NCBI GenBank assembly: GCA_964589835.1
Contig: CAZPUU010000001.1
Span: forward strand, 1 to 44,565
Origin: an uncultured Gammaproteobacteria bacterium
Lineage (GTDB): Bacteria; Patescibacteriota; Microgenomatia; Levybacterales; GWA1-39-11
DNA length: 44,565 nucleotides
Direction: 5' to 3'
The notes below the pieces were generated by a model. The model was not told the DNA's origin. It saw nothing but the letters and a program-made list of their open reading frames with translations, and did not search any database. Of this stretch, positions 1 through 44,565 are shown piece after piece. How positions within the stretch are numbered: the stretch's first letter is position 1; each line of letters opens with the position of its first letter. The position numbers were made by a program, and so were the translations under genes.

Positions 1-1064
1 CCCAGAAAAAACCAAAGCAAGATAAGGATCTTGACTCTAGTGTTGATATTTTTGGTTCTAATAAAGTGGAATACACCTACCAATATGAAGGGAAGCTGCC
101 ACAAATAGAGAAGACCCACACCCGGAGCTTTAAATCTACCATCCCCAGTATTACTAAATAACCAACTTGGCTTAAAATGCGACAGATACCCCTCCATCCA
201 AACCTGCACATAAAATACCCTCCGGTTAAAAATTATGCTTCCAATAAGATCGCCCTTTTGAATAGCTAAATTCCGCATATCAACAAGTTTCGAATATCTA
301 TCACCATGCCCATACGGATCAAAAACGCTGGTGCCGCGGTACCGAATCAGAGCGTTTGGTGAAAAAACAGACCAAAAAATTGCAACGGCTACAACAGACA
401 AAATAACGGTGGCAAAAAAAGATTTCTTGCTTTGCATAATGGCTTTAGTAATTTCTTTTCTATAGAGAATGACAAGACCAACAGCAAGAACCGGAACGAA
501 AACTTGACCGGAATAGTAGCTGATCATACCAAGAAGGAAAAAAGATGCAGAGATAAAAAGTGATTTTGGCTTGTCCTTTACACCTCTCAGGAAGAAATAC
601 ATTCCAAAAACTATGAATGACAAACATGCGTTGGACTCGTGCCCTATTCGCGAAATATAAATATGCCAAGGGCTCACCGCCATAAGTCCGGCCGCAAAAT
701 AAGGAAAGAGTTGCGTATATTTATCTTTTTTCTTAAAAAGATGCGCTGCTATCCCGTATACTGCCCAAACCGTAAAAATCGACAAAAGTGCTGCCGGAAG
801 CCTTGCGGAAATTGTTGATAGACCAAATAGCTTCACAAAAGGTACCTCCATTAAGAGGTATGTCGATCTCCGATAGTCATCGTACCCACGCTGCGAAACT
901 AACGGAAATTCCCCAAACTCGTCTTTGCCCGTTTCTAAAACGGAATACGCATTATACGTAATTGATGCTTCATCGAGAGAAGCAGATGGGGGGACGTTAC
1001 TCAAATTCCAAAGACGGAAAAAAGAAGCCACAAGGAGAATTATGATAAGTACGTATTTGTTCAC
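1..1064 (-). CDS. PMT_2/ArnT-like GT-C membrane glycosyltransferase (family A paralog); partial, with the C-terminal part beyond the window edge; GTG start
   Basis: Absent from the ORF track because it runs off the window and starts with GTG. The minus-strand frame is open from 1064 to position 1. Hand translation: VNKYVLIIILLVASFFRLWNLSNVPPSASLDEASITYNAYSVLETGKDEFGEFPL ... AVSPWHIYISRIGHESN ... FNRRVFYVQVWMEGYLSHFKPSWLFSNTGDGRFKAPGVGLLYLWQLPFILVG. GTG at 1064..1062 is the first start-capable codon after the in-frame stop at 1083..1085, and lies 4 nt after the stop of the upstream gene. The motifs are collinear with the CDSs at 4982, 6658, 8249, 33578 and 39305. Confidence 0.8.
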   Translation of the reverse strand, partial: MNKYVLIIILLVASFFRLWNLSNVPPSASLDEASITYNAYSVLETGKDEFGEFPLVSQRGYDDYRRSTYLLMEVPFVKLFGLSTISARLPAALLSIFTVWAVYGIAAHLFKKKDKYTQLFPYFAAGLMAVSPWHIYISRIGHESNACLSFIVFGMYFFLRGVKDKPKSLFISASFFLLGMISYYSGQVFVPVLAVGLVILYRKEITKAIMQSKKSFFATVILSVVAVAIFWSVFSPNALIRYRGTSVFDPYGHGDRYSKLVDMRNLAIQKGDLIGSIIFNRRVFYVQVWMEGYLSHFKPSWLFSNTGDGRFKAPGVGLLYLWQLPFILVGVFHFIRTKNINTRVKILILLWFFL

Positions 1065-1068
1065 TTCG

Positions 1069-2127
1069 TTAAGAAAAAATCTTTATGATTTTTAGAATTC
1101 CCATTTTTGGAACACTCCTGTTGGGAGAATCTGCATTTCCACCTATTTGAGAAAAATTCCCCTTGTTGGCAACATACCATTTATAATTATCGATAAATGT
1201 ATCGGCATTTGTTTTTTTAGGACTCCATCTCAATTTTTTCTTTATTTTAGTGGTATCTGCGTAAATTGATCTACCCATCATTGTTCTCTGATAAATCCCG
1301 AGTGGGGAAAAATTGATCTTGTCCATTATCGTCATGGCAAAAAAAGCGGGCCCAGCAGGCAGCGGCTGAATTTTGGATTTGCTGCCTGCGTAATCAATAA
1401 CACGCTGATAAAGCTGCCTTAAAGTCAAAACCTCATCCGCTCCGATCACATATACATCTACCCCTTTCCTTTCAGACGCCTTCATAAGCGCAGACACGAC
1501 ATCTCCCACATCAACAAATTGATATTTATTGTTCCCGTCACCCAATACGTATACCTTCCTGTTCTCTGAGATGAACTCATAAAGCACTGCCTGAAGACCA
1601 AGCCTTCCGATGCCGGTAATAACAGGACATCTAAAAATCTGGATATTTATTTTGTCTTTGTATTGCAACAAAACATTTTCAGCACCTGCCTTACTTTTTC
1701 CGTACGACTCAAGAGGATGAATAGGAGTGTTCTCATCGACCGGAAGCTCAACCGGTATTCCATATGTCACATTGCTTGAGGTAAAAATAATCGATTTTGC
1801 TTTCGACTTTACGGCTTGTTCTGCAAGATAAGATGTTCCATCGACATTCGTCGCAAACATTAACTTCTCATCGGCTAATTTATTTGGCATTTCGGCAGCA
1901 AGATGATAAATATCCTCAAAAGGACCATATTTATCAAATAGATTTTTAATATCTTCCTTATTAATAATATTCCCTTTTTGATAAATGATATCTTTTGCGA
2001 TTGTTTTGTCCGGATATATATCCAATTTATCAAATACAACAATTCGAGAACCCTTTTCCATCAGTAGTTTCGAAATAAGGTGTGTACCGACAAATCCTGC
2101 CCCTCCCGTTACTAATATTTTTTTCAT
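1069..2127 (-). CDS. NAD-dependent sugar epimerase/dehydratase (extended SDR family)
   Basis: 352-aa ORF. It has the N-terminal Rossmann motif VTGGAGFVGTHL, the serine block IIFTSSNVTYG and the catalytic YGKSK (YxxxK). GAGGGA lies 6 nt upstream of the ATG. Confidence 0.85.
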   Translation of the reverse strand: MKKILVTGGAGFVGTHLISKLLMEKGSRIVVFDKLDIYPDKTIAKDIIYQKGNIINKEDIKNLFDKYGPFEDIYHLAAEMPNKLADEKLMFATNVDGTSYLAEQAVKSKAKSIIFTSSNVTYGIPVELPVDENTPIHPLESYGKSKAGAENVLLQYKDKINIQIFRCPVITGIGRLGLQAVLYEFISENRKVYVLGDGNNKYQFVDVGDVVSALMKASERKGVDVYVIGADEVLTLRQLYQRVIDYAGSKSKIQPLPAGPAFFAMTIMDKINFSPLGIYQRTMMGRSIYADTTKIKKKLRWSPKKTNADTFIDNYKWYVANKGNFSQIGGNADSPNRSVPKMGILKIIKIFS

Positions 2128-2156
2128 AGTTTTTCCCTCAAAATGCTCAAGATTTA

Positions 2157-2185
2157 ATAGTATCTTATGGATTCTTCTTTCGCAA
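2157..2185 (-). promoter_or_regulatory. Candidate sigma70-like internal promoter upstream of the epimerase gene
   Basis: Read on the minus strand: TTGCGA (2185..2180), a 17-nt spacer, then TACTAT (2162..2157). It sits in the 63-nt gap, one of only three gaps over 30 nt between genes in the window. Pattern match only. Confidence 0.3.
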
Positions 2186-2190
2186 TAGAT

Positions 2191-3474
2191 TCATTTCTTG
2201 CTATTTTTATTCTTCAGTTGATAGAGATAGTATATATATGACTGCGGATCTCCTTGTACAAATTCGACTTTTTGATGAGCTTCTATTTTCTGAGAGACGG
2301 CCTTTCTGTGCGCAGACAGACCCATAGGACCCATCTCAGTGAAATGATACAGATTCACAAAAGCATAATAGCCCAGAAAAATTACAATTACGGCTTTTAC
2401 AAGTAATTTATTAATTGAAAAAATTTGAACAATTAAATATGCAAAAACCATAACAGCAACCGGACGGCTTATTGCAAAATAATAATTTGTAATTTCACCC
2501 GAGTAAGTAGAAAAGGCAAGCCATGGCACTAAGACCCAAATTATCGAAAGATATCCAATCAAAAGGTATTCCTTTTTTCTCTTAGAGAAAATTAAATACA
2601 AAAAGGCGATAAATGAACCTACCGAAAAATAAAGTGCGTATGGAAATCTCAATATGGAGTTAAATTCAATAAACCCATCTCCGATGATCTGTATAAACCT
2701 TCTTAAATGAAATCCATGGAATGTACTCCCCAAGTAGCTCGTCGCGTTACCGCCTGTTTTGGTTTGCAGATAAGAAATTGCAATTGGAGCTATAAATACC
2801 AAGAGCACAGGCAGAGAGTACAAACCGTACTTTAACGTCTCTTTTTTGCGGGGAATGAAAGGCAGTGCAAGCAGAAAAAGTACAATATAAAATATGGATG
2901 TAAAATGAATATGAAGAGAAAACCCAAAAGCAGCAGCGAGTAAGAAAAAGTATTTCATTTTTCCCATGCAAATTTTATAGATACTTAGAAAAAATAGTAA
3001 AGAAATTGGAACGATAAAATTAACAGGCCATTGCACGCGGTCCAATTCAAAAATGTAAGCTGATACGGTATTGATAAATACCGCAGCCAAAGCTACTTTT
3101 TCATTAAAAATACTTCTTACAACAAAAAACACCACAAAGAAAGTAAATATTGCAGTCAAACCGGCAACAATTGGAGAGGCGATCGGATCCATACCGGTTA
3201 TGAGATAAAATGGTACCAATAGGTAGTAGTAGTACGGGCCGATATAAAATCCCGTATTCCCTTTTGCTTGCATCCCTACAATTGGAAGCTTCCCGTCGAT
3301 AACAATATTCTTAACTGCCCATGCGTTGTCTACCTGATCATATCCAAACCCACTTTTCGTCTCCGGTTCAACAAATCGGGTTATTACCAGAAGAATAAAT
3401 AGCCCACAAAAAATGCTGAAAAGCATATTGTTTTTAAAATATTTTTTTACAATCTTATTCAATTTTTTATTCAT
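2191..3474 (-). CDS. Polytopic membrane protein, divergent PMT_2/ArnT-like GT-C candidate (family B)
   Basis: 427 aa, hydrophobic throughout. The first-loop block GFGYDQVDNAWAVKNIVIDGKLPIVGMQAKGNTGFYIGPYYYYLLVPFYLITGMDP is collinear with WGFDHGREYLMVRDII..PILIGTPLG..GIFHGPGYYYLLTIPYILFGGDP of the adjacent gene. The C-terminal GDPQSYIYYLYQL resembles the family A tail motif. Confidence 0.55.
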   Translation of the reverse strand: MNKKLNKIVKKYFKNNMLFSIFCGLFILLVITRFVEPETKSGFGYDQVDNAWAVKNIVIDGKLPIVGMQAKGNTGFYIGPYYYYLLVPFYLITGMDPIASPIVAGLTAIFTFFVVFFVVRSIFNEKVALAAVFINTVSAYIFELDRVQWPVNFIVPISLLFFLSIYKICMGKMKYFFLLAAAFGFSLHIHFTSIFYIVLFLLALPFIPRKKETLKYGLYSLPVLLVFIAPIAISYLQTKTGGNATSYLGSTFHGFHLRRFIQIIGDGFIEFNSILRFPYALYFSVGSFIAFLYLIFSKRKKEYLLIGYLSIIWVLVPWLAFSTYSGEITNYYFAISRPVAVMVFAYLIVQIFSINKLLVKAVIVIFLGYYAFVNLYHFTEMGPMGLSAHRKAVSQKIEAHQKVEFVQGDPQSYIYYLYQLKNKNSKK

Positions 3475-4985
3475 TTCATTATTCTTTTTTGGATGATAAT
3501 TCCACTCGTCAGTCTTTTTTCAAACACAACTTCTCCGTCTTTCACTACCGTTTCCATCCAGCCCCTATAACTCCACGGTTTTGACCCATCTACCTCCATT
3601 AATAAATAAAATGTTCCTTTCTTGTCTTTGTGTGGTTTGTACCCGTATTTTTTCACGCCATACCATTCAATTAAATAATCATAAGGATATGTGTAGACAG
3701 GGGGTGTAAAAATCAGCAATCCGAATTTTTCCCCTTTTGCATCTTTATATATAAAATCTATGGCATCCGTTTTACCCTTGATCTTTGCGTCACCGCCATA
3801 ATCTGCGATGTCATACGTAATCATAGCCGTATTTTTTGGAATGGTGGAAATAAAGAAAAAAGCTACGACAATGCAGTATAAGTAAAATATTACTCTCATT
3901 TTTTTGATCTTATATAGTCCTACGATTACATAAGCAAAAAGGAATATATAAACAACATTGAGATGATAGAGATAATAATGATAAACAGTGTTTCTCAAAA
4001 AAGACAAAACAAAAAAAGTAATAATCGGCAACGATGATAACCAGATAAAAAAGGTTTTCTTTGGGGCTTTTTCATTTCTTACCAAATAAACAAAAGGGAT
4101 AGCAATAAGGGCGAATATAATCAGTGCAGGTATGACGGATTGGGCAGGAAAAGTATTTCCGACATTATATAAAAACGACCAGAAATGATCTATAGAATTG
4201 GCAACAAATGTTGTTTTATTTTTTCCCGTTTCGTGAGTTGTAAGGTATTTCAGTATCCCATTAACGGCCATGAAATTGTGACGCACTTCAAATAGCATCA
4301 TCGGAAGATATGCAGCTATAAATCCGCCGATAAGAAACATGTAAGGCTTTATCGTTTTCTTAAATGTAAAAATCGAAAGAAAAATAAGAGAAAGAGTTAT
4401 GGGTATAGCAATTGCAAATTCAAAGTTATAAATAAAACCTCCAAAAAATGCTGAAAGAAATATAAATAGCATTTTCTTGTCCTTAGCCGATAAAAAAAGA
4501 TAGGTAAAATAAAAGCAAAGAACAATGAATAAAGTCGAAGGATGAGGACTCCACAAAGAGCGGGATTGAGCAATAATCTCAGGCGATAACGAAATAAAAG
4601 CGGTAGCAAGGAGCGCTCCCAGACGTGGAAATATTTTCCTCGACAGCAGGTAAAAAACAACTAGTGCACTTACCCCGTAGGTATACATCAGTAAAAGCCC
4701 ACCGTATGGGTCTCCCCCAAATAAAATATACGGAATAGTTAAAAGGTAGTAATACCCAGGTCCATGAAATATTCCCTGTATACCCGCGGACCCTGCCCCA
4801 AGCGGTGTTCCGATAAGTATCGGATTTTTATTCTCAATTATGTCACGCACCATGAGATATTCGCGTCCGTGGTCAAACCCCCAAAGATAATTTTTATTTA
4901 TAACCTCGACGGAACGCGCGACAACACCGATACCTATGAGTAAAATGAGGATTATAGTTGTCAGTTTGATTATTATTTTTTTCAT
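3471..4985 (-). CDS. Polytopic membrane protein, divergent PMT_2/ArnT-like GT-C candidate (family B) with a C-terminal soluble domain of about 130 aa
   Basis: 504 aa. Paralog of 2191..3474 (shared GFD..., GP.YYYLL, G.DP blocks). It has ATGA overlaps with both neighbours. The non-hydrophobic tail runs YDIADYGGDAKIKGK...WSYRGWMETVVKDGEVVFEKR. Confidence 0.55.
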   Translation of the reverse strand: MKKIIIKLTTIILILLIGIGVVARSVEVINKNYLWGFDHGREYLMVRDIIENKNPILIGTPLGAGSAGIQGIFHGPGYYYLLTIPYILFGGDPYGGLLLMYTYGVSALVVFYLLSRKIFPRLGALLATAFISLSPEIIAQSRSLWSPHPSTLFIVLCFYFTYLFLSAKDKKMLFIFLSAFFGGFIYNFEFAIAIPITLSLIFLSIFTFKKTIKPYMFLIGGFIAAYLPMMLFEVRHNFMAVNGILKYLTTHETGKNKTTFVANSIDHFWSFLYNVGNTFPAQSVIPALIIFALIAIPFVYLVRNEKAPKKTFFIWLSSLPIITFFVLSFLRNTVYHYYLYHLNVVYIFLFAYVIVGLYKIKKMRVIFYLYCIVVAFFFISTIPKNTAMITYDIADYGGDAKIKGKTDAIDFIYKDAKGEKFGLLIFTPPVYTYPYDYLIEWYGVKKYGYKPHKDKKGTFYLLMEVDGSKPWSYRGWMETVVKDGEVVFEKRLTSGIIIQKRIMK

Positions 4986-6661
4986 TTTTCTGCAATAACA
5001 ATCGCCTCATTCCCGTCAGGATAATAGATCACATTTCTACGCCCGGACTTCTCGTTCAAGTCTCTTGGTCTACCCATTAGTAAAATTTTACCCCCATCTG
5101 ATACCTCAGCGACCGATCTGAATTTGAAATTGTAAAAACCTTTATGCTCCTCCTTAAATCCTCCGCTTTTCGTTCCCCCAAGACTTTGATAATAAGAAGG
5201 ATCAACACGGAGATAAAAAAGAAAAAACATATATGACTGGTCGAATGGAACCTGATTCTCAACAACAACCTGATCATATTCATTTCTAACCGAATTAACG
5301 GACGCAATAGCCTGCTTGTATCCGTATAACCAGTCTTGAGCATTGTAATAATTTAATTGAACAAAATATTGATTTAGAAAATACAAAAAATTGATTAGTG
5401 CAAGCAACACATACACAAGAGCAATGCATCTCAGTCCCAAAGATTGCAGCTTTTGCCTCTTCTCGAAAACAAAAATACAAGCCGCAACCAAACCAATCGA
5501 GATAAATAATTCCCATGTCCAGGCAAAATTAAGCGTTCTCACTGCGTGCGGCACGCCGCTTGTAATAGATGCGGGAACGGGAACCAATAAAAAGTATCCA
5601 AAAAATGCGAGTTTATAACGTCGATCAATCTTCAGATAAGTAAATAAATAAATCCCGAGAAGTAAAAACGGTAGCTCAAATATATATAAAAGACCCATAA
5701 ATGGCGCATGATGCCTTGCCAAATCTCCAGTAATAAATAACCAGTTAGGATCAAAATGCGAGATGTACCCTGCAACTGTTGCCTTGGCAAATTCGACTCT
5801 CCGGTTATCTATTACCTTACCTAACGCGTACCCTGTTTTCTCATCATTCAAAAGCTTTTCGGCAGATCCCTCAACAACTGATTGTTGAGAAAATACACTG
5901 ACTCCTTTTGCCCTCATCAGAGCATTGCTATTTGTTGCAATGTAAATCAACAATGGTAATGCCGTGATAATAGCAACAATTCCCGAGAATAATATCCACT
6001 TTTTAATTTTAAGAATGCTTTTGTAAAAGATTGCGGACAACAAAATCATAAGCAAAGGAGAAAAAACTCTTTCACTTTGATACATATGAACATTTGCAGC
6101 TGCTATGAAAAACGAAAATGGCAATAAATAGTGTTTTTTAATACCTTTCAGAAATAAAAGAAACGCTAGCAAATTAAGAGTAAGACCCACATTTGACTCA
6201 TACGCAACTCTTGAGAATTGAATATGCCATGGAGATATTGAAAGCAAAAATGCACACACGAGTGCAACAATAGTAGTCGGTATTTCTTTTTTCAGGATTC
6301 TGATTCTCGAAGATCCCAAAAGCTCCAACACTAGAAAATACACGATAACCACAGCGCTGATTCCTGCCAACATCGAAGGTAAACGCACCGCCTGCTCTGT
6401 CAAACCAAGAACAGCCACAAAAGGAATTGCAAAATAAACATACAATGCCGGCTTATAATCGTCAAAGGACTGCAACACTACCGGTAACAATTTCCCGTAT
6501 TCATCCCTGCCCGTCATAAGTATCGAATATGCATTGTAACCAAGCGATGCCTCGTCCCAGTTGATACTTTGCGGGACACTTCCCAGTTGATAACCTCTCA
6601 AAAGAACCGCAAGAACAACTATAAAGAGAAGTGCAAAAATAGGTTTTGTTAGTATTTTCAT
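4982..6661 (-). CDS. PMT_2/ArnT-like GT-C membrane glycosyltransferase (family A)
   Basis: 559 aa. Motifs: SINWDEASLGYNAYSILMTGRDEYGKLLP (acidic first-loop motif), ISPWHIQFSRVAYESNVG, IDNRRVEF...HFDPNWLFITGD, and tail QSYMFFLFYLRVDPSYYQ. Confidence 0.8.
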   Translation of the reverse strand: MKILTKPIFALLFIVVLAVLLRGYQLGSVPQSINWDEASLGYNAYSILMTGRDEYGKLLPVVLQSFDDYKPALYVYFAIPFVAVLGLTEQAVRLPSMLAGISAVVIVYFLVLELLGSSRIRILKKEIPTTIVALVCAFLLSISPWHIQFSRVAYESNVGLTLNLLAFLLFLKGIKKHYLLPFSFFIAAANVHMYQSERVFSPLLMILLSAIFYKSILKIKKWILFSGIVAIITALPLLIYIATNSNALMRAKGVSVFSQQSVVEGSAEKLLNDEKTGYALGKVIDNRRVEFAKATVAGYISHFDPNWLFITGDLARHHAPFMGLLYIFELPFLLLGIYLFTYLKIDRRYKLAFFGYFLLVPVPASITSGVPHAVRTLNFAWTWELFISIGLVAACIFVFEKRQKLQSLGLRCIALVYVLLALINFLYFLNQYFVQLNYYNAQDWLYGYKQAIASVNSVRNEYDQVVVENQVPFDQSYMFFLFYLRVDPSYYQSLGGTKSGGFKEEHKGFYNFKFRSVAEVSDGGKILLMGRPRDLNEKSGRRNVIYYPDGNEAIVIAEK

Positions 6662-8265
6662 AAGGTATACGCGACAAGAGTAACTTTACCGTTAAGCAAA
6701 CGGAATTCTCTTAAAACACTTGCACCCTCGGGCTTTTCATCGGGCTTTGCTATATAAAGTGAGTTTTCCTTTCGTATATCACTGATTTTTGCAGTAAAAT
6801 TGATGTTCGAAAATTTATTGACATGGACAAATCCCAAAGGTTCGCGGTAAATATTAGCCTCTCTTCTAAAGTCTTGAGGTTTGTATTTTAAATAGAAAAG
6901 ATAGTAAATATACGGTCTCCCGAGTGATTCGGTAACATAAATATCTTTGTAATTTTTTTGTTGGCCGGCGACATACGCAACTGATTCTTTATATCCGTAC
7001 TGCCACTCACCGGAAAACTGACGCGAATAGTGTGCTAAATAATTATGAATAAAATACCCGAACTGAAGAAAAATAATAATCCCTATTAAAATACAAGCAT
7101 GCATAAATAATTTTTTTGGGATCAACTTGAAGGAGGTGATTATTCCAATCGCAGTCAGTATCTGAAATGCAGGCAATACGTTTTCTACCCTGAGTGCATG
7201 CGGAGTTTCACGGGCAAATCCGGCCGGAATTATTCCGATAATAATAATGGTGGGAACGATCCACCAGTAACCTTCTCTCTTTCTAAAAAGCGTTAAGATA
7301 CCGATTACCAAAAACGGTATCTCCCACATATATAATTGCCCGATGTCCTGAATTGAAAATTTTGGATTCCCGTCTCCTTTAACAAAAAGGAATTGTGGCG
7401 TTAGATTGTCAAAATAATGCCTTAGATACTCTACCCCATACGTAAACCTGCGATTATGAATTACTTTTGAAAATAAAGAATTATTGTCATTTGTAACTTC
7501 CTGATTCGTTCTGTTGATCAGTCCAATATCCGAAAAAATGTTCACTTCCTCAAACCGTAATTTTGCTTGGGGTGTATTAATAAATAATAACAATGGCAGA
7601 AAAACGAGAAAACCAACAGCCAGAGCCGCAAGAGCATATCTCAATTCTTTTACTAATTTTTTGCGGAAAATGATACTCAAACAAATAACGAGCAAAGGAA
7701 CAACTATTCTGGCACTGTTGAAGGTATACATGGAAAGAACAAACGAAAGAGCCGAAAAAATGAAATATTTTGGATTTTTTCGAATGGCTATAAAGAACAA
7801 TAAAAGACCTAAGAGAATAAAAAAGTGAGCAACATTTGCTTCAAATGCAGCCCTTGAAAGCATGATATGCCATGGAGAAATGGCGAGTAGAAATGTGGAA
7901 ATGAGTGCGATGGAATTTTTTTTGAATATTTCTTTAACCAAAAAATACGTTAAAAACACGCTTAAGGTTCCAAAAAAAGCAGATGGAAACCTTGTAGCAA
8001 ATTCTGTCAAACCAAAAAATTTGACAGGTATAACACCAAGATACGCATATAAAGGAGGCTTAAAATCACCAAAAGACTCAATAAATGTTAGAGGTAACAA
8101 TTTCCCGAACTCATCTTTCAAATCAATACCTAGAGTATATGAGTTGTAACCCCAGGCAGCCTCATCCCACGTCAGTGAAGGAGGAAGATTTCCAATCAAA
8201 AGAAATCTAAGAATAGCGGCTATAATAATAATCGCAAGTAATAATATGTTATTTCTTTTTAACAT
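6658..8265 (-). CDS. PMT_2/ArnT-like GT-C membrane glycosyltransferase (family A)
   Basis: 535 aa. Motifs: SLTWDEAAWGYNSYTLGIDLKDEFGKLLP, ISPWHIMLSRAAFEANVA, IHNRRFTYG...FLFVKGDGNP, and tail GRPYIYYLFYLKYKPQDF. Confidence 0.8.
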   Translation of the reverse strand: MLKRNNILLLAIIIIAAILRFLLIGNLPPSLTWDEAAWGYNSYTLGIDLKDEFGKLLPLTFIESFGDFKPPLYAYLGVIPVKFFGLTEFATRFPSAFFGTLSVFLTYFLVKEIFKKNSIALISTFLLAISPWHIMLSRAAFEANVAHFFILLGLLLFFIAIRKNPKYFIFSALSFVLSMYTFNSARIVVPLLVICLSIIFRKKLVKELRYALAALAVGFLVFLPLLLFINTPQAKLRFEEVNIFSDIGLINRTNQEVTNDNNSLFSKVIHNRRFTYGVEYLRHYFDNLTPQFLFVKGDGNPKFSIQDIGQLYMWEIPFLVIGILTLFRKREGYWWIVPTIIIIGIIPAGFARETPHALRVENVLPAFQILTAIGIITSFKLIPKKLFMHACILIGIIIFLQFGYFIHNYLAHYSRQFSGEWQYGYKESVAYVAGQQKNYKDIYVTESLGRPYIYYLFYLKYKPQDFRREANIYREPLGFVHVNKFSNINFTAKISDIRKENSLYIAKPDEKPEGASVLREFRLLNGKVTLVAYTL

Positions 8266-9865
8266 AAACGCTTAAACTTGTTCCTCCGTCGGCTGCCATA
8301 AATTTGACTATCGGCTCTGCATCAATATATCCACCCGGGACGATTACTAGCGCCTCCTGCGGCAAGGTTTCCAGATAGTCAAGATCTCCTTTCTCTTTAA
8401 TTAAGTTACCTATGTATAGATTGTCGAGATTGATGTATCCCTCATTCAATTGTACGCTTTTTCTGTATGCAGATTGGAATTTTTGCGGATCAACTATGTT
8501 GTAAAAAGCATATAAAATTGCCCAGTCCGGCCCTCCGTGAATTATTACCGGTGAATCTTTTTTTGCGGCATAGTAAAGCGCCTCTTTTTGGGAGTATCCC
8601 CACCAGTCTCTTGAATATATTGGATACGAAAAGTAATAGTTATAAAAAAAGTAAGCAAAAAGAATCGATGAAATAACAAAAAATGATACTATAATCGGTG
8701 TTTGTCTCTTGAAATACGAATACATTACAAAAAAACCGAATGCACTTATTAATAGAGGGGGGACCAATGCATTTACATCTCTGTAGGCGTAGTTGCCGTT
8801 CATGGTTATTGCTCCTGGTATAAGACCAAGAGCCATCCAACCTGCCAATAGAAAAAGAGCTTTCCGGTGTTTTCGCCATAGCGCAAATAATCCTACGATG
8901 AATGCAGGTAGTTCAAATAAATGATACTGTCCATAATTTCCAATTCCTTTATCCAGATTGTTTTCCCCGTTCACAAATAGATAATTCAAAGATAGTGGAT
9001 TGATATAAATATTCGTGAATTCCCGAATGTAGTAGGTCGCCTTGTTGCTGAATATACCCGAAATTGAAAGGGGTACTAATGAATTTGTCCTTTGCATATC
9101 AACAATCCTTTTGGCTCTTGCGTTGTTAAATATGCTGACATTGTGAAATTCTGACGCACCTTCGCCATTAAGTGCAAGATAAGCAACAACACTACACGAC
9201 ACCGCAAATAAAAGGATTGAGACTGACATAAAAATTTTCATCGCAAAAATCCTCTTAAAATTGCTGAGAAATAAGACTAAGAGTATCAGTGGGGTCACTA
9301 TTTTTGCGGGATGATATGAGAAAAGGGAAAGAGAAAAAGCAACAGACGAAATAATCAAGAAATATTTCCGTTCTTTACTCAATTCAAAAAACAATATCCC
9401 GGAAGCAACTAACAGACACGAGAGTTGCACCTCAAGACCGGTCCTGGAGAGATGTATCGACCATGGATTTATAGCGGTCAGAAATGCCGCAATAATTGCA
9501 ACATCATCCCTCAACAATAATTTTTTTGCAAGAAAATAGACGCAAAGGATAAGAAGAGTCCCGAAAACCACAGAAGGAAAGCGCTCAGTTACCGGATTTA
9601 ACCCGAACAACAGAACAAAGGGAATTACACTATAGGTGTAAAGTGGCGGGCGGTAATTATTCGCCTGATCTTGAAAATGAAGCGGCCATGCGTTTCCATA
9701 TGGATCCATACCCGTCTCAATAAGAGTGAGCGCGGTGTATCCCGTATCTGCTTCGTCTGCGTGCATTGCGGGGGGATTAGTTGACAGAAATATAAAACGG
9801 AGCAGAAATCCGATAACCAGAATCACTCCTAACAAAAATGCTCTTTTCCCGGTTAATTTATTCAT
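8249..9865 (-). CDS. PMT_2/ArnT-like GT-C membrane glycosyltransferase (family A, most divergent of the tandem trio)
   Basis: 538 aa. Motifs: AMHADEADTGYTALTLIETGMDPYGNAWP, INPWSIHLSRTGLEVQLS, LNYLFVNGENN, and tail DWAILYAFYNIVDPQKFQ. Confidence 0.75.
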   Translation of the reverse strand: MNKLTGKRAFLLGVILVIGFLLRFIFLSTNPPAMHADEADTGYTALTLIETGMDPYGNAWPLHFQDQANNYRPPLYTYSVIPFVLLFGLNPVTERFPSVVFGTLLILCVYFLAKKLLLRDDVAIIAAFLTAINPWSIHLSRTGLEVQLSCLLVASGILFFELSKERKYFLIISSVAFSLSLFSYHPAKIVTPLILLVLFLSNFKRIFAMKIFMSVSILLFAVSCSVVAYLALNGEGASEFHNVSIFNNARAKRIVDMQRTNSLVPLSISGIFSNKATYYIREFTNIYINPLSLNYLFVNGENNLDKGIGNYGQYHLFELPAFIVGLFALWRKHRKALFLLAGWMALGLIPGAITMNGNYAYRDVNALVPPLLISAFGFFVMYSYFKRQTPIIVSFFVISSILFAYFFYNYYFSYPIYSRDWWGYSQKEALYYAAKKDSPVIIHGGPDWAILYAFYNIVDPQKFQSAYRKSVQLNEGYINLDNLYIGNLIKEKGDLDYLETLPQEALVIVPGGYIDAEPIVKFMAADGGTSLSVYVKKK

Positions 9866-11828
9866 TCTTATTTATTATTCTATCAATTTTTTGAGAATTC
9901 ACTTTGAGGATTTTTACCTCTTTATTTTTGTAGATTGTATCCAAGAATTGGGCTGACTCAGTCGAAGCGATGCCCGCACTTTTTCCAAGAATTATGTAAG
10001 AAATATTACTTTTTTTGATTGCCAGAACAGCTTCACTTGTTGTGCCCGTCAAGATCTGCGACTGAATTGCCTCCTTCTCATCCGTAGCAACTCCGTGACT
10101 CGCAAGAATTTGCGTACCCGATAGATACATTGGCTGCTGACTAAAATAATGTATATATGGACTTTTCTGATCAAGAATAAAATATTTGTGATCGATAAGC
10201 GTCAAACCTTTCTTTTGAGTTTTGAGAAAATTAAATGCATTGTATTGATTTGTCGTTATCAACTCGGCTTTATGATTCAAAAGCCTCTCGATATTAAGCT
10301 TTGTTTCCTGGACGACTCTTGGTATTGTAAGACCGATAATAACAAGTGCAACTGTTACTGAAATCTTTTTATTAAAAGAGGTAAGCCAAAAAGCGGTTGC
10401 TGCTGTATAAATACTTCCTACAATAAAAACGTTGACTGTAAAATTAAACGTATTCGAACCGCCCGATGTTTGCTGAAAGAAAAATCCCACAATAAGGCTC
10501 GGAATAATTCCTGCAATAAGAAAAACATGTAGTTCCGGCAGGAACATATGAATAGTTTTTCTCGATTGGATAAGTCCGATTAATTTCGTTCCAAAAAGTG
10601 AAAATACTACAATGCAAAAATAAAGAATTTCAAAAAAGAATGCCTTGAAATACTTGTTGTCATCCAAAAAAACCCGCCTGGCAAGTTCGAGCCGCTCGAG
10701 CTGAAGGTAGGGCTGGACAATGAAGTTCTCAAAAAACCAAAAAGAAGTAAAGTACAATCCTCCGGCTCCACTGTTGACCGGTAAATAGAAAATGAGCGCT
10801 ACCAAAAAACAGCTTGCACTCAGAAGAAGATTTTTAAATTCACGTTTCACAATCCAAAAAAGTGAAAGAACACCTACTCCGAGCAAAGCAAAAATACCAA
10901 CATACACCTTAAAACCAATGAGAGTACCTATCACAATGCCGATTAAAAAAATAAGTAAAAAGTTCTTCTTATTTAGCAGCCAATATTGGAGTAAGCTCAA
11001 TCCTCCAAAGAATTGGACCAGTGCAAATGCTCGTGGAGGGTTACTTAAAAATTTCGTACCATCCTCCAACGAACCCATACTGAAATAATTCGTCCCTTTT
11101 TGAAGAATTACCATTAACAACCAAATAAAATCCCCCCCAAAATAGATAAAAAATAACAACCACAGAGAATAACGTATTTTTTTTGTAACGGTAAGCCCGA
11201 ACGACAGCACTGTCAGCCCAAGCATTACGGGGAGATAAATTGATGAGAATTGGTACTGAAGAATATTTAGAGGAATTACAAATACCCTGCTTAACTCTGC
11301 TGTGAATATATTTGAAAGATAATGATAATTTTTTACAATTACCCCATAAAGACCGGGTTCGAAAGGAGGTATATTTTTTACAATTTCGGAACTTAATGCA
11401 AGGAAATATAAATTATCACTCACATCTACACAGCAAAGCGAGATACCTTTAGGTCCCAGAACGCCGGTGAGTATTCCGAACGAAATTTGCATGAGGGAAC
11501 CTATCGCGATAATAATAAGCGGAAGCAAAAGCTTTTTTTCGGGTAATAACCTGATTTTTACACCTCTCAGTTGACGAATTGAAATTATTACCATAGCCAA
11601 GATGTAAAGATACGTAAGAAACCGTATATGCAAAAAGCCGAATACAAACCCTTGAGATACCCAGAATGCAGCTCCTACAACGAATGAAAGGGCGAAAAGA
11701 ACAACAGGTGGAAATTTTATAGCGGTAAGCCTTAGAACAACATTGCCCGGAATAAATACAGCAAGAATTGTTGCTGCAAAAGAATACAAAAGTAGAAATA
11801 GAAATTCAACGGAAATTATGTTGTACAT
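9858..11828 (-). CDS. Uncharacterised large polytopic membrane protein (family C), GT-C-like architecture; paralog of 24244..26214
   Basis: 656 aa, the same length as its paralog. Shared blocks: LH(I/L)RFLTY(L/I)Y, an acidic loop (VDVSDN vs SADDT), FPP(F/I)EPG..G..V.NYHY.SN...AEL.RVF, LEDGT.FL.N.PRAF, GSLIGFKV, PVN(S/A)GAGG, ELARRV. It has a C-terminal soluble domain of about 120 aa. Confidence 0.45.
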   Translation of the reverse strand: MYNIISVEFLFLLLYSFAATILAVFIPGNVVLRLTAIKFPPVVLFALSFVVGAAFWVSQGFVFGFLHIRFLTYLYILAMVIISIRQLRGVKIRLLPEKKLLLPLIIIAIGSLMQISFGILTGVLGPKGISLCCVDVSDNLYFLALSSEIVKNIPPFEPGLYGVIVKNYHYLSNIFTAELSRVFVIPLNILQYQFSSIYLPVMLGLTVLSFGLTVTKKIRYSLWLLFFIYFGGDFIWLLMVILQKGTNYFSMGSLEDGTKFLSNPPRAFALVQFFGGLSLLQYWLLNKKNFLLIFLIGIVIGTLIGFKVYVGIFALLGVGVLSLFWIVKREFKNLLLSASCFLVALIFYLPVNSGAGGLYFTSFWFFENFIVQPYLQLERLELARRVFLDDNKYFKAFFFEILYFCIVVFSLFGTKLIGLIQSRKTIHMFLPELHVFLIAGIIPSLIVGFFFQQTSGGSNTFNFTVNVFIVGSIYTAATAFWLTSFNKKISVTVALVIIGLTIPRVVQETKLNIERLLNHKAELITTNQYNAFNFLKTQKKGLTLIDHKYFILDQKSPYIHYFSQQPMYLSGTQILASHGVATDEKEAIQSQILTGTTSEAVLAIKKSNISYIILGKSAGIASTESAQFLDTIYKNKEVKILKVNSQKIDRIINKNE

Positions 11829-11831
11829 GTG

Positions 11832-13070
11832 TTATTTCGAGGTTCTTTCTTCCGGCCAGAAATACGCAACTAAAAAAACCATTGTGAGATAACCCATATG
11901 GCTATTGTTAAAGTAGCGTGACATATACCAATAAACAAAAGCAAGCAATCCATAGGTAAATAGCAACATCCTGATGCTTGGGTGTTTTCTCAACAGTGCA
12001 AGAATCGCGATCAATAGTGGTGTTACAACAAGCACCTGCCAAAATATAAAAGGGTACGGTGCGTTCAGGTCTTTAATAACTCCAAGTTGGTGCAAGAGGC
12101 TCCCGAGTCCATAGCCTGAAATGGGATAACTGTGAAGGGTATTACCGGAAAGATAAAAAACAGTACTATTCAAAAACGCCTCCGGATTCCAAAGAAAAAA
12201 AGGAACGCTAAAAATTACACACGTCACAACGAAGGACGCCAATCTTTTTGCAGTGATTTTAATATTATCGGATATGAAATAAAGATAAGCAAAATACAAC
12301 GGCAAAATCGGCCAAATAGACTGTTTTACAACAAATGCAAGACCTACAAGAATTCCCGACATGGTAAATCTTTTTTTTGCCAGGAGGACAAGACCGCCGA
12401 ATAAAAAGGCGAACATGAATACATCGGACCTTCCCTCGAGGGTGTACGAGAACATGGCAGGGTTAAGCGCCAAAAGTGTCGTGAACAATATCTTTTGCTC
12501 CCGATCCCGAACGATACGAAATGCCATTATGAGTAGTGATAAATAAAGAAAAAATAGTGGAATTCTGCCATCGAAATATCCGATTGTATGATTTGAAATA
12601 TAGTAAAAAGGCAAAGAAAACAGCAGATAGAACGGCATCATCACAAAATGATAAAGCGCCGGATTAACCGACGTTTCACTGTAATGCCAAGCTGCCATGA
12701 ATGTATTGTGATAAGTCGCGGCCCAAGGATTGATGCCATCCAAAAAGAACCGGATGGCAGCTTCAAGCTGCAAGATAATATCGTGAATTTGAAAAACAGG
12801 GGCAACCTTGTGCCGAACAACAATTGCAGATACAAAAGCGCCGCCAACGGCAAGTGCGAGAATTGACCAGAAAAGAATATTTTTGTAAAAATAATACCTG
12901 TTTTCAGAAAGCTTCACCACATCCAAAAGAAATGTAAGAAAGAGGCATAAGAAAATAAGGCCGAATTGGATGAAATTCGTGTCTCCCGGAAATATCTGGT
13001 AGGTCATAACGATTGGCACAATAAGCGCTGCCAATACTACACTCGAAAGCGAAAGGCGCATATTTTTCAT
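11832..13070 (-). CDS. GT87/DUF2029-like polytopic membrane glycosyltransferase candidate (family D)
   Basis: 412 aa. Loop motif IHDIILQLEAAIRFFLDGINPW, then ALNPAMFSYTLEGRSDVFMF. This resembles the D....G.NPY / LNP....G..D pattern of PimE-type GT87 proteins. ATGA overlap with the upstream GT2 synthase-like gene. Confidence 0.5.
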   Translation of the reverse strand: MKNMRLSLSSVVLAALIVPIVMTYQIFPGDTNFIQFGLIFLCLFLTFLLDVVKLSENRYYFYKNILFWSILALAVGGAFVSAIVVRHKVAPVFQIHDIILQLEAAIRFFLDGINPWAATYHNTFMAAWHYSETSVNPALYHFVMMPFYLLFSLPFYYISNHTIGYFDGRIPLFFLYLSLLIMAFRIVRDREQKILFTTLLALNPAMFSYTLEGRSDVFMFAFLFGGLVLLAKKRFTMSGILVGLAFVVKQSIWPILPLYFAYLYFISDNIKITAKRLASFVVTCVIFSVPFFLWNPEAFLNSTVFYLSGNTLHSYPISGYGLGSLLHQLGVIKDLNAPYPFIFWQVLVVTPLLIAILALLRKHPSIRMLLFTYGLLAFVYWYMSRYFNNSHMGYLTMVFLVAYFWPEERTSK

Positions 13071-13798
13071 GATGAAAATCTATATTTAACCAGAGTTGAT
13101 ACTGCCTTAAATCCGTCACGGAATGTATTCAATTTTTTCCCCTCATTATATCCACGGGGTGTAGTCGTAATCGGAATTTCTATCAAATTAAGCTTTCTTT
13201 TCAAAAGTTTCGCTGTCAATTCGGGCTCCAACTCAAATCCACGGGCATTGAGCTTTAATTCTAGCGCAGCTTTCCTGGGAAACAACTTGTAGCAAGTCTC
13301 CATATCCGTTACCCATTTTCCATACAAAACGCTCGTTAACAAACTTAAGAATTTATTCCCCAAATAGTGAAGGATGAATCGGAACGTCTTTTCCTCGCGC
13401 CCAAAATGAGGCAATCTCCGAAGCCTTGAACCATATATCACATCTTTGTTGAAATCCTTGATACCCGCAACTAACCTTATGATATCTTGAGGATTATACT
13501 CAAGGTCGGCATCCTGTATAACAATGTAGTCCCCTTTTGCTTCTGAAATTCCCGTGATGACAGCAGCTCCTTTTCCTTTATTTCTCTCGTGAATGATAAA
13601 TTTTATCTTACCCTCTTTTGAGATAAATTCTTTTATCATTTTTTGAGTTTTGTCGGTAGAACCATCGTCAACCACAAGAATTTCCTTTTCAAATTTGGGA
13701 ATTGTCACTTTTGAAACTGCACCCAAAACATCTTTAATGGTTTTCTCTTCATTGTATACGGGAATCACAATCGAAAGAAGGGGTTTTGAGGCTGTCAT
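13067..13798 (-). CDS. GT2, DPM1/GtrB-type polyprenyl-phosphate-sugar synthase-like (no TM segment)
   Basis: 243 aa. Motifs: LSIVIPVYNEE, VVDDGSTDKT, NKGKGAAV, IQDADLEYNP, YGSR. Confidence 0.7.
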   Translation of the reverse strand: MTASKPLLSIVIPVYNEEKTIKDVLGAVSKVTIPKFEKEILVVDDGSTDKTQKMIKEFISKEGKIKFIIHERNKGKGAAVITGISEAKGDYIVIQDADLEYNPQDIIRLVAGIKDFNKDVIYGSRLRRLPHFGREEKTFRFILHYLGNKFLSLLTSVLYGKWVTDMETCYKLFPRKAALELKLNARGFELEPELTAKLLKRKLNLIEIPITTTPRGYNEGKKLNTFRDGFKAVSTLVKYRFSS

Positions 13799-14727
13799 GA
13801 GATTTTTTTAATAATTTCTAAATCGGAAATCTTATAAGATTTTCCTTGCTTTTTTCTTTTATTCATTATAGCAGGTAACAATGCTATGGCAAGAAATAAT
13901 CCTTTCACTAAATTAAAATCACCGCGCTTAAATGCACCAAAAACATGAATAGGAAGATGCAAAAAATGATCAACGAGCAAATGTGATGTTGAGATATTTT
14001 TCCATATAAATACAAATTGGTTTCTATAGGCAGTTGTGGTTACTTGCGAAGATGTAAAATTAGTCATTATTGCCCCCTTCTCATGAAAATGAGTAACTTC
14101 TGAATCTCTATCAAAAAGAATCGTGTACCCGGATTTCTGTGCGCGGTATGAAAGATCTATGTCTTCCCAATAAAAAGGGTTATATATCTCATCCATTCCT
14201 CCGAGATCCTCATACATACTTCGCCTAAAAACACTGCTCCCCCCGGATACCCAGAAGGTATCGGGGCGATTCACTTCTCCACGTGAATGAAGGAGCATCC
14301 CCTTTTCCCAACGGGCAACTCCCCTTCCCCGAAAGATCTTCTTTTCCCCCTCGATGCTTTCATCCATGCATCCAACGGCAAACAATTTATCATCACGACT
14401 TAACTTGGATATAGGAGACTTGAGAAAATCCCGTTTTGGCACTACATCGCTGTTTAGAAGTACTACAAAGTCAGCAAGCGACATTTTTACTCCTGTATTG
14501 ACCGCAGAAGAAAACCCTTTGTTTTTTTTATGCTCGTGCAGCTGAATTCTTTTGTCGTGCAATCCCGTAATAACATTTCGAAGATACTCCTTGTCTGTCG
14601 GCATCGAACCATCATCAACTATGATCACAGAAGAATCATAGGACACGATACTTTCCAATACAGACTTTATGTTCTTCTCGATTAAATGAGATCCGTTGTA
14701 GTTGGGAATAATAATATCGATTTTCAT
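13795..14727 (-). CDS. GT2 family glycosyltransferase (GT-A fold)
   Basis: 310 aa. Motifs: IIIPNYNG, IVDDGS, LLNSDV, YWEDIDLSYRAQKSGY. Hydrophobic C-terminal segment GLFLAIALLPAIM. Confidence 0.8.
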   Translation of the reverse strand: MKIDIIIPNYNGSHLIEKNIKSVLESIVSYDSSVIIVDDGSMPTDKEYLRNVITGLHDKRIQLHEHKKNKGFSSAVNTGVKMSLADFVVLLNSDVVPKRDFLKSPISKLSRDDKLFAVGCMDESIEGEKKIFRGRGVARWEKGMLLHSRGEVNRPDTFWVSGGSSVFRRSMYEDLGGMDEIYNPFYWEDIDLSYRAQKSGYTILFDRDSEVTHFHEKGAIMTNFTSSQVTTTAYRNQFVFIWKNISTSHLLVDHFLHLPIHVFGAFKRGDFNLVKGLFLAIALLPAIMNKRKKQGKSYKISDLEIIKKIS

Positions 14728-17013
14728 TTAAAAAAGGTTGTTCTTAAAAATTATAGTGTGCCGGCCATTTGGAATAAATACCCCGCGGAAGGAAAGATTT
14801 GTTTGTATAATTTTACCCTCAACTCCATCAACAAAAACTTTCCATGTGGGATAAAACGCATCCGACAAGACCAAAAAGCCGTCTCCCTCATTCATTGTTG
14901 ATAGAAAAACCTCATCATCTGTATATTTAGTAATTTCAACTCTTCCAACAGACACTACTCTCTCAAAATCTTTATCACTCCCGATAATTGCCGCCTCTTT
15001 CAGGTTATTCGTAAAAATGGCTTGCACCGGATTTTTACTATACACGACTTTATTAACAAAATACGCCCTCTCAAAAGCAAGGGTATTCCTATAGATTTTT
15101 GTTTCCCCCTCTTCGTGTATTTTCATGAGTTTTGGCGACGACAACTCCTCAAAAGAGAGTACGTATTTCGTATTTAAGAAATCAAATAACTGTGAATCAT
15201 AATTATGAGGAGTTATTATTCTATTGAACCCATACGGCGGAGAAATATCCGGTTTGTTACGCTCAAGCGCCACAATAAATTCGGCGTATGACTTAAGATA
15301 CAACGGATCGTATCCCTCTATCGTCTGAATTTTGTAGTGGGTGAAAAAATTCGGTGGCATGATTCTTCTATCCAAAACAGCAACCCGGAAAACCCCTTTA
15401 TCTTGCTGTAAAAGCTTTAACGTCGACGTTTCCGGATACAAATATTTTGTTGATCCAAAAGTTGTAAATTTTTGAGAAAACCTCAGAAGGTCAAATAGCA
15501 CAAGAAGTATCACAAGTATTGCTATTGCCTCCTTTGTTTTTTGTTTTTTCATGATAATGCCGGCAATTAAAAGTATGCAAACGAGAATAAAAATGATTGT
15601 CGGAAATATCAAATTTCTTTGGGCAACTAATATATTCTCAGAAGATTCAAAAAACGAATGGGATCCCAAAAGTACAATTATCCACAAGAGACTAAAAATT
15701 CCTCCCGTTATAAATAACGGAAGAACTGTTCTTATAGATAAAGTGCTTTTTTTCAGAACATACGACGCTCCGAATGCTGAGAGAACACAAAGAGAAAACA
15801 CAATCAAAAAGACAAGACGTGTAGGCTGAGCTGTTGACAATAGCGGAAGATGTAGCAAGAACGGAACTTTACCAACAATTGTCGGGAGTCCAAAAAGAAG
15901 AGAAAGTAGCAAAATAAAAGTGAAAAAATAGACGGTTCTACTCCTCTTATAATATGCACATAGCGCAAAAATTAGAGGCATTATTCCTATGTAACCTGTC
16001 AATTCACCATAATTCCAGGTTCCCCAATAATTCAATGTCGCGGGGTTTCCAAAGAAGTCAGGAGCTAGAAATTGAATAAGATGCCGGTATGGCAAGAACC
16101 ACCCGGCAGACTCGATGAGATTCTGATCAATACCTCTGGCGGAATGAGTGATAAAGGTAAGTGTTGGCAACCACTGGAAAATTGTGGCAAGGATAAAAAG
16201 AGCATTTGCCAGCACAAAAAATAAAAGAGTTCTTGGATTTAATTTTCTTTCCGTCAGGCGTAGTACAAAATATGCAGTTGTTGTGATATATAAATAGAAA
16301 AATATCTGAAGATGGCCTGCAAGAAAACTCGCTATCAATGACGCGGTAAATACAAGCAACCATACGAGTTGCATGGATACTTTTCCAAAAAGAAATTTTC
16401 TATTTTTCACCTCGGCAAAAAATTTGTCAATTGCAAGCAGCGCAAGCGGTAACCACAACGCCGTATGGATCACATTCCCCCACTCAAGCCAAGATATCGA
16501 AAATCCTGAAAACGTAAATGCTGCAGATCCAATCACTGAAGGCACTGTATCCAGTTTTAAATTCCGAAGGTAAAGATAGGTAAATACTCCCAGAAGTAAA
16601 GTTTGCAAAACGATCAAGACAGACCACACAATTTCAAATGAACCAAAAAATAACAATATGTTCAGGGGATAAAATGCGCCGGATTGAAAATTGGAGATTA
16701 ACGGTTTTCCTGTCATTTCGTACGGATTCCAAGAAGGAATTTTCAGATTTTTCCACCCATCAAACACCAACTCTTTCCAAACATACGTTTGTCTGACCGG
16801 ATCGGTTATCAGAAAATTCTTGAAAGGAATGCCTCTCGGATAATTATGAGAATTGAAATCTCTGTAAGGATGGTACAGTCCGACTATTGTGTCTGTTGGA
16901 AGTGGAATCCTAACATCTCCCCTTAATACCGAAAAAAAGAAAGGAGAATAAAAGAAAATAATTGCACACAAAAAAATAAGAATTGCAGCGTGCTTCCTAA
17001 TTTTTTCTACCAT
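14728..17013 (-). CDS. YfhO-family GT-C membrane glycosyltransferase (family E)
   Basis: 761 aa. Contains PSWNPYEMTGKPLISNFQSGAFYPLNILLF and the C-terminal module DAFYPTWKVFVDGVEGKIIQTNLSFRGVFIPNGRHTIIF. Unlike its two paralogs it ends right after this module, with no terminal TM anchor. Confidence 0.75.
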   Translation of the reverse strand: MVEKIRKHAAILIFLCAIIFFYSPFFFSVLRGDVRIPLPTDTIVGLYHPYRDFNSHNYPRGIPFKNFLITDPVRQTYVWKELVFDGWKNLKIPSWNPYEMTGKPLISNFQSGAFYPLNILLFFGSFEIVWSVLIVLQTLLLGVFTYLYLRNLKLDTVPSVIGSAAFTFSGFSISWLEWGNVIHTALWLPLALLAIDKFFAEVKNRKFLFGKVSMQLVWLLVFTASLIASFLAGHLQIFFYLYITTTAYFVLRLTERKLNPRTLLFFVLANALFILATIFQWLPTLTFITHSARGIDQNLIESAGWFLPYRHLIQFLAPDFFGNPATLNYWGTWNYGELTGYIGIMPLIFALCAYYKRSRTVYFFTFILLLSLLFGLPTIVGKVPFLLHLPLLSTAQPTRLVFLIVFSLCVLSAFGASYVLKKSTLSIRTVLPLFITGGIFSLLWIIVLLGSHSFFESSENILVAQRNLIFPTIIFILVCILLIAGIIMKKQKTKEAIAILVILLVLFDLLRFSQKFTTFGSTKYLYPETSTLKLLQQDKGVFRVAVLDRRIMPPNFFTHYKIQTIEGYDPLYLKSYAEFIVALERNKPDISPPYGFNRIITPHNYDSQLFDFLNTKYVLSFEELSSPKLMKIHEEGETKIYRNTLAFERAYFVNKVVYSKNPVQAIFTNNLKEAAIIGSDKDFERVVSVGRVEITKYTDDEVFLSTMNEGDGFLVLSDAFYPTWKVFVDGVEGKIIQTNLSFRGVFIPNGRHTIIFKNNLF

Positions 17014-18074
17014 ATTATGTGATTCAGCTCTTCACAAAAACGTTCCTCGGTAAATCGTTGAGATGACTCAACTGCACGGACAGAAACAGCATTAAAAAGC
17101 TCCCTGTCAACTGCGAGCCTGTGAGTTTTTTCCAATAGTTCTTCCTCGGTCTCCCATAAAAACCCGTTATCAGTATCTCTTACGATCTCCGGCTGTCCAC
17201 CTGCATTTATCACAACTGGTACAGCTCCGTATGACATAGCCTCAGCGGTGGAGATACCAAAATGTTCTGCCCGTTCGGGATGGATATTCAGATTTTCCTT
17301 AAATCCGGCTGCGTGCCAATAAATCTTTGCGGAAGAATAAAGTTTGATGATCTGTTCGTAGCGGGCATTTTTATAAATCGTAATATGCTGACTTTTTATT
17401 GAGCTTTCAAATTCTTTAAATTCGTCCTCCTGATCGGGCATAACGCTCGTTACAACCGCCATTTTCCACCCTTTTAGCCTTTTTTTCTTGAATTTTTTGA
17501 ATGCTGAGACCAGCATTCCCAGTTTTTTAAAATCGGTACCGTTACTAATGGTGCTAAATCTTCCAACCGTTAGTATAAGATTATCCTTCTTCTCTTGTGT
17601 TGAAGTGCTTGTACTTACAGGAGGATACAAAACATCGCTATTTACATTGAATTTGCGGTCTATGAAAGATTTTGTGAAATGGGAATTACATATTATCCTT
17701 GAAATTCTTGATTTTTTGAATAAGAATGGAAAACTGTTCGTATTCACCCATTCTACAGGAAATTGAAAATGAACCAATAATTTTCTCGCACCGACAAGAG
17801 GAATACTGCCATCCGACAGATAAAAAATCCTATCGTAATTAAAAGTTTTGATGATACGATGGAAAAGACCGGTTGAGCTGTTGAAAATATTCGGAACCAC
17901 ACGCACCTTTTCTAAGTCAAGAGCAAATTTTTCAGATGCTTTTTCTACTATCGACGGGTCGTCCCAGAAAATAGTTACCGAATGCTCCATTGAAAGGCAT
18001 GAAGCAGCGGTAAAAATATATTTCTCACCACCGGTAAGGGTATCCAGATATGGGGAATAAATTCCGATATTCAT
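17007..18074 (-). CDS. GT4 family (GT-B fold) glycosyltransferase, ALG11-like N-terminus
   Basis: 355 aa. Contains YLDTLTGGEKY near the N-terminus and the E-x7-E region EHFGISTAEAMSYGAVPVV. It is the first gene of the 18-kb minus-strand unit. Confidence 0.8.
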   Translation of the reverse strand: MNIGIYSPYLDTLTGGEKYIFTAASCLSMEHSVTIFWDDPSIVEKASEKFALDLEKVRVVPNIFNSSTGLFHRIIKTFNYDRIFYLSDGSIPLVGARKLLVHFQFPVEWVNTNSFPFLFKKSRISRIICNSHFTKSFIDRKFNVNSDVLYPPVSTSTSTQEKKDNLILTVGRFSTISNGTDFKKLGMLVSAFKKFKKKRLKGWKMAVVTSVMPDQEDEFKEFESSIKSQHITIYKNARYEQIIKLYSSAKIYWHAAGFKENLNIHPERAEHFGISTAEAMSYGAVPVVINAGGQPEIVRDTDNGFLWETEEELLEKTHRLAVDRELFNAVSVRAVESSQRFTEERFCEELNHIIW

Positions 18075-18151
18075 GTCTCGTCTTTATTTTACAATAATTA
18101 TCGCAAAGTCGCGCTATAGCAAGATATTAGAAAGTATGATACAGTAAAAAA
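18075..18151. promoter_or_regulatory. Divergent intergenic region, putative promoters for the 18074->1 operon and for the small plus-strand gene
   Basis: 77-nt gap between divergent start codons. Plus strand: TATGAT at 18135..18140, 11 nt before the ATG. Minus strand: TAAAAT 11 nt before the ATG at 18074. No convincing -35 elements. Confidence 0.3.
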
Positions 18152-18406
18152 ATGCAATCAGGCACACAACCCGCACCATATATCATCGCACTCATCATTG
18201 CTGTTTCGGTCCTTCAGCTTGCAATAAAAGCTGTCGCGCTGTGGCGTTCTTCGCAATTCAAGCAGAGGAATTGGTTCATCACTCTTTTTATACTGATACC
18301 TTTTAATGATTTAGGTGTAGCCGAACTTATATACCTATTCTGGTTTGCGAAAAAAAGGCTTACGATTCAGGAAGTTAAATCATGGTTCGTCAGAAAGAAG
18401 ACTTAA
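18152..18406 (+). CDS. Small 2-TM membrane protein, DUF5652-like
   Basis: 84 aa with two hydrophobic helices (IIALIIAVSVLQLAIKAVALW and WFITLFILIPFNDLGVAELIYLFWF). The pattern A.W+.....+NWF....I....G..E.IYL matches my recollection of the CPR-typical DUF5652 family. It is the only gene on this strand between two long minus operons. Confidence 0.55.
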   Translation: MQSGTQPAPYIIALIIAVSVLQLAIKAVALWRSSQFKQRNWFITLFILIPFNDLGVAELIYLFWFAKKRLTIQEVKSWFVRKKT

Positions 18407-19158
18407 TTCTTTTTTTGCTGCATTTCCCACAATTTCGCATACGTGATAAATATAGAAAAAGCTTGATATATTGCCTCAATTAATCCGTAGGTGCCATTTT
18501 TATACCCTTTGTTTTTTATATAAGAATTGACGAATTCACTTGTCATAACCCTTATAAATCTCCATGCCACAATGGGAGGGTGAGAAGACTCAAATCGTAA
18601 CTTTGCCTCATATTCGGACCATTCGTTTGTTTTTCTCACCATCTGTGAAAGGTTTCGATGAGTAAAATGCAGCACAGGAGACGCAATTACTCCATACTCA
18701 CCTTTAATATGCGGTGTCTCGTGAACTTTTCCCTTCCATTCAATAAATTTTTTTCTGTAAAAAAGCCTTTGCACTCGGTCCTCAAAATGCCAATCATGTC
18801 CGAAATAAAACGTTTTTCTGTTTATGAAAAATCCACCTATGTTACTTTCCTCATCGTACCGTGCCACCACTTCTTGAATTTCACTGCAAAATTCAGGCGT
18901 AGCGCGCTCATCCGAATCAAGGTAGAAAACCCAAGGGGTCGTTGCATTGAGAATTGCATAATTTCTTTGATCTGAAAAATCTTTAAAATGATGTTTGATA
19001 ACACGTGCACCCAGTTTTACTGCAATATCATGCGTTTTGTTGTCATTATTTGCGTCAACAACCAATACTTCTTCGGCAATCGTCTTAACAGACCTGATTG
19101 CATCCGCAATTACGTCTCCATCGTCCCTCGTTGGAATTATCACTGTTATGCCTTTCAT
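18403..19158 (-). CDS. GT2 glycosyltransferase, WaaE/KdtX-like subgroup (paralog of 27122..28018)
   Basis: Motifs: ITVIIPTRDD, VVDANNDNKT, LDSDERATPEF, and tail GYKNGTYGLIEAIYQAFSIFITYAKLWE. The track start (19188) is probably too long. The ATG at 19158 is preceded by GGGAGGG plus a 5-nt spacer and forms an ATGA overlap with the stop of 19155..21464 (251 aa). Confidence 0.8.
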   Translation of the reverse strand: MKGITVIIPTRDDGDVIADAIRSVKTIAEEVLVVDANNDNKTHDIAVKLGARVIKHHFKDFSDQRNYAILNATTPWVFYLDSDERATPEFCSEIQEVVARYDEESNIGGFFINRKTFYFGHDWHFEDRVQRLFYRKKFIEWKGKVHETPHIKGEYGVIASPVLHFTHRNLSQMVRKTNEWSEYEAKLRFESSHPPIVAWRFIRVMTSEFVNSYIKNKGYKNGTYGLIEAIYQAFSIFITYAKLWEMQQKKN

Positions 19159-21464
19159 TTTTTCCCTCCCATATATCCTAGCACCCAATATACAACCATA
19201 CTCATCAAACCTACCAGTGCCATATAGATTCCTATCATAAAACTCATAGGCTGATAATAAAACTCTATCTTACTTTCTCCTTTTGGTACTACAACTCCGC
19301 GGAAAGAATAGTTAGTTTTGTACAATTTTTCAACTTCCCCATTTACTTTTACTTTCCATCCCGGATAGAAATTATCGGTCAGAATGAGGAATAATTTTCC
19401 TGTTGTATTTGCTTTTATCATGATATTCGTCGGTAAATAGCGCTCGATCTCCGCACTTCCGCTTGCCTTCCTATCAAGACTAGGCACGGATTCTTCAATG
19501 AATGCTTTTGTTTTCAAATCTGCATCAAACATCGCTTCAGGAATTTGCTGATGAGCAAGTTTTTCAATATCGGAAACAACAAATGCCCGTTCAAAAGCGT
19601 TGTTATTTCTAAAAACGAGATAATGGGAATCGTCGTAAATTTTTGTGAATTGAGGGAGCGGATAATCAGCAAAAGGAAATGCCCACGGGAAATTACCGTC
19701 GGAAAATTTATGTACGACATAATGTACACCCAAAAAATCTAATGCTTGGTGGGTATATTTACCCTTCAAGGGAATATTTACAACCGATCTTTCAGGCTGG
19801 AGTATTTTTCCTGCTCCAACATATTGCATAAATTCTCCATATTCAGCTTTGTAAAGAGGGTCGTACCCGCTGAGTATCGGCATTTGGTAGTACACGGCGT
19901 CCTCTCCACCCGACATTCCAATTGCCCTATCATAATGATTTTGAGCATTATAAAAATTAGCAACAGGAACGTCTATATAAGCCAACTTCTTGGGATCAAA
20001 ATTTTGCCACTTCGATGCAAATCGGTGCATTTCAAAAAAACAAACAAAAACTAGAACCAAAACGATTAGTGATGAAGCCTTTTTATTTTTCAAAAAAAGT
20101 CGCGATACAACCGAACCTATTAGAATCAATAGCGTTAACAAGGGCAAAATACTATTCTTTCTGGCTATTAAGGTTTTGTCTGCTTCATGGATCGTAAGAA
20201 ACCCTGCAAGAAAAAGACTAATAAAAAGGGCGAGTATTGTAAAACTCCAAGTCACTATCTGCTTTTTCTTACTGCCGGATTTTATGACAGCGTCCAGTCC
20301 AAACCCTGAGAGAACCGCTATCGAAAAGCTGAAAAGCACAATTATTCTGCTTGCTGCGCTGGTTGAAATAACCGGCAATTTGAGTGCAACAAGTAAATTT
20401 AAGATTGGAGTGTCAAAAGCAAAAAGTAAAGAAAGTATTGCCAGCAAAATAAAATACATCGTCTTTCTATTTCTATAAAAAAGAACGGTAAAAACGGCAA
20501 AAGACAAGGCAGTTACCCCCGCAAATCCATTCCACTCGGCATAGTGTCCAAACCAATCGTTCCTCGTTACCGGGTTGCCAAAAAAATCGGGCGAGAAAAG
20601 AGTAGTCAGGTATTGAAGGGGTATCGCCTCAAATTTTTGAAACAATCCACTTCTATATGAAAGTGAATACAATTCCAAGGACGGAAGAATTTGGGGCATT
20701 GCGACAAATAATCCGATGATAGAAAAAAATCCTGCCGCAATGTATCTTTTCTTTTCTTTTGAGATAAATGCTTGATAGCAAATGAACGACGCGATGCCAA
20801 AAGTGAAATAAAGACTTGTTTGAAAATGTCCTGCAAAATAAGACAATGGAAATGTTAGTGATAATAGAATGATCCATCTCAGTTTTTGCCCCTCGACATA
20901 CCTTAAAACGGAATACATAGCAAGGGGTAACGGGAGAATTGCATAACCCAATGTTGCGTACCCGAGCCAACACACTAAAAAACCGCAAAACATAAATGAA
21001 GCGGCTGACATAAGACTGCCCCAAGGACTTATTTTTAATTTCCGCGTCAACAAATAGGTGAATAATCCCGCCATCAATGGCTGTAAAAGAACCAGAGCAC
21101 TCCAAGCATCTATGAATTTTATTGGGAGAAAAAATAATATATTAAGCGGGAAAAAAGCAGCAGACTGGTAATTTGCGACATGTGGAGTTCCCGCAAAACT
21201 GTATGGATTCCACAGAGGCAATCTCCCCTGCTTTAATTCCTGGATCGAAAAATAACGCCAAGGATATATTTGACCGATTATATCCGGCTGTGCATTGTTC
21301 TTGACCGGGCTTCCCATTCCGGGATATGAACTCCATGGAGAAAAGAAATTAACCTGATAAGTCGAGGGGAAAGGGGTTTTACCTAAAAAAACAGGGAAGA
21401 TAAACAGCAACCATAGCAAAATTAATAAAATGGGATGGATATGGTTCTTAATTTGCTTTATCAT
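19155..21464 (-). CDS. YfhO-family GT-C membrane glycosyltransferase (family E)
   Basis: 769 aa. Contains LPLWNPYSFAGTPHVANYQSAAFFPLNILFF, the C-terminal module NFYPGWKVKVNGEVEKLYKTNYSFRGVVVPKGESKIEFYYQP, and then a terminal TM plus basic tail. Confidence 0.8.
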   Translation of the reverse strand: MIKQIKNHIHPILLILLWLLFIFPVFLGKTPFPSTYQVNFFSPWSSYPGMGSPVKNNAQPDIIGQIYPWRYFSIQELKQGRLPLWNPYSFAGTPHVANYQSAAFFPLNILFFLPIKFIDAWSALVLLQPLMAGLFTYLLTRKLKISPWGSLMSAASFMFCGFLVCWLGYATLGYAILPLPLAMYSVLRYVEGQKLRWIILLSLTFPLSYFAGHFQTSLYFTFGIASFICYQAFISKEKKRYIAAGFFSIIGLFVAMPQILPSLELYSLSYRSGLFQKFEAIPLQYLTTLFSPDFFGNPVTRNDWFGHYAEWNGFAGVTALSFAVFTVLFYRNRKTMYFILLAILSLLFAFDTPILNLLVALKLPVISTSAASRIIVLFSFSIAVLSGFGLDAVIKSGSKKKQIVTWSFTILALFISLFLAGFLTIHEADKTLIARKNSILPLLTLLILIGSVVSRLFLKNKKASSLIVLVLVFVCFFEMHRFASKWQNFDPKKLAYIDVPVANFYNAQNHYDRAIGMSGGEDAVYYQMPILSGYDPLYKAEYGEFMQYVGAGKILQPERSVVNIPLKGKYTHQALDFLGVHYVVHKFSDGNFPWAFPFADYPLPQFTKIYDDSHYLVFRNNNAFERAFVVSDIEKLAHQQIPEAMFDADLKTKAFIEESVPSLDRKASGSAEIERYLPTNIMIKANTTGKLFLILTDNFYPGWKVKVNGEVEKLYKTNYSFRGVVVPKGESKIEFYYQPMSFMIGIYMALVGLMSMVVYWVLGYMGGKK

Positions 21465-22623
21465 GACGGATTAATTTTACTATTCTTACAAAACCTGTTA
21501 CTAACAGTATATATATAAATGGAAGAAGTGGGAGAAAGTACCTTGTCGAGGTGTAGCCTGTCGAAAGCATTAGAGAATATCCAACAACCCAAAGGATTAA
21601 GATAATCTCGTATTGTGTAATTTGAATTTTTTTAACAAGAGCAAGAATTGCAGTTGCGCTACTGATAACAACCGCAATTGGCCAGTATATCCTCCATTGC
21701 GGATCAGATAGTATTTCGTACTCACCCCACCATGTATGCCATCTGTTGAATAAAATTAAATCCCAAAAGGAGAAAGCGTTGGTAAATGCCGATTTATGAT
21801 ACGCAAGTATATACTTTTGCACACCAAAAATTTGAATTATAGAATATCCGTCCTGGATAGTCTTCGTATAGGAAAGGAGCAAAACGATGAGCGAGAGTGG
21901 CAGTGTAAGTCCGAAAATCAAGAGCTCCTTCATGCTCTTTTTGAAAAAAAGCAAATAACTACCCATCACAACCACCATTAAAGCACCGGTAACAAAGAAA
22001 CGGATACTTATAACAAATCCCAAAAGTATAGAGGTGACAATGAATGGAAGGATTTTTTTCTGATTCTTTATTCCCAGAAAGAAAAAATAAAACGCAAAAA
22101 TAATAAACGGCAGCTGCACCGGCTCCGGGAGAGGAGCATACAGTAATTTATTCAGAGTCAGTGGTTCATTGGCAAAAATTGCAACCGGAATTAGACTGAG
22201 AAAAATATTTTTTGTTATAAAATATGAAATTAGAAATATTCCCAAAAAAGACAATGACAAGAAAAATAGAATTAAGGTACTAGCGTTATCAAAAAAAACA
22301 ATCGAAAGAGAAAGCAAATATCTTCCCAGCGGTGGATGATCATGAACTATTAAAATTGGGTTCATTCCTTTTAGAAATGCCCCCGCAGCGAAGGATTCAA
22401 ATGTTTCATCCGGTATTATACCCGCACCATCTTTTTTAGCATATTGAGAAGAATAGTAGGCATTCTTGAGATTTTTATACTCATTTGCGTATCCTCCTCC
22501 AAAAAATTTACCCTGATTTTGTACTATCAAATAGAAAAATTGGGCAAATATAAAAGCCAAGGCAATGACAAAAAAAATCCATTTTTCAAATTTGTTGATT
22601 CTTTGATTTTTATTTTTTTTCAT
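21448..22623 (-). CDS. Minimal PMT (GT39)-like membrane glycosyltransferase
   Basis: The first-loop block IIPDETFESFAAGAFLKGMNPILIVHDHPPLGRYLL matches the DE...HPPLGK signature of protein O-mannosyltransferase-type GT-C enzymes. Preferred start is the ATG at 22623 (GGAGG at 22633..22629, 5-nt spacer), giving 391 aa. The track start at 22662 adds 13 aa with no RBS. Confidence 0.65.
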   Translation of the reverse strand: MKKNKNQRINKFEKWIFFVIALAFIFAQFFYLIVQNQGKFFGGGYANEYKNLKNAYYSSQYAKKDGAGIIPDETFESFAAGAFLKGMNPILIVHDHPPLGRYLLSLSIVFFDNASTLILFFLSLSFLGIFLISYFITKNIFLSLIPVAIFANEPLTLNKLLYAPLPEPVQLPFIIFAFYFFFLGIKNQKKILPFIVTSILLGFVISIRFFVTGALMVVVMGSYLLFFKKSMKELLIFGLTLPLSLIVLLLSYTKTIQDGYSIIQIFGVQKYILAYHKSAFTNAFSFWDLILFNRWHTWWGEYEILSDPQWRIYWPIAVVISSATAILALVKKIQITQYEIILILWVVGYSLMLSTGYTSTRYFLPLLPFIYILLVTGFVRIVKLIRHDKAN

Positions 22624-24247
22624 TTTTCCTCCATACAACAACACCAAATACAAAAAGAGCAAGTGCCGTCAAAATGGTAAGAACATTTGAAAGAAGCCGT
22701 AATTTTGTATCTTCAAAAACTACCGCCACATCATACGTTCCTTTTGGTAATTCAAAGGTTATTAAACCCCGTTCGGAAGGATCTTGGAATTGTATCGGAA
22801 GATCTTTCCCTTTTACTCTCGCGTGCCACCCGGGAAAGTAAAGTGTATTTTCCCGCAACCGCGCATTTTCTGTATCAACAATAATTGTATATATGTGACT
22901 TGTTGATGTCCGACTGACTTGTTGGATTAAGGCCTTTCCAGAAATTGTTTCAATCGGCGCTTGCGGTTTTTTCTCCATAAATCGTACCGACCAAATCGGA
23001 GCGCTTTCTCCTGTGTCAGTGGTTCCGTTATATATTTGTTCGTAAAATGAGTCGGAACTTTGCGTATACGCCTTGGCCTTCCAGTAAGGTAGGGTTGTAA
23101 CAAAAAGAACCGTTGCAATCATAACGACACCCCATACTCTTTTTTTCTTCTCCAATAACAATAAGGGGCACGCAGCAAGAACAGCGGAGGCAAAAGCAGT
23201 AAGACTTAAAAATCGCCAAGGGAATTGGAATTTCTTAAATATTGTAACTATTTCGTACACGAAATTTGAAACTGAAAGTTGAATAAATAGAGAAAATAGT
23301 AATACAAGCAACAAAATGAAAAGTAATATCTTTTGAGACTTCTTAATACTTTTCCTGAAAAATAGAAATGGCAAAAGCAATAACCCTGCAATCTGAGCAA
23401 TACCGATCTGAACAGTGAACTGTCCGGTTATTCCGTAATTCCACTCACCATATAAAAATTTCAGCGGATTATCTATGAAACGCGATCTGTATTCATTTCC
23501 TGTCACAATATCACGAAGCGTAAATTTCCCTTCCAAAAAAGCAGGAATTGTAAAAAATCCTGATAGTAAAAATCCGGCAATAAAAAATATCCCGACCATC
23601 AATAGGTGATTATATTTTTTTGAAATGATTGAAAGATATACACCATAAATTATAAAAATTGGAATAAACATAAGGCTGATCGCATTGTGGGAAAGCAGCA
23701 ATAATGCAAAACTCACACTTACTCCTATCAAATCTATTGAGGATTTTTTATTGTATTCATTTCTAAAATAACGAATCATAAAATACAGAACAAGAGGTGG
23801 AAATATAAATGCCATATGTTCTCCGATTGCTCCCCTGACATACAGATCAACAAATCTATAGGGGGCAAAAAGATAAAGAAGAGCTGCTGCAAACCCGACA
23901 TTCTGATCAAACTGCTCCTTTGCCCATAGATACATTGCAATTCCGCTCGCAACATATCCCAATCCAAATATCATCTTCAATGAATCAACATACGAAAAAC
24001 CAATAAAGTGAAAAAATGAAGCTGTATATGAAGAAAAGGGATACAAAAACATCAATATTGGATGACCATATCCCCAGTTGAGAAGCTCTGCCCAGCGAGG
24101 TACAACAACACCTTCAGACAACGCGCGATAAAAGTTTGCAATCCTTGCAACGTGATCTACTCCATCATGAGTTACAGGAAGCCCACCCGGCAAAAGCCCT
24201 GCAAGAGGCAGCAGAGCAATAATAATTAACAATAAATACTTTTTCAT
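22610..24247 (-). CDS. COG5617/'PTPS-related'-like polytopic membrane protein (family F), putative GT-C
   Basis: 545 aa. N-terminal block LPVTHDGVDHVARIANFYRALSEGVVVPRWAELLNWGYGHPILMFLYPFSSY. C-terminal module LYFPGWHARVKGKDLPIQFQDPSERGLITFELPKGTYDVAVVFEDTKLR, then a terminal TM. Confidence 0.5.
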   Translation of the reverse strand: MKKYLLLIIIALLPLAGLLPGGLPVTHDGVDHVARIANFYRALSEGVVVPRWAELLNWGYGHPILMFLYPFSSYTASFFHFIGFSYVDSLKMIFGLGYVASGIAMYLWAKEQFDQNVGFAAALLYLFAPYRFVDLYVRGAIGEHMAFIFPPLVLYFMIRYFRNEYNKKSSIDLIGVSVSFALLLLSHNAISLMFIPIFIIYGVYLSIISKKYNHLLMVGIFFIAGFLLSGFFTIPAFLEGKFTLRDIVTGNEYRSRFIDNPLKFLYGEWNYGITGQFTVQIGIAQIAGLLLLPFLFFRKSIKKSQKILLFILLLVLLFSLFIQLSVSNFVYEIVTIFKKFQFPWRFLSLTAFASAVLAACPLLLLEKKKRVWGVVMIATVLFVTTLPYWKAKAYTQSSDSFYEQIYNGTTDTGESAPIWSVRFMEKKPQAPIETISGKALIQQVSRTSTSHIYTIIVDTENARLRENTLYFPGWHARVKGKDLPIQFQDPSERGLITFELPKGTYDVAVVFEDTKLRLLSNVLTILTALALFVFGVVVWRKNEKK

Positions 24248-26214
24248 ATCCCCACTTTGTATATGTCTATTGTACCGTTACTAAAAACTTTTTTCGCGTC
24301 TATTTTCTCCGCCGGCACGCTTAAACCATATCTACCATAAAAGTATAGGTAGGAAATCCTGTTTTCTGTAAGCATTGTTTTAACAAGGACTGCATTGTTA
24401 CTTTTTTCAATGCTCTCAACGATTTTCGAACGCACTGAAAGATCGACTCCGTGCCTACTCATGATAACCTGACCTGACAAAAAAGTGTTATTTCTGGCAA
24501 GAATACTTACATAGGAAAAATGGCTATCCCACTGGCCATGATTAAATACCAGGATAGTGCCTGGTTCATGCTCCAAGTATTTACCGGCTTCCAATTCGTA
24601 AGAGTGAATAATAGGCAAGGTTTTTTTAAAATATAAATTGCCAATTGATGTCTTGTAGATCCACCTGGGAATCGTAACGGAAATAAGGAGGATAAAAAAA
24701 GCTATTTTTATAAAAGCAGCCTTATCCGAAATCCAATTATTGAGGGTGACTGCAGCAATAATTGAGAGGAAAAAACTTCCTGCAAGGAAAGAATTAAATA
24801 TATCGGCAGGTGCTACCGGCTGTATAAATAAAACTCCAAAGGCAAATGCAAAAATGATACCCCCATACAACATCGTCCAGAAAGGAAGAGTAAGCACGTG
24901 AATAGTTTTCTTGAAAATCAAAAAACCTACTGTTCTTATTCCGAATTGTGAGACGATATAAATTGCAAGCATTGTTAAATCCATTCTCCATACTTGTAAA
25001 TAATTTGAGTATTGTAAATAGACCCTCCTTGCCAGTTCCATCCACGACAGGCCGAGCCCATTCTGAACTACAAAATTTCGCGAAGTCATTTCAAAAGGAA
25101 CGAAAATGGCTCCTCCTGCGCCTGCATTTACAGGAAAATAAATCGCCAAAGAAATAAAAAAGCTTGCCAACAAGTAAAGATCTTTATACCGTCTGATAGC
25201 TAAAAGGTACAACAGGATGACTCCTATCCCGAATAGAGCCATCGCTCCTGTATGAACCTTGAATCCAATAAGAGAACCGAATGTCAGAACAATAAATAGA
25301 CCGATCTTTCTGTCGAAATTCTCCAACCATTTTTTGATCAGGATAATACCAAAAAACAAAACTACAAAGGAAAAAGCCCGTGGAGTGTTCTCAAGAAACA
25401 TCGTTCCATCCTCAAGCGGATGGATTGTAAAAATAAAGACATGACGGACAATAAATGTTAAAAGATATATAACATCCGAGGAAAAATATTGAAGATAAAT
25501 GATAACTATCAAACCAAACTTCCCGAACTTGACAAATTTTCCAAAAATGTATGCCAGACTCCCAATCAAAAAAGAAATCAAAATTCCCATAAAAAGGTAC
25601 TGCGTTGCAAAAAGTGGCAATTTAAAAACCCTCACAAGCTCCGCAATTACCATATTTGACCAATAGTGGTAATTATGAACCACTACTCCGCTCATACCGG
25701 GCTCTATCGGTGGAAATGTTCTCGTTAAAGACTCGATAAGTCCCGTATGCCAAAACGTGTCATCAGCAGAACCTGAAAAAAGCCTTATTCCATCAGAAAA
25801 ATTAAATGCTCCAACAACAAAAGGTAGATTCTGACCGAAAATACCAAGTAAAAAAATTACAACAATAAAGAAATCAATTTTTATATGCCTAAAAAGATTT
25901 TCTTTTTTAAGAAATGCCACTCTATGCTTTTTTACCCAGAGGATTATGAAAATCAAAAGATAGATGTAAGTCAAAAATCGTAAATGTAAATATCCCAATA
26001 CAACACCTTGATATGCCCAAATAACCATTCCAAGCGTGAGTGAAAGGATAAAAATCGCAAATGGACTATTCGTCAAACGCAAAAGTGATTTCCCAAAAAG
26101 TACCCTGCCGGGCATGTAGAAAGCGCAATAAATACTTGCAAGAAAATATGGGGTTAGCAGAATGTTTATTGCCAATGATTTCAGAAAAACAATATCGGTG
26201 AAATGATCAATCAT
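24244..26214 (-). CDS. Uncharacterised large polytopic membrane protein (family C); paralog of 9858..11828
   Basis: 656 aa. See the shared motif blocks listed for 9858..11828. ATGA overlaps with both neighbours. Confidence 0.45.
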   Translation of the reverse strand: MIDHFTDIVFLKSLAINILLTPYFLASIYCAFYMPGRVLFGKSLLRLTNSPFAIFILSLTLGMVIWAYQGVVLGYLHLRFLTYIYLLIFIILWVKKHRVAFLKKENLFRHIKIDFFIVVIFLLGIFGQNLPFVVGAFNFSDGIRLFSGSADDTFWHTGLIESLTRTFPPIEPGMSGVVVHNYHYWSNMVIAELVRVFKLPLFATQYLFMGILISFLIGSLAYIFGKFVKFGKFGLIVIIYLQYFSSDVIYLLTFIVRHVFIFTIHPLEDGTMFLENTPRAFSFVVLFFGIILIKKWLENFDRKIGLFIVLTFGSLIGFKVHTGAMALFGIGVILLYLLAIRRYKDLYLLASFFISLAIYFPVNAGAGGAIFVPFEMTSRNFVVQNGLGLSWMELARRVYLQYSNYLQVWRMDLTMLAIYIVSQFGIRTVGFLIFKKTIHVLTLPFWTMLYGGIIFAFAFGVLFIQPVAPADIFNSFLAGSFFLSIIAAVTLNNWISDKAAFIKIAFFILLISVTIPRWIYKTSIGNLYFKKTLPIIHSYELEAGKYLEHEPGTILVFNHGQWDSHFSYVSILARNNTFLSGQVIMSRHGVDLSVRSKIVESIEKSNNAVLVKTMLTENRISYLYFYGRYGLSVPAEKIDAKKVFSNGTIDIYKVGI

Positions 26215-27125
26215 TTGGGGAAACTTCCTTTACCAAATCTCTTTAAGTAATAATCTTTGACTCCTATTTTTTGCCATTTACGTCCATTGAGTAACAATCG
26301 GAAACTCTCTCGTATAAGCGCGCTCTTTGTTTTGAGTGGAGCGTATTTAACACCGAAAATCAATCTATTGCGAGTTAAATAATAATCATGAAGTTCAGAA
26401 CCCGAGCCGGATGACCCTGCGTTATTGTGCCAAACGATGGCGCGGGGAGCATACATAATTTTGTATTTATTATGTATGATTTTTGCGCTTAATTCAGCGT
26501 CCTCATAATATAGAAAGTATCTCCTGTCAAAAAGCCCGATTTTATCAATCATTTGCTTGCGAAGAAGCAAACAAGCTCCGGTCGCAAACTCTATCTCATC
26601 CGATTCATCATACTGACCCCGGTCTACCTCATCCACACCTTTATGGATGCTCATAACATTATCCCAATCCATATAACCACCCGCATACCAGATCACTTTC
26701 CCTTTTTCCTTTTCATTATATCTATGACCATGGAATTCCCTCCCTTTTGTAAAATATATTTTAGGAACGACAGCACCAACTTTTTTGTCATCCATTGCTG
26801 ACGTCATCTGACGCAGGAATTCCCTCTCTCCCAAAGAATCGTTGTTAAGAAGAAGAAAATAGTCAAATACTTCGTTCCTAACATTTTCGAATACAAAATT
26901 GTGCCCTCCGGTAAAACCGAGATTATCAGCACTTTTCAACAAAGATAAATGTATTTTTTTATAGTTATCTGTATTTAGGTCCAATGTCTCTCTTGACGCG
27001 TTGTCGAGAACATATGTGAGAATTTCAAGACCTGTCAGATCAGAAGACATCAAAGAATCCAGGCAGGCAAGAGTATCCTTATTGCTATTGTAGTGGAGAA
27101 TAGAAATTATGATTTTTTGCATCAA
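26211..27125 (-). CDS. GT2 glycosyltransferase, WbbL/RfbF (rhamnosyltransferase)-like subgroup
   Basis: 304 aa. Motifs: ISILHYNSNKDTLACLDSL, LDNAS, NLGFTGGHN, LLLNNDS, ATGACLLLR, YYEDAELSAK. Confidence 0.75.
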   Translation of the reverse strand: MMQKIIISILHYNSNKDTLACLDSLMSSDLTGLEILTYVLDNASRETLDLNTDNYKKIHLSLLKSADNLGFTGGHNFVFENVRNEVFDYFLLLNNDSLGEREFLRQMTSAMDDKKVGAVVPKIYFTKGREFHGHRYNEKEKGKVIWYAGGYMDWDNVMSIHKGVDEVDRGQYDESDEIEFATGACLLLRKQMIDKIGLFDRRYFLYYEDAELSAKIIHNKYKIMYAPRAIVWHNNAGSSGSGSELHDYYLTRNRLIFGVKYAPLKTKSALIRESFRLLLNGRKWQKIGVKDYYLKRFGKGSFPK

Positions 27126-28018
27126 GAATGTATTCTTCTTTTTACCTTTAACAATTGCTTTTTTATGACATTCTTTTCGCTTGTTATCTTGACGTATGAT
27201 GTCCAGTAGAATAACTCCTTCTTTGCCATTTTCTCTCCATCTTGAAATAGCCTTGAAATTTCCTTCTCTTCCGGATAATTATTTGCCTCCCAAAGCCTTA
27301 GAAAAACTACCAAATGATAGAACCCCTGAAGCAGAGACAGAACCAATCCATGCATTCCGTCTTTATATCCGCTTTCTGCAAAATACCTTTTCACAAATTC
27401 CGAAAGCGGCATCCTGACAATGTCAAAAGAATTATAGACATAACCGTTTTTTTGAAGATTTTCGGCCTCATTCACCGTGTAAGTTTTTATCATTTTATTT
27501 AAAAATTGAGAAATATTTTCATAATTGAGATGTAAGAGCGGACTTTGAAGATTTTCGGTAGGTCCTTCTACCTTCAAATGTTCGTGTACGTGTAGCTCCT
27601 CAAATCTTCCTTTGTTTTTCTTAAATAACCTTAACTGAGGATCAGGATACCAACCGGTATGCCTAATCCATTTACCGAAAATAATATTCTTTCGGGGCAT
27701 ATAGTAACCGTCTACATTTGATGGTTCCAATTCGAGAATTTCTTTAGACAATTCCTCGGTTATTCTTTCATCTGAATCGAGACTTAATATCCAGTCCGCA
27801 TTTGCCTTTGAAAACCCAAAATTCTTATTGATATTCAACATTGCATTATTCTCTCTCATAAAAATTTTGTCTGTGTATTTTTTTGCAATTTGAACCGTTT
27901 TATCAGTTGAGTTGTTATCGACAAAAATTATTTCTTCAGCAATTTTACTCACCGAGGCAAGGCATTCCTCGATTTTTGCTTCTTCATTAAAGGCTGAGAT
28001 GACAACACTTACTTTCAT
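27122..28018 (-). CDS. GT2 glycosyltransferase, WaaE/KdtX-like subgroup (paralog of 18403..19158)
   Basis: 298 aa. Motifs: VSVVISAFNEE, FVDNNSTDKT, LDSDERITEEL, and tail GYKDGMHGLVLSLLQGFYHLVVFLRLWE. Confidence 0.8.
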   Translation of the reverse strand: MKVSVVISAFNEEAKIEECLASVSKIAEEIIFVDNNSTDKTVQIAKKYTDKIFMRENNAMLNINKNFGFSKANADWILSLDSDERITEELSKEILELEPSNVDGYYMPRKNIIFGKWIRHTGWYPDPQLRLFKKNKGRFEELHVHEHLKVEGPTENLQSPLLHLNYENISQFLNKMIKTYTVNEAENLQKNGYVYNSFDIVRMPLSEFVKRYFAESGYKDGMHGLVLSLLQGFYHLVVFLRLWEANNYPEEKEISRLFQDGEKMAKKELFYWTSYVKITSEKNVIKKQLLKVKRRIHS

Positions 28019-28036
28019 AGATTTAAGTTTATCAGA

Positions 28037-29494
28037 TTAGGGTTTTGAGCGCACAGATGAAATAACAAATCTTCCTATTTTTAAGCATTCACGACGCGCA
28101 ATGATGAATAGAAATCCGGAGTAGATAAGCATAGAAAGACAACCAAAAAACACCATATGGATCAGTGAATCGACGAATTGGGCGGTTATAACTGTAAAAA
28201 TAAACATTACAATCGCTGCTATAAATTGCTTATATATAGGCGCTATAACCGAAAATTCCACATACCGCTTTGATACAATAAATACTCCGACAGAACTTAA
28301 AGAAACAAGAAAAGTTGAGAAAGCTACGCCATTATAACCCATTACTGATAGCAGGATAAGTGTAGAAACCCATATCGCAACGGTCCAAAATATCATGAAG
28401 TAAAATGTAATTTTTACCTTACCAATCGCATTTAAAAAGTTAGTTAAAGGCGTTGATATCGATGAGAGAACCGTCCCCAAAGAAAAAAATGTTATAGAAA
28501 GAATTGCTGGCTCCCATTTCTGATACCTGGGGAAGTATGAAATAAGAAAAGGAGAGTATGCTATGATTGCAACCGCAATCGGAAAGATCGCAAGGCATAT
28601 CAGAAAAAGCGATTTTTCTATCGCCAACCGTAATGCCTTTTTGTCATCCTGAAGCCTGCTGAAAGATGGGAATGTTACTTTTATAACGTTATCCATGACA
28701 AGCCGTAGGGGCAGATATGCTACCTTTTCTGCAAATCCGATGTATCCAAGTTGCGAGATAGGAAGCACCTTACCCAAATATATAGTCCTAAAGTCATCTT
28801 TAAAAAGAGCAAGTACGCTGTTTGCCTGAAATGGTATACCGAATGACATGAGTTTTTTCAAAGATCGTCTGTCAAACGCTATGCCGATCGGCCAAGGTTG
28901 AATTATGTATATTGCAATCAGTCCAACTACGCTTCTCAAAAGAATTGCTATTGTAAAACTTGCAACCTTCATACCCAAAATTGCACATGCTATAAGAGCC
29001 AGATTGTAAACCAAATTTTCCAATATTTGAGGGATGACGAGTTTTCCATAATCAAGTTTTCGCTCCAAGAGGATAGTCGGGATGGTTCTTAACGAAGTAA
29101 GGACAAAAGAAACTAGCAGGGCTATCAAGAGAATGTATCCCGCCTCATCCAGATGATAGAAATGTGCAATATTTGAAGAAAAAAGTAGTGCCGGAATAAC
29201 CATTACCAAAACCAACAACTGCTGAGTGACAAAAACGGTTCTCAATTGTTCTTTAGTCGGCTCCTCTTTCGCCTGTATTAAAGATGCAGCAAGCCCAATA
29301 TCCTGAAAATAATTAAAAAAAACAATGATCGACGAGACCACAAAAAATATTCCAAAACTGGCGGGATCTAAAAAGACTGTCAGGATAAAACTAGTAATAA
29401 GTCCAATGAGCTGGAGAATAAAAGAACGCGACACAAGTGCAAAAGCGCCTCTTACAGATTTTGTCGCAATTGCATGTAGTTCAAAATCATCCAT
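28037..29494 (-). CDS. Wzx-like polysaccharide/oligosaccharide flippase (MOP superfamily)
   Basis: 485 aa with roughly 12-14 hydrophobic segments. The N-terminus KSVRGAFALVSRSFILQLIGLITSFILTVFLDPASFGIFFVV is typical of Polysacc_synt-type flippases. Confidence 0.7.
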   Translation of the reverse strand: MDDFELHAIATKSVRGAFALVSRSFILQLIGLITSFILTVFLDPASFGIFFVVSSIIVFFNYFQDIGLAASLIQAKEEPTKEQLRTVFVTQQLLVLVMVIPALLFSSNIAHFYHLDEAGYILLIALLVSFVLTSLRTIPTILLERKLDYGKLVIPQILENLVYNLALIACAILGMKVASFTIAILLRSVVGLIAIYIIQPWPIGIAFDRRSLKKLMSFGIPFQANSVLALFKDDFRTIYLGKVLPISQLGYIGFAEKVAYLPLRLVMDNVIKVTFPSFSRLQDDKKALRLAIEKSLFLICLAIFPIAVAIIAYSPFLISYFPRYQKWEPAILSITFFSLGTVLSSISTPLTNFLNAIGKVKITFYFMIFWTVAIWVSTLILLSVMGYNGVAFSTFLVSLSSVGVFIVSKRYVEFSVIAPIYKQFIAAIVMFIFTVITAQFVDSLIHMVFFGCLSMLIYSGFLFIIARRECLKIGRFVISSVRSKP

Positions 29495-29520
29495 ACGCTC
29501 TTCATCTTATCTGCCATTAA

Positions 29521-30234
29521 TTATATTCTTTTATTATGTATATCAAACCAAAGAATAAAACTCTCCAATACTGCCCTCACAACAACTGCTATATTAGCTC
29601 CACTTTGGTCTCCGAATTCTCGAGGATAATGGTTTACTTCAACTTCTTTTATTTTAAGTTTTTTTCTGGTTGCCTTGGCAAGAATTTCCGTTGTAATCAT
29701 CGCGCCCTCCGAGCGAAGCGGCATGATTTCATTGAATACGGACTTTCGGAACATCTTGAAACCGCAATCGATATCCTTGAAATAAAACCGAAAGAATACA
29801 AAATCCCATATTTTAAGCAAATACATAAGAACGTGACGTACAAATTTATCTCGTCGTTTTTTACGGAAACCAATTACTATGTCGGAACCATTTATGGCAT
29901 CAACAAATTTATCGACTTCGGAAAAATCAAATTGCCGATCCCCATCGGTGAAAACAACGTATTTATATCGTGCATTTTCAAATCCTTCCCTAAGCGCTGC
30001 CCCATAACCCCTGTTCGGAGAGTGAGTAATAGCTCTCACATTCTTGTATTTTTGGGCCAACTCACGGCCTATTTCGTACGTCTTGTCAGACGATCCATCG
30101 TCGATGATCAATATCTCCCATTGCTCTGCTATTGATTTTGCAACAGGTATTGCGCTTTCGACGACATGCTTTACGTTCTTTTCCTCATTCCAAAAAGGAA
30201 AAAATATGGAAAGTTCAGGTAACTTCTTTTGCAT
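29521..30234 (-). CDS. GT2, DPM1/Ppm1-type polyprenyl-phosphate-sugar synthase-like
   Basis: 237 aa. Motifs: LSIFFPFWNEEKN, IIDDGSSDKT, NRGYGAALREG, FTDGDRQFD, GFRKKR, DCGFKMF. Confidence 0.7.
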   Translation of the reverse strand: MQKKLPELSIFFPFWNEEKNVKHVVESAIPVAKSIAEQWEILIIDDGSSDKTYEIGRELAQKYKNVRAITHSPNRGYGAALREGFENARYKYVVFTDGDRQFDFSEVDKFVDAINGSDIVIGFRKKRRDKFVRHVLMYLLKIWDFVFFRFYFKDIDCGFKMFRKSVFNEIMPLRSEGAMITTEILAKATRKKLKIKEVEVNHYPREFGDQSGANIAVVVRAVLESFILWFDIHNKRI

Positions 30235-30235
30235 G

Positions 30236-31918
30236 TTATTTCTTGCGTCTTGAAAGTATTATTATAGCAGTTGGCAATGATAAAAATACAATAAGCGAGA
30301 TCATATTTGCAACAGATTGGAGAGGAGTATTTTTCAACTCTATCTCCAAAACTCCCTTCCCTTTTGGAATTTCCATATTCACACCTTTTTTGTCGTCAAC
30401 TATGGGAATCTGTTTACCATTTATCTTTGCTTCCCATGACGGATAATATGCACGGTTGAGATGAACAATCCCATTCTCGGCAAGATCGTAATCAACAATG
30501 TAATACTGAAACTTTTTCATTTCAAAACGAAGACTCCCCATACCTTGATACAGCTCTATGTCACGCTCAAATAAATCAGATGGACCCATTGGCTTAATGA
30601 ATCCGGACGGTAAATATTCGTCAGATATTTTTGACACTGTAAAATTAATATATTTTTGACTCGTATAGTAACTTGACGAATTTGAATTGAAATATTGAGG
30701 TGTAAAAAGTTTTATTCCAAGAATTATAGATCCGACAATAATACATATTGATATATACAATGCGACCGCATTATTTTGTTTCTTCGCAACAAAGTAAGGG
30801 ATATAACCGATAACAAACGCAGTAAAAAGTGCAGTAAAATTGATAAATCTCCAAGGGTATTGAATGTATTCCATAAATGGGACAGCACCCCAAATCATAG
30901 CGGTAATTGATAAAGTTAAAACTGTACTTATAACAACTAGCACAATACTTATAACAACCACCTTTTCCTGCAAATCAATTTTTTTCTTTCCAAAACTATA
31001 TACAAGAAAAAGCATCGAGACAATCAAAAGCAGTATATTCAATTTACCTGCTTTAAAACTTAATCCATCGATACACCCCTTAACCGACCCCCCAAACCCC
31101 CACAAGGAATCCCAGTATTGGCCGAGACAGACAAAGTGATCCCGAAAGTTGGCGCCTCCGCCTATTTGGGAAGCAACATTTGTGTATTTCATCTCAAGAA
31201 AAGCCGGCACGATGTAAAAAGCAGAAAGTGCTACCCCGACAAGAAGTGCCCCGACAACTGCTATAGCGAAATATTTCCTGTACTTGGCAAAAAAGTAAGC
31301 TAAAAGAGTTGTCGGAACCATAATTATTAAAAGCATAAAAAACGTCAAATTATGAGAGGTTGCTACCAACAGTACCCCGTAAGACATAATAAGAAATTCT
31401 TTCATGGCAAATTTTTTCCTGTCTTCAATAAACGAATAGATTCCGTAAAAAATAAGCGGCAAAAAAGCATATGCAAAAAGTTCTCCCACTGCTCCTCTAA
31501 CATAGATATTTACCGCGTGGTATGGAAAGTATGAATAAACAATAGCACTGACAACTCCACCGACATCACCAAAGAATTTCCTTGAAAAGATGAACATCGT
31601 CACTGCAGAAAGCAAAATCCCAACACCAAGCATTATCTTTGTTGAAATGAGGGCATTTATTCCAAGAAGGGTGACTACCCCTCCGATGTAGTAAGGCAAA
31701 GGACCGTAAAAATTAAAAATCGGGTACCCATAACCGTATCCAAGATCCGGCACCCATCTTACGGGAAATGTTTTTTGCGCAAGCATTTTCCCCATTTCAT
31801 ATACTCTTACTACTTGTGTGTTGTCATGAACATCAAAAAACCCACTATGCAAAAGAGGCAATACTGTTCCAATGCAAAGAAGAAGAACAAGTATCAATAA
31901 AGCAATATTTCTATTCAT
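30236..31918 (-). CDS. COG5617/'PTPS-related'-like polytopic membrane protein (family F)
   Basis: 560 aa. Contains FFDVHDNTQVVRVYEMGKMLAQKTFPVRWVPDLGYGYGYPIFNFYGPLPYY, the C-terminal AYYPSWEAKINGKQIPIVDDKKGVNMEIPKGKGVLEIELKNTPLQ, and then a terminal TM. Confidence 0.5.
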   Translation of the reverse strand: MNRNIALLILVLLLCIGTVLPLLHSGFFDVHDNTQVVRVYEMGKMLAQKTFPVRWVPDLGYGYGYPIFNFYGPLPYYIGGVVTLLGINALISTKIMLGVGILLSAVTMFIFSRKFFGDVGGVVSAIVYSYFPYHAVNIYVRGAVGELFAYAFLPLIFYGIYSFIEDRKKFAMKEFLIMSYGVLLVATSHNLTFFMLLIIMVPTTLLAYFFAKYRKYFAIAVVGALLVGVALSAFYIVPAFLEMKYTNVASQIGGGANFRDHFVCLGQYWDSLWGFGGSVKGCIDGLSFKAGKLNILLLIVSMLFLVYSFGKKKIDLQEKVVVISIVLVVISTVLTLSITAMIWGAVPFMEYIQYPWRFINFTALFTAFVIGYIPYFVAKKQNNAVALYISICIIVGSIILGIKLFTPQYFNSNSSSYYTSQKYINFTVSKISDEYLPSGFIKPMGPSDLFERDIELYQGMGSLRFEMKKFQYYIVDYDLAENGIVHLNRAYYPSWEAKINGKQIPIVDDKKGVNMEIPKGKGVLEIELKNTPLQSVANMISLIVFLSLPTAIIILSRRKK

Positions 31919-33573
31919 GATTTAAATTGCAAAATTGGTCGCATGAGTATAAAGAAAATAACTAATAAAGTGGCTAGGCTTAAGATGTCTAGTGACAAGC
32001 GCAATGGTGTTTCCTCAAATACCAAAGTGACTCTGCTCCTAAACTGACTTCCCTGAATTTCCATAACCCCTTGCGCATTATCATAATTTATCCCTACCTT
32101 TTCATTATCAAGATATGCTTTCCATCCGGGATAGTAAATTGTATTTATTCGAAAGACAGGATCAGTAACCGCATCATATTTAAATGATATTTTTTTTGAA
32201 CTGTATTCTAAATTACTTATTGAAGCATTTCCACTGACGACAATAACTTTTTCACCGTATCGACTTTTAGGATGCTCTTTTACCCAAAGGGGCATAAGTT
32301 CAGACGAACTTGTTGTTGTTGCTTCGTTTGTCAGGTATTGCTGATCGGGAGTATTATTGAAGCTTTTTGGTTTTGCATACGGCAAGGTTAGAAATACTGC
32401 AACTATGCAAAGAGCTATTACGGCATATTTAAAGTATCTCCCTTGACCGATCAAAAATCCGGCCGAGAGCGCTGTTATAAATCCTAATTGAGATAATAAT
32501 ATCCACGGATAATTAATTTCGGAAAGAAGAGGGAGAGTTTTCCATACAACGCCGGTTATGGAGAAAAGCATTACCAAACAAACCAAGTAAATGGCGAGCA
32601 AAGTCGTTGAATAAAACTTATGCGGTGTCAGCATGAATTTTGTTTTGACGAATGAGAACCCAAGAACAAGAATTATCAAAGCAATAATTGCGATATGCGC
32701 AGGACCGAGTTGATAGGAAAATCCGTCACTTCCCGTAGGTGAACCATAACCCCACGATGGAAATATAAGTTGCTTAAAATCGACAAAATACAGATTTCTG
32801 TCAGCAATTGGAATCTTCGACAATAAAATATTACCCTTCTCCAATAACGCCGGTACCCAGAAAAAAACTGACAATCCGGCCCCAAGAACGATGCAAAGAA
32901 AAAATGATTGCACAACATCAAATCTTTTTTCTCTCAGTATTCGTGCGATCATAAACGCAAGCAAAACAGGCAAAAAAAGTATCGTCATGATGTTGTGGGT
33001 CATAACCAAAATTCCCAAAAGAATTGAGAGCGTAACAACCGAGAACCGTGAGAAGGCAGTATCAAAAAGTTTTGTTGAAAAATAGAAAATAAAAGGAAAA
33101 AGAGCAAATGCAACGCTCTCTCCTATCGAGCCCCTAACATAAAGATCAACCATTCTATACGGAAGGTAAACGTAAAGAACCGATGAAACGACTGCAGCCA
33201 TTCTATTTCTCCAAAGGAGGTTTGAGGCAAGGTACATACCTATTCCCGATAAGAAAACACTTGCAACAAAAATGGTCTTAATAGACAGAACAAAATTATG
33301 AAAACCTACATAAAAGAGCAGACCTAAATAATATGGAAAAGGGTATGCAAAATTAAAAAGAGGATAACCGTATCCAAAATTCAGTGCTCCGCTAAATCGA
33401 GGTGGTATTTGAAAATCGCGAAGAGTCCTGAACATATCGGCCAACCTTACAACTGCCCATTCACCGTCATGTGTCGGAAAATACCCTTCTTTGAAAAACG
33501 GAGCAACAACAGGAATACAAATAATTAATACAATTATTAGCAAGACTAAATTGTTGTCCAATATTTTTTTCAT
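31915..33573 (-). CDS. COG5617/'PTPS-related'-like polytopic membrane protein (family F)
   Basis: 552 aa. Contains YFPTHDGEWAVVRLADMFRTLRDFQIPPRFSGALNFGYGYPLFNFAYPFPYY, the C-terminal IYYPGWKAYLDNEKVGINYDNAQGVMEIQGSQFRSRVTLVFEETPLR, and then a terminal TM. Confidence 0.5.
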   Translation of the reverse strand: MKKILDNNLVLLIIVLIICIPVVAPFFKEGYFPTHDGEWAVVRLADMFRTLRDFQIPPRFSGALNFGYGYPLFNFAYPFPYYLGLLFYVGFHNFVLSIKTIFVASVFLSGIGMYLASNLLWRNRMAAVVSSVLYVYLPYRMVDLYVRGSIGESVAFALFPFIFYFSTKLFDTAFSRFSVVTLSILLGILVMTHNIMTILFLPVLLAFMIARILREKRFDVVQSFFLCIVLGAGLSVFFWVPALLEKGNILLSKIPIADRNLYFVDFKQLIFPSWGYGSPTGSDGFSYQLGPAHIAIIALIILVLGFSFVKTKFMLTPHKFYSTTLLAIYLVCLVMLFSITGVVWKTLPLLSEINYPWILLSQLGFITALSAGFLIGQGRYFKYAVIALCIVAVFLTLPYAKPKSFNNTPDQQYLTNEATTTSSSELMPLWVKEHPKSRYGEKVIVVSGNASISNLEYSSKKISFKYDAVTDPVFRINTIYYPGWKAYLDNEKVGINYDNAQGVMEIQGSQFRSRVTLVFEETPLRLSLDILSLATLLVIFFILMRPILQFKS

Positions 33574-33577
33574 AGTT

Positions 33578-35206
33578 CTAGTTAATTCCTACAATTTTGT
33601 ATGCAAGTCTCTCGTCAGGAAAATAAATGAAATGCTGCCCATCCACCGGTATCTCTTTCGGGCTTCCTATAATAAGGGTCTTTCCAATTAGCGAGTCTTT
33701 GCCGTATTCGATCATCTTGAATTCGTACTTTCCAATTTTTCTGAAGAATCTGTCAACAGACCCATTTCCGCTATAATTCCAATTTTTTTGATACCAAGCA
33801 GGATCAATTTTGTTGTAGAAAAGATAATAAATGTACGGTTGATCATACTCGTAGGACATAATTATTTTATTGTATCGATTTTCGACCGACTTCGCATAAA
33901 GTATTGCCTCCTTATTACCATATTGCCAAAAATAACCATATTTAACCGGTGTGAGTATAAAGTACGAATAAAGGTAATAGATTAAATTAACTGTAAATAC
34001 AATTCCCGCAATACTTATGATAACAAGCCCAAGACGTTTCCATCTTCCGGCTTGTTTGTACAAAAAATAAACACCACAGGCTACAAATATTTGAAAAGCA
34101 GGAATCATAGCTATCGCACGTATCGGCTGTGGAGTTCCTGTAGTTACAGACGCGGGCAATGGCGACAAGATAAAAAGTAAAAGCAATAAAATCACTCTTC
34201 TATCCAATTTTCTCAAGAGATATATTAACCCGAGAATAATAAATGGGAAATCCCACAGGAACAACATTCCCATATTGTATGCGTGGTGATGCAGTCCTCC
34301 ATCGCCATGAAGGAATAGAAATCCAAAATTATAATGATCAAAATATCCTTTAATCATTTGAGGAATAAAAATAACCCGCCGGTTATATACAATTTGACCA
34401 AATATGTCGTTGCTTTGTTTCGCCTCGAGCGTTTTCTCGGCAGACAATTTCAAAAGCCTGTCATCCTGAAATATGGTAACCATCGAAAGTCGCGCGCCGG
34501 CTCCTTGAGGAGCAACAAAATTCAAATATATCGGAATTGTTAGAACAACTACCAATAAATACGAAATAATTACAAAAAACTTATTTTTTATAAGATCCTT
34601 ATAAAACAAAATAGACACTACAATCAAAATCAATGGATTTAAGAGACGAAAACTGTGGTACGAATACATGCTCAATATAAAAAATCCTGCAAAAAGAAAG
34701 TAAAAAACGGGTTTTTTAAAACCCTTAAAAAGGAATAACAATGCCGTTATCAAAAAAAACATCCCGACATTTCCCTCAAAAGCTGCTCTTGAAAATTGTA
34801 AATGCCAGGGAGAAACGGAAAGGAAAAATGCCGATAGAAGTGCGATAAATTCTCCTTCTTTTCTACCCTTAAAGATTTGTCTCGAAAGAAAATAGACAAC
34901 AATAATAGCCAGTACGCCGATAACTGCAGCCGGGAATCTTACCGCAAATTCGGAAAGCCCGAATAGAGCGACACTGGGAACGGTCAGGTAGATATAAACA
35001 GGCGGCTTAAAATCATCAAAAGAACGGAAAGACAAAGGCATAAAATTGCCGTATTCATCCTTCGCTGTTTTTAGAATCGAGTATGCATTGTATCCTATGG
35101 AAGCCTCATCCCAGTCAAGGCTGGGAGGATTGGTGCCCAATAAAAAAAAGCGCAATACAAAACCAAGTACAACTATTGAAATAAATGCTAATTTTATTTT
35201 ATTCAC
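33578..35206 (-). CDS. PMT_2/ArnT-like GT-C membrane glycosyltransferase (family A); GTG start; first gene of the 17-kb minus unit
   Basis: 542 aa. Motifs: SLDWDEASIGYNAYSILKTAKDEYGNFMP, VSPWHLQFSRAAFEGNVG, VYNRRVIFIP...FLFLHGDGG, and tail DQPYIYYLFYNKIDPAWYQ. Confidence 0.8.
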   Translation of the reverse strand: MNKIKLAFISIVVLGFVLRFFLLGTNPPSLDWDEASIGYNAYSILKTAKDEYGNFMPLSFRSFDDFKPPVYIYLTVPSVALFGLSEFAVRFPAAVIGVLAIIVVYFLSRQIFKGRKEGEFIALLSAFFLSVSPWHLQFSRAAFEGNVGMFFLITALLFLFKGFKKPVFYFLFAGFFILSMYSYHSFRLLNPLILIVVSILFYKDLIKNKFFVIISYLLVVVLTIPIYLNFVAPQGAGARLSMVTIFQDDRLLKLSAEKTLEAKQSNDIFGQIVYNRRVIFIPQMIKGYFDHYNFGFLFLHGDGGLHHHAYNMGMLFLWDFPFIILGLIYLLRKLDRRVILLLLLFILSPLPASVTTGTPQPIRAIAMIPAFQIFVACGVYFLYKQAGRWKRLGLVIISIAGIVFTVNLIYYLYSYFILTPVKYGYFWQYGNKEAILYAKSVENRYNKIIMSYEYDQPYIYYLFYNKIDPAWYQKNWNYSGNGSVDRFFRKIGKYEFKMIEYGKDSLIGKTLIIGSPKEIPVDGQHFIYFPDERLAYKIVGIN

Positions 35207-35339
35207 TGAAAAATACGCCCTTTACACTTATTAATTATAGTGGTTCCCAACATAAAGAGAAATACCTCCCGGATCAACCGATCTTCATAAGTATAAATAT
35301 GTTGTAGTATTACAATGTTTCCAGAGTTAGGTATAATAA
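35207..35339. promoter_or_regulatory. Divergent promoter region between the 35206->18403 and 35340->41038 units
   Basis: Largest non-coding gap in the window (133 nt). There are two back-to-back perfect TATAAT hexamers. One is on the minus strand at 35239..35234, 27 nt before the GTG at 35206. The other is on the plus strand at 35332..35337, with a possible -35 TTACAA at 35311..35316 (16-nt spacer). Confidence 0.35.
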
Positions 35340-36989
35340 TTGAATAAATCTATGAAATTATACGCTTTGGTTCTTGCTATATCGGTTCTTCCCCTGATAC
35401 ACATCTTTACCAACCCCGGCCTGCCTCATACAAGCGACGGATTGATGCACGTAGCAAGATCTGCAGCTTATCTCAATGAGCTTTCCGCAGGACAGTTACC
35501 GGTCAGGTGGGCAAGCCAGTTCAATTATGGCTATGGAACGCCTATATTTAATTTCTTCAACCCCATTCCGTATGCTTTTGGGGCTCTTCTTCTTTCTCTT
35601 GGATTTAACCTAGCAACAATTCTAAAAATTGGATTCGCGATTACCTATCTGTTGGGAGGAATATTTACCCTGCTTTTTGCAAAAACACTCTTTAAGAATA
35701 CTAAAATCGCCTTTCTAGTAACCATGCTCTACCAATTCGCCCCATTCAGGCTGGTTGAAATGCATACAAGAGGTGACATTGGATGTCTTTATTCTTATAT
35801 GCTTTTACCGCTCGTTTTTTACTCAATCATCAAACTTCTCGAGAAATACACCTATCCACGTGTAGCACTCGTCGCAATTTCCATCGCCCTACTTCCTTTA
35901 ACACATAACATCAATGGATTTGTCTATTTTTGCCTGAGTGGTTTATTTGTTCTCTTTATGACACGGGATCTTAAGAAAATAGTTACTGTATATTTTGCAA
36001 TGGGTTTTGGAATATTGCTCACCAGCTCGTTTATATTTCCTGCACTTTTTGAATTGAAATACCTCAATGGCTATATTTTCAGCAAGCATCTTTTCTACAT
36101 GCATTTCCCTCAGCTCTATAAATTATTTTTGCCAAATATCACAAATCTTCCTTCGTTACGAGTAGAAGAAGTTTCTGTTCAAATTGGTCTTTTTCATCTC
36201 ATATCATTTTTTGGGATGGCATATTTTTTGTGGAAAAAGAAAATAATGGGCAAGCATGCAAATTTTTCACTGTTCTTGATTATTGTGTCATTCCTTACCT
36301 TTCTTATCATGACCCCCATCACAAAACCTCTGTGGGAGAATATAGAGCACCTTCGGCAGTTTCAATTCCCTTGGCGGTTCTTGTCTATCTTGATCTTTAC
36401 AACCTCTGTTGCGGGAGGGTTTTTCGTGCAAAATGTACCGGTTGTTCTTAAAAGAAATACCTACATTACAATCGTTATCCTTATTATATTCAGCACGTTT
36501 TTTTACTGGTGGCCATATCAAGGATATCTAAAAATCAATGAGAACTATTACAGAAATTACCCAGGTTCTACCAACTATTTTGCGGAGGTAAATACCATAT
36601 GGATGGAAAAAGAACCACAGAATTACCCAAAGAAAAGAATTGAAGTAATCGGCGGGAAGGCAACACTATCCAATATTTCAATAAAACCGGAAAACCAGTC
36701 TTTTACGGTAACGGCCATCAATGATGTGCAGATTTTGAGTAACACCTACTTTTATCCCGGCTGGAAAGTAACTGCCAATAATCAAAAAGTACCTATTGAA
36801 TTCCAGGACTCCAATCATCGGGGTCTGATAACTTTTCATCTTCCTCAAGGAACCCACAATGTAACCGTTACATATTCTGAAAATAAAATTTCGAAGGTCA
36901 GTAACGTTCTTTCAGTCGTTGCAATTGGAATACTACTTTTTGGTTTTATACCAACTCTCTTAAGAAAAAATGCTAAAAAGAAAAAGTAA
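35340..36989 (+). CDS. COG5617/'PTPS-related'-like polytopic membrane protein (family F)
   Basis: 549 aa from the TTG at 35340. The ATG at 35352 (MKLYALV..., 545 aa) is at least as likely, because the TATAAT at 35332..35337 would place the transcript start downstream of the TTG. Contains LPHTSDGLMHVARSAAYLNELSAGQLPVRWASQFNYGYGTPIFNFFNPIPY, the C-terminal TYFYPGWKVTANNQKVPIEFQDSNHRGLITFHLPQGTHNVTVTYSENKIS, and then a terminal TM. Confidence 0.5.
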   Translation: MNKSMKLYALVLAISVLPLIHIFTNPGLPHTSDGLMHVARSAAYLNELSAGQLPVRWASQFNYGYGTPIFNFFNPIPYAFGALLLSLGFNLATILKIGFAITYLLGGIFTLLFAKTLFKNTKIAFLVTMLYQFAPFRLVEMHTRGDIGCLYSYMLLPLVFYSIIKLLEKYTYPRVALVAISIALLPLTHNINGFVYFCLSGLFVLFMTRDLKKIVTVYFAMGFGILLTSSFIFPALFELKYLNGYIFSKHLFYMHFPQLYKLFLPNITNLPSLRVEEVSVQIGLFHLISFFGMAYFLWKKKIMGKHANFSLFLIIVSFLTFLIMTPITKPLWENIEHLRQFQFPWRFLSILIFTTSVAGGFFVQNVPVVLKRNTYITIVILIIFSTFFYWWPYQGYLKINENYYRNYPGSTNYFAEVNTIWMEKEPQNYPKKRIEVIGGKATLSNISIKPENQSFTVTAINDVQILSNTYFYPGWKVTANNQKVPIEFQDSNHRGLITFHLPQGTHNVTVTYSENKISKVSNVLSVVAIGILLFGFIPTLLRKNAKKKK

Positions 36990-39324
36990 TTGGATCGTCG
37001 TTGCCATATTACTTACAATAATTGGATTTTTTTTCTACCCCACTTTTATAAAAGGTTTTATTCCTTTTCCGGGGGATCTACTCCTGGCGGAATACCAACC
37101 ATGGAGATCGTACTCTTTCGAAGGAATAGCTCCGGGCGGCGTTCCCAACAAAGCTCAATATTTCGACACACTGCGCCAACTATATCCATGGAAAACGTTT
37201 GCAATCGAGACGGTAAAGAGCGGAGAGCTACCGCTGTGGAATCCTCATAATTTTTCAGGCTCACCACTTTTTGCAAATTTTCAGTCAGCACTTCTTTACC
37301 CGCTTAACATTTTTTATCTCTTCTTACCACAAACAATCGGCTGGACAATTCTTATCATATCTCAACCGTTATTAGCCCTTTTCTTCATGTATCTACTTTC
37401 AAGAAAGTTCAGTCTCTCCAAAAAGGCATCCCTTTTCGCATCCATTTCTTATGCCTTCAGCCTGTATATGACCACATTTCTGGAATACAACATCATGGGA
37501 CACTTCATGTATTTGCTCCCGCTCTCAATTCTTGCAATTGAATATATACTTGAGAAAAAAAAATACGGATATCCTCTCCTTGCAGTAATTATCGCCCTTT
37601 CCCTTTTTGCAGGGCATTTGCAATTATTCTCCGGCATATTGGGATATACACTTACTTACGCTATCCTCAGAATTTATCGGGAACACCATCTATCTAAAGT
37701 GTATTTCAAAAAAATTCTTTGGGTAGCACTTTTCATTGTGATTGGCATTGGCATCTCAGGAATTCAATTAATACCCGGGCTTGAATTGCTGAAAAATTCT
37801 GCACGCACGTCCCACAGCGTAGACTTTTTCCTAAAAAGTGCTCTTATCCTACCATCACAGCTTGTCCTTTACCTAATTCCTGACTTGTTCGGCAATCCAG
37901 CTGTTAAAAATTACTTGTTACCGTTTTCGTATCCGTCAAAGGCTTTGTATATCGGCCTTGCTCCTATTCTTTTGGCAACTATTGGTACTTCAATACTTAA
38001 AAAGAACAGACAAATTATGTCAATTGCCATAAGCAGCCTTATTGTTGCATCAATTGTTTTTCTCACACCCGTGTCCTTCGTGATCTACCATCTCAACTTA
38101 CCCATTATTTCATCGAGCAGTCCGAGTAATTTTATTTTTCTCGTTTCGTTTGGACTTAGCATCTTGGCAGGTGCAGGAATCGATTCAATAACAAAAATTT
38201 CATTTAAAAAGTCGTTTGTATTTCTAGGTATAAGCTGGATACTTTTTGCACTGATTTTTGTGACACTACTTGTTATGAAAATTCCTTTTACAAAAAATAA
38301 CTTTATCTTTTCGATGGGGATCTTGTTCGTAATTTGCGTATCAATTTTAGTATCAACTCTTAGAAAAAACTTGTCCAAAATCGGTCTATTAATTATTATC
38401 TTCGTTACAATTCTTGATCTTTTTTACTTTTTCCATAAATTTAACCCGTTCGTTCCAGCTTCATATATCTACCCTCCCACTGAAATTTCTGCCCGACTCA
38501 ATCAATATGGCATTGATAGATCTTGGGGTTATAGCTATGCCGGAATTGCTTCAAATTTTTCAACGCAATTAGGAATCTATTCTCCTGAAGGCTATGACCC
38601 ACTCTACCCGAAAACCTATGCGTCGCTCATGCAGTCTGCAACCGACGGCAAATTGTCTTCAATTTTTACCGATAGTACAAGATCCGATGCCATCATTCCC
38701 AATGGATTTGGACAAACAAACATTATGGATAATTTCTTCCGGATGAAGATACTGCAGATAACGGGCACAAAATATATTGTTGATAAAGTGGAAAATGGGT
38801 CAACAGACGAGACATTTCCCTACGATTCGTTTGAGAAAATTGCTACTGCTAATGATTTCAGTGTTCTGCGCTACAAAAAATCGTTGCCGCGGTATTTCAT
38901 GGCAAACTCTTACATCGTGTACAACAATGACCAACAATTTTCAGATATATTTTACAGCCCTTCATTTAATCCGGCTCAAACAATCCTATTGTCAGAAAAC
39001 CCTGGTGTTAAAAACCTCTCATCAGGAAGTGCTATGCTTACAAATTATTCCCCTTCCGAAATCAGCATCAAAACATCAGCAGAGAGTAATAGTCTCCTAT
39101 TTCTTTCTGACAGCTATTATCCCGGTTGGAAAGCGTATATTGATGGGGAGGAAACAAAAATATTCAAAGCAAATTATGCGTTCCGCGCAATTGTAGTGCC
39201 TAAAGGGACACATACTGTTGAATTTTTATATCAGCCAAAATCAGTTCATTATGGACTGATACTTACAATTGTTAGTATAATTACTTGTATTATCGTTTTC
39301 CCATATGCGAGAAAAAAAAGTTAA
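36970..39324 (+). CDS. YfhO-family GT-C membrane glycosyltransferase (family E)
   Basis: 784 aa. Contains LPLWNPHNFSGSPLFANFQSALLYPLNIFYL, the C-terminal SYYPGWKAYIDGEETKIFKANYAFRAIVVPKGTHTVEFLYQP, and then a terminal TM. Confidence 0.8.
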   Translation: MLKRKSNWIVVAILLTIIGFFFYPTFIKGFIPFPGDLLLAEYQPWRSYSFEGIAPGGVPNKAQYFDTLRQLYPWKTFAIETVKSGELPLWNPHNFSGSPLFANFQSALLYPLNIFYLFLPQTIGWTILIISQPLLALFFMYLLSRKFSLSKKASLFASISYAFSLYMTTFLEYNIMGHFMYLLPLSILAIEYILEKKKYGYPLLAVIIALSLFAGHLQLFSGILGYTLTYAILRIYREHHLSKVYFKKILWVALFIVIGIGISGIQLIPGLELLKNSARTSHSVDFFLKSALILPSQLVLYLIPDLFGNPAVKNYLLPFSYPSKALYIGLAPILLATIGTSILKKNRQIMSIAISSLIVASIVFLTPVSFVIYHLNLPIISSSSPSNFIFLVSFGLSILAGAGIDSITKISFKKSFVFLGISWILFALIFVTLLVMKIPFTKNNFIFSMGILFVICVSILVSTLRKNLSKIGLLIIIFVTILDLFYFFHKFNPFVPASYIYPPTEISARLNQYGIDRSWGYSYAGIASNFSTQLGIYSPEGYDPLYPKTYASLMQSATDGKLSSIFTDSTRSDAIIPNGFGQTNIMDNFFRMKILQITGTKYIVDKVENGSTDETFPYDSFEKIATANDFSVLRYKKSLPRYFMANSYIVYNNDQQFSDIFYSPSFNPAQTILLSENPGVKNLSSGSAMLTNYSPSEISIKTSAESNSLLFLSDSYYPGWKAYIDGEETKIFKANYAFRAIVVPKGTHTVEFLYQPKSVHYGLILTIVSIITCIIVFPYARKKS

Positions 39325-41038
39325 ATTTGTCATTCTTTTGACACTATTTGTGGTAGCATTTGCGCTGAGATTTTATAAACTCGATACAATTCCCAACGGC
39401 TACCGGGAGGACGAAACATCGCTCGGTTATAACGCTTACTCGATTCTTAAAACAGGGCATGACGAACACGGTGCTTTTCTCCCGCAGAATTTCAAGGCTT
39501 TTGGAGAATATAAATTGCCGGGATACATATATGCCTCAGTGCTACCCATAGGAGTCTTCGGCCTAAATCCGTGGGGCATCAGGTTTGCTGCCGCCTTCTC
39601 GGGTTTTTTGACAGTTGTTGTTTGCTATTTTCTGACAAAACTCCTCATATCCTTTATGAATAAAGAGGATCAGTCAAAGCAACAGTTTCTTTCTTATGTA
39701 CCACTCATCTCAACGTTTCTTTTGGCCGTCAACCCGTGGCATCTCCATTTTTCAAGATCCGCTTTTGAAGTAACGCTTGCAAATTTTTTTGTTGTTTGTG
39801 GCGTTTATCTATTCTTAAAACACATCAAGACTCAGAAATTGGTATACGCAGTAGGTGCAATTACTTTATTTGCGGCAACAATTTATACGTATAATATAGG
39901 AAGGCTTTTTGCACCGCTTCTATTTCTCATTTTATTATTCATTTTCAGGAAAAAATTATTAGCTCAAAACAAAACGAATTTTATCGTCTATCTGTCGACT
40001 ACCTTCGTCTGCGCAATACCATTCATTATTGGCGCTATCGGGCGAGGTGGATTTGACTCGACTCTTGGAACACTGATTTTTACCAGTGCAAAAGTACAAG
40101 CCCCGCTACAAGAATTCAGAAGTTATCTGGTCGACTGGCCACCGGTTGTTGCAAAAATTTTATTCAACTCTCTTGCATTAACCGCAATGCAATACATAAC
40201 AAACATTTTTGCACATATAAATCCCTCGTATTTTTTCATTTTCGGCCCTGAAGAAGGAAGTACCAGTTTTGCAAAAATGGGACAGTGGTATCTTTTTGAG
40301 TTACCGCTTGTTATCGCCGGTATCGTGTTTTTATTGAAAAAAAAGTTCAAGGCAACACTTATCATTTTCGGATGGATCGCGGCACTGATCGCAATCAGCA
40401 GCATCACGAGAGAGCCTCCCCAAGCAACCCGCACCTTTTTTCTGACGTACCCGGTGACATTTTGCTCAGCTCTTGGTGCAGCACTCTTCTTAGGGTACTT
40501 AAACAAACAAAGAAATAATTTGAGAATTGTAAGTCTCGTAATATTCGGTTGTATAGTATCCTATTCGTTGATTCTTTACTTAACGTCATATTATGTAAGA
40601 TTTCCGATTTATTATTCGCGGTATTGGAGAACGGCAGACAGGGAAGTAAGCAATTTTATAAAAGATAACAATCAAAAATATGAGAAGTTTATTATTGATA
40701 GTAAATCAGGATTTAATTACACATCCCTTCTTGTATATCTTTCCTATCCCCCGCAAAAATTCATGAAAGAGGCAACGTGGAATCCTGATGATTCAGAAGG
40801 ATTTACTTATCCAACATCATTTGGAAAGTACGAAATAAGAGAAATTGATTGGGGAAAAGACTTGCAAATTCCAAACACACTTCTCGTAACCTCAGTCAAA
40901 ACTAAAATTCCCGATATCGGAATTTTAAAAACAATCACGCTTCCGGAAAGACCGGTCGTATTTAATGTCGGACAAGTAATCACGAGATTTCCTTATAGTG
41001 AACCGGTTTTCTATTTGATAGAAACAGGAGTTAATTAA
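39305..41038 (+). CDS. PMT_2/ArnT-like GT-C membrane glycosyltransferase (family A)
   Basis: 577 aa. Motifs: GYREDETSLGYNAYSILKTGHDEHGAFLP, VNPWHLHFSRSAFEVTLA, INPSYFFIFGPEEG, and tail GFNYTSLLVYLSYPPQKF. Confidence 0.8.
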   Translation: MREKKVKFVILLTLFVVAFALRFYKLDTIPNGYREDETSLGYNAYSILKTGHDEHGAFLPQNFKAFGEYKLPGYIYASVLPIGVFGLNPWGIRFAAAFSGFLTVVVCYFLTKLLISFMNKEDQSKQQFLSYVPLISTFLLAVNPWHLHFSRSAFEVTLANFFVVCGVYLFLKHIKTQKLVYAVGAITLFAATIYTYNIGRLFAPLLFLILLFIFRKKLLAQNKTNFIVYLSTTFVCAIPFIIGAIGRGGFDSTLGTLIFTSAKVQAPLQEFRSYLVDWPPVVAKILFNSLALTAMQYITNIFAHINPSYFFIFGPEEGSTSFAKMGQWYLFELPLVIAGIVFLLKKKFKATLIIFGWIAALIAISSITREPPQATRTFFLTYPVTFCSALGAALFLGYLNKQRNNLRIVSLVIFGCIVSYSLILYLTSYYVRFPIYYSRYWRTADREVSNFIKDNNQKYEKFIIDSKSGFNYTSLLVYLSYPPQKFMKEATWNPDDSEGFTYPTSFGKYEIREIDWGKDLQIPNTLLVTSVKTKIPDIGILKTITLPERPVVFNVGQVITRFPYSEPVFYLIETGVN

Positions 41039-41040
41039 CT
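41029..41040. repeat. 12-bp perfect palindrome AGTTAATTAACT carrying the stop codons of both convergent genes
   Basis: The plus-strand TAA is at 41036..41038 and the minus-strand TAA is the reverse complement of 41031..41033. The sequence reads identically on both strands. Confidence 0.9.
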
Positions 41041-42581
41041 GATTTGACCTGATAGATGGTTAATTGAGTGCTGCCAATCCCCTTCTTATAACTTCTTACC
41101 TCAACTAATCCCAAAGCCTCCGGAGCCTTTCCCGGGTACTCACAGTTTGGACAGGGTTGATAAAAAACAAAATATACAGGCATTTTTTTTGCCATTTCCA
41201 GAAGCTCTTCCGGCAATTTTTCGTTATCTACCGGCCAATACCCTTTTATTGTTATGTTCTTCTTCCCCAGAAAATAAATTTCGTAGGACGATGGTAATAG
41301 ACCAAATGTTCCTTGAGTCGCTACGAATACCGGCCCGTTCTTAGCCTGATCCTCAAAAAATTTGGAACTTTCCGCGATTCCGCCACCCGCCGGCCATCCG
41401 TTAATATATTGCTCCAGGTCAAGACGGGGAATAGGAGCTTTCGGAAAATTGAAAAGGATTGAGTAATCCATATATAGAGGGACTGCAAAAGCACCGATTA
41501 TAATTATTGCTCTTATCCATATTTTTTTAAATTTCGATAGTAACGATACAATTGAAAGAGCAACAAGAGGTATGAGCGGCATAACCATAAAAAATACATA
41601 TCTGGGATATAACGTTTTACCAAAGACACAAAGTCCCAAAAAAGGAAGAATAAACCATAATAATAGAACTATCTTTTCTTTCAAAAATTTCTTCTCAACA
41701 AAAAAAGCATAAAGCGCCAAAAGAATAAATGGCAGAGTGAAATAAATATAAAACCAATTAAACAAACCGTTAAAATTGCCTGAGAAGTTATGTATTTTGT
41801 CGACAAACCTGAATTTCATCCACTCACTGACAGGATAGACGAAAATTGAATTCTTCTCCTCAATGATATGAAAGAATGGTGAAAGTCTTAGGATCGAATA
41901 CATGCCGTACGCAATACATGCCGCAACCCCGGCATAGACAATGAATTTAAGCGTCCGGTTTTTCATGCTTTTCTTAGCTCCCTCCATAAGAAGCAAAAGA
42001 AACGGCATCAGATATATCGACAAAAACCCTATGGATTTCGTAAGAACTGCCCCTCCGAGAACAAACCCCAATACCAAGGAGTGATCAAATCTTAAAGTCC
42101 TGACAAGCCGAATCTGAAAATATAAGGCCCATACAAAAAAAGCAGCTACCAAACTTTCATATATTGCAAGCCTGTCATAAACAAGTGAGAACGGGAACAA
42201 CACAACAATCGATGAAGCGACGAGACCAACAATCCGCGCCTTTTTATTTAGTTGTCCAAAAATTTCCAGACTCAAAAAATACAAACCAACAACTGTCAAA
42301 AAACCTGCGCCTACCGAAACGAGTCTGCCCGAAAGAAGCGGGTCATCGATAATTTTCATGACTATCATGTCCAGCCAAACAAAAGAAGGTTGCTTGCCGT
42401 CAGTTAAAGATATAAATCTCCAATTCGAATCAAATCTCGCGATTTGTGCCCACCGCGTATAGATCGCCTCGTCCGTAAATATAGGGACGGACAGAATTGT
42501 TGCAAGTCTGCTTGCCAGAAAAATGACAATTAATATTGGGAACGCAATAAGTTCAGGCAAAAGCTTCTTTATATATTTCAT
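41031..42581 (-). CDS. ArnT/PMT_2-type (GT83/GT39-like) GT-C membrane glycosyltransferase with a C-terminal soluble domain containing CPNC
   Basis: 516 aa. The first-loop motif IFTDEAIYTRWAQI is followed by TDGKQPSFVW and multiple TM segments. The non-hydrophobic tail runs ...VYFVFYQPCPNCEYPGK.... Confidence 0.7.
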   Translation of the reverse strand: MKYIKKLLPELIAFPILIVIFLASRLATILSVPIFTDEAIYTRWAQIARFDSNWRFISLTDGKQPSFVWLDMIVMKIIDDPLLSGRLVSVGAGFLTVVGLYFLSLEIFGQLNKKARIVGLVASSIVVLFPFSLVYDRLAIYESLVAAFFVWALYFQIRLVRTLRFDHSLVLGFVLGGAVLTKSIGFLSIYLMPFLLLLMEGAKKSMKNRTLKFIVYAGVAACIAYGMYSILRLSPFFHIIEEKNSIFVYPVSEWMKFRFVDKIHNFSGNFNGLFNWFYIYFTLPFILLALYAFFVEKKFLKEKIVLLLWFILPFLGLCVFGKTLYPRYVFFMVMPLIPLVALSIVSLLSKFKKIWIRAIIIIGAFAVPLYMDYSILFNFPKAPIPRLDLEQYINGWPAGGGIAESSKFFEDQAKNGPVFVATQGTFGLLPSSYEIYFLGKKNITIKGYWPVDNEKLPEELLEMAKKMPVYFVFYQPCPNCEYPGKAPEALGLVEVRSYKKGIGSTQLTIYQVKSVN

Positions 42582-42601
42582 TTGTATATTGTAACAAAAA
42601 G

Positions 42602-43759
42602 TTACTTTTTTACCTTTCTCCAGAAAGGTAAAAAGCCGACCACTAAAAACAGGGAAAGAATTGTGGCGCCAAGAACTAGGTTATTTAAAAATGTCGGAAT
42701 TGGTTCGTTCCACGACCCCTCGTGTAAATAAGGTATGTAATATATGATGTTGGTAATAGAAAAAATGAAAAGTGGATAACGGACAATTTGTTTTTCAATC
42801 ATAAGCACTGCGAAAGGCACCACGTACAATAAATACCAAGGCTGGAAATTTGTCCGAAGTGCTGCCAAAATAACGCCTACAATCATCAAAATAATTGATA
42901 AACCGATGAAATATTTTGTTTTTGATAGGCCAAGAAGAATAAAATAACCGATGATAAAAAGCGCTGTTACAAATTTTATACCGATAGATAAAACGTAAAG
43001 AACACTCCCCTTCACCCTTTCTTTTCTCAAAATATAGTACGTACCAAGCATCGCCATGCCCATCATAACTATATCGTTATGGGCAGAAACCAGACTTTCT
43101 GTAAACACAAAAGGATTAAGCGCAAAGGCTGCAATAGGCAGAAGCGTATTTTTCAATTTAAGAATATGCGCAATCTTTCCGATGGACCATGCTGTTATCA
43201 AGAAAAACCCCGCCATCAAGAACTTGAACAGGAAAAAAGTAAGAAGAAAGAAGTTGTTGCCGATAAATGTTAACGGCACTGTTAACACAAGCCAAAATGG
43301 ACCATACGGATACGTTCTGTGCGTCCAGTGCATAAATGAAAGCATCGGATCACCCGGATAATCGAGTGCCTTATGAAAATATGGATTCTGGTGATAAAAA
43401 GATATTATCCTTGCGTCAAAAATGTAATTAAAAATATCTCTTGAAAAGGCAGTGTAGGAAAATGCAAGAATAACCGTTGCGATGATAATTATGCGCCATA
43501 TTAATGTAGAAGAAATTGCACTTTTAGAAATCAGCCGGAGGGTCAAAAAGTAGAGAGAGAAAAGAAAAACAAATACTCCTATGTACAAATATGTAGAGAG
43601 CGGTCTATTGAACCACCCTATATATTGGAATCCTTTTTCGATTGTTTGAATAATTGAAGCCCTGGAAAGAGTGAGGGAGAGATCAACTTGTGTGTAAGAA
43701 TAGAGAAACAGTAGAAAAAAGGCACTCACCCATAAAGGCAATAGAAGTTTTTTCATCAT
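42602..43759 (-). CDS. GT87/DUF2029-like polytopic membrane glycosyltransferase candidate (family D)
   Basis: Contains SRDIFNYIFDARIISFYHQNPYFHKALDYPGDPMLSFMHWTHRTYPYGPFWL and ALNPFVFTESLVSAHNDIVMMG. Preferred start is the ATG at 43759 (MMKKLLLPLW, 385 aa), 1 nt after the upstream stop and with AGGAAGG 10 nt upstream. The track start at 43810 would overlap the upstream gene by 50 nt. Confidence 0.55.
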   Translation of the reverse strand: MMKKLLLPLWVSAFFLLFLYSYTQVDLSLTLSRASIIQTIEKGFQYIGWFNRPLSTYLYIGVFVFLFSLYFLTLRLISKSAISSTLIWRIIIIATVILAFSYTAFSRDIFNYIFDARIISFYHQNPYFHKALDYPGDPMLSFMHWTHRTYPYGPFWLVLTVPLTFIGNNFFLLTFFLFKFLMAGFFLITAWSIGKIAHILKLKNTLLPIAAFALNPFVFTESLVSAHNDIVMMGMAMLGTYYILRKERVKGSVLYVLSIGIKFVTALFIIGYFILLGLSKTKYFIGLSIILMIVGVILAALRTNFQPWYLLYVVPFAVLMIEKQIVRYPLFIFSITNIIYYIPYLHEGSWNEPIPTFLNNLVLGATILSLFLVVGFLPFWRKVKK

Positions 43760-43760
43760 A

Positions 43761-44516
43761 CTAATTATACCTTCCTGAAGTGATGTTTCGTCGGATTTTA
43801 AACAACTCAAAAAACCCCTCGACCGAATCCTTGAAAGGTGACACTCTTCTGGTCTCTACATACAACCAGTCGACAGGAACTTCCTTAATCTTGTAACCCA
43901 TATTTTTTGCAACAAATAGCAACTCTATATCAAATCCAGCAGTAACAGAAGATCCGTGAATCGATTTGAATCCGTGGTGGCTATCTTTAACCTTTTCAAA
44001 AATATCTTTCGCCGCCTTTTTTGTAAACAATTTAAATCCGCACTGGGTATCCTTTATTTCCCCAAGACCAACTATTGCCGAGCGTAATACCATCATCCCC
44101 TTTGCCATGATTTTTCGGGTCAGAGGCGCTCCCTGTCTGTTTGAATTCCTCGAACCGATCACTACATCATATCCCTTCTTTATATAAGGAAGCAGCTCTT
44201 CAAGCTCCTCGATAGGTGTTGCTTGATCCATATCCGTAAACAAAATGTTTTCTCCTACTGCCTGTAACATGCCGGTTGTTACCGCCCCAGCTTTACCCGA
44301 ATGAGAATTCTCGATCACCCTGAAATTTTTTTCATCACTTACAAATTTTTGTACAAATTCAAGCCCGCCATCGGAAGAGCCATCGTCAACTATTATCACT
44401 TCGTAGGAAAATTTCTGTTTGTCTAAATAATTTTTGACCTTGGAAAGAATTCCCTTCCTGAGATTTCCCATTTCGTTATATGAAGGTATAACAACAGATA
44501 AAAAGATCGATGTCAT
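43761..44516 (-). CDS. GT2, DPM1/ALG5-type polyprenyl-phosphate-sugar synthase-like
   Basis: 251 aa. Motifs: LSVVIPSYNE, IVDDGSSDGG, SGKAGAVTTG, FTDMDQATP, IGSR, TQCGFKLF. No TM segment. Confidence 0.7.
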   Translation of the reverse strand: MTSIFLSVVIPSYNEMGNLRKGILSKVKNYLDKQKFSYEVIIVDDGSSDGGLEFVQKFVSDEKNFRVIENSHSGKAGAVTTGMLQAVGENILFTDMDQATPIEELEELLPYIKKGYDVVIGSRNSNRQGAPLTRKIMAKGMMVLRSAIVGLGEIKDTQCGFKLFTKKAAKDIFEKVKDSHHGFKSIHGSSVTAGFDIELLFVAKNMGYKIKEVPVDWLYVETRRVSPFKDSVEGFFELFKIRRNITSGRYN

Positions 44517-44565
44517 GGAATTATTATATACAATTCAGACTTTTAATAACATATCGCTTGAAAAG
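44517..44565 (-). promoter_or_regulatory. Possible promoter with -10 box immediately upstream of 43761..44516 (near-leaderless)
   Basis: There is a minus-strand TATAAT at 44529..44524, only 7 nt from the ATG at 44516. No good -35 element. The region is cut by the window edge. Confidence 0.25.

Follow-up and report, generated by a model that had tools for sequence, protein, structure and literature searches.

The described systems closest to the locus analysed here are three-component glycosylation systems and the lipoglycan and arabinogalactan machinery of actinobacteria. Three-component systems include GtrA/GtrB/GtrC of Salmonella and Shigella, CsbB-(GtcA)-YfhO of Bacillus and Listeria, and a Citrobacter system. 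Mechanistic precedent comes from the CsbB-YfhO and GtrB-type systems (PMC5836110) and from the Citrobacter combination of a polyprenyl-phosphoribose synthase, a MATE flippase and a GT136 GT-C, accompanied by an SDR epimerase (PMC11127046). In mycobacteria and corynebacteria, LM, LAM and arabinogalactan are assembled by a set comprising Ppm1, PimE, MptA, MptB and MptC, EmbA/B/C and AftA-D. By analogy, the locus described here appears to follow the established logic of polyprenyl-phosphate sugars and GT-Cs, at a density without precedent. Its host is an uncultured ultra-small bacterium of the Levybacteria, a lineage of Microgenomates within the Candidate Phyla Radiation (CPR), a group with genomes of roughly 1 Mb. 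No published description of such a locus was found in the searchable literature, the sole basis for calling it undescribed.

The window, meaning the whole 44,565-nt stretch analysed, holds 32 CDS (30 complete ORFs, the incomplete g00 and an 84-aa ORF) with a coding fraction of 99.1%. Overlaps occur at 19 of the 31 gene junctions, 24 co-directional genes span 35 kb, and every ORF is intact apart from g00 at the window edge (Table 1). GT-C-type membrane glycosyltransferase genes number 21 and sum to 34,868 nt, or 78.2% of the window, bearing out the count of an earlier note made from the sequence; their hydrophobic products have 391–784 aa, GRAVY values of 0.38–0.82 and 7–14 hydropathy-predicted TM segments. 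The other genes encode three DPM1/GtrB/ArnC-like GT2s, four further GT2s, a GT4, a MOP/Wzx flippase, an SDR and a DUF5652 protein, an inventory on which the earlier note and the Pfam, NCBIfam and PDB-sequence results agree. The note's statement that nothing in the window is unrelated to glycosylation does not extend to the last gene: this tiny protein belongs to DUF5652, a family without known function.

Table 1. Predicted genes of the window, with the basis of each assignment
Gene	Assignment	Positions	Strand	Basis	Remarks
g00	PMT_2-type GT-C, family A, incomplete	1..1064	-	Pfam PMT_2 49 bits	354 of 546 aa in window; GTG start at 1064; crosses window start; 34% identical to g24 and g4; complete 546-aa gene in L008
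g1	Extended SDR sugar epimerase/dehydratase, 352 aa	1069..2127	-	Pfam Epimerase, GDP_Man_Dehyd	Nearest PDB entries UDP-glucose 4-epimerases; NCBIfam GalE and dTDP-glucose dehydratase matches all under cut-off
g2	GT-C, distant PMT_2 (family A2), 427 aa	2191..3474	-	Pfam PMT_2 30.4 bits	D46 conserved; hhalign A-A2 probability 99.6
g3	GT-C, distant PMT_2 (family A2), 504 aa	3471..4985	-	Pfam PMT_2 27.2 bits	D38 within GFD conserved
g4	GT-C, PMT_2 family A, 559 aa	4982..6661	-	Paralogy to g24 (36% identity, BLASTP E 1e-110)	Pfam PMT_2 19 bits, under gathering score; D36-E37 (WDEA) 100% conserved
g5	GT-C, PMT/PMT_2 family A, 535 aa	6658..8265	-	Pfam PMT 50.5, PMT_2 49.9 bits	
g6	GT-C, PMT_2 family A, 538 aa	8249..9865	-	Pfam PMT_2 33.9 bits	Varies between species: one orthologue in 46 related loci, absent from closest locus L012
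g7	GT-C fold, family B, 656 aa	9858..11828	-	AF2 model and Foldseek	
g8	GT-C, GT87 family, 412 aa	11832..13070	-	Pfam GT87 37.1 bits	Orthologue 70–75% identical in closest loci (L012, L014, L017), highest among orthologues compared there
g9	Soluble DPM1/GtrB/ArnC-like GT2, 243 aa	13067..13798	-	Candidate polyprenyl-phosphate-sugar synthase	
g10	GT2, Leloir-type, 310 aa	13795..14727	-	Pfam Glycos_transf_2	NCBIfam EpsD and PgaC-like matches under cut-off
g11	GT-C, YfhO family, 761 aa	14728..17013	-	Pfam YfhO 64.6 bits	D71 conserved
g12	GT4, 355 aa	17007..18074	-	Pfam Glycos_transf_1 68 bits	
	DUF5652 small membrane protein, 84 aa	18152..18406	+	Pfam DUF5652 51.7 bits	Antisense to array; 16 related loci share its position and orientation
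g13	GT2, 261 aa	18403..19188	-	Pfam Glycos_transf_2	Paralogue of g19, 30% identical
g14	GT-C, YfhO family, 769 aa	19155..21464	-	Pfam YfhO 72.8 bits	
g15	Small GT-C, family F, GT39-like, 391 aa	21448..22623	-	Homologues and AF2 model	Length from ATG at 22623; longest ORF begins with TTG at 22662
g16	GT-C, PTPS_related, 545 aa	22610..24247	-	Pfam PTPS_related 49.9 bits	PMT_2 (24.7 bits) overlaps PTPS_related region
g17	GT-C fold, family B, 656 aa	24244..26214	-	Paralogy to g7	
g18	GT2, 304 aa	26211..27125	-	Pfam Glyco_tranf_2_3, Glycos_transf_2	
g19	GT2, 298 aa	27122..28018	-	Pfam Glycos_transf_2 83 bits	
g20	MOP-superfamily (Wzx-like) flippase, 485 aa	28037..29494	-	Pfam Polysacc_synt_3 165 bits	NCBIfam 'MOP flippase family protein' E 1e-41, under cut-off
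g21	Soluble DPM1/ArnC-like GT2, 237 aa	29521..30234	-	Candidate polyprenyl-phosphate-sugar synthase	
g22	GT-C, PTPS_related, 560 aa	30236..31918	-	Pfam 55 bits	
g23	GT-C, PTPS_related, 552 aa	31915..33573	-	Pfam 47.8 bits	
g24	GT-C, PMT_2 family A, 542 aa	33578..35206	-	Pfam PMT_2 48.1 bits	Opens 35-kb minus-strand array; g25 divergent
g25	GT-C, PTPS_related, 549 aa	35340..36989	+	Pfam 46 bits	
g26	GT-C, YfhO family, 784 aa	36970..39324	+	Pfam YfhO 93.8 bits	Identical protein on 9 contigs of other samples
g27	GT-C, PMT_2 family A by paralogy, 577 aa	39305..41038	+	30% identical to g24, BLASTP E 5e-63; no Pfam match	D36-E37 conserved
g28	GT-C, distant PMT_2 (family A3), 516 aa	41031..42581	-	Pfam PMT_2 35.9 bits	hhalign A-A3 probability 98.9
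g29	GT-C, GT87/MptA_B-like, 402 aa	42602..43810	-	Pfam GT87 27.3 bits	385 aa from alternative start; PF26314 MptA_B_family on identical L002 gene; NCBIfam MptA E 6.6e-22, under cut-off
g30	Soluble DPM1/GtrB-like GT2, 251 aa	43761..44516	-	Candidate polyprenyl-phosphate-sugar synthase	

Sequence profiles and structure models assign all 21 large membrane proteins to the GT-C type. Pfam thresholds are passed by 16 of them, as PMT_2/PMT (g00, g2, g3, g5, g6, g24, g28), GT87 (g8, g29), YfhO (g11, g14, g26) or PTPS_related (g16, g22, g23, g25). Strong paralogy to g24 places g4 and g27 in the PMT_2 group; a Pfam search returned no match for g7, g15, g17 or g27. Profile-profile comparison with hhalign links PMT_2 to PTPS_related, YfhO and GT87 in a chain, and the family-A profile weakly matches ArnT (5ezm, E 8.7e-4). 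The HMM and structure searches that the earlier note had proposed, together with profile-profile comparison, thus return GT-C-type proteins, and not transporters, in all 21 cases. In each family an acidic residue, 92–100% conserved once orthologues are included, closely follows a TM helix in the N-terminal part of the protein; this helix is TM1 for the majority of families and approximately TM4 for family B. The acidic motifs listed in the earlier note (WDEA, HD, GFD/GYD, HDHPPLG) are present. Hydropathy, the positive-inside rule and analogy predict that this loop faces outward, and conservation of the residue makes an active site plausible in every family.

The two family B proteins are paralogues (31% identity over 645 aa, E 1e-84) that define a GT-C family outside the sequence coverage of Pfam, NCBIfam and the PDB: g7 has no family match in Pfam, NCBIfam or PDB sequences, g17 has none in Pfam or NCBIfam, and the only profile link, weak and sub-threshold, connects the family with DUF6541, itself uncharacterised. 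The AF2 model of g7 (pLDDT 90.2) retrieves STT3, AglB, PglB, AftA and ALG12 as its top 15 Foldseek matches in the PDB (E 5e-7 to 3e-3), the rest being noise. The best of these are STT3/AglB/PglB (E 5e-7 to 8e-5, TM about 0.45), which share with family B a multi-pass architecture and a C-terminal extracytoplasmic domain. However, family B has no detectable sequence similarity to them in Pfam, NCBIfam or PDB-sequence searches, its C-terminal domain is just ~135 aa, and the WWD motif of oligosaccharyltransferases occurs in 0 of 42 members; D138 and N167-Y168-H169 (g7 numbering) are invariant. Homologues of g15 are 50–70% identical, many of them carrying PF13231 and listed at NCBI as 'glycosyltransferase family 39 protein [Ca. 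Levybacteria]', and the top 30 PDB matches of its AF2 model (pLDDT 89.3) are all GT-C, including ArnT, STT3, PglB and Pmt4.

Four proteins lacking a Pfam match and a metagenome-contig source were, before these tests, the only grounds for suspecting either a chimeric assembly of paralogues or transporters mistaken for glycosyltransferases. This reading is now contradicted, and we consider it extremely improbable. Transporter structures occur solely among the non-significant Foldseek matches of the no-Pfam proteins, which have GT-C folds. Independent assemblies of other samples carry the same DNA and gene order at 98.1–99.96% identity, and in a 130-kb contig the 14,840 nt between two compared pieces equals the window spacing, so the middle part is collinear. 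DNA-level repeats between paralogues are absent and GC content is uniform along the window; the chimera test named in the earlier note therefore came out in favour of the contig. The window is not, as had been assumed, the whole island: an independent assembly extends it at least 9 kb further left, to at least 53 kb and 22 GT-Cs. On the right g30 is the last island gene, followed in L002 by malic enzyme and PPDK genes.

Synteny of the locus extends across the Levybacteria, and Gottesmanbacteria and Woesebacteria have recognisable versions of it. Around family-B homologues, at least 29 of 46 loci hold 5–11 GT-C genes in about 22 kb, and Pfam-annotated loci of named Levybacteria genomes have the same gene content. 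Collinear orthologues are 40–75% identical between species, as against 25–36% for paralogues. The locus is no one-off: Levybacteria and their relatives among the Microgenomates have conserved it and inherit it vertically. The comparisons also suggest that the GT-C paralogues are non-redundant, each distinct and anciently diverged.

Donor supply may be provided by g9, g21 and g30, candidate suppliers of polyprenyl-phosphate sugars whose matches to polyprenyl-phosphate glycosyltransferases cover the catalytic domain wholly or for the most part. Across that entire domain g9 aligns with the P. furiosus Dol-P-Man synthase 5mlz (E 1.5e-18), ArnC and GtrB, and hydropathy finds no TM segment in it. 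NCBIfam matches fall under cut-off for g9 (AglJ, PpgS, Dol-P-hexose transferase), g21 (ArnC, AglJ and PpgS, across the catalytic domain) and g30 (PgfS, ArnC, Dol-P-hexose transferase); matches to named equivalog models are all far under their cut-offs, so no sugar or linkage is assignable. Each candidate adjoins a GT-C gene (g9-g8, g21-g22, g30-g29), adjacencies that recur in other species, and the left flank contains a fourth DPM1/GtrB/ArnC-like GT2. Between g22 and the flippase gene g20, g21 completes a triad of PTPS_related protein, DPM1-like GT2 and Wzx that recurs in related loci.

Such recurring mini-modules, together with the pairing of DPM1-like GT2 and GT87, resemble classic Gtr/CsbB-YfhO units (PMC5836110, PMC11127046) and raise the question of whether the island is a collection of independent three-component decoration modules, rather than one assembly line, in which single GT-Cs or small sets of them add side-chain sugars to a polymer made elsewhere. 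Targets might be a teichoic-acid-like polymer, peptidoglycan or an S-layer glycan, with the paralogues giving surface variability towards phages or in host recognition. GT-C content does vary by species around a conserved scaffold (some species lack g6, g16 or g17, and L070 has DUF2079), a pattern as compatible with modular decoration as with a fixed assembly line. However, just 3–4 donor synthases stand against 21–22 GT-Cs, most GT-C genes are collinear orthologues unlike patchy mobile serotype-converting modules, and the locus, uniform in GC, contains no phage or mobile-element genes. We regard independent modules as a tentative and rather unlikely explanation.

Our preferred model, held with some confidence, is that the window covers the greater part of a conserved locus for a cell-envelope glycan in this bacterium of the Levybacteria lineage. 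At the inner face, g9, g21, g30 and the left-flank GT2 would transfer individual sugars from nucleotide-sugar donors to polyprenyl phosphate. These lipid-linked sugars would be flipped, with the MOP/Wzx protein g20 or another flippase as candidates, and the 21 GT-Cs (22 with the flank) would transfer them singly to acceptors outside the membrane. The Leloir GT2s and the GT4, flippase(s) and SDR(s) probably provide a lipid-linked primer glycan and modified sugars. Gene content, the family or fold of each protein, motif conservation, synteny with orthology and the integrity of the assembly are observed directly, and from them we infer donor type, topology, order of steps, acceptor and product. 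Genes for an initiating phosphoglycosyltransferase, an acceptor protein or a polymer backbone are absent from the window and the examined flanks, and the locus has no GtrA/SMR-type flippase. Few donors feeding many linkage-specific GT-Cs, as in mycobacterial LM/LAM/arabinogalactan assembly and the ER lumen, make a complex product likeliest, so that one or a few complex surface glycoconjugates are, by this analogy, most likely rather than one simple decoration. The earlier reading of GT-C/lipid-linked-sugar logic on a large scale is accordingly upheld by the families, folds and supply genes.

Pmt in actinobacteria, where one enzyme suffices for many substrates, and PMTs in eukaryotes glycosylate proteins. 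A battery of protein O-glycosyltransferases acting on secreted or surface proteins such as S-layer, pili or large adhesins is an alternative that we consider doubtful and quite improbable. It draws on the passing of the Pfam PMT model by g5 and on the Asp-Glu pair (WDEA) of family A, known from PMT loop 1, and a glycosylated S-layer has been suggested to explain glycosyltransferase abundance in four CPR genomes (PMC3812714). Yet the YfhO, GT87/MptA_B and PTPS_related relatives are tied to glycan or lipoglycan acceptors rather than to proteins (PMC5836110; NCBIfam MptA/MptB similarity), no candidate substrate protein gene lies in or beside the island, and the sufficiency of a single Pmt argues against so many enzymes.

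ArnT and the PMTs (GT83/GT39) share with the island Pfam PMT_2/PMT membership and the Asp-Glu pair after TM1 (families A and A3), and ArnT additionally the weak profile similarity to 5ezm and the alignment with the g15 model. CPR bacteria lack lipid A (PMC3812714), so the ArnT-like enzymes have no lipid A target; a MIR domain is absent, and in place of one or two ArnT/PMT stand ten diverged paralogues of the PMT_2 type, spread over families A, A2, A3 and F. Three-component systems likewise place a GT2 making (here, as candidate) a polyprenyl-phosphate monosaccharide beside a GT-C, with a MOP/MATE flippase and an SDR epimerase in the locus and YfhO-family proteins (PMC5836110, PMC11127046). They differ in having one GT-C rather than 21–22, in the C-terminal TM anchor of GtrB, CsbB and ArnC, which the island GT2s lack, and in the GtrA-type flippase and backbone polymer pathway, neither of which is identified here; all similarities to their named enzymes are under equivalog cut-offs. 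With LM/LAM/arabinogalactan assembly the island would share few lipid-linked donors, many linkage-specific GT-Cs and a complex envelope glycan built outside the membrane; the GT87/MptA_B-family proteins g8 and g29 adjoin Ppm1-like GT2s, and a GT4 is present. Homologues of the mycobacterial Emb/Aft (Arabinose_trans), DprE1/2 and DPPRS are absent, MptA and MptB models score far under cut-off, and, unlike the mycobacterial set, the island consists mostly of PMT_2, PTPS_related, YfhO or family B proteins. Whereas the LM/LAM genes are scattered in mycobacteria, those of this CPR bacterium are gathered in a single locus of at least 53 kb.

Judged from its sequence, the glycosylation island that fills the window is conserved by descent and extends beyond the window on one side. 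The window is one complete NCBI contig. The hypothesis that it is a chimera of paralogues from different genomes, named in the earlier note as fatal to its reading, is rejected, given that independent assemblies from other samples are identical to it at 98.1–99.96% with equal spacing. Two of these matches, L002 and L008, are pieces of a single 130,308-bp Logan contig in which they lie 14,840 nt apart, the same distance that separates their counterparts in the window. Two further assemblies, L003 (JGI) and L004, match window DNA at 99.6–99.96% identity. To the right of g30, the last gene of the window, lie a malic enzyme, a PCC-domain (PF03479) protein, an acetyltransferase and PPDK, which marks the end of the island on this side. 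To the left, the long contig completes g00 (full length 546 aa) and continues with a GT2 and a 512-aa PMT_2 GT-C, followed by the island's second SDR, a GT4, its second Wzx-like flippase, its fourth DPM1-like GT2 and finally a further GT4 and GT2. As these genes run to the end of the fetched sequence, the island spans at least 53 kb and holds at least 22 GT-Cs. This left flank resembles a conventional Wzx-dependent polysaccharide cluster, and a metagenome scan with a left-flank protein returned distant relatives only.

The gene count survives recalculation. The 32 coding sequences reported earlier resolve into 30 complete ORFs, one 5′-truncated ORF and one 84-aa ORF, and the 21 GT-C genes, put at about 34.8 kb and 78% of the window, total 34,868 nt or 78.2%. 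The coding fraction is 99.1%, with 24 genes running along the minus strand. Neighbouring genes overlap at 19 of the 31 junctions, many by the 4-nt ATGA type, and only two gaps are sizeable: one of 133 nt where g24 and g25 diverge, and one that contains the small plus-strand ORF. Promoter and terminator scans of the window gave nothing above shuffled expectation, and operon structure is therefore argued from gene packing only. Scans for tRNAs, Rfam families and DNA-level repeats in the window found none, which argues against both a mobile island and recent duplication. A mobile or recently transferred island is rejected in view of the uniform GC (0.35–0.40 across the 44,565 nt, free of any compositional break), the housekeeping genes directly to the right and synteny across species. 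Some start codons are ambiguous. The length of g29 differs between assemblies (table), the g23 orthologue in L003 is called at 509 aa versus 552 aa, and g15 has an ambiguous start, for which its 391-aa homologues favour the ATG over the TTG.

Coordinates of features of the island and of related loci
Feature	Sequence	Coordinates	Strand	Remark
5′-truncated ORF	window	1–1064	−	
Array of 24 genes	window	35206 down to 1	−	
DUF5652 ORF	window	18152–18406	+	84 aa
g15	window	21448–22662		start at ATG 22623 or TTG 22662
g22-g21-g20 triad	window	28037–31918		
g29	window	42602–43810		385 aa in L004, 402 aa in L002
Match to L002	window	26970–44565		99.95% identity
Match to L008	window	1–12130		98.1% identity
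Left flank	L008	11064–21059		
DUF2079 protein	L070 (JACOXT010000003.1, Levybacteria)	18132–19538		inside the island
Three Fic-domain genes	L069 (PFMB01000025.1, Levybacteria)	11391–19077		among GT4/Wzx/GT2 genes of equivalent region

The possibility that most of the large membrane proteins are transporters was examined for each, and all 21 are assigned as GT-C proteins: 16 by Pfam, two by paralogy and three by Foldseek, one of these as a paralogue. Hydropathy predicts 7–14 TM segments in every one of the 21. Pfam gathering scores are passed by PMT_2 or PMT in g00, g2, g3, g5, g6, g24 and g28, by GT87 in g8 and g29, by YfhO in g11, g14 and g26, and by PTPS_related in g16, g22, g23 and g25. Pfam places g4 below threshold, yet it shares 36% identity with g24 (BLASTP, E 1e-110), and g27, which has no Pfam match, shares 30% (E 5e-63). 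No Pfam match was found for g15 itself, which belongs to a well-conserved family of 390-aa proteins (family F) whose members frequently bear PF13231 and go under the name ‘glycosyltransferase family 39 protein [Candidatus Levybacteria]’. AF2 models of g15 and g7 are helical bundles, and the top 30 PDB matches by Foldseek to the g15 model (pLDDT 89.3) are all GT-C, including ArnT, STT3, PglB, AglB, Pmt4, AftA, GPI-MT-I, ALG3 and Emb. Profile–profile comparison with hhalign links the PMT_2-type families (A, A2 and A3), PTPS_related and YfhO at probability 80–99.7, and A2 with GT87 at 94. Searches of PDB sequences found nothing significant for the YfhO and PTPS_related family profiles or for g8, g29 and g5 as single sequences; only the family-A profile touched ArnT, weakly, and nearest-enzyme assignments are thus not possible. 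A C-terminal domain of about 95 aa is common to the YfhO-family g26 (residues 685–780) and the PTPS_related g16, g22, g23 and g25 (BLASTP E 1e-3 to 2e-7 between these C-termini), and is possibly an extracytoplasmic carbohydrate-binding module.

Family B, represented by g7 and g17 (31% identical), has no Pfam, NCBIfam or PDB sequence match in either protein and is linked by profile–profile comparison to none of PMT_2, PTPS_related, YfhO and GT87. Among PDB structures, the 15 closest by Foldseek to the AF2 model of g7 (pLDDT 90.2, pTM 0.90) are STT3/AglB/PglB, AftA and ALG12 (E 5e-7 to 3e-3), beyond which scores drop to non-significant. On profile and model evidence together, family B would be a GT-C family covered by no current family database. 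A search of 1.84 billion proteins gave it 1,628 cluster representatives (E≤1e-3), and 9 of 42 members weakly touch the uncharacterised DUF6541, below threshold. The likeness to STT3, PglB and AglB is a general fold match only, with a TM of about 0.45. An oligosaccharyltransferase role was considered and rejected, as family B has no STT3 match, a small C-terminal domain and no WWD motif, nothing WWD-like being present in any of the 42 members examined. Near the invariant D138, two neighbouring cysteines (C132-C133 in g7) are almost invariant, and P154-P155 and N167-Y168-H169 are invariant.

The acidic loop motif noted earlier in nearly all of these proteins holds across alignments of window members with orthologues from related loci, the acidic residue being 92–100% conserved in every family. 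These residues are D36-E37 (‘WDEA’) in family A, D46 or D38 in A2, D37-E38 in A3, D61-D71 in YfhO, D28-D36 (‘HD’) in PTPS_related, D85 and D108-H109 (‘HDHPPLG’) in family F, H96-D97 or D125 in GT87, and D138 together with the N-Y-H triplet in family B. The conserved acidic residue lies 5–30 residues beyond an early TM helix, which in most families is TM1, and would be expected to face outward from the first extracytoplasmic loop. In family B the conserved Asp follows an apparent fourth helix, and by the positive-inside rule the catalytic loop would be preceded by three additional N-terminal helices. A likeness to GT39 protein O-mannosyltransferases is found in g5, which matches PMT at 50.5 bits, and in the D-E pair that is 100% conserved in family A. 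The island could in part be a battery of protein O-glycosyltransferases.

Three soluble GT2s, g9, g21 and g30 (237–251 aa), are mutual paralogues and candidate donor synthases. The catalytic domain of g9 aligns with the Pyrococcus Dol-P-Man synthase 5mlz (E 1.5e-18), and also with ArnC and GtrB; all three proteins match ArnC, AglJ, PgfS, PpgS and Dol-P-hexose transferase models at scores below the NCBIfam equivalog cut-offs. To judge by these adjacent DPM1/GtrB-like genes, the GT-Cs may use polyprenyl-phosphate-linked donors. Among the other genes, g10, g13, g18 and g19 are generic GT2s, g12 is a GT4, g1 is an extended SDR whose closest PDB entries are UDP-glucose 4-epimerases, and g20, adjoining g21, is of the MOP/Wzx flippase family; no window protein has a GtrA-family match. 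The 84-aa ORF encodes a DUF5652 membrane protein. It occupies the one real gap of the minus-strand array (35 kb) and is antisense to it, a position and orientation kept in 16 related loci at 35–70% identity (tblastn). Its role could be that of a small flippase, of an accessory subunit or of a regulator. Certain groupings recur. Across Microgenomates a PTPS_related GT-C, a DPM1-like GT2 and a MOP/Wzx flippase stand adjacent, as in g22-g21-g20 and in L034, L042, L048, L051–L054 and L070, and this triad looks like a conserved three-component module inside the larger island. A DPM1-like GT2 paired with GT87 likewise recurs across species (g9-g8 and g30-g29 in the window).

Relatives of family B among GTDB species representatives belong to Levybacteria/Levyibacteriota, Gottesmanbacteria, Curtissbacteria and Woesebacteria, with further hosts among MAGs that bear the label ‘Patescibacteria group’ or else ‘Microgenomates group’; the titles of two more MAGs name Candidatus Saccharimonadales (L031) and Candidatus Acidiferrales (L052). 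The Levybacteria-type island is also carried by many TPA MAGs entitled ‘uncultured Gammaproteobacteria’ or ‘Pseudomonadales’ (L012–L017, L020, L022, L024–L027, L029 and others), and their Levybacteria-like genes make these titles look like mislabels or placeholder taxonomy. At least 29 of 46 loci have 5–11 GT-C-like ORFs in about 22 kb around the family-B match, occupying 50–95% of the DNA. Collinearity with the closest species (L012) extends from g14 to g2, with 51–75% protein identity; more distant Levybacteria stand at 40–57%, and Gottesmanbacteria at 34–44% with rearrangement. Paralogues within the window are mutually only 25–36% identical, less than orthologues between species, which means that they are ancient and individually conserved and suggests that their functions are distinct. 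Gene content varies at the margins, and g6 is rare. L070 lacks equivalents of g16 and g17 and has instead a DUF2079 protein, which we take to be of a GT-C-clan family; GT-C content thus varies around a conserved scaffold. Part of the locus could accordingly consist of independent decoration modules giving surface variability. Three Fic-domain genes are scattered through the equivalent region of L069 (table).

With its candidate polyprenyl-phosphate-sugar synthases, flippase-family protein, Leloir GTs and many intact GT-Cs in operon-like packing, the island would assemble and decorate one or a few complex envelope glycoconjugates in several steps outside the cytoplasmic membrane. CPR/Patescibacteria have tiny genomes with little biosynthetic capacity, and to our knowledge their cell envelope and host-contact surface are largely unknown. 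That a conserved locus gives at least 53 kb to extracytoplasmic glycosyltransferases implies strong selection on a surface glycan. We consider it possible, though somewhat doubtful as yet, that Levybacteria and related Microgenomates build a lineage-specific complex envelope glycoconjugate almost wholly outside the membrane by an operon-like assembly line of more than 20 GT-Cs. This would take up roughly 5% of an ultra-small genome, assuming the size of about 1 Mb typical of the lineage. If correct, the product might form the main surface layer of these uncultured bacteria or determine their attachment to hosts. The island offers testable material in three or four candidate lipid-sugar synthases, conserved catalytic residues and a defined gene set. 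It also adds the unclassified, remotely DUF6541-like family B, and many diverged YfhO and PTPS_related members for which PDB sequence searches give no solved relative.

GT-C enzymes act at the external side of the membrane with lipid-linked donors, and in mycobacteria as in the ER a dozen or more GT-Cs, each specific for a linkage, draw on two or three such donors. The assembly line envisaged here would be the bacterial equivalent of the pathways in the ER lumen and in mycobacteria. Of the mycobacterial LM/LAM system, the possible PimE/MptA/MptB counterparts are g8 and g29 (GT87, with PF26314 on g29), and window proteins reach 78 bits for NCBIfam MptA against a cut-off of 439, and 32.8 for MptB against 40. 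The 32 proteins have no Arabinose_trans, DprE or UbiA-type match that would indicate Emb/Aft arabinosyltransferases or the DPA pathway (DPPRS, DprE1/2). The mechanism proposed is also that of the three-component systems of the GtrABC or CsbB-GtcA-YfhO type, in which GtrB/CsbB-type GT2s make the lipid-linked donors (PMC5836110) and which may include a flippase of the MATE/MOP kind as well as an SDR epimerase (PMC11127046). The three candidate donor synthases match DPMS 5mlz, ArnC, GtrB and PpgS across the catalytic domain, but they lack a TM anchor. Moreover, those systems use one GT-C to add one side-chain sugar to a pre-formed polymer, whereas the island has 21–22 GT-Cs of 5–8 families, and no backbone polymer pathway was identified in the window or fetched flank. 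By this analogy the island may work like a three-component system without being a simple member of the class. Full-text literature on CPR/Microgenomates glycosyltransferases yielded no published description of the island; four candidate-phylum genomes have been described as rich in glycosyltransferases, with polysaccharides, glycoproteins or a glycosylated S-layer as possible products (PMC3812714). Each protein class is already known, and NCBI gives some relatives the label ‘GT39 family’. What is new is the gathering of so many GT-Cs in one locus and its conservation across Microgenomates, together with soluble, anchor-less donor synthases, a conserved DUF5652 partner and a putative GT-C family outside present classification.

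Follow-up and report, generated by a model that had tools for sequence, protein, structure and literature searches.

An undescribed family of probable GT-C membrane glycosyltransferases in Microgenomates-type Patescibacteria

Results

Two genes in the window (the whole 44,565-nt stretch of DNA analysed), here named C1 and C2, quite probably encode extracytoplasmic GT-C glycosyltransferases that use a polyprenyl-phosphate-linked donor, as judged from predicted fold, topology and gene context. The structural models suggest that both belong to a so far undescribed family of membrane glycosyltransferases of the GT-C type (GT-C_A fold), referred to below as family C.

Two paralogues in one gene array

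The positions and the 656-aa length given for the two ORFs in a preliminary description of this DNA were exact (Table 1). BLASTP aligned C1 and C2 colinearly from the N- to the C-terminus over 645 columns (31% identity, E 5e-86). All the motif blocks previously described as shared were present in this alignment, namely LH(I/L)RFLTY, VDVSDN/SADDT, FPP.EPG...NYHY.SN...AEL.RVF..PL, LEDGT.FL.N.PRAF, LIGFKV, PVN.GAGG and ELARRV.L. C2 forms a separate orthologue group, with its own orthologues at 40–87% identity. On these sequence comparisons, C1 and C2 are anciently diverged paralogues. Their shared length carries little information, since family-C lengths are tightly distributed (median 654, IQR 646–665, 656 being the joint second commonest); the chance of equal length for two random members is P ~0.02.

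The assignment of the two genes to different operons could not be demonstrated. Both lie in a single co-directional, mostly overlapping array extending from ~1.1 to 35.2 kb. The sole sizeable gap between the C1 and C2 genes is at 18075-18402, and promoter and terminator scans gave background levels.

Table 1. Family-C genes and neighbouring genes in the window
Feature	Coordinates	Strand	Evidence or Pfam match	Position
Five PMT_2 (ArnT/PMT-like GT-C) genes	2191..9865	minus	PMT_2, PMT	directly downstream of C1, 8-nt overlap
Family-C paralogue C1	9858..11828	minus	ATG start, 656 aa ORF	
GT87-type GT-C gene	11832..13070	minus	GT87 3.7e-9	directly upstream of C1
Small GT2, 243 aa	13067..13798	minus	Glycos_transf_2	two genes upstream of C1
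PTPS_related/PMT_2-type GT-C gene	22610..24247	minus	PTPS_related 2.4e-13	directly downstream of C2, 4-nt overlap
Family-C paralogue C2	24244..26214	minus	ATG start, 656 aa ORF	
Two GT2 genes, ~300 aa each	26211..28018	minus	GT2	between Wzx and C2
Wzx/MOP-family flippase	28037..29494	minus	Polysacc_synt_3 2.2e-48	three genes upstream of C2
Small GT2, 237 aa	29521..30234	minus	GT2	just upstream of Wzx

Family extent and sequence relationships

Family C comprises at least 1,650 clusters at 50% identity; its named members come from Microgenomates-type Patescibacteria (CPR) and are annotated throughout as 'hypothetical'. Neither C1 nor C2 matched any Pfam or NCBIfam model at E<=10, so the earlier statement that they cannot be assigned to a named family is correct at the sequence level. 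Sequence and profile searches of the PDB with both proteins were also empty, any OST included, and none of the sequence or profile methods (Pfam, NCBIfam, PDB profile) linked family C to a named GT-C family. The STT3, Dpy19 and Wzy_C Pfam models were absent at E<=10 from C1, C2 and the 92 members scanned, and the PMT_2 and PMT models gave no signal in family C. The use of hhalign to compare family C with the window's YfhO, PTPS_related and GT87 families returned nothing. Two marginal profile alignments to the window's PMT_2 proteins (probabilities 50% and 71%) covered the C-terminal TM bundle together with the C-terminal domain; the N-terminal catalytic halves did not align.

The sole model with recurrent weak matches to family C was Pfam DUF6541 (PF20176; 646 positions, uncharacterised), which is similar to it in overall length. 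Weak matches were seen for 14 of 46 C1-type and 4 of 46 C2-type members (18/92), in a colinear arrangement pairing family residues 22–153 with profile positions 2–137 and residues 501–629 with positions 479–604. The best member scored 28.5 bits against a gathering cutoff of 29, which none reaches, and C1 and C2 themselves had no DUF6541 match at E<=10. Because the short-form sister family described below has no match to this model, the likeness probably lies in a shared long N-terminal architecture. No literature on DUF6541 was found, and the relationship adds no functional information.

The short-form sister family, of ~565 aa and also undescribed, occurs in Woesebacteria and unclassified CPR. 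Its hhalign alignment with C1 starts at residue 95 (TM4) and runs through to the C-terminus (probability 100%, E 3.5e-43); identity to family C is ~20%, and the Asp, Lys and Gln are retained. TM4 of family C thus corresponds to TM1 of the short-form homologues, in which a single TM helix precedes the catalytic loop, the canonical GT-C layout. An H-D...H loop motif, G-L-K-x-Y, F-x-Q-x-G-G...N-T and the C-terminal domain are common to the two families; the sister family has (S/G)-Y-N in place of NYH and has lost LEDG and NPPR. Its gene was seen at two loci, where it lay outside GT-C arrays, adjoining ruvB and a GT1-like gene.

Predicted fold, topology and conserved residues

Two independent no-template AF2 models, one per protein (C1, pLDDT 90.8, pTM 0.91; C2, pLDDT 92.7), were compared with the PDB using Foldseek, with 50 matches listed per model. 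All eight significant matches to the C1 model were DPY19 or STT3/AglB/PglB (probability 1.0, E 1e-7 to 1.5e-4), after which E jumped to 0.31. The best 28 matches to the C2 model were all GT-C enzymes (probability 1.0) and included DPY19, AglB, STT3, PglB, AftD, ALG12, EmbA/B and, lower in the list, Pmt4, ArnT and Pmt1/2. DPY19 was the best match to both models (E 1e-7 to 4e-7). Global TM-scores against solved GT-Cs were modest (0.35–0.45), at ~11% identity. The C-terminal domain of the C2 model separately matched the globular domain of archaeal AfAglB-S2 (3vu0). With GT-C enzymes as the sole significant matches of both models, the early guess that these proteins are GT-C-like is borne out, whereas the suggestion of a novel enzyme class gives way to a confident structural match with a characterised superfamily. 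Given the GT-C fold of both models, family C would therefore be a new family within a known enzyme class.

Conservation was assessed over 302 full-length members and topology over 85 sequences; residue numbers are those of C1 unless stated. For both C1 and C2, 14 TM helices were predicted, with both termini outside, and the positive-inside rule across the 85 sequences agrees with this N-out/C-out model. TM4–TM14 correspond to the canonical 11-TM GT-C core. Three N-terminal helices peculiar to the family come before this core, and an OST-like alpha/beta C-terminal domain of ~140 aa comes after it, in keeping with the earlier picture of polytopic proteins that each end in a soluble domain.

On this predicted topology, the polar residues conserved at 94% or above all lie outside or at the outer boundary. 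The candidate active site of C1, which faces outward, comprises R69, D138 (conserved in 99% of the 302 members), N167-Y168-H169 (Y168, 100%; H169, 99%), R181, R266, K307 (100%), N352, R384 and Q453 (99%). The C2 equivalents of conserved residues are D152, N181-Y182-H183, K319 and Q465. GT-C enzymes are characterised by a large first extracytoplasmic loop with an essential acid (DxD, ExD, DD or a single D/E), by a conserved K/R in outer loop 3, and by another large loop on the outside ahead of the last four TM helices (PMC6801728). Family C follows this pattern: D138 lies in the large first outer loop (116–186) that follows TM4, and is also invariant in the distant sister family; K307 is the sole residue of the TM8–TM9 turn, which is outer loop 3 when counting starts at TM4; and residues 353–392 form another large outer loop just ahead of TM11–14. 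D138 is found ~22 residues past the TM helix rather than shortly after it, and is a single Asp with no DxD/ExD pair. On topology and pattern, rather than on a three-dimensional alignment, D138 and K307 would be equivalent to known catalytic residues.

In the acidic loop highlighted in the preliminary description, only this Asp is conserved. The other acidic positions vary, position 135 being N in 38% and D in 14% of members. Since the early-loop Asp is kept across the homologues and in the sister family, the catalytic interpretation, which had been made to depend on conservation of this loop, was not refuted.

Gene neighbourhoods

GT-C/GT2 arrays hold 41 of the 46 family-C loci, with PMT_2 genes in 37, YfhO in 30 and a small GT2 in 28. 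A PMT_2 gene is the directly downstream neighbour in 13 of the 46 and lies within 10 kb in 37, while a small GT2 occurs within three genes of family C in 22. The gene order GT2s-GT87-famC seen at C1 is repeated at loci L004-L008, L012 and L022. The 243-aa GT2 upstream of C1 gave a full-length match to the Pyrococcus Dol-P-Man synthase 5mlz (E 1.5e-18), further matches to ArnC and GtrB, and sub-cutoff NCBIfam matches to AglJ, PpgS, Dol-P-hexose transferase and ArnC. By these similarities it looks like a polyprenyl-phosphate sugar synthase, and it is the likely source of the lipid-linked donor.

Upstream of C2, the second ~300-aa GT2 gene overlaps the start of C2 by 4 nt. The Wzx protein gave an NCBIfam MOP flippase match below cutoff, and the 237-aa GT2 resembles polyprenyl-phosphate sugar synthases, with near-full-length sub-cutoff NCBIfam matches to ArnC, AglJ, Dol-P-hexose transferase and PpgS. 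The block Wzx-GT2-GT2-C2 is translationally coupled and conserved in L051 and L053. These two loci and the window share the overlapping block GT2s-Wzx-GT2-GT2-C2, and L001 has Wzx-GT2-famC. The proposed association with Wzx thus holds for C2 but not for C1 and its orthologues, since only 6 of 41 C1-type copies have a Wzx gene within three genes.

Discussion

In the mechanism proposed here, the active site would be formed by the outer loop after TM4 (D138, N167-Y168-H169) and the third loop (K307), with contributions from E255/R266 in outer loop B, N352/R384 in loop D and Q453 in loop E. D138 would act as the catalytic or acceptor-activating acid of GT-C EL1, and K307 as the basic EL3 residue binding the lipid phosphate. 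A polyprenyl-phosphate-linked sugar, flipped to the outer leaflet, would be passed with inversion to an extracytoplasmic acceptor, either a cell-envelope glycan or a surface protein. The likeliest donor would be a monosaccharide on polyprenyl monophosphate, synthesised by the small DPMS/ArnC-like GT2 encoded alongside. Family C would therefore act as one step of a multi-enzyme extracytoplasmic glycan assembly line, in which C1 and C2 may differ in specificity. OSTs use pyrophosphate-linked oligosaccharides. Because OSTs are among the nearest structures and C2 is linked in its operon to Wzx, a monophosphate-monosaccharide donor is not clearly favoured for C2.

Monophosphate donors of the kind proposed are used by two of the known systems most similar to family C. 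ArnT/PMT_2/PMT enzymes (GT83/GT39), including the window's eight paralogues, share with it the superfamily, the gene arrays and, if our proposal for family C is right, both the use of polyprenyl-monophosphate sugars and the binding of phosphate by one conserved basic residue; their catalytic loop follows TM1, whereas the candidate loop of family C follows TM4. DPY19, the tryptophan C-mannosyltransferase (GT98), has a polyprenyl-monophosphate monosaccharide donor and resembles family C in length (~650–660 residues) and in its GT-C_A fold; it is eukaryotic and only ~12% identical. DPY19 is not known to carry a C-terminal globular domain. Neither of its motifs, ExE (after TM1) and Rx6LRE (EL2; PMC6801728), occurs in the family-C consensus.

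A rather unlikely alternative is that family C, or at least C2, is a distant analogue of PglB/AglB that consumes a Wzx-flipped polyprenyl-diphosphate oligosaccharide and transfers the whole glycan to a protein, in N- or O-linkage, or to a different acceptor in the envelope. STT3, AglB and PglB (GT66) are among the nearest structures of both models (Foldseek probability 1.0), with a common GT-C_A transmembrane fold. Like family C, they combine a multi-TM domain with a C-terminal extracytoplasmic domain of mixed alpha/beta structure; their first large outer loop contains a conserved Asp, and a large loop lies ahead of the last four TM helices. The C2 neighbourhood also contains a lipid-linked-oligosaccharide flippase, in the conserved overlapping block described above, and Pfam detected no Wzy_C, WaaL or STT3 protein encoded in the window that might serve this Wzx. 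C2 may have an OST-like 'ligase' role, transferring the Wzx-flipped glycan en bloc; it would then be the ligase required by the orphan Wzx. However, there is no detectable sequence similarity between OSTs and family C, which lacks the DK/MI motif. OSTs have 13 TM helices and family C has 14, because of the three extra N-terminal helices that place its N-terminus outside, and the C-terminal domain of PglB is roughly twice as long as that of family C. The window's PMT_2 proteins marginally match the same last-TM and C-terminal region, so the C-terminal domain may not be OST-specific.

The residues that distinguish OSTs also argue against en bloc transfer. In OSTs, the +2 Ser/Thr of the sequon is recognised by a WWD(Y/W)G motif in the C-terminal domain (PMC7226087). 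Downstream of residue 480, none of the 302 full-length family-C members contains WWD or W[WY]D[YWFN]G. The third-loop residue is Lys in family C, as in non-OST GT-Cs, versus Asn/Gln in STT3 and DPY19 (PMC6801728). OSTs carry a DxD/E in EL2 plus a catalytic Glu in EL5. Family C does have an acidic pair, E255-D256, in its second outer loop at the position of the OST DxD/E, but the pair is moderately conserved (71% and 61%, respectively) and lost in the sister family. With regard to the EL5 Glu, E381 of family C is conserved in 74% of the 302 members. Further, DPY19, with its monophosphate-monosaccharide donor, scores equal to or above the OSTs, a nearby Wzx is usually missing for C1-type genes, and neither the window nor any of the four clusters inspected contains an initiating phosphoglycosyltransferase.

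That family C might be a non-enzymatic GT-C-fold protein (a transporter, scaffold or pseudo-enzyme) appears very unlikely. The TM-scores to real GT-Cs are modest, but a few outward-facing polar residues are conserved near-absolutely in the 302 members, a catalytic or substrate-binding signature. Several of them are kept in the sister family despite ~20% identity, and the genes sit inside glycosylation gene arrays. The idea that family C falls outside GT-C, in the O-antigen polymerase/ligase superfamily, and acts as a Wzy-type polymerase or a WaaL/PglL-type ligase, using periplasmic-loop Arg/His on Wzx-flipped repeat units, is extremely improbable: a Wzx is present with no recognisable Wzy or WaaL, and these polytopic proteins do have large outer loops in which Arg, His and Lys are conserved and face outward, but no Wzy, WaaL, PglL or SEDS structure was among the 50 Foldseek matches listed per model, the Wzy_C model gave no signal, and most C1-type neighbourhoods lack Wzx.

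Beyond the preferred reading of family C as extracytoplasmic GT-C glycosyltransferases with a polyprenyl-phosphate-linked donor, it is conceivable, if unlikely, that family C, and particularly the Wzx-linked C2, represents an unrecognised WWD-less lineage of bacterial oligosaccharyltransferases. In CPR bacteria, lipid-diphosphate glycans flipped by Wzx could then be transferred en bloc to polymers of the envelope or to proteins at the surface. If true, these ultra-small episymbiotic bacteria would have a protein- or envelope-glycosylation system that recognises its acceptors by a new logic.

C1 and C2 are ancient paralogues of a large unannotated family

The preliminary description presented C1 and C2, the two family-C genes of the window (see table), as real polytopic paralogues that fit no named family, and this was confirmed: coordinates and lengths are correct, and no sequence relative was found in Pfam-A, NCBIfam or the PDB. 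A BLASTP alignment of the two proteins was colinear from end to end (645 columns, of which 31% are identical and 50% positive; E 5e-86) and contained every shared motif block named in that description. Their equal length of 656 aa, which had been taken as a signal, is a weak coincidence and was rejected as meaningful given the length distribution of 302 full-length relatives, which is tight (median 654 aa, IQR 646–665); 656 aa is the joint second commonest length, and the probability of equal length is about 0.02. Both genes, assigned to different operons in the preliminary description, lie inside one co-directional array in which genes overlap or abut. The sole sizeable noncoding gap of this minus-strand array between C1 and C2 (329 bp, 18075–18402) is a possible internal promoter region; the promoter and terminator scans were both at background (67 versus a shuffle background of 57 ± 7.5, and 22 versus 15.6 ± 4, respectively).

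Coordinates of the genes discussed, in the window unless another locus is named
Feature	Coordinates	Strand	Remarks
C1, family C	9858..11828	-	ATG start, 656 aa
404-aa polytopic protein	21448-22662	-	TTG start, 53-nt overlap with upstream gene
C2, family C	24244..26214	-	ATG start, 656 aa
Divergent PMT_2/ArnT-like GT-C, 577 aa	39305-41038	+	No Pfam match; hhalign versus window PMT_2 100%, E 7e-47
MptA_B_family protein, locus L051	1-995		In a C2-type cluster
Short-form gene, locus L049	1297-2787		Unannotated
Short-form gene, locus L050	9776-11587		Unannotated

Searches of a 90%-clustered database returned 148 relatives for C1 and 85 for C2. Since each paralogue has its own orthologue series (identities range from 64% to 35% for C1 and from 87% to 40% for C2), the duplication is ancient. 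When 1.84 billion 50%-identity representatives were searched exhaustively with a profile, 1,653 were members at E ≤ 1e-3, and 741 of these at E ≤ 1e-30; the family thus has at least 1,650 clusters at 50% identity. Wherever the relatives were named, the source annotation was 'hypothetical protein'. The named sources were mostly Levybacteria, Gottesmanbacteria, Microgenomates, Roizmanbacteria or 'Patescibacteria group', plus one record each under Parcubacteria and Actinobacteria. In species-representative genomes, a scan identified 47 loci with family C, the informative titles among them being Levy-, Gottesman-, Curtiss- and Woesebacteria or Microgenomates. The window, with a GC content of 37.6%, most likely derives from Levybacteria, since the sole named orthologue above 60% identity was labelled Levybacteria. 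Many TPA MAG records with the CPR-type cluster (loci L004–L008, L011, L013 and others) are titled 'uncultured Gammaproteobacteria'; judging from gene content and from the nearest homologues, which are from Levybacteria and Gottesmanbacteria, these titles are evidently placeholders or mislabels. Family C has been duplicated repeatedly, with tandem or near-tandem copies in other genomes: L011 has two adjoining open reading frames of 657 and 656 aa, and L046 has copies of 601 and 652 aa six genes apart. In each of these pairs one copy has diverged greatly, scoring about 90 bits against C1.

Neither C1 nor C2 gave a Pfam-A or NCBIfam match at E ≤ 10, and a scan of their homologues (46 C1-type, 46 C2-type and 21 short-form sequences, the last from a sister family of about 565 aa) produced sub-threshold matches to DUF6541 only. 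These matches, weak and colinear, were confined to the long forms (14 of the 46 C1-type and 4 of the 46 C2-type sequences, none of the 21 short forms), and all fell below the 29-bit cutoff. Our literature search found nothing on DUF6541 (PF20176), which is uncharacterised. One single-sequence and three profile searches of PDB sequences (profiles A1, A6 and A7) yielded noise (E of about 0.6 or higher).

Predicted structures place family C in the GT-C superfamily

Confident AlphaFold2 models were obtained without templates for C1 (pLDDT 90.8, pTM 0.91) and C2 (pLDDT 92.7, pTM 0.93), each being the target of a 46-sequence alignment. In Foldseek searches the C1 model matched eight PDB entries, all with probability 1.00 and E-values from 9.5e-8 to 1.5e-4, comprising the C-mannosyltransferase DPY19 of Caenorhabditis elegans, yeast and human STT3, Archaeoglobus fulgidus AglB and Campylobacter lari PglB; the following match was already at E 0.31. 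Independently of C1, the best 28 PDB matches of the C2 model were all GT-C enzymes (DPY19, AglB, STT3, PglB, AftD, ALG12, Pmt4, ArnT, Pmt1/2, EmbB and EmbA). The models thus show a GT-C fold for family C, and the earlier guess that these proteins are GT-C-like stands. Global TM-scores to solved GT-Cs were modest (0.35–0.45) and identity was low (about 11%); the relationship is therefore at the level of the superfamily, not of the family.

Both models have 14 TM helices followed by an α/β domain of about 140 aa. In the C1 model (residue numbers hereafter are those of C1), TM1–7 span residues 7–34, 41–65, 71–86, 98–115, 187–215, 218–242 and 264–285, and TM8–14 residues 290–306, 308–327, 331–352, 393–419, 431–450, 460–482 and 487–517. 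Across 85 sequences the positive-inside rule was consistent with an N-out/C-out topology at every loop: short 'in' loops had 1.6–5.6 K/R residues, and short 'out' loops at most one, this being the conserved R69 or K307. The polar residues with the highest conservation among 302 members were D138 (99%), N167 (98%), Y168 (100%), H169 (99%), K307 (100%) and Q453 (99%), followed by R69 (97%), R181 (96%), D233, N352 and R504 (94% each). With the exception of D233, which is inside TM6, all of them are predicted to lie at the outer face or the outer membrane boundary, so that the predicted topology shows an outward-facing conserved site. As for the acidic early loop noted previously, a single Asp, D138, was borne out, while its acidic neighbours are variable: at position 135, for instance, 38% of the 302 members have N and 14% have D. 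Just before this predicted catalytic Asp, within the predicted extracytoplasmic loop, 64% of members have two adjoining Cys residues (132–133 in C1; window ~11430–11435, minus strand). In the same region of the short-form family two Cys (C48 and C53) are conserved. The Cys residues of either family may form disulfides or bind metal.

In the pattern common to GT-C enzymes, the first luminal loop is large and bears an essential acidic motif, the second contains R and/or D/E/N/Q, the third has a single conserved K/R (replaced by N/Q in STT3 and DPY19), and another large loop comes ahead of the last four TMDs (Albuquerque-Wendt et al., PMC6801728). Family C fits this pattern if TM4 is equated with the canonical TM1. 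The first loop is then 116–186, with D138; the second is 243–263 plus the start of TM7, with E255/D256, N263 and R266; the third has an outer turn of one residue, K307; and loop 353–392 directly precedes TM11–14. The equation of TM4 with canonical TM1 rests on the short-form sister family, found in Woesebacteria and unclassified CPR, whose members have a single TM helix ahead of the loop and align with family C from residue 95 through the C-terminus (hhalign 98.6%, E 6e-16 with a single sequence; 100%, E 3.5e-43 with a 21-sequence profile). The short form keeps the Asp (H-D-A-L-W-H), the Lys (G-L-K-x-Y), the fourth-loop Arg and the fifth-loop Gln/Asn. Family C therefore consists of a GT-C core of 11 TM helices preceded by a three-helix extension, which puts the N-terminus outside. 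The short-form genes of L049 and L050 are not in GT-C arrays; they adjoin a ruvB-like gene (named by sequence motifs) and a 420-aa GT1-like gene, which suggests a different, possibly housekeeping, role.

The PMT_2 proteins of the window gave marginal profile-profile matches to family C (50% with A1, 71% with A7) spanning the last TM helices and the C-terminal domain; its YfhO, PTPS_related and GT87 families gave none. Family C differs from STT3 and DPY19 in failing their motifs (WWD in the case of STT3) and HMMs, fails the Wzy_C tests and misses the DUF6541 gathering threshold; it is therefore a new family within the GT-C superfamily. Its hallmarks are the three-helix extension with predicted N-out topology, the motif set D...NYH...K...Q and an OST-like C-terminal domain lacking WWD. 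Structurally, family C is a GT-C of an undescribed family and not a new enzyme class; that proposal had been made on the understanding that a structural match to something known would remove it.

Family C lies in arrays of glycan-assembly genes

The window is an exceptional glycan locus with an extremely high density of GT-C-type genes, 19 polytopic ones in 44.5 kb (1069–44516): seven PMT_2 and one divergent PMT_2, three YfhO, four PTPS_related, two GT87 and the two family-C genes. It also has seven GT2, one GT4, one Wzx and one epimerase gene; no initiating phosphoglycosyltransferase, Wzy_C/WaaL, LCP ligase or STT3 was detected in it. The 404-aa polytopic protein, another candidate partner for Wzx, had no Pfam or NCBIfam match and was negative in BLASTP against the GT87 paralogue. 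Because its TTG start overlaps the upstream gene, the true start may be further downstream. Its homologues adjoin PTPS_related and YfhO genes in L013, L021 and L039. Literature searches retrieved nothing on YfhO in CPR or on GT-C in Patescibacteria, and only generic papers for OST in Microgenomates.

Family C was within a GT-C/GT2 array in 41 of 46 loci. Within 10 kb of it, PMT_2 was present in 37 of the 46, YfhO in 30, small GT2 in 28, large GT2 in 26, GT4 in 23; Wzx was found in only 11. The genes were most often ordered GT4-YfhO-GT2(~310 aa)-GT2(~240 aa)-(GT87)-famC-PMT_2 array. The copies from the genome scan were all C1-like or ambiguous in type, and Wzx was three genes away or closer in only 6 of 41 C1-type copies. 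C2-type orthologues were examined by direct look-up (L051, L052 and L053). The block GT2(~240)-Wzx-GT2-GT2-C2-GT2(~250), with overlapping stop and start codons, was present in the window, L051 and L053; in L052 the C2-type gene is isolated. The small GT2s matched polyprenyl-phosphate sugar synthases of the PDB over their full length (Pyrococcus Dol-P-Man synthase 5mlz, E 1.5e-18; ArnC; GtrB) and, in NCBIfam, AglJ, PpgS, a haloarchaeal Dol-P-hexose transferase and ArnC, all under the equivalog cutoffs. The C2-type cluster of L051 includes a protein of the MptA_B_family, the mycobacterial-type polyprenyl-P-mannose-dependent mannosyltransferases. This protein and the GT87 genes hint at an LM/LAM-like logic of extracytoplasmic mannan assembly in these CPR.

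A putative polyprenyl-phosphate-dependent glycosyltransferase

We infer that family C would act as an inverting glycosyltransferase taking its sugar from a polyprenyl-phosphate-linked donor at the outer leaflet. D138 would be the EL1 acid; K307, together with R266 and R384, would form the phosphate-binding site, the sugar/acceptor site would owe its shape to the NYH triad and Q453, and the C-terminal domain may contribute to acceptor binding. As donor we rank a polyprenyl-monophosphate monosaccharide first, because DPMS-like GT2s adjoin, the third-loop residue is Lys and not Asn/Gln, DPY19 is the best structural match, and most copies have no Wzx nearby. A serious rival is that the C2 subtype transfers glycans en bloc in the manner of an OST: C2 is in an operon with Wzx, its C-terminal domain is OST-like and OSTs are among its structural neighbours, but the WWD motif, a criterion taken from PMC7226087, was found in 0 of 302 members and the EL2 acidic pair is moderately conserved. 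We consider it unlikely, though a real possibility, that the subtype linked to Wzx represents a novel type of bacterial oligosaccharyltransferase. Direct membership of STT3 was rejected on the same WWD result. A Wzy/WaaL-type polymerase or ligase, as suggested in the preliminary description, is not supported and was rejected, given the fold result (no WaaL, Wzy, PglL or SEDS among the 50 matches listed per Foldseek search) and the lack of any Wzy_C signal.

Implications for Microgenomates

GT-C enzymes produce N-glycans, O- and C-mannosylated proteins, lipid A modifications, mycobacterial arabinan and teichoic-acid decorations; the surface structures that they make are essential, and the enzymes are drug and biotechnology targets. 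The recognition of family C as GT-C fills an annotation gap in Microgenomates genomes, providing a large dark CPR family with a structure-based annotation that is useful and well supported. If C2-type proteins turn out to transfer glycans en bloc, they could serve as a new glycoengineering tool. The N-out N-terminal extension and the WWD-less OST-like domain represent a natural experiment in the elaboration of the GT-C scaffold. With 19 GT-C-type genes in this window, these tiny-genome bacteria devote a remarkable coding capacity to extracytoplasmic glycan assembly, a process that is probably central to the cell envelope and host attachment of Microgenomates.

Follow-up and report, generated by a model that had tools for sequence, protein, structure and literature searches.

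Candidate GT-C class A glycosyltransferases of the PF10131 family in and around a conserved six-gene module of Patescibacteria

Four membrane proteins of the family PF10131, termed F1 to F4 in the following, are best explained overall as GT-C class A membrane glycosyltransferases, which would use lipid-linked sugars and act on surface acceptors, and a probability of roughly 60% is assigned to this reading. Their genes are located in the window, i.e., the whole stretch of 44,565 nucleotides analysed, and all four open reading frames were recovered where an earlier note on this DNA had placed them:

22610..24247, minus strand: F1, 545 aa, match to PF10131 (E 2.4e-13) and sub-threshold match to PMT_2 (E 3e-5)
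30236..31918, minus strand: F2, 560 aa, match to PF10131 (E 6.7e-15), directly upstream of an ArnC/DPM1-like GT2 gene
31915..33573, minus strand: F3, 552 aa, match to PF10131 (E 1e-12), in tandem with F2
35340..36989, plus strand: F4, 549 aa, match to PF10131 (E 3.5e-12), start at TTG 35340 or ATG 35352

The translations are polytopic membrane proteins of 545–560 aa, and their paralogy was confirmed by an all-against-all comparison, in which they aligned over nearly the full length with 25–30% identity and BLASTP E-values of 1.7e-77 to 1.5e-38, far beyond chance. Of the motifs described before, (H/S)D(G/N), R51 followed by W/F, and GYG.P...F..P were found again, but 'P.R' occurs in three of the four proteins only, as F1 reads V-P-R; R35 and R51 (F1 numbering) are invariant in the motif alignment. 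The resemblance to proteins annotated as PTPS_related, which had been noted before, proved correct: all four match PF10131 with whole-protein HMM scores of 46.0–55.0 bits (E 3.5e-12 to 6.7e-15) against a gathering cut-off of 26.4 bits, the match spanning model positions 1–324 of 621 only (residues ~70–405), and close homologs carry the PTPS_related name at NCBI. A real tie to 6-pyruvoyl-tetrahydropterin synthase was rejected, since the Pfam search, reporting families at E 0.01 or better, returned only PF10131 and the sub-threshold PMT_2 match of F1, and PTPS was not among them. No NCBIfam model matched the F proteins, a plasmid tblastn search with F3 as query gave no match, and the Pfam, NCBIfam and PDB sequence searches yielded no match to a family other than glycosyltransferases. 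At an E-value limit of 0.001, PF10131 counts 18,978 cluster representatives; this large family is a member of the Pfam GT-C clan CL0111 (PMC7801869).

A GT-C core was also obtained by structure prediction in the AF2 models of F1 (pLDDT 96.4, pTM 0.94) and F2 (pLDDT 90.9, pTM 0.91). In Foldseek searches of the PDB the best 30 matches for F1 and the best 24 for F2 were all GT-C enzymes (AglB, STT3, AftA, AftD, ArnT, PglB, DPY19, Emb, AftB and Pmt), with probabilities of 0.75–1.00 (at least 0.98 in all but one) and TM-scores against these solved structures that were modest, mostly 0.40–0.47. The models support a GT-C class A fold for F1 to F4. For both of them the highest matches were A. fulgidus AglB and eukaryotic STT3, oligosaccharyltransferases with oligosaccharides and not single sugars as donors, which is a point against the best explanation.

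These matches lead to a rival explanation, considered unlikely here, according to which the F proteins would handle whole lipid-linked oligosaccharides, transferring or polymerising them in the manner of an oligosaccharyltransferase, ligase or polymerase. Neighbouring GT2 enzymes, one small and two larger, would build the oligosaccharide on polyprenyl phosphate, a Wzx-type protein would flip it and an F protein would transfer it en bloc, a course likened to the archaeal AglJ/AglG/AglB pathways with their dolichol monophosphate carriers. However, the E-values for AglB and STT3 differ little from those for the single-sugar enzymes AftA, AftD and ArnT, all four F proteins are devoid of a Pfam match to STT3 (PF02516) and of the WWD motif, and sequence searches of the PDB with profiles of four and of 144 F-family sequences returned no match even at E 10 (nor did a PMT_2 paralog of the window return any). 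Furthermore, the nearest relatives in sequence, YfhO and PMT_2, are single-sugar transferases.

An invariant Asp close to the N-terminus had been put forward as the catalytic candidate, and its codons are:

24164..24166, minus strand: Asp28 of F1, candidate catalytic residue
31823..31825, minus strand: equivalent D32 of F2
33466..33468, minus strand: equivalent D36 of F3
35436..35438, plus strand: equivalent D33 of F4

Of 144 aligned family representatives, sampled within Patescibacteria relatives, 143 have this Asp, and the sole exception is a gap. The related loci used are, by record title, almost exclusively Patescibacteria or MAGs filed under 'uncultured Gammaproteobacteria', and among ten representatives chosen across the family the two clusters bearing a name are both Patescibacteria or Gottesmanbacteria. 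In the AF2 model of F1, D28 sits immediately before helix 29–44 and hence where the first extracytoplasmic helix begins; an essential Asp is found at the tip of juxtamembrane helix 1 in all GT-C class A enzymes (PMC12041299). Its conservation together with this predicted position supports the residue as a catalytic candidate. The positive-inside test, with 18 K and R in 39 inside residues versus 26 in 290 outside residues, places the Asp outside, together with the remaining conserved polar residues. As the PF10131 model starts downstream of TM1 and the Asp, it does not cover the proposed catalytic residue. In the hhalign alignment D28 lies within three residues of the DE motif of the window's PMT_2 paralogs, and the D-(22)-P-x-W spacing, read by eye, is identical in F1 and three YfhO paralogs and one residue shorter in F2.

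Conservation also bears on the very improbable view that the F proteins are non-enzymes with a GT-C-like fold, serving as membrane scaffolds, transporters or lipid-carrier recycling factors. Such roles would fit the literature searched, in which no activity of PF10131 proteins, no functional study of PTPS_related, PF10131 or COG5617 and no biochemical or genetic data were found, but the Asp and about ten outward-facing charged residues are near-invariant across the 144 representatives at a mean column identity of only 27%, four paralogs are kept at fixed positions in small genomes, and the genes are tightly linked to a GT2 gene resembling donor synthases.

The C-terminal part of the F proteins comprises a module of its own:

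22613..22975, minus strand: C-terminal module of F1, residues ~425–545, predicted extracytoplasmic beta-sandwich, YFPGW motif and final transmembrane helix
30239..30583, minus strand: equivalent in F2
31918..32268, minus strand: equivalent in F3
36618..36986, plus strand: equivalent in F4

In the AF2 model of F1 its strands cover residues 432–511 and its helix residues 515–544. The YfhO-type nature ascribed to this module earlier is real, though it stays below the Pfam threshold: full-length F1 to F4 gave no match to PF09586 at E 0.01 or better and did not reach the cut-off of 28.5 bits, and the C-terminal fragments scored 13.3–19.2 bits against the YfhO HMM in three proteins (E 4e-4 in F4 to 0.03), with no match for F2. 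Against the window's own YfhO paralog the module reached BLASTP E-values of 1e-7 to 7e-4. With the three window proteins passing PF09586 as comparison set, hhalign aligned the C-terminal modules over 109 columns (probability 98.3%, E 1.6e-14) and the transmembrane core of the F-family profile over 344 columns (probability 99.1%, E 4.8e-19). Judged by these profiles, the PF10131-type F proteins are compact, shortened relatives of YfhO. Two other proteins, U1 and U2, were rejected as further F relatives, as hhalign assigned them a probability of at most 1.4% in comparison with each GT-C group. The earlier note had regarded the F proteins as a further class of polyprenyl-phosphate-sugar-dependent glycosyltransferases; the reading as glycosyltransferases finds support but is no novelty, PF10131 having been placed in the GT-C clan before, and for the same reason, and with the F family as a truncated relative of YfhO, no further class is called for.

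The genes adjoining F2 were assigned as follows:

29521..30234, minus strand: small GT2, 237 aa, PF00535 (E 8e-28), candidate polyprenyl-phosphate sugar synthase (donor supply)
28037..29494, minus strand: Wzx/MOP-type flippase, 485 aa, Polysacc_synt_3 (E 2e-48), Polysacc_synt (E 3e-26) and MatE (E 1e-5)
26211..28018, minus strand: two larger GT2 genes, 298 and 304 aa, with GT2 Pfam matches, completing the six-gene module

The small GT2 is most similar in PDB sequence searches to ArnC (8e-18), the P. furiosus Dol-P-Man synthase (5e-14) and GtrB (5e-11), and in NCBIfam it scores highest, though under the cut-offs, against ArnC and AglJ. It is without the membrane helices that ArnC and GtrB carry at their C-termini, which speaks against the best explanation. 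More widely, the F genes are indeed embedded among GT-C and GT2 genes, with PMT_2, YfhO, GT87 and GT2 as neighbours, and at least 19 GT-C genes are present within the 44.5-kb window. F4 opens the plus-strand block beyond a divergent 133-bp gap, as had been observed, and is followed by a YfhO gene at 36970–39324. A promoter-like site 5' of F4 was dismissed as chance level in the AT-rich gap (one found versus 1.2 expected).

Across 80 related Patescibacteria loci a small ArnC/DPM1-like GT2 gene directly adjoins an F gene on its downstream side in 78, the order F-GT2-Wzx of the window recurs in 77, and the whole module F-F-GT2-Wzx-GT2-GT2 is intact in 62, several others being on short or incomplete contigs (untallied). 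The co-occurrence with DPM1-like GT2 genes suggested earlier was thus found as adjacency, but the loci are orthologous and stem from one lineage, so that the counts show conserved synteny and not independent co-occurrence. The order F-GT2-Wzx corresponds to a three-component extracytoplasmic glycosylation system consisting of GT-A enzyme, flippase and GT-C enzyme. With regard to the transfer of whole oligosaccharides, the presence in the module of a Wzx-type flippase and of two additional GT2 genes for cytoplasmic enzymes, as well as the best or near-best NCBIfam matches of the window's small GT2 genes to AglJ (below cut-off), would suit that rival; yet the window showed no initiating phosphoglycosyltransferase, and Wzx- or MATE-type proteins have also been proposed as flippases of single-sugar lipid donors (PMC8035078, PMC11127046).

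The paralogs hold distinct places in this arrangement. Of 78 loci, 77 have an F2-type gene immediately upstream of the small GT2, an F3-type gene occupies position -3 from Wzx in all 66 of 66, and in 12 related loci F1-type genes come after the pair of larger GT2 genes. F1 to F4 are old, position-specific orthogroups, and hence a difference between the paralogs in linkage or acceptor is probable. The ATGA at which F3 and F2 overlap proved real (4 nt, tcATGAat), and the tandem with this overlap is conserved in 66–68 of the 80 loci, which could point to F3 and F2 acting only as a heterodimer, comparable to Pmt1-Pmt2 or EmbA-EmbB, with the F paralogs as subunits of a complex and still GT-C transferases. 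A natural F3-F2 fusion in the same order (P0121, 1116 aa) and an F2-F2 fusion (P0122) would agree with this, and fusion is compatible with the N-in, C-in topology of the F proteins. However, the fusions may be gene-calling read-through from frameshift errors at the overlap, a lone F gene precedes the GT2 in some loci (L034, L037, L048, L052), and F3 and F2 both retain the Asp and the other conserved residues, so that neither resembles a dead subunit. Obligate heterodimerisation is regarded as improbable.

Under the preferred reading as GT-C class A glycosyltransferases, the adjacent ArnC/DPM1-like GT2 would charge polyprenyl monophosphate with a sugar taken from a nucleotide sugar on the cytoplasmic side, the adjacent Wzx/MOP-type protein would move the lipid-linked sugar to the outer face, and each F enzyme would pass it to an acceptor on the cell surface, which would be a glycopolymer or a protein. 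For a lipid-phosphate-linked sugar donor, the presence of an ArnC/DPM1/GtrB-like GT2 beside the F gene in 78 of 80 loci gives indirect support. The invariant Asp (D28 in F1), located at the tip of juxtamembrane helix 1, would serve as catalytic base, the donor phosphate may be held by the outward-facing residues R35, R51, K91, R138, H187 and R345, and the C-terminal beta-sandwich, anchored by the last helix, might aid acceptor binding.

Patescibacteria are described in published abstracts as having small, reduced genomes, and the presence, despite such reduction, of 19 or more GT-C genes within 44.5 kb suggests that surface glycans are central to the biology of this candidate-phyla-radiation bacterium, possibly in connection with an episymbiotic lifestyle. 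In the literature retrieved on Patescibacteria in combination with GT-C or YfhO, neither term was found. A far-reaching and rather doubtful reading by analogy would take the window as part of an assembly line on which a large heteropolysaccharide is built wholly at the outer face, with ~19 GT-C enzymes and an obligate F3-F2 heterodimer as core of the six-gene module; if true, this would imply an undescribed envelope polymer in Microgenomatia. Its few polyprenyl-phosphate sugars would derive from four small GT2 enzymes, in analogy to the synthesis of mycobacterial arabinogalactan and lipoarabinomannan. To glycobiologists the conclusion at the level of fold will be unsurprising, and the context of GT-C genes and conserved six-gene module is more notable. 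A large family, PF10131, is thereby tied to YfhO and receives a candidate catalytic Asp omitted by the Pfam model as well as a testable assignment, and a conserved, putative partnership of the F genes with donor synthase and flippase is brought out.

Among known systems, YfhO (PF09586) is the GT-C partner of CsbB in GlcNAc glycosylation of lipoteichoic and wall teichoic acid in B. subtilis, S. aureus and L. monocytogenes (PMC8035078). The F proteins share with it the homologous transmembrane core, the C-terminal beta-sandwich with Y(F/Y)PGW motif and last helix, the conserved spacing from Asp to P-x-W in the first loop, and a gene adjoining a GT2 that resembles polyprenyl-phosphate sugar synthases. 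They differ in size (about 550 aa versus 760–785 aa in the YfhO paralogs of the window), most of the large extracellular region of YfhO being absent: the region between the last two helices comprises 389 aa in B. subtilis YfhO, whereas in F1 about 125 residues separate helix 367–388 from helix 515–544. The partner flippase is GtrA-type there and Wzx-type beside the F genes. For the latter combination S. pyogenes GacL, proposed as partner of the Wzx-type flippase GacK, offers a precedent; both the CsbB/YfhO and the GacI/GacK/GacL systems are taken as such (PMC8035078). With the ArnT/PMT/PMT_2/GacL-type enzymes of GT-C class A, which use polyprenyl-phosphate single-sugar donors, the F proteins have in common the predicted fold class and an acidic residue right after TM1, and the PMT_2 paralogs of the window show profile similarity to the F family over the first 236 residues (hhalign probability 94.9%). 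In contrast, the motif is DE there and a single HD in F, and the F proteins possess a distinct C-terminal module with terminal membrane anchor and lack a PDB sequence match. GT136, represented by C. youngae ORF12, is a GT-C enzyme in which D31, an Asp following TM1, is the proposed catalytic residue and the C-terminus carries an Ig-like carbohydrate-binding domain. As a further precedent, it forms with a lipid-sugar synthase and a MOP/MATE flippase a three-component pentofuranose system (PMC11127046). By description the F system resembles it in the Asp after TM1, the C-terminal domain and the three components, but the donor synthase is a UbiA-type phosphoribosyltransferase in the GT136 system and a GT2 beside the F genes.

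The window is AT-rich (GC ~37%) and nearly all coding, with the minus strand predominating. The four open reading frames of the F family claimed in the earlier note were all found, at exactly these positions:

F1: 22610-24247, minus strand, polytopic membrane protein of 545 aa
F2: 30236-31918, minus strand, polytopic membrane protein of 560 aa
F3: 31915-33573, minus strand, polytopic membrane protein of 552 aa
F4: 35340-36989, plus strand, polytopic membrane protein of 549 aa

In an all-against-all BLASTP of the window's membrane proteins, these four matched one another over almost their full length with 25-30% identity (pairwise E 1.7e-77 to 1.5e-38) and are thus real paralogs, as had been proposed. 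Their alignment displays an invariant Asp (D28; residue numbers follow F1), R35, R51, GYG.P and F..P; the motifs quoted earlier were seen in it, although 'P.R' is true of only three of the four, F1 reading V-P-R. Also present were the ATGA overlap reported for F3 and F2 and the position of F4 as head of the plus-strand block, which it opens beyond a divergent gap of 133 bp. For F4 the start codon is ambiguous, either TTG (35340) or ATG (35352; region 35309-35354, plus strand). A site resembling a promoter 5' of the gene (ATTACA-17-TATAAT, -10 hexamer at 35332-35337) would set the transcript start between these codons and hence give a near-leaderless ATG start; such a site is no better than chance in the AT-rich gap (1 found, 1.2 expected).

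All four proteins passed the cut-off of Pfam family PF10131, PTPS_related (46-55 bits against 26.4), so that the resemblance named in the earlier note was borne out. The match spans only profile positions 1-324 of 621 and begins near residue 70 in every F protein, which places TM1 and the early Asp outside the Pfam model. NCBIfam offered no model for the F proteins. Pfam at E 0.01 or better returned nothing but PF10131 and a sub-threshold PMT_2 match on F1, and thus gave no sign of a genuine 6-pyruvoyl-tetrahydropterin synthase domain, which is unsupported. PTPS_related belongs to the Pfam GT-C clan CL0111, its function being called unknown (HHpred survey, PMC7801869); the GT-C identity of the F proteins is already implicit in this clan assignment, and full-text searches under the names of the family brought up no study of its function.

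When the F-family profile was compared by hhalign with the window's YfhO and PMT_2 paralogs, it matched the core of the three YfhO paralogs over 344 columns (probability 99.1%, E 4.8e-19), their C-terminal slice over 109 columns (98.3%, E 1.6e-14) and the PMT_2 paralogs over the first 236 residues (94.9%, E 4e-8), D28 falling within three residues of the W-D-E motif of the latter. The C-terminal match takes in the Y(F/Y)PGW motif, the sandwich and the last helix, and by BLASTP all four F proteins match residues 685-780 of the YfhO at 36970-39324, in agreement with the shared YfhO-type module proposed earlier; the Pfam YfhO model gave a homology signal in three of the four, although below its cut-off. 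Read directly, the sequences of all three YfhO paralogs have 22 residues from the conserved Asp, which heads a D-x3-Q-x-Y-x-W helix, to P-x-W, the same distance as in F1 and one residue more than in F2. Because of the core and C-terminal matches and this shared spacing, the F family is, on sequence grounds, most aptly regarded as a compact relative of YfhO: Bacillus subtilis YfhO has 13 helices with a 389-aa loop separating the last two (PMC5836110), whereas the F proteins have ~125 residues there.

Structure prediction, proposed earlier as a check against GT-C enzymes, yielded a GT-C fold. AlphaFold models of F1 (pLDDT 96.4, pTM 0.94; alignment of 144 sequences) and F2 (pLDDT 90.9, pTM 0.91; 45 sequences) retrieved with Foldseek against the PDB exclusively GT-C glycosyltransferases among the top 30 and top 24 matches, respectively, including AglB, STT3, AftA, AftD, ArnT, PglB, DPY19, EmbA/B/C, AftB, Pmt1/2/4 and ALG12/9/3. 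Foldseek probabilities were 0.98-1.00 except for the lowest-ranked F1 match (0.75), and TM-scores of the leading matches were mostly 0.40-0.47. PDB sequence searches gave no match to the family even at E 10, so the likeness lies at the level of the fold. Both models comprise an N-terminal helix, a loop of ~50 residues carrying a juxtamembrane helix, about twelve more membrane helices, a beta-sandwich (F1 432-511) and a final helix (F1 515-544). D28 stands immediately N-terminal to helix 29-44 in the F1 model; an Asp at the tip of juxtamembrane helix 1 is described as essential for catalysis throughout GT-C class A (PMC12041299), and in the GT136 founder the proposed catalytic Asp lies just past TM1 (PMC11127046). 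With the model's helices, inside loops hold 18 Lys+Arg in 39 residues and outside loops 26 in 290, an enrichment which by the positive-inside rule supports a predicted outer-face placement of the Asp loop, the other conserved polar residues and the beta-sandwich.

At E 0.001 or better a whole-library profile search yielded 18,978 cluster representatives, of which 6,227 were at E 1e-30 or better, and the four paralogs were aligned with those 140 of the best 150 that were of ordinary length (<50% identical to one another, mean column identity 27%). The Asp, whose conservation was to be mapped according to the earlier note, is kept in 143 of these 144 sequences, the remaining one having a gap, where the informatively named representatives, like the named loci below, are all Patescibacteria (Levybacteria, Gottesmanbacteria or Microgenomates). 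R51 is invariant, and R35, K91, R138, E143, H187, E239, P343-W344-R345 and E414 are kept in >90%. A non-enzymatic role of the F proteins is unlikely, as this conservation pattern argues otherwise.

As the earlier note had described, the F genes are embedded among GT-C and GT2 genes:

PMT_2-like: 10 genes, including a partial reading frame (3-1082, minus strand) cut by the window's left end and two recognised via profile comparison or BLASTP only (404 aa, 21448-22662; 577 aa, 39305-41038)
YfhO: 3 genes
F (PF10131): 4 genes
GT87: 2 genes
GT2: 7 genes, including four small ones (237-261 aa)
GT4: 1 gene
Wzx-type flippase: 1 gene
Epimerase: 1 gene

At least 19 GT-C genes across 44.5 kb (3-44516) represent an exceptional density. 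The minus-strand order runs PMT_2, F3, F2, small GT2, Wzx, GT2, GT2, an uncharacterised 656-aa protein and F1. Best PDB matches of the small GT2 beside F2 were ArnC (8e-18), Pyrococcus furiosus Dol-P-Man synthase (5e-14) and GtrB (5e-11), each of them a polyprenyl-phosphate glycosyltransferase.

Several neighbours deserve mention. The 656-aa protein directly upstream of F1 (24244-26214, minus strand; 4-nt overlap) has a paralog, likewise a polytopic membrane protein of 656 aa, at 9858-11828 (minus strand; 31% identity, E 9e-85); lacking Pfam and NCBIfam matches and scoring <=1.4% in hhalign against every GT-C group of the window, the pair is, judged by sequence, an uncharacterised family inside the glycosylation island. 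The 404-aa protein (minus strand, ~10 helices) is distantly PMT_2-like (hhalign 85.5%) without a Pfam match; its reading frame overlaps the F1 end by 53 nt, so its true start is probably further downstream, and a relative of it is naturally fused to an F-type protein in the public protein P0203 (944 aa). A small GT2 (~250 aa) followed by GT87 forms a second recurring unit (41031-44516 and 11832-13798, minus strand; also L007, L013 and many other related loci), a putative further pairing of donor synthase and GT-C. In the right-hand copy, as in many of the related loci, the next gene is PMT_2-like; in those loci it sits directly upstream of the F3-F2 pair. An 84-aa reading frame (18152-18406, plus strand), in appearance a two-helix membrane protein and a candidate gene, sits in the only large gap of the minus-strand block, flanked by the GT4 and a GT2.

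Gene order was compared in the best 80 of 547 relatives from a scan of species-representative genomes, their reading frames being classified by phmmer seeded with proteins of the window. Apart from one Lysobacterales and one plain 'bacterium', these loci belong, by record title, to Patescibacteria or to MAGs deposited as 'uncultured Gammaproteobacteria', a title carried by L001-L006 and many others with the Levybacteria-type module and, because of gene content and nearest relatives, apparently a placeholder or mislabel. The order was kept as follows, several loci without all six genes lying on short or truncated contigs:

F, small GT2: 78 of 80 loci
F, small GT2, Wzx: 77 of 80 loci
F, F, small GT2, Wzx: 68 of 80 loci
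F, F, small GT2, Wzx, GT2, GT2: 62 of 80 loci

In 77 of 78 loci an F2-type gene stands immediately upstream of the small GT2, and the place before it is taken by an F3-type gene in 66 of 66; in 12 loci F1-type genes come after the two larger GT2 genes, and F4-type genes lie divergently upstream in three. As the paralogs are position-specific, the duplications are old and each copy has been retained. Adjacency to a DPM1-like GT2 was thus confirmed, but since the loci are orthologous and of a single lineage the counts describe conserved synteny, not the independent co-occurrence sought earlier. That F3 and F2 form an obligate heterodimer, as their conserved overlap in tandem and a naturally occurring F3-F2 fusion (P0121, 1116 aa) could suggest, appears unlikely: the fusion may stem from faulty gene calling, and neither partner has lost any of the catalytic-candidate residues. 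P0121 is one of several multi-domain giants in public data, alongside an F2-F2 fusion (P0122, 1093 aa), P0123 and P0125; one of the giants, of 3329 aa, combines two F1-type units with two YfhO-type C-terminal modules, and another, of 1670 aa, contains several F pieces. All of these giants could be genuine fusions or else gene calls that read through.

New here are the firm link between F and YfhO over core and C-terminal module, the definition of an Asp left out of the Pfam model, and the conserved six-gene module with position-specific orthogroups in Microgenomatia. Most intriguing is a dense GT-C island in a bacterium whose lineage is known for reduced genomes, which supports, at lower probability, an extracytoplasmic polysaccharide assembly line. 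Transfer or polymerisation of lipid-linked oligosaccharides en bloc by the F proteins would agree with AglB and STT3 heading the structural matches and with Wzx and two further cytoplasmic GT2 genes in the module; it is nevertheless rather unlikely, since the F proteins have neither an STT3 profile match nor a WWD motif, are closer kin in sequence to single-sugar transferases, and no initiating phosphoglycosyltransferase was found in the window.

Fold, homology, the conservation and placement of residues and gene linkage are established here, and the glycosyltransferase interpretation was supported by each computational check proposed with it. In the proposed mechanism the adjacent GT2 would make a polyprenyl-phosphate sugar, which would be flipped across the membrane, and each F enzyme would move a single sugar from this donor onto a surface acceptor, where the Asp may act as catalytic base, the conserved basic residues may bind phosphate, and the beta-sandwich, by analogy with the CBMs of GT136, Emb and AftD, may aid acceptor binding. 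Single-sugar transfer is proposed because of a layout known from the multi-component transmembrane glycosylation systems of Gram-positive bacteria, in which a GT-A (CsbB, GtrB, GacI) makes the polyprenyl-phosphate sugar, flipping is the task of a GtrA- or Wzx-type protein, and transfer of the sugar outside the cell that of a GT-C (YfhO, GtlB, GacL) (PMC8035078), a layout matched by the gene set of F, GT2 and Wzx.
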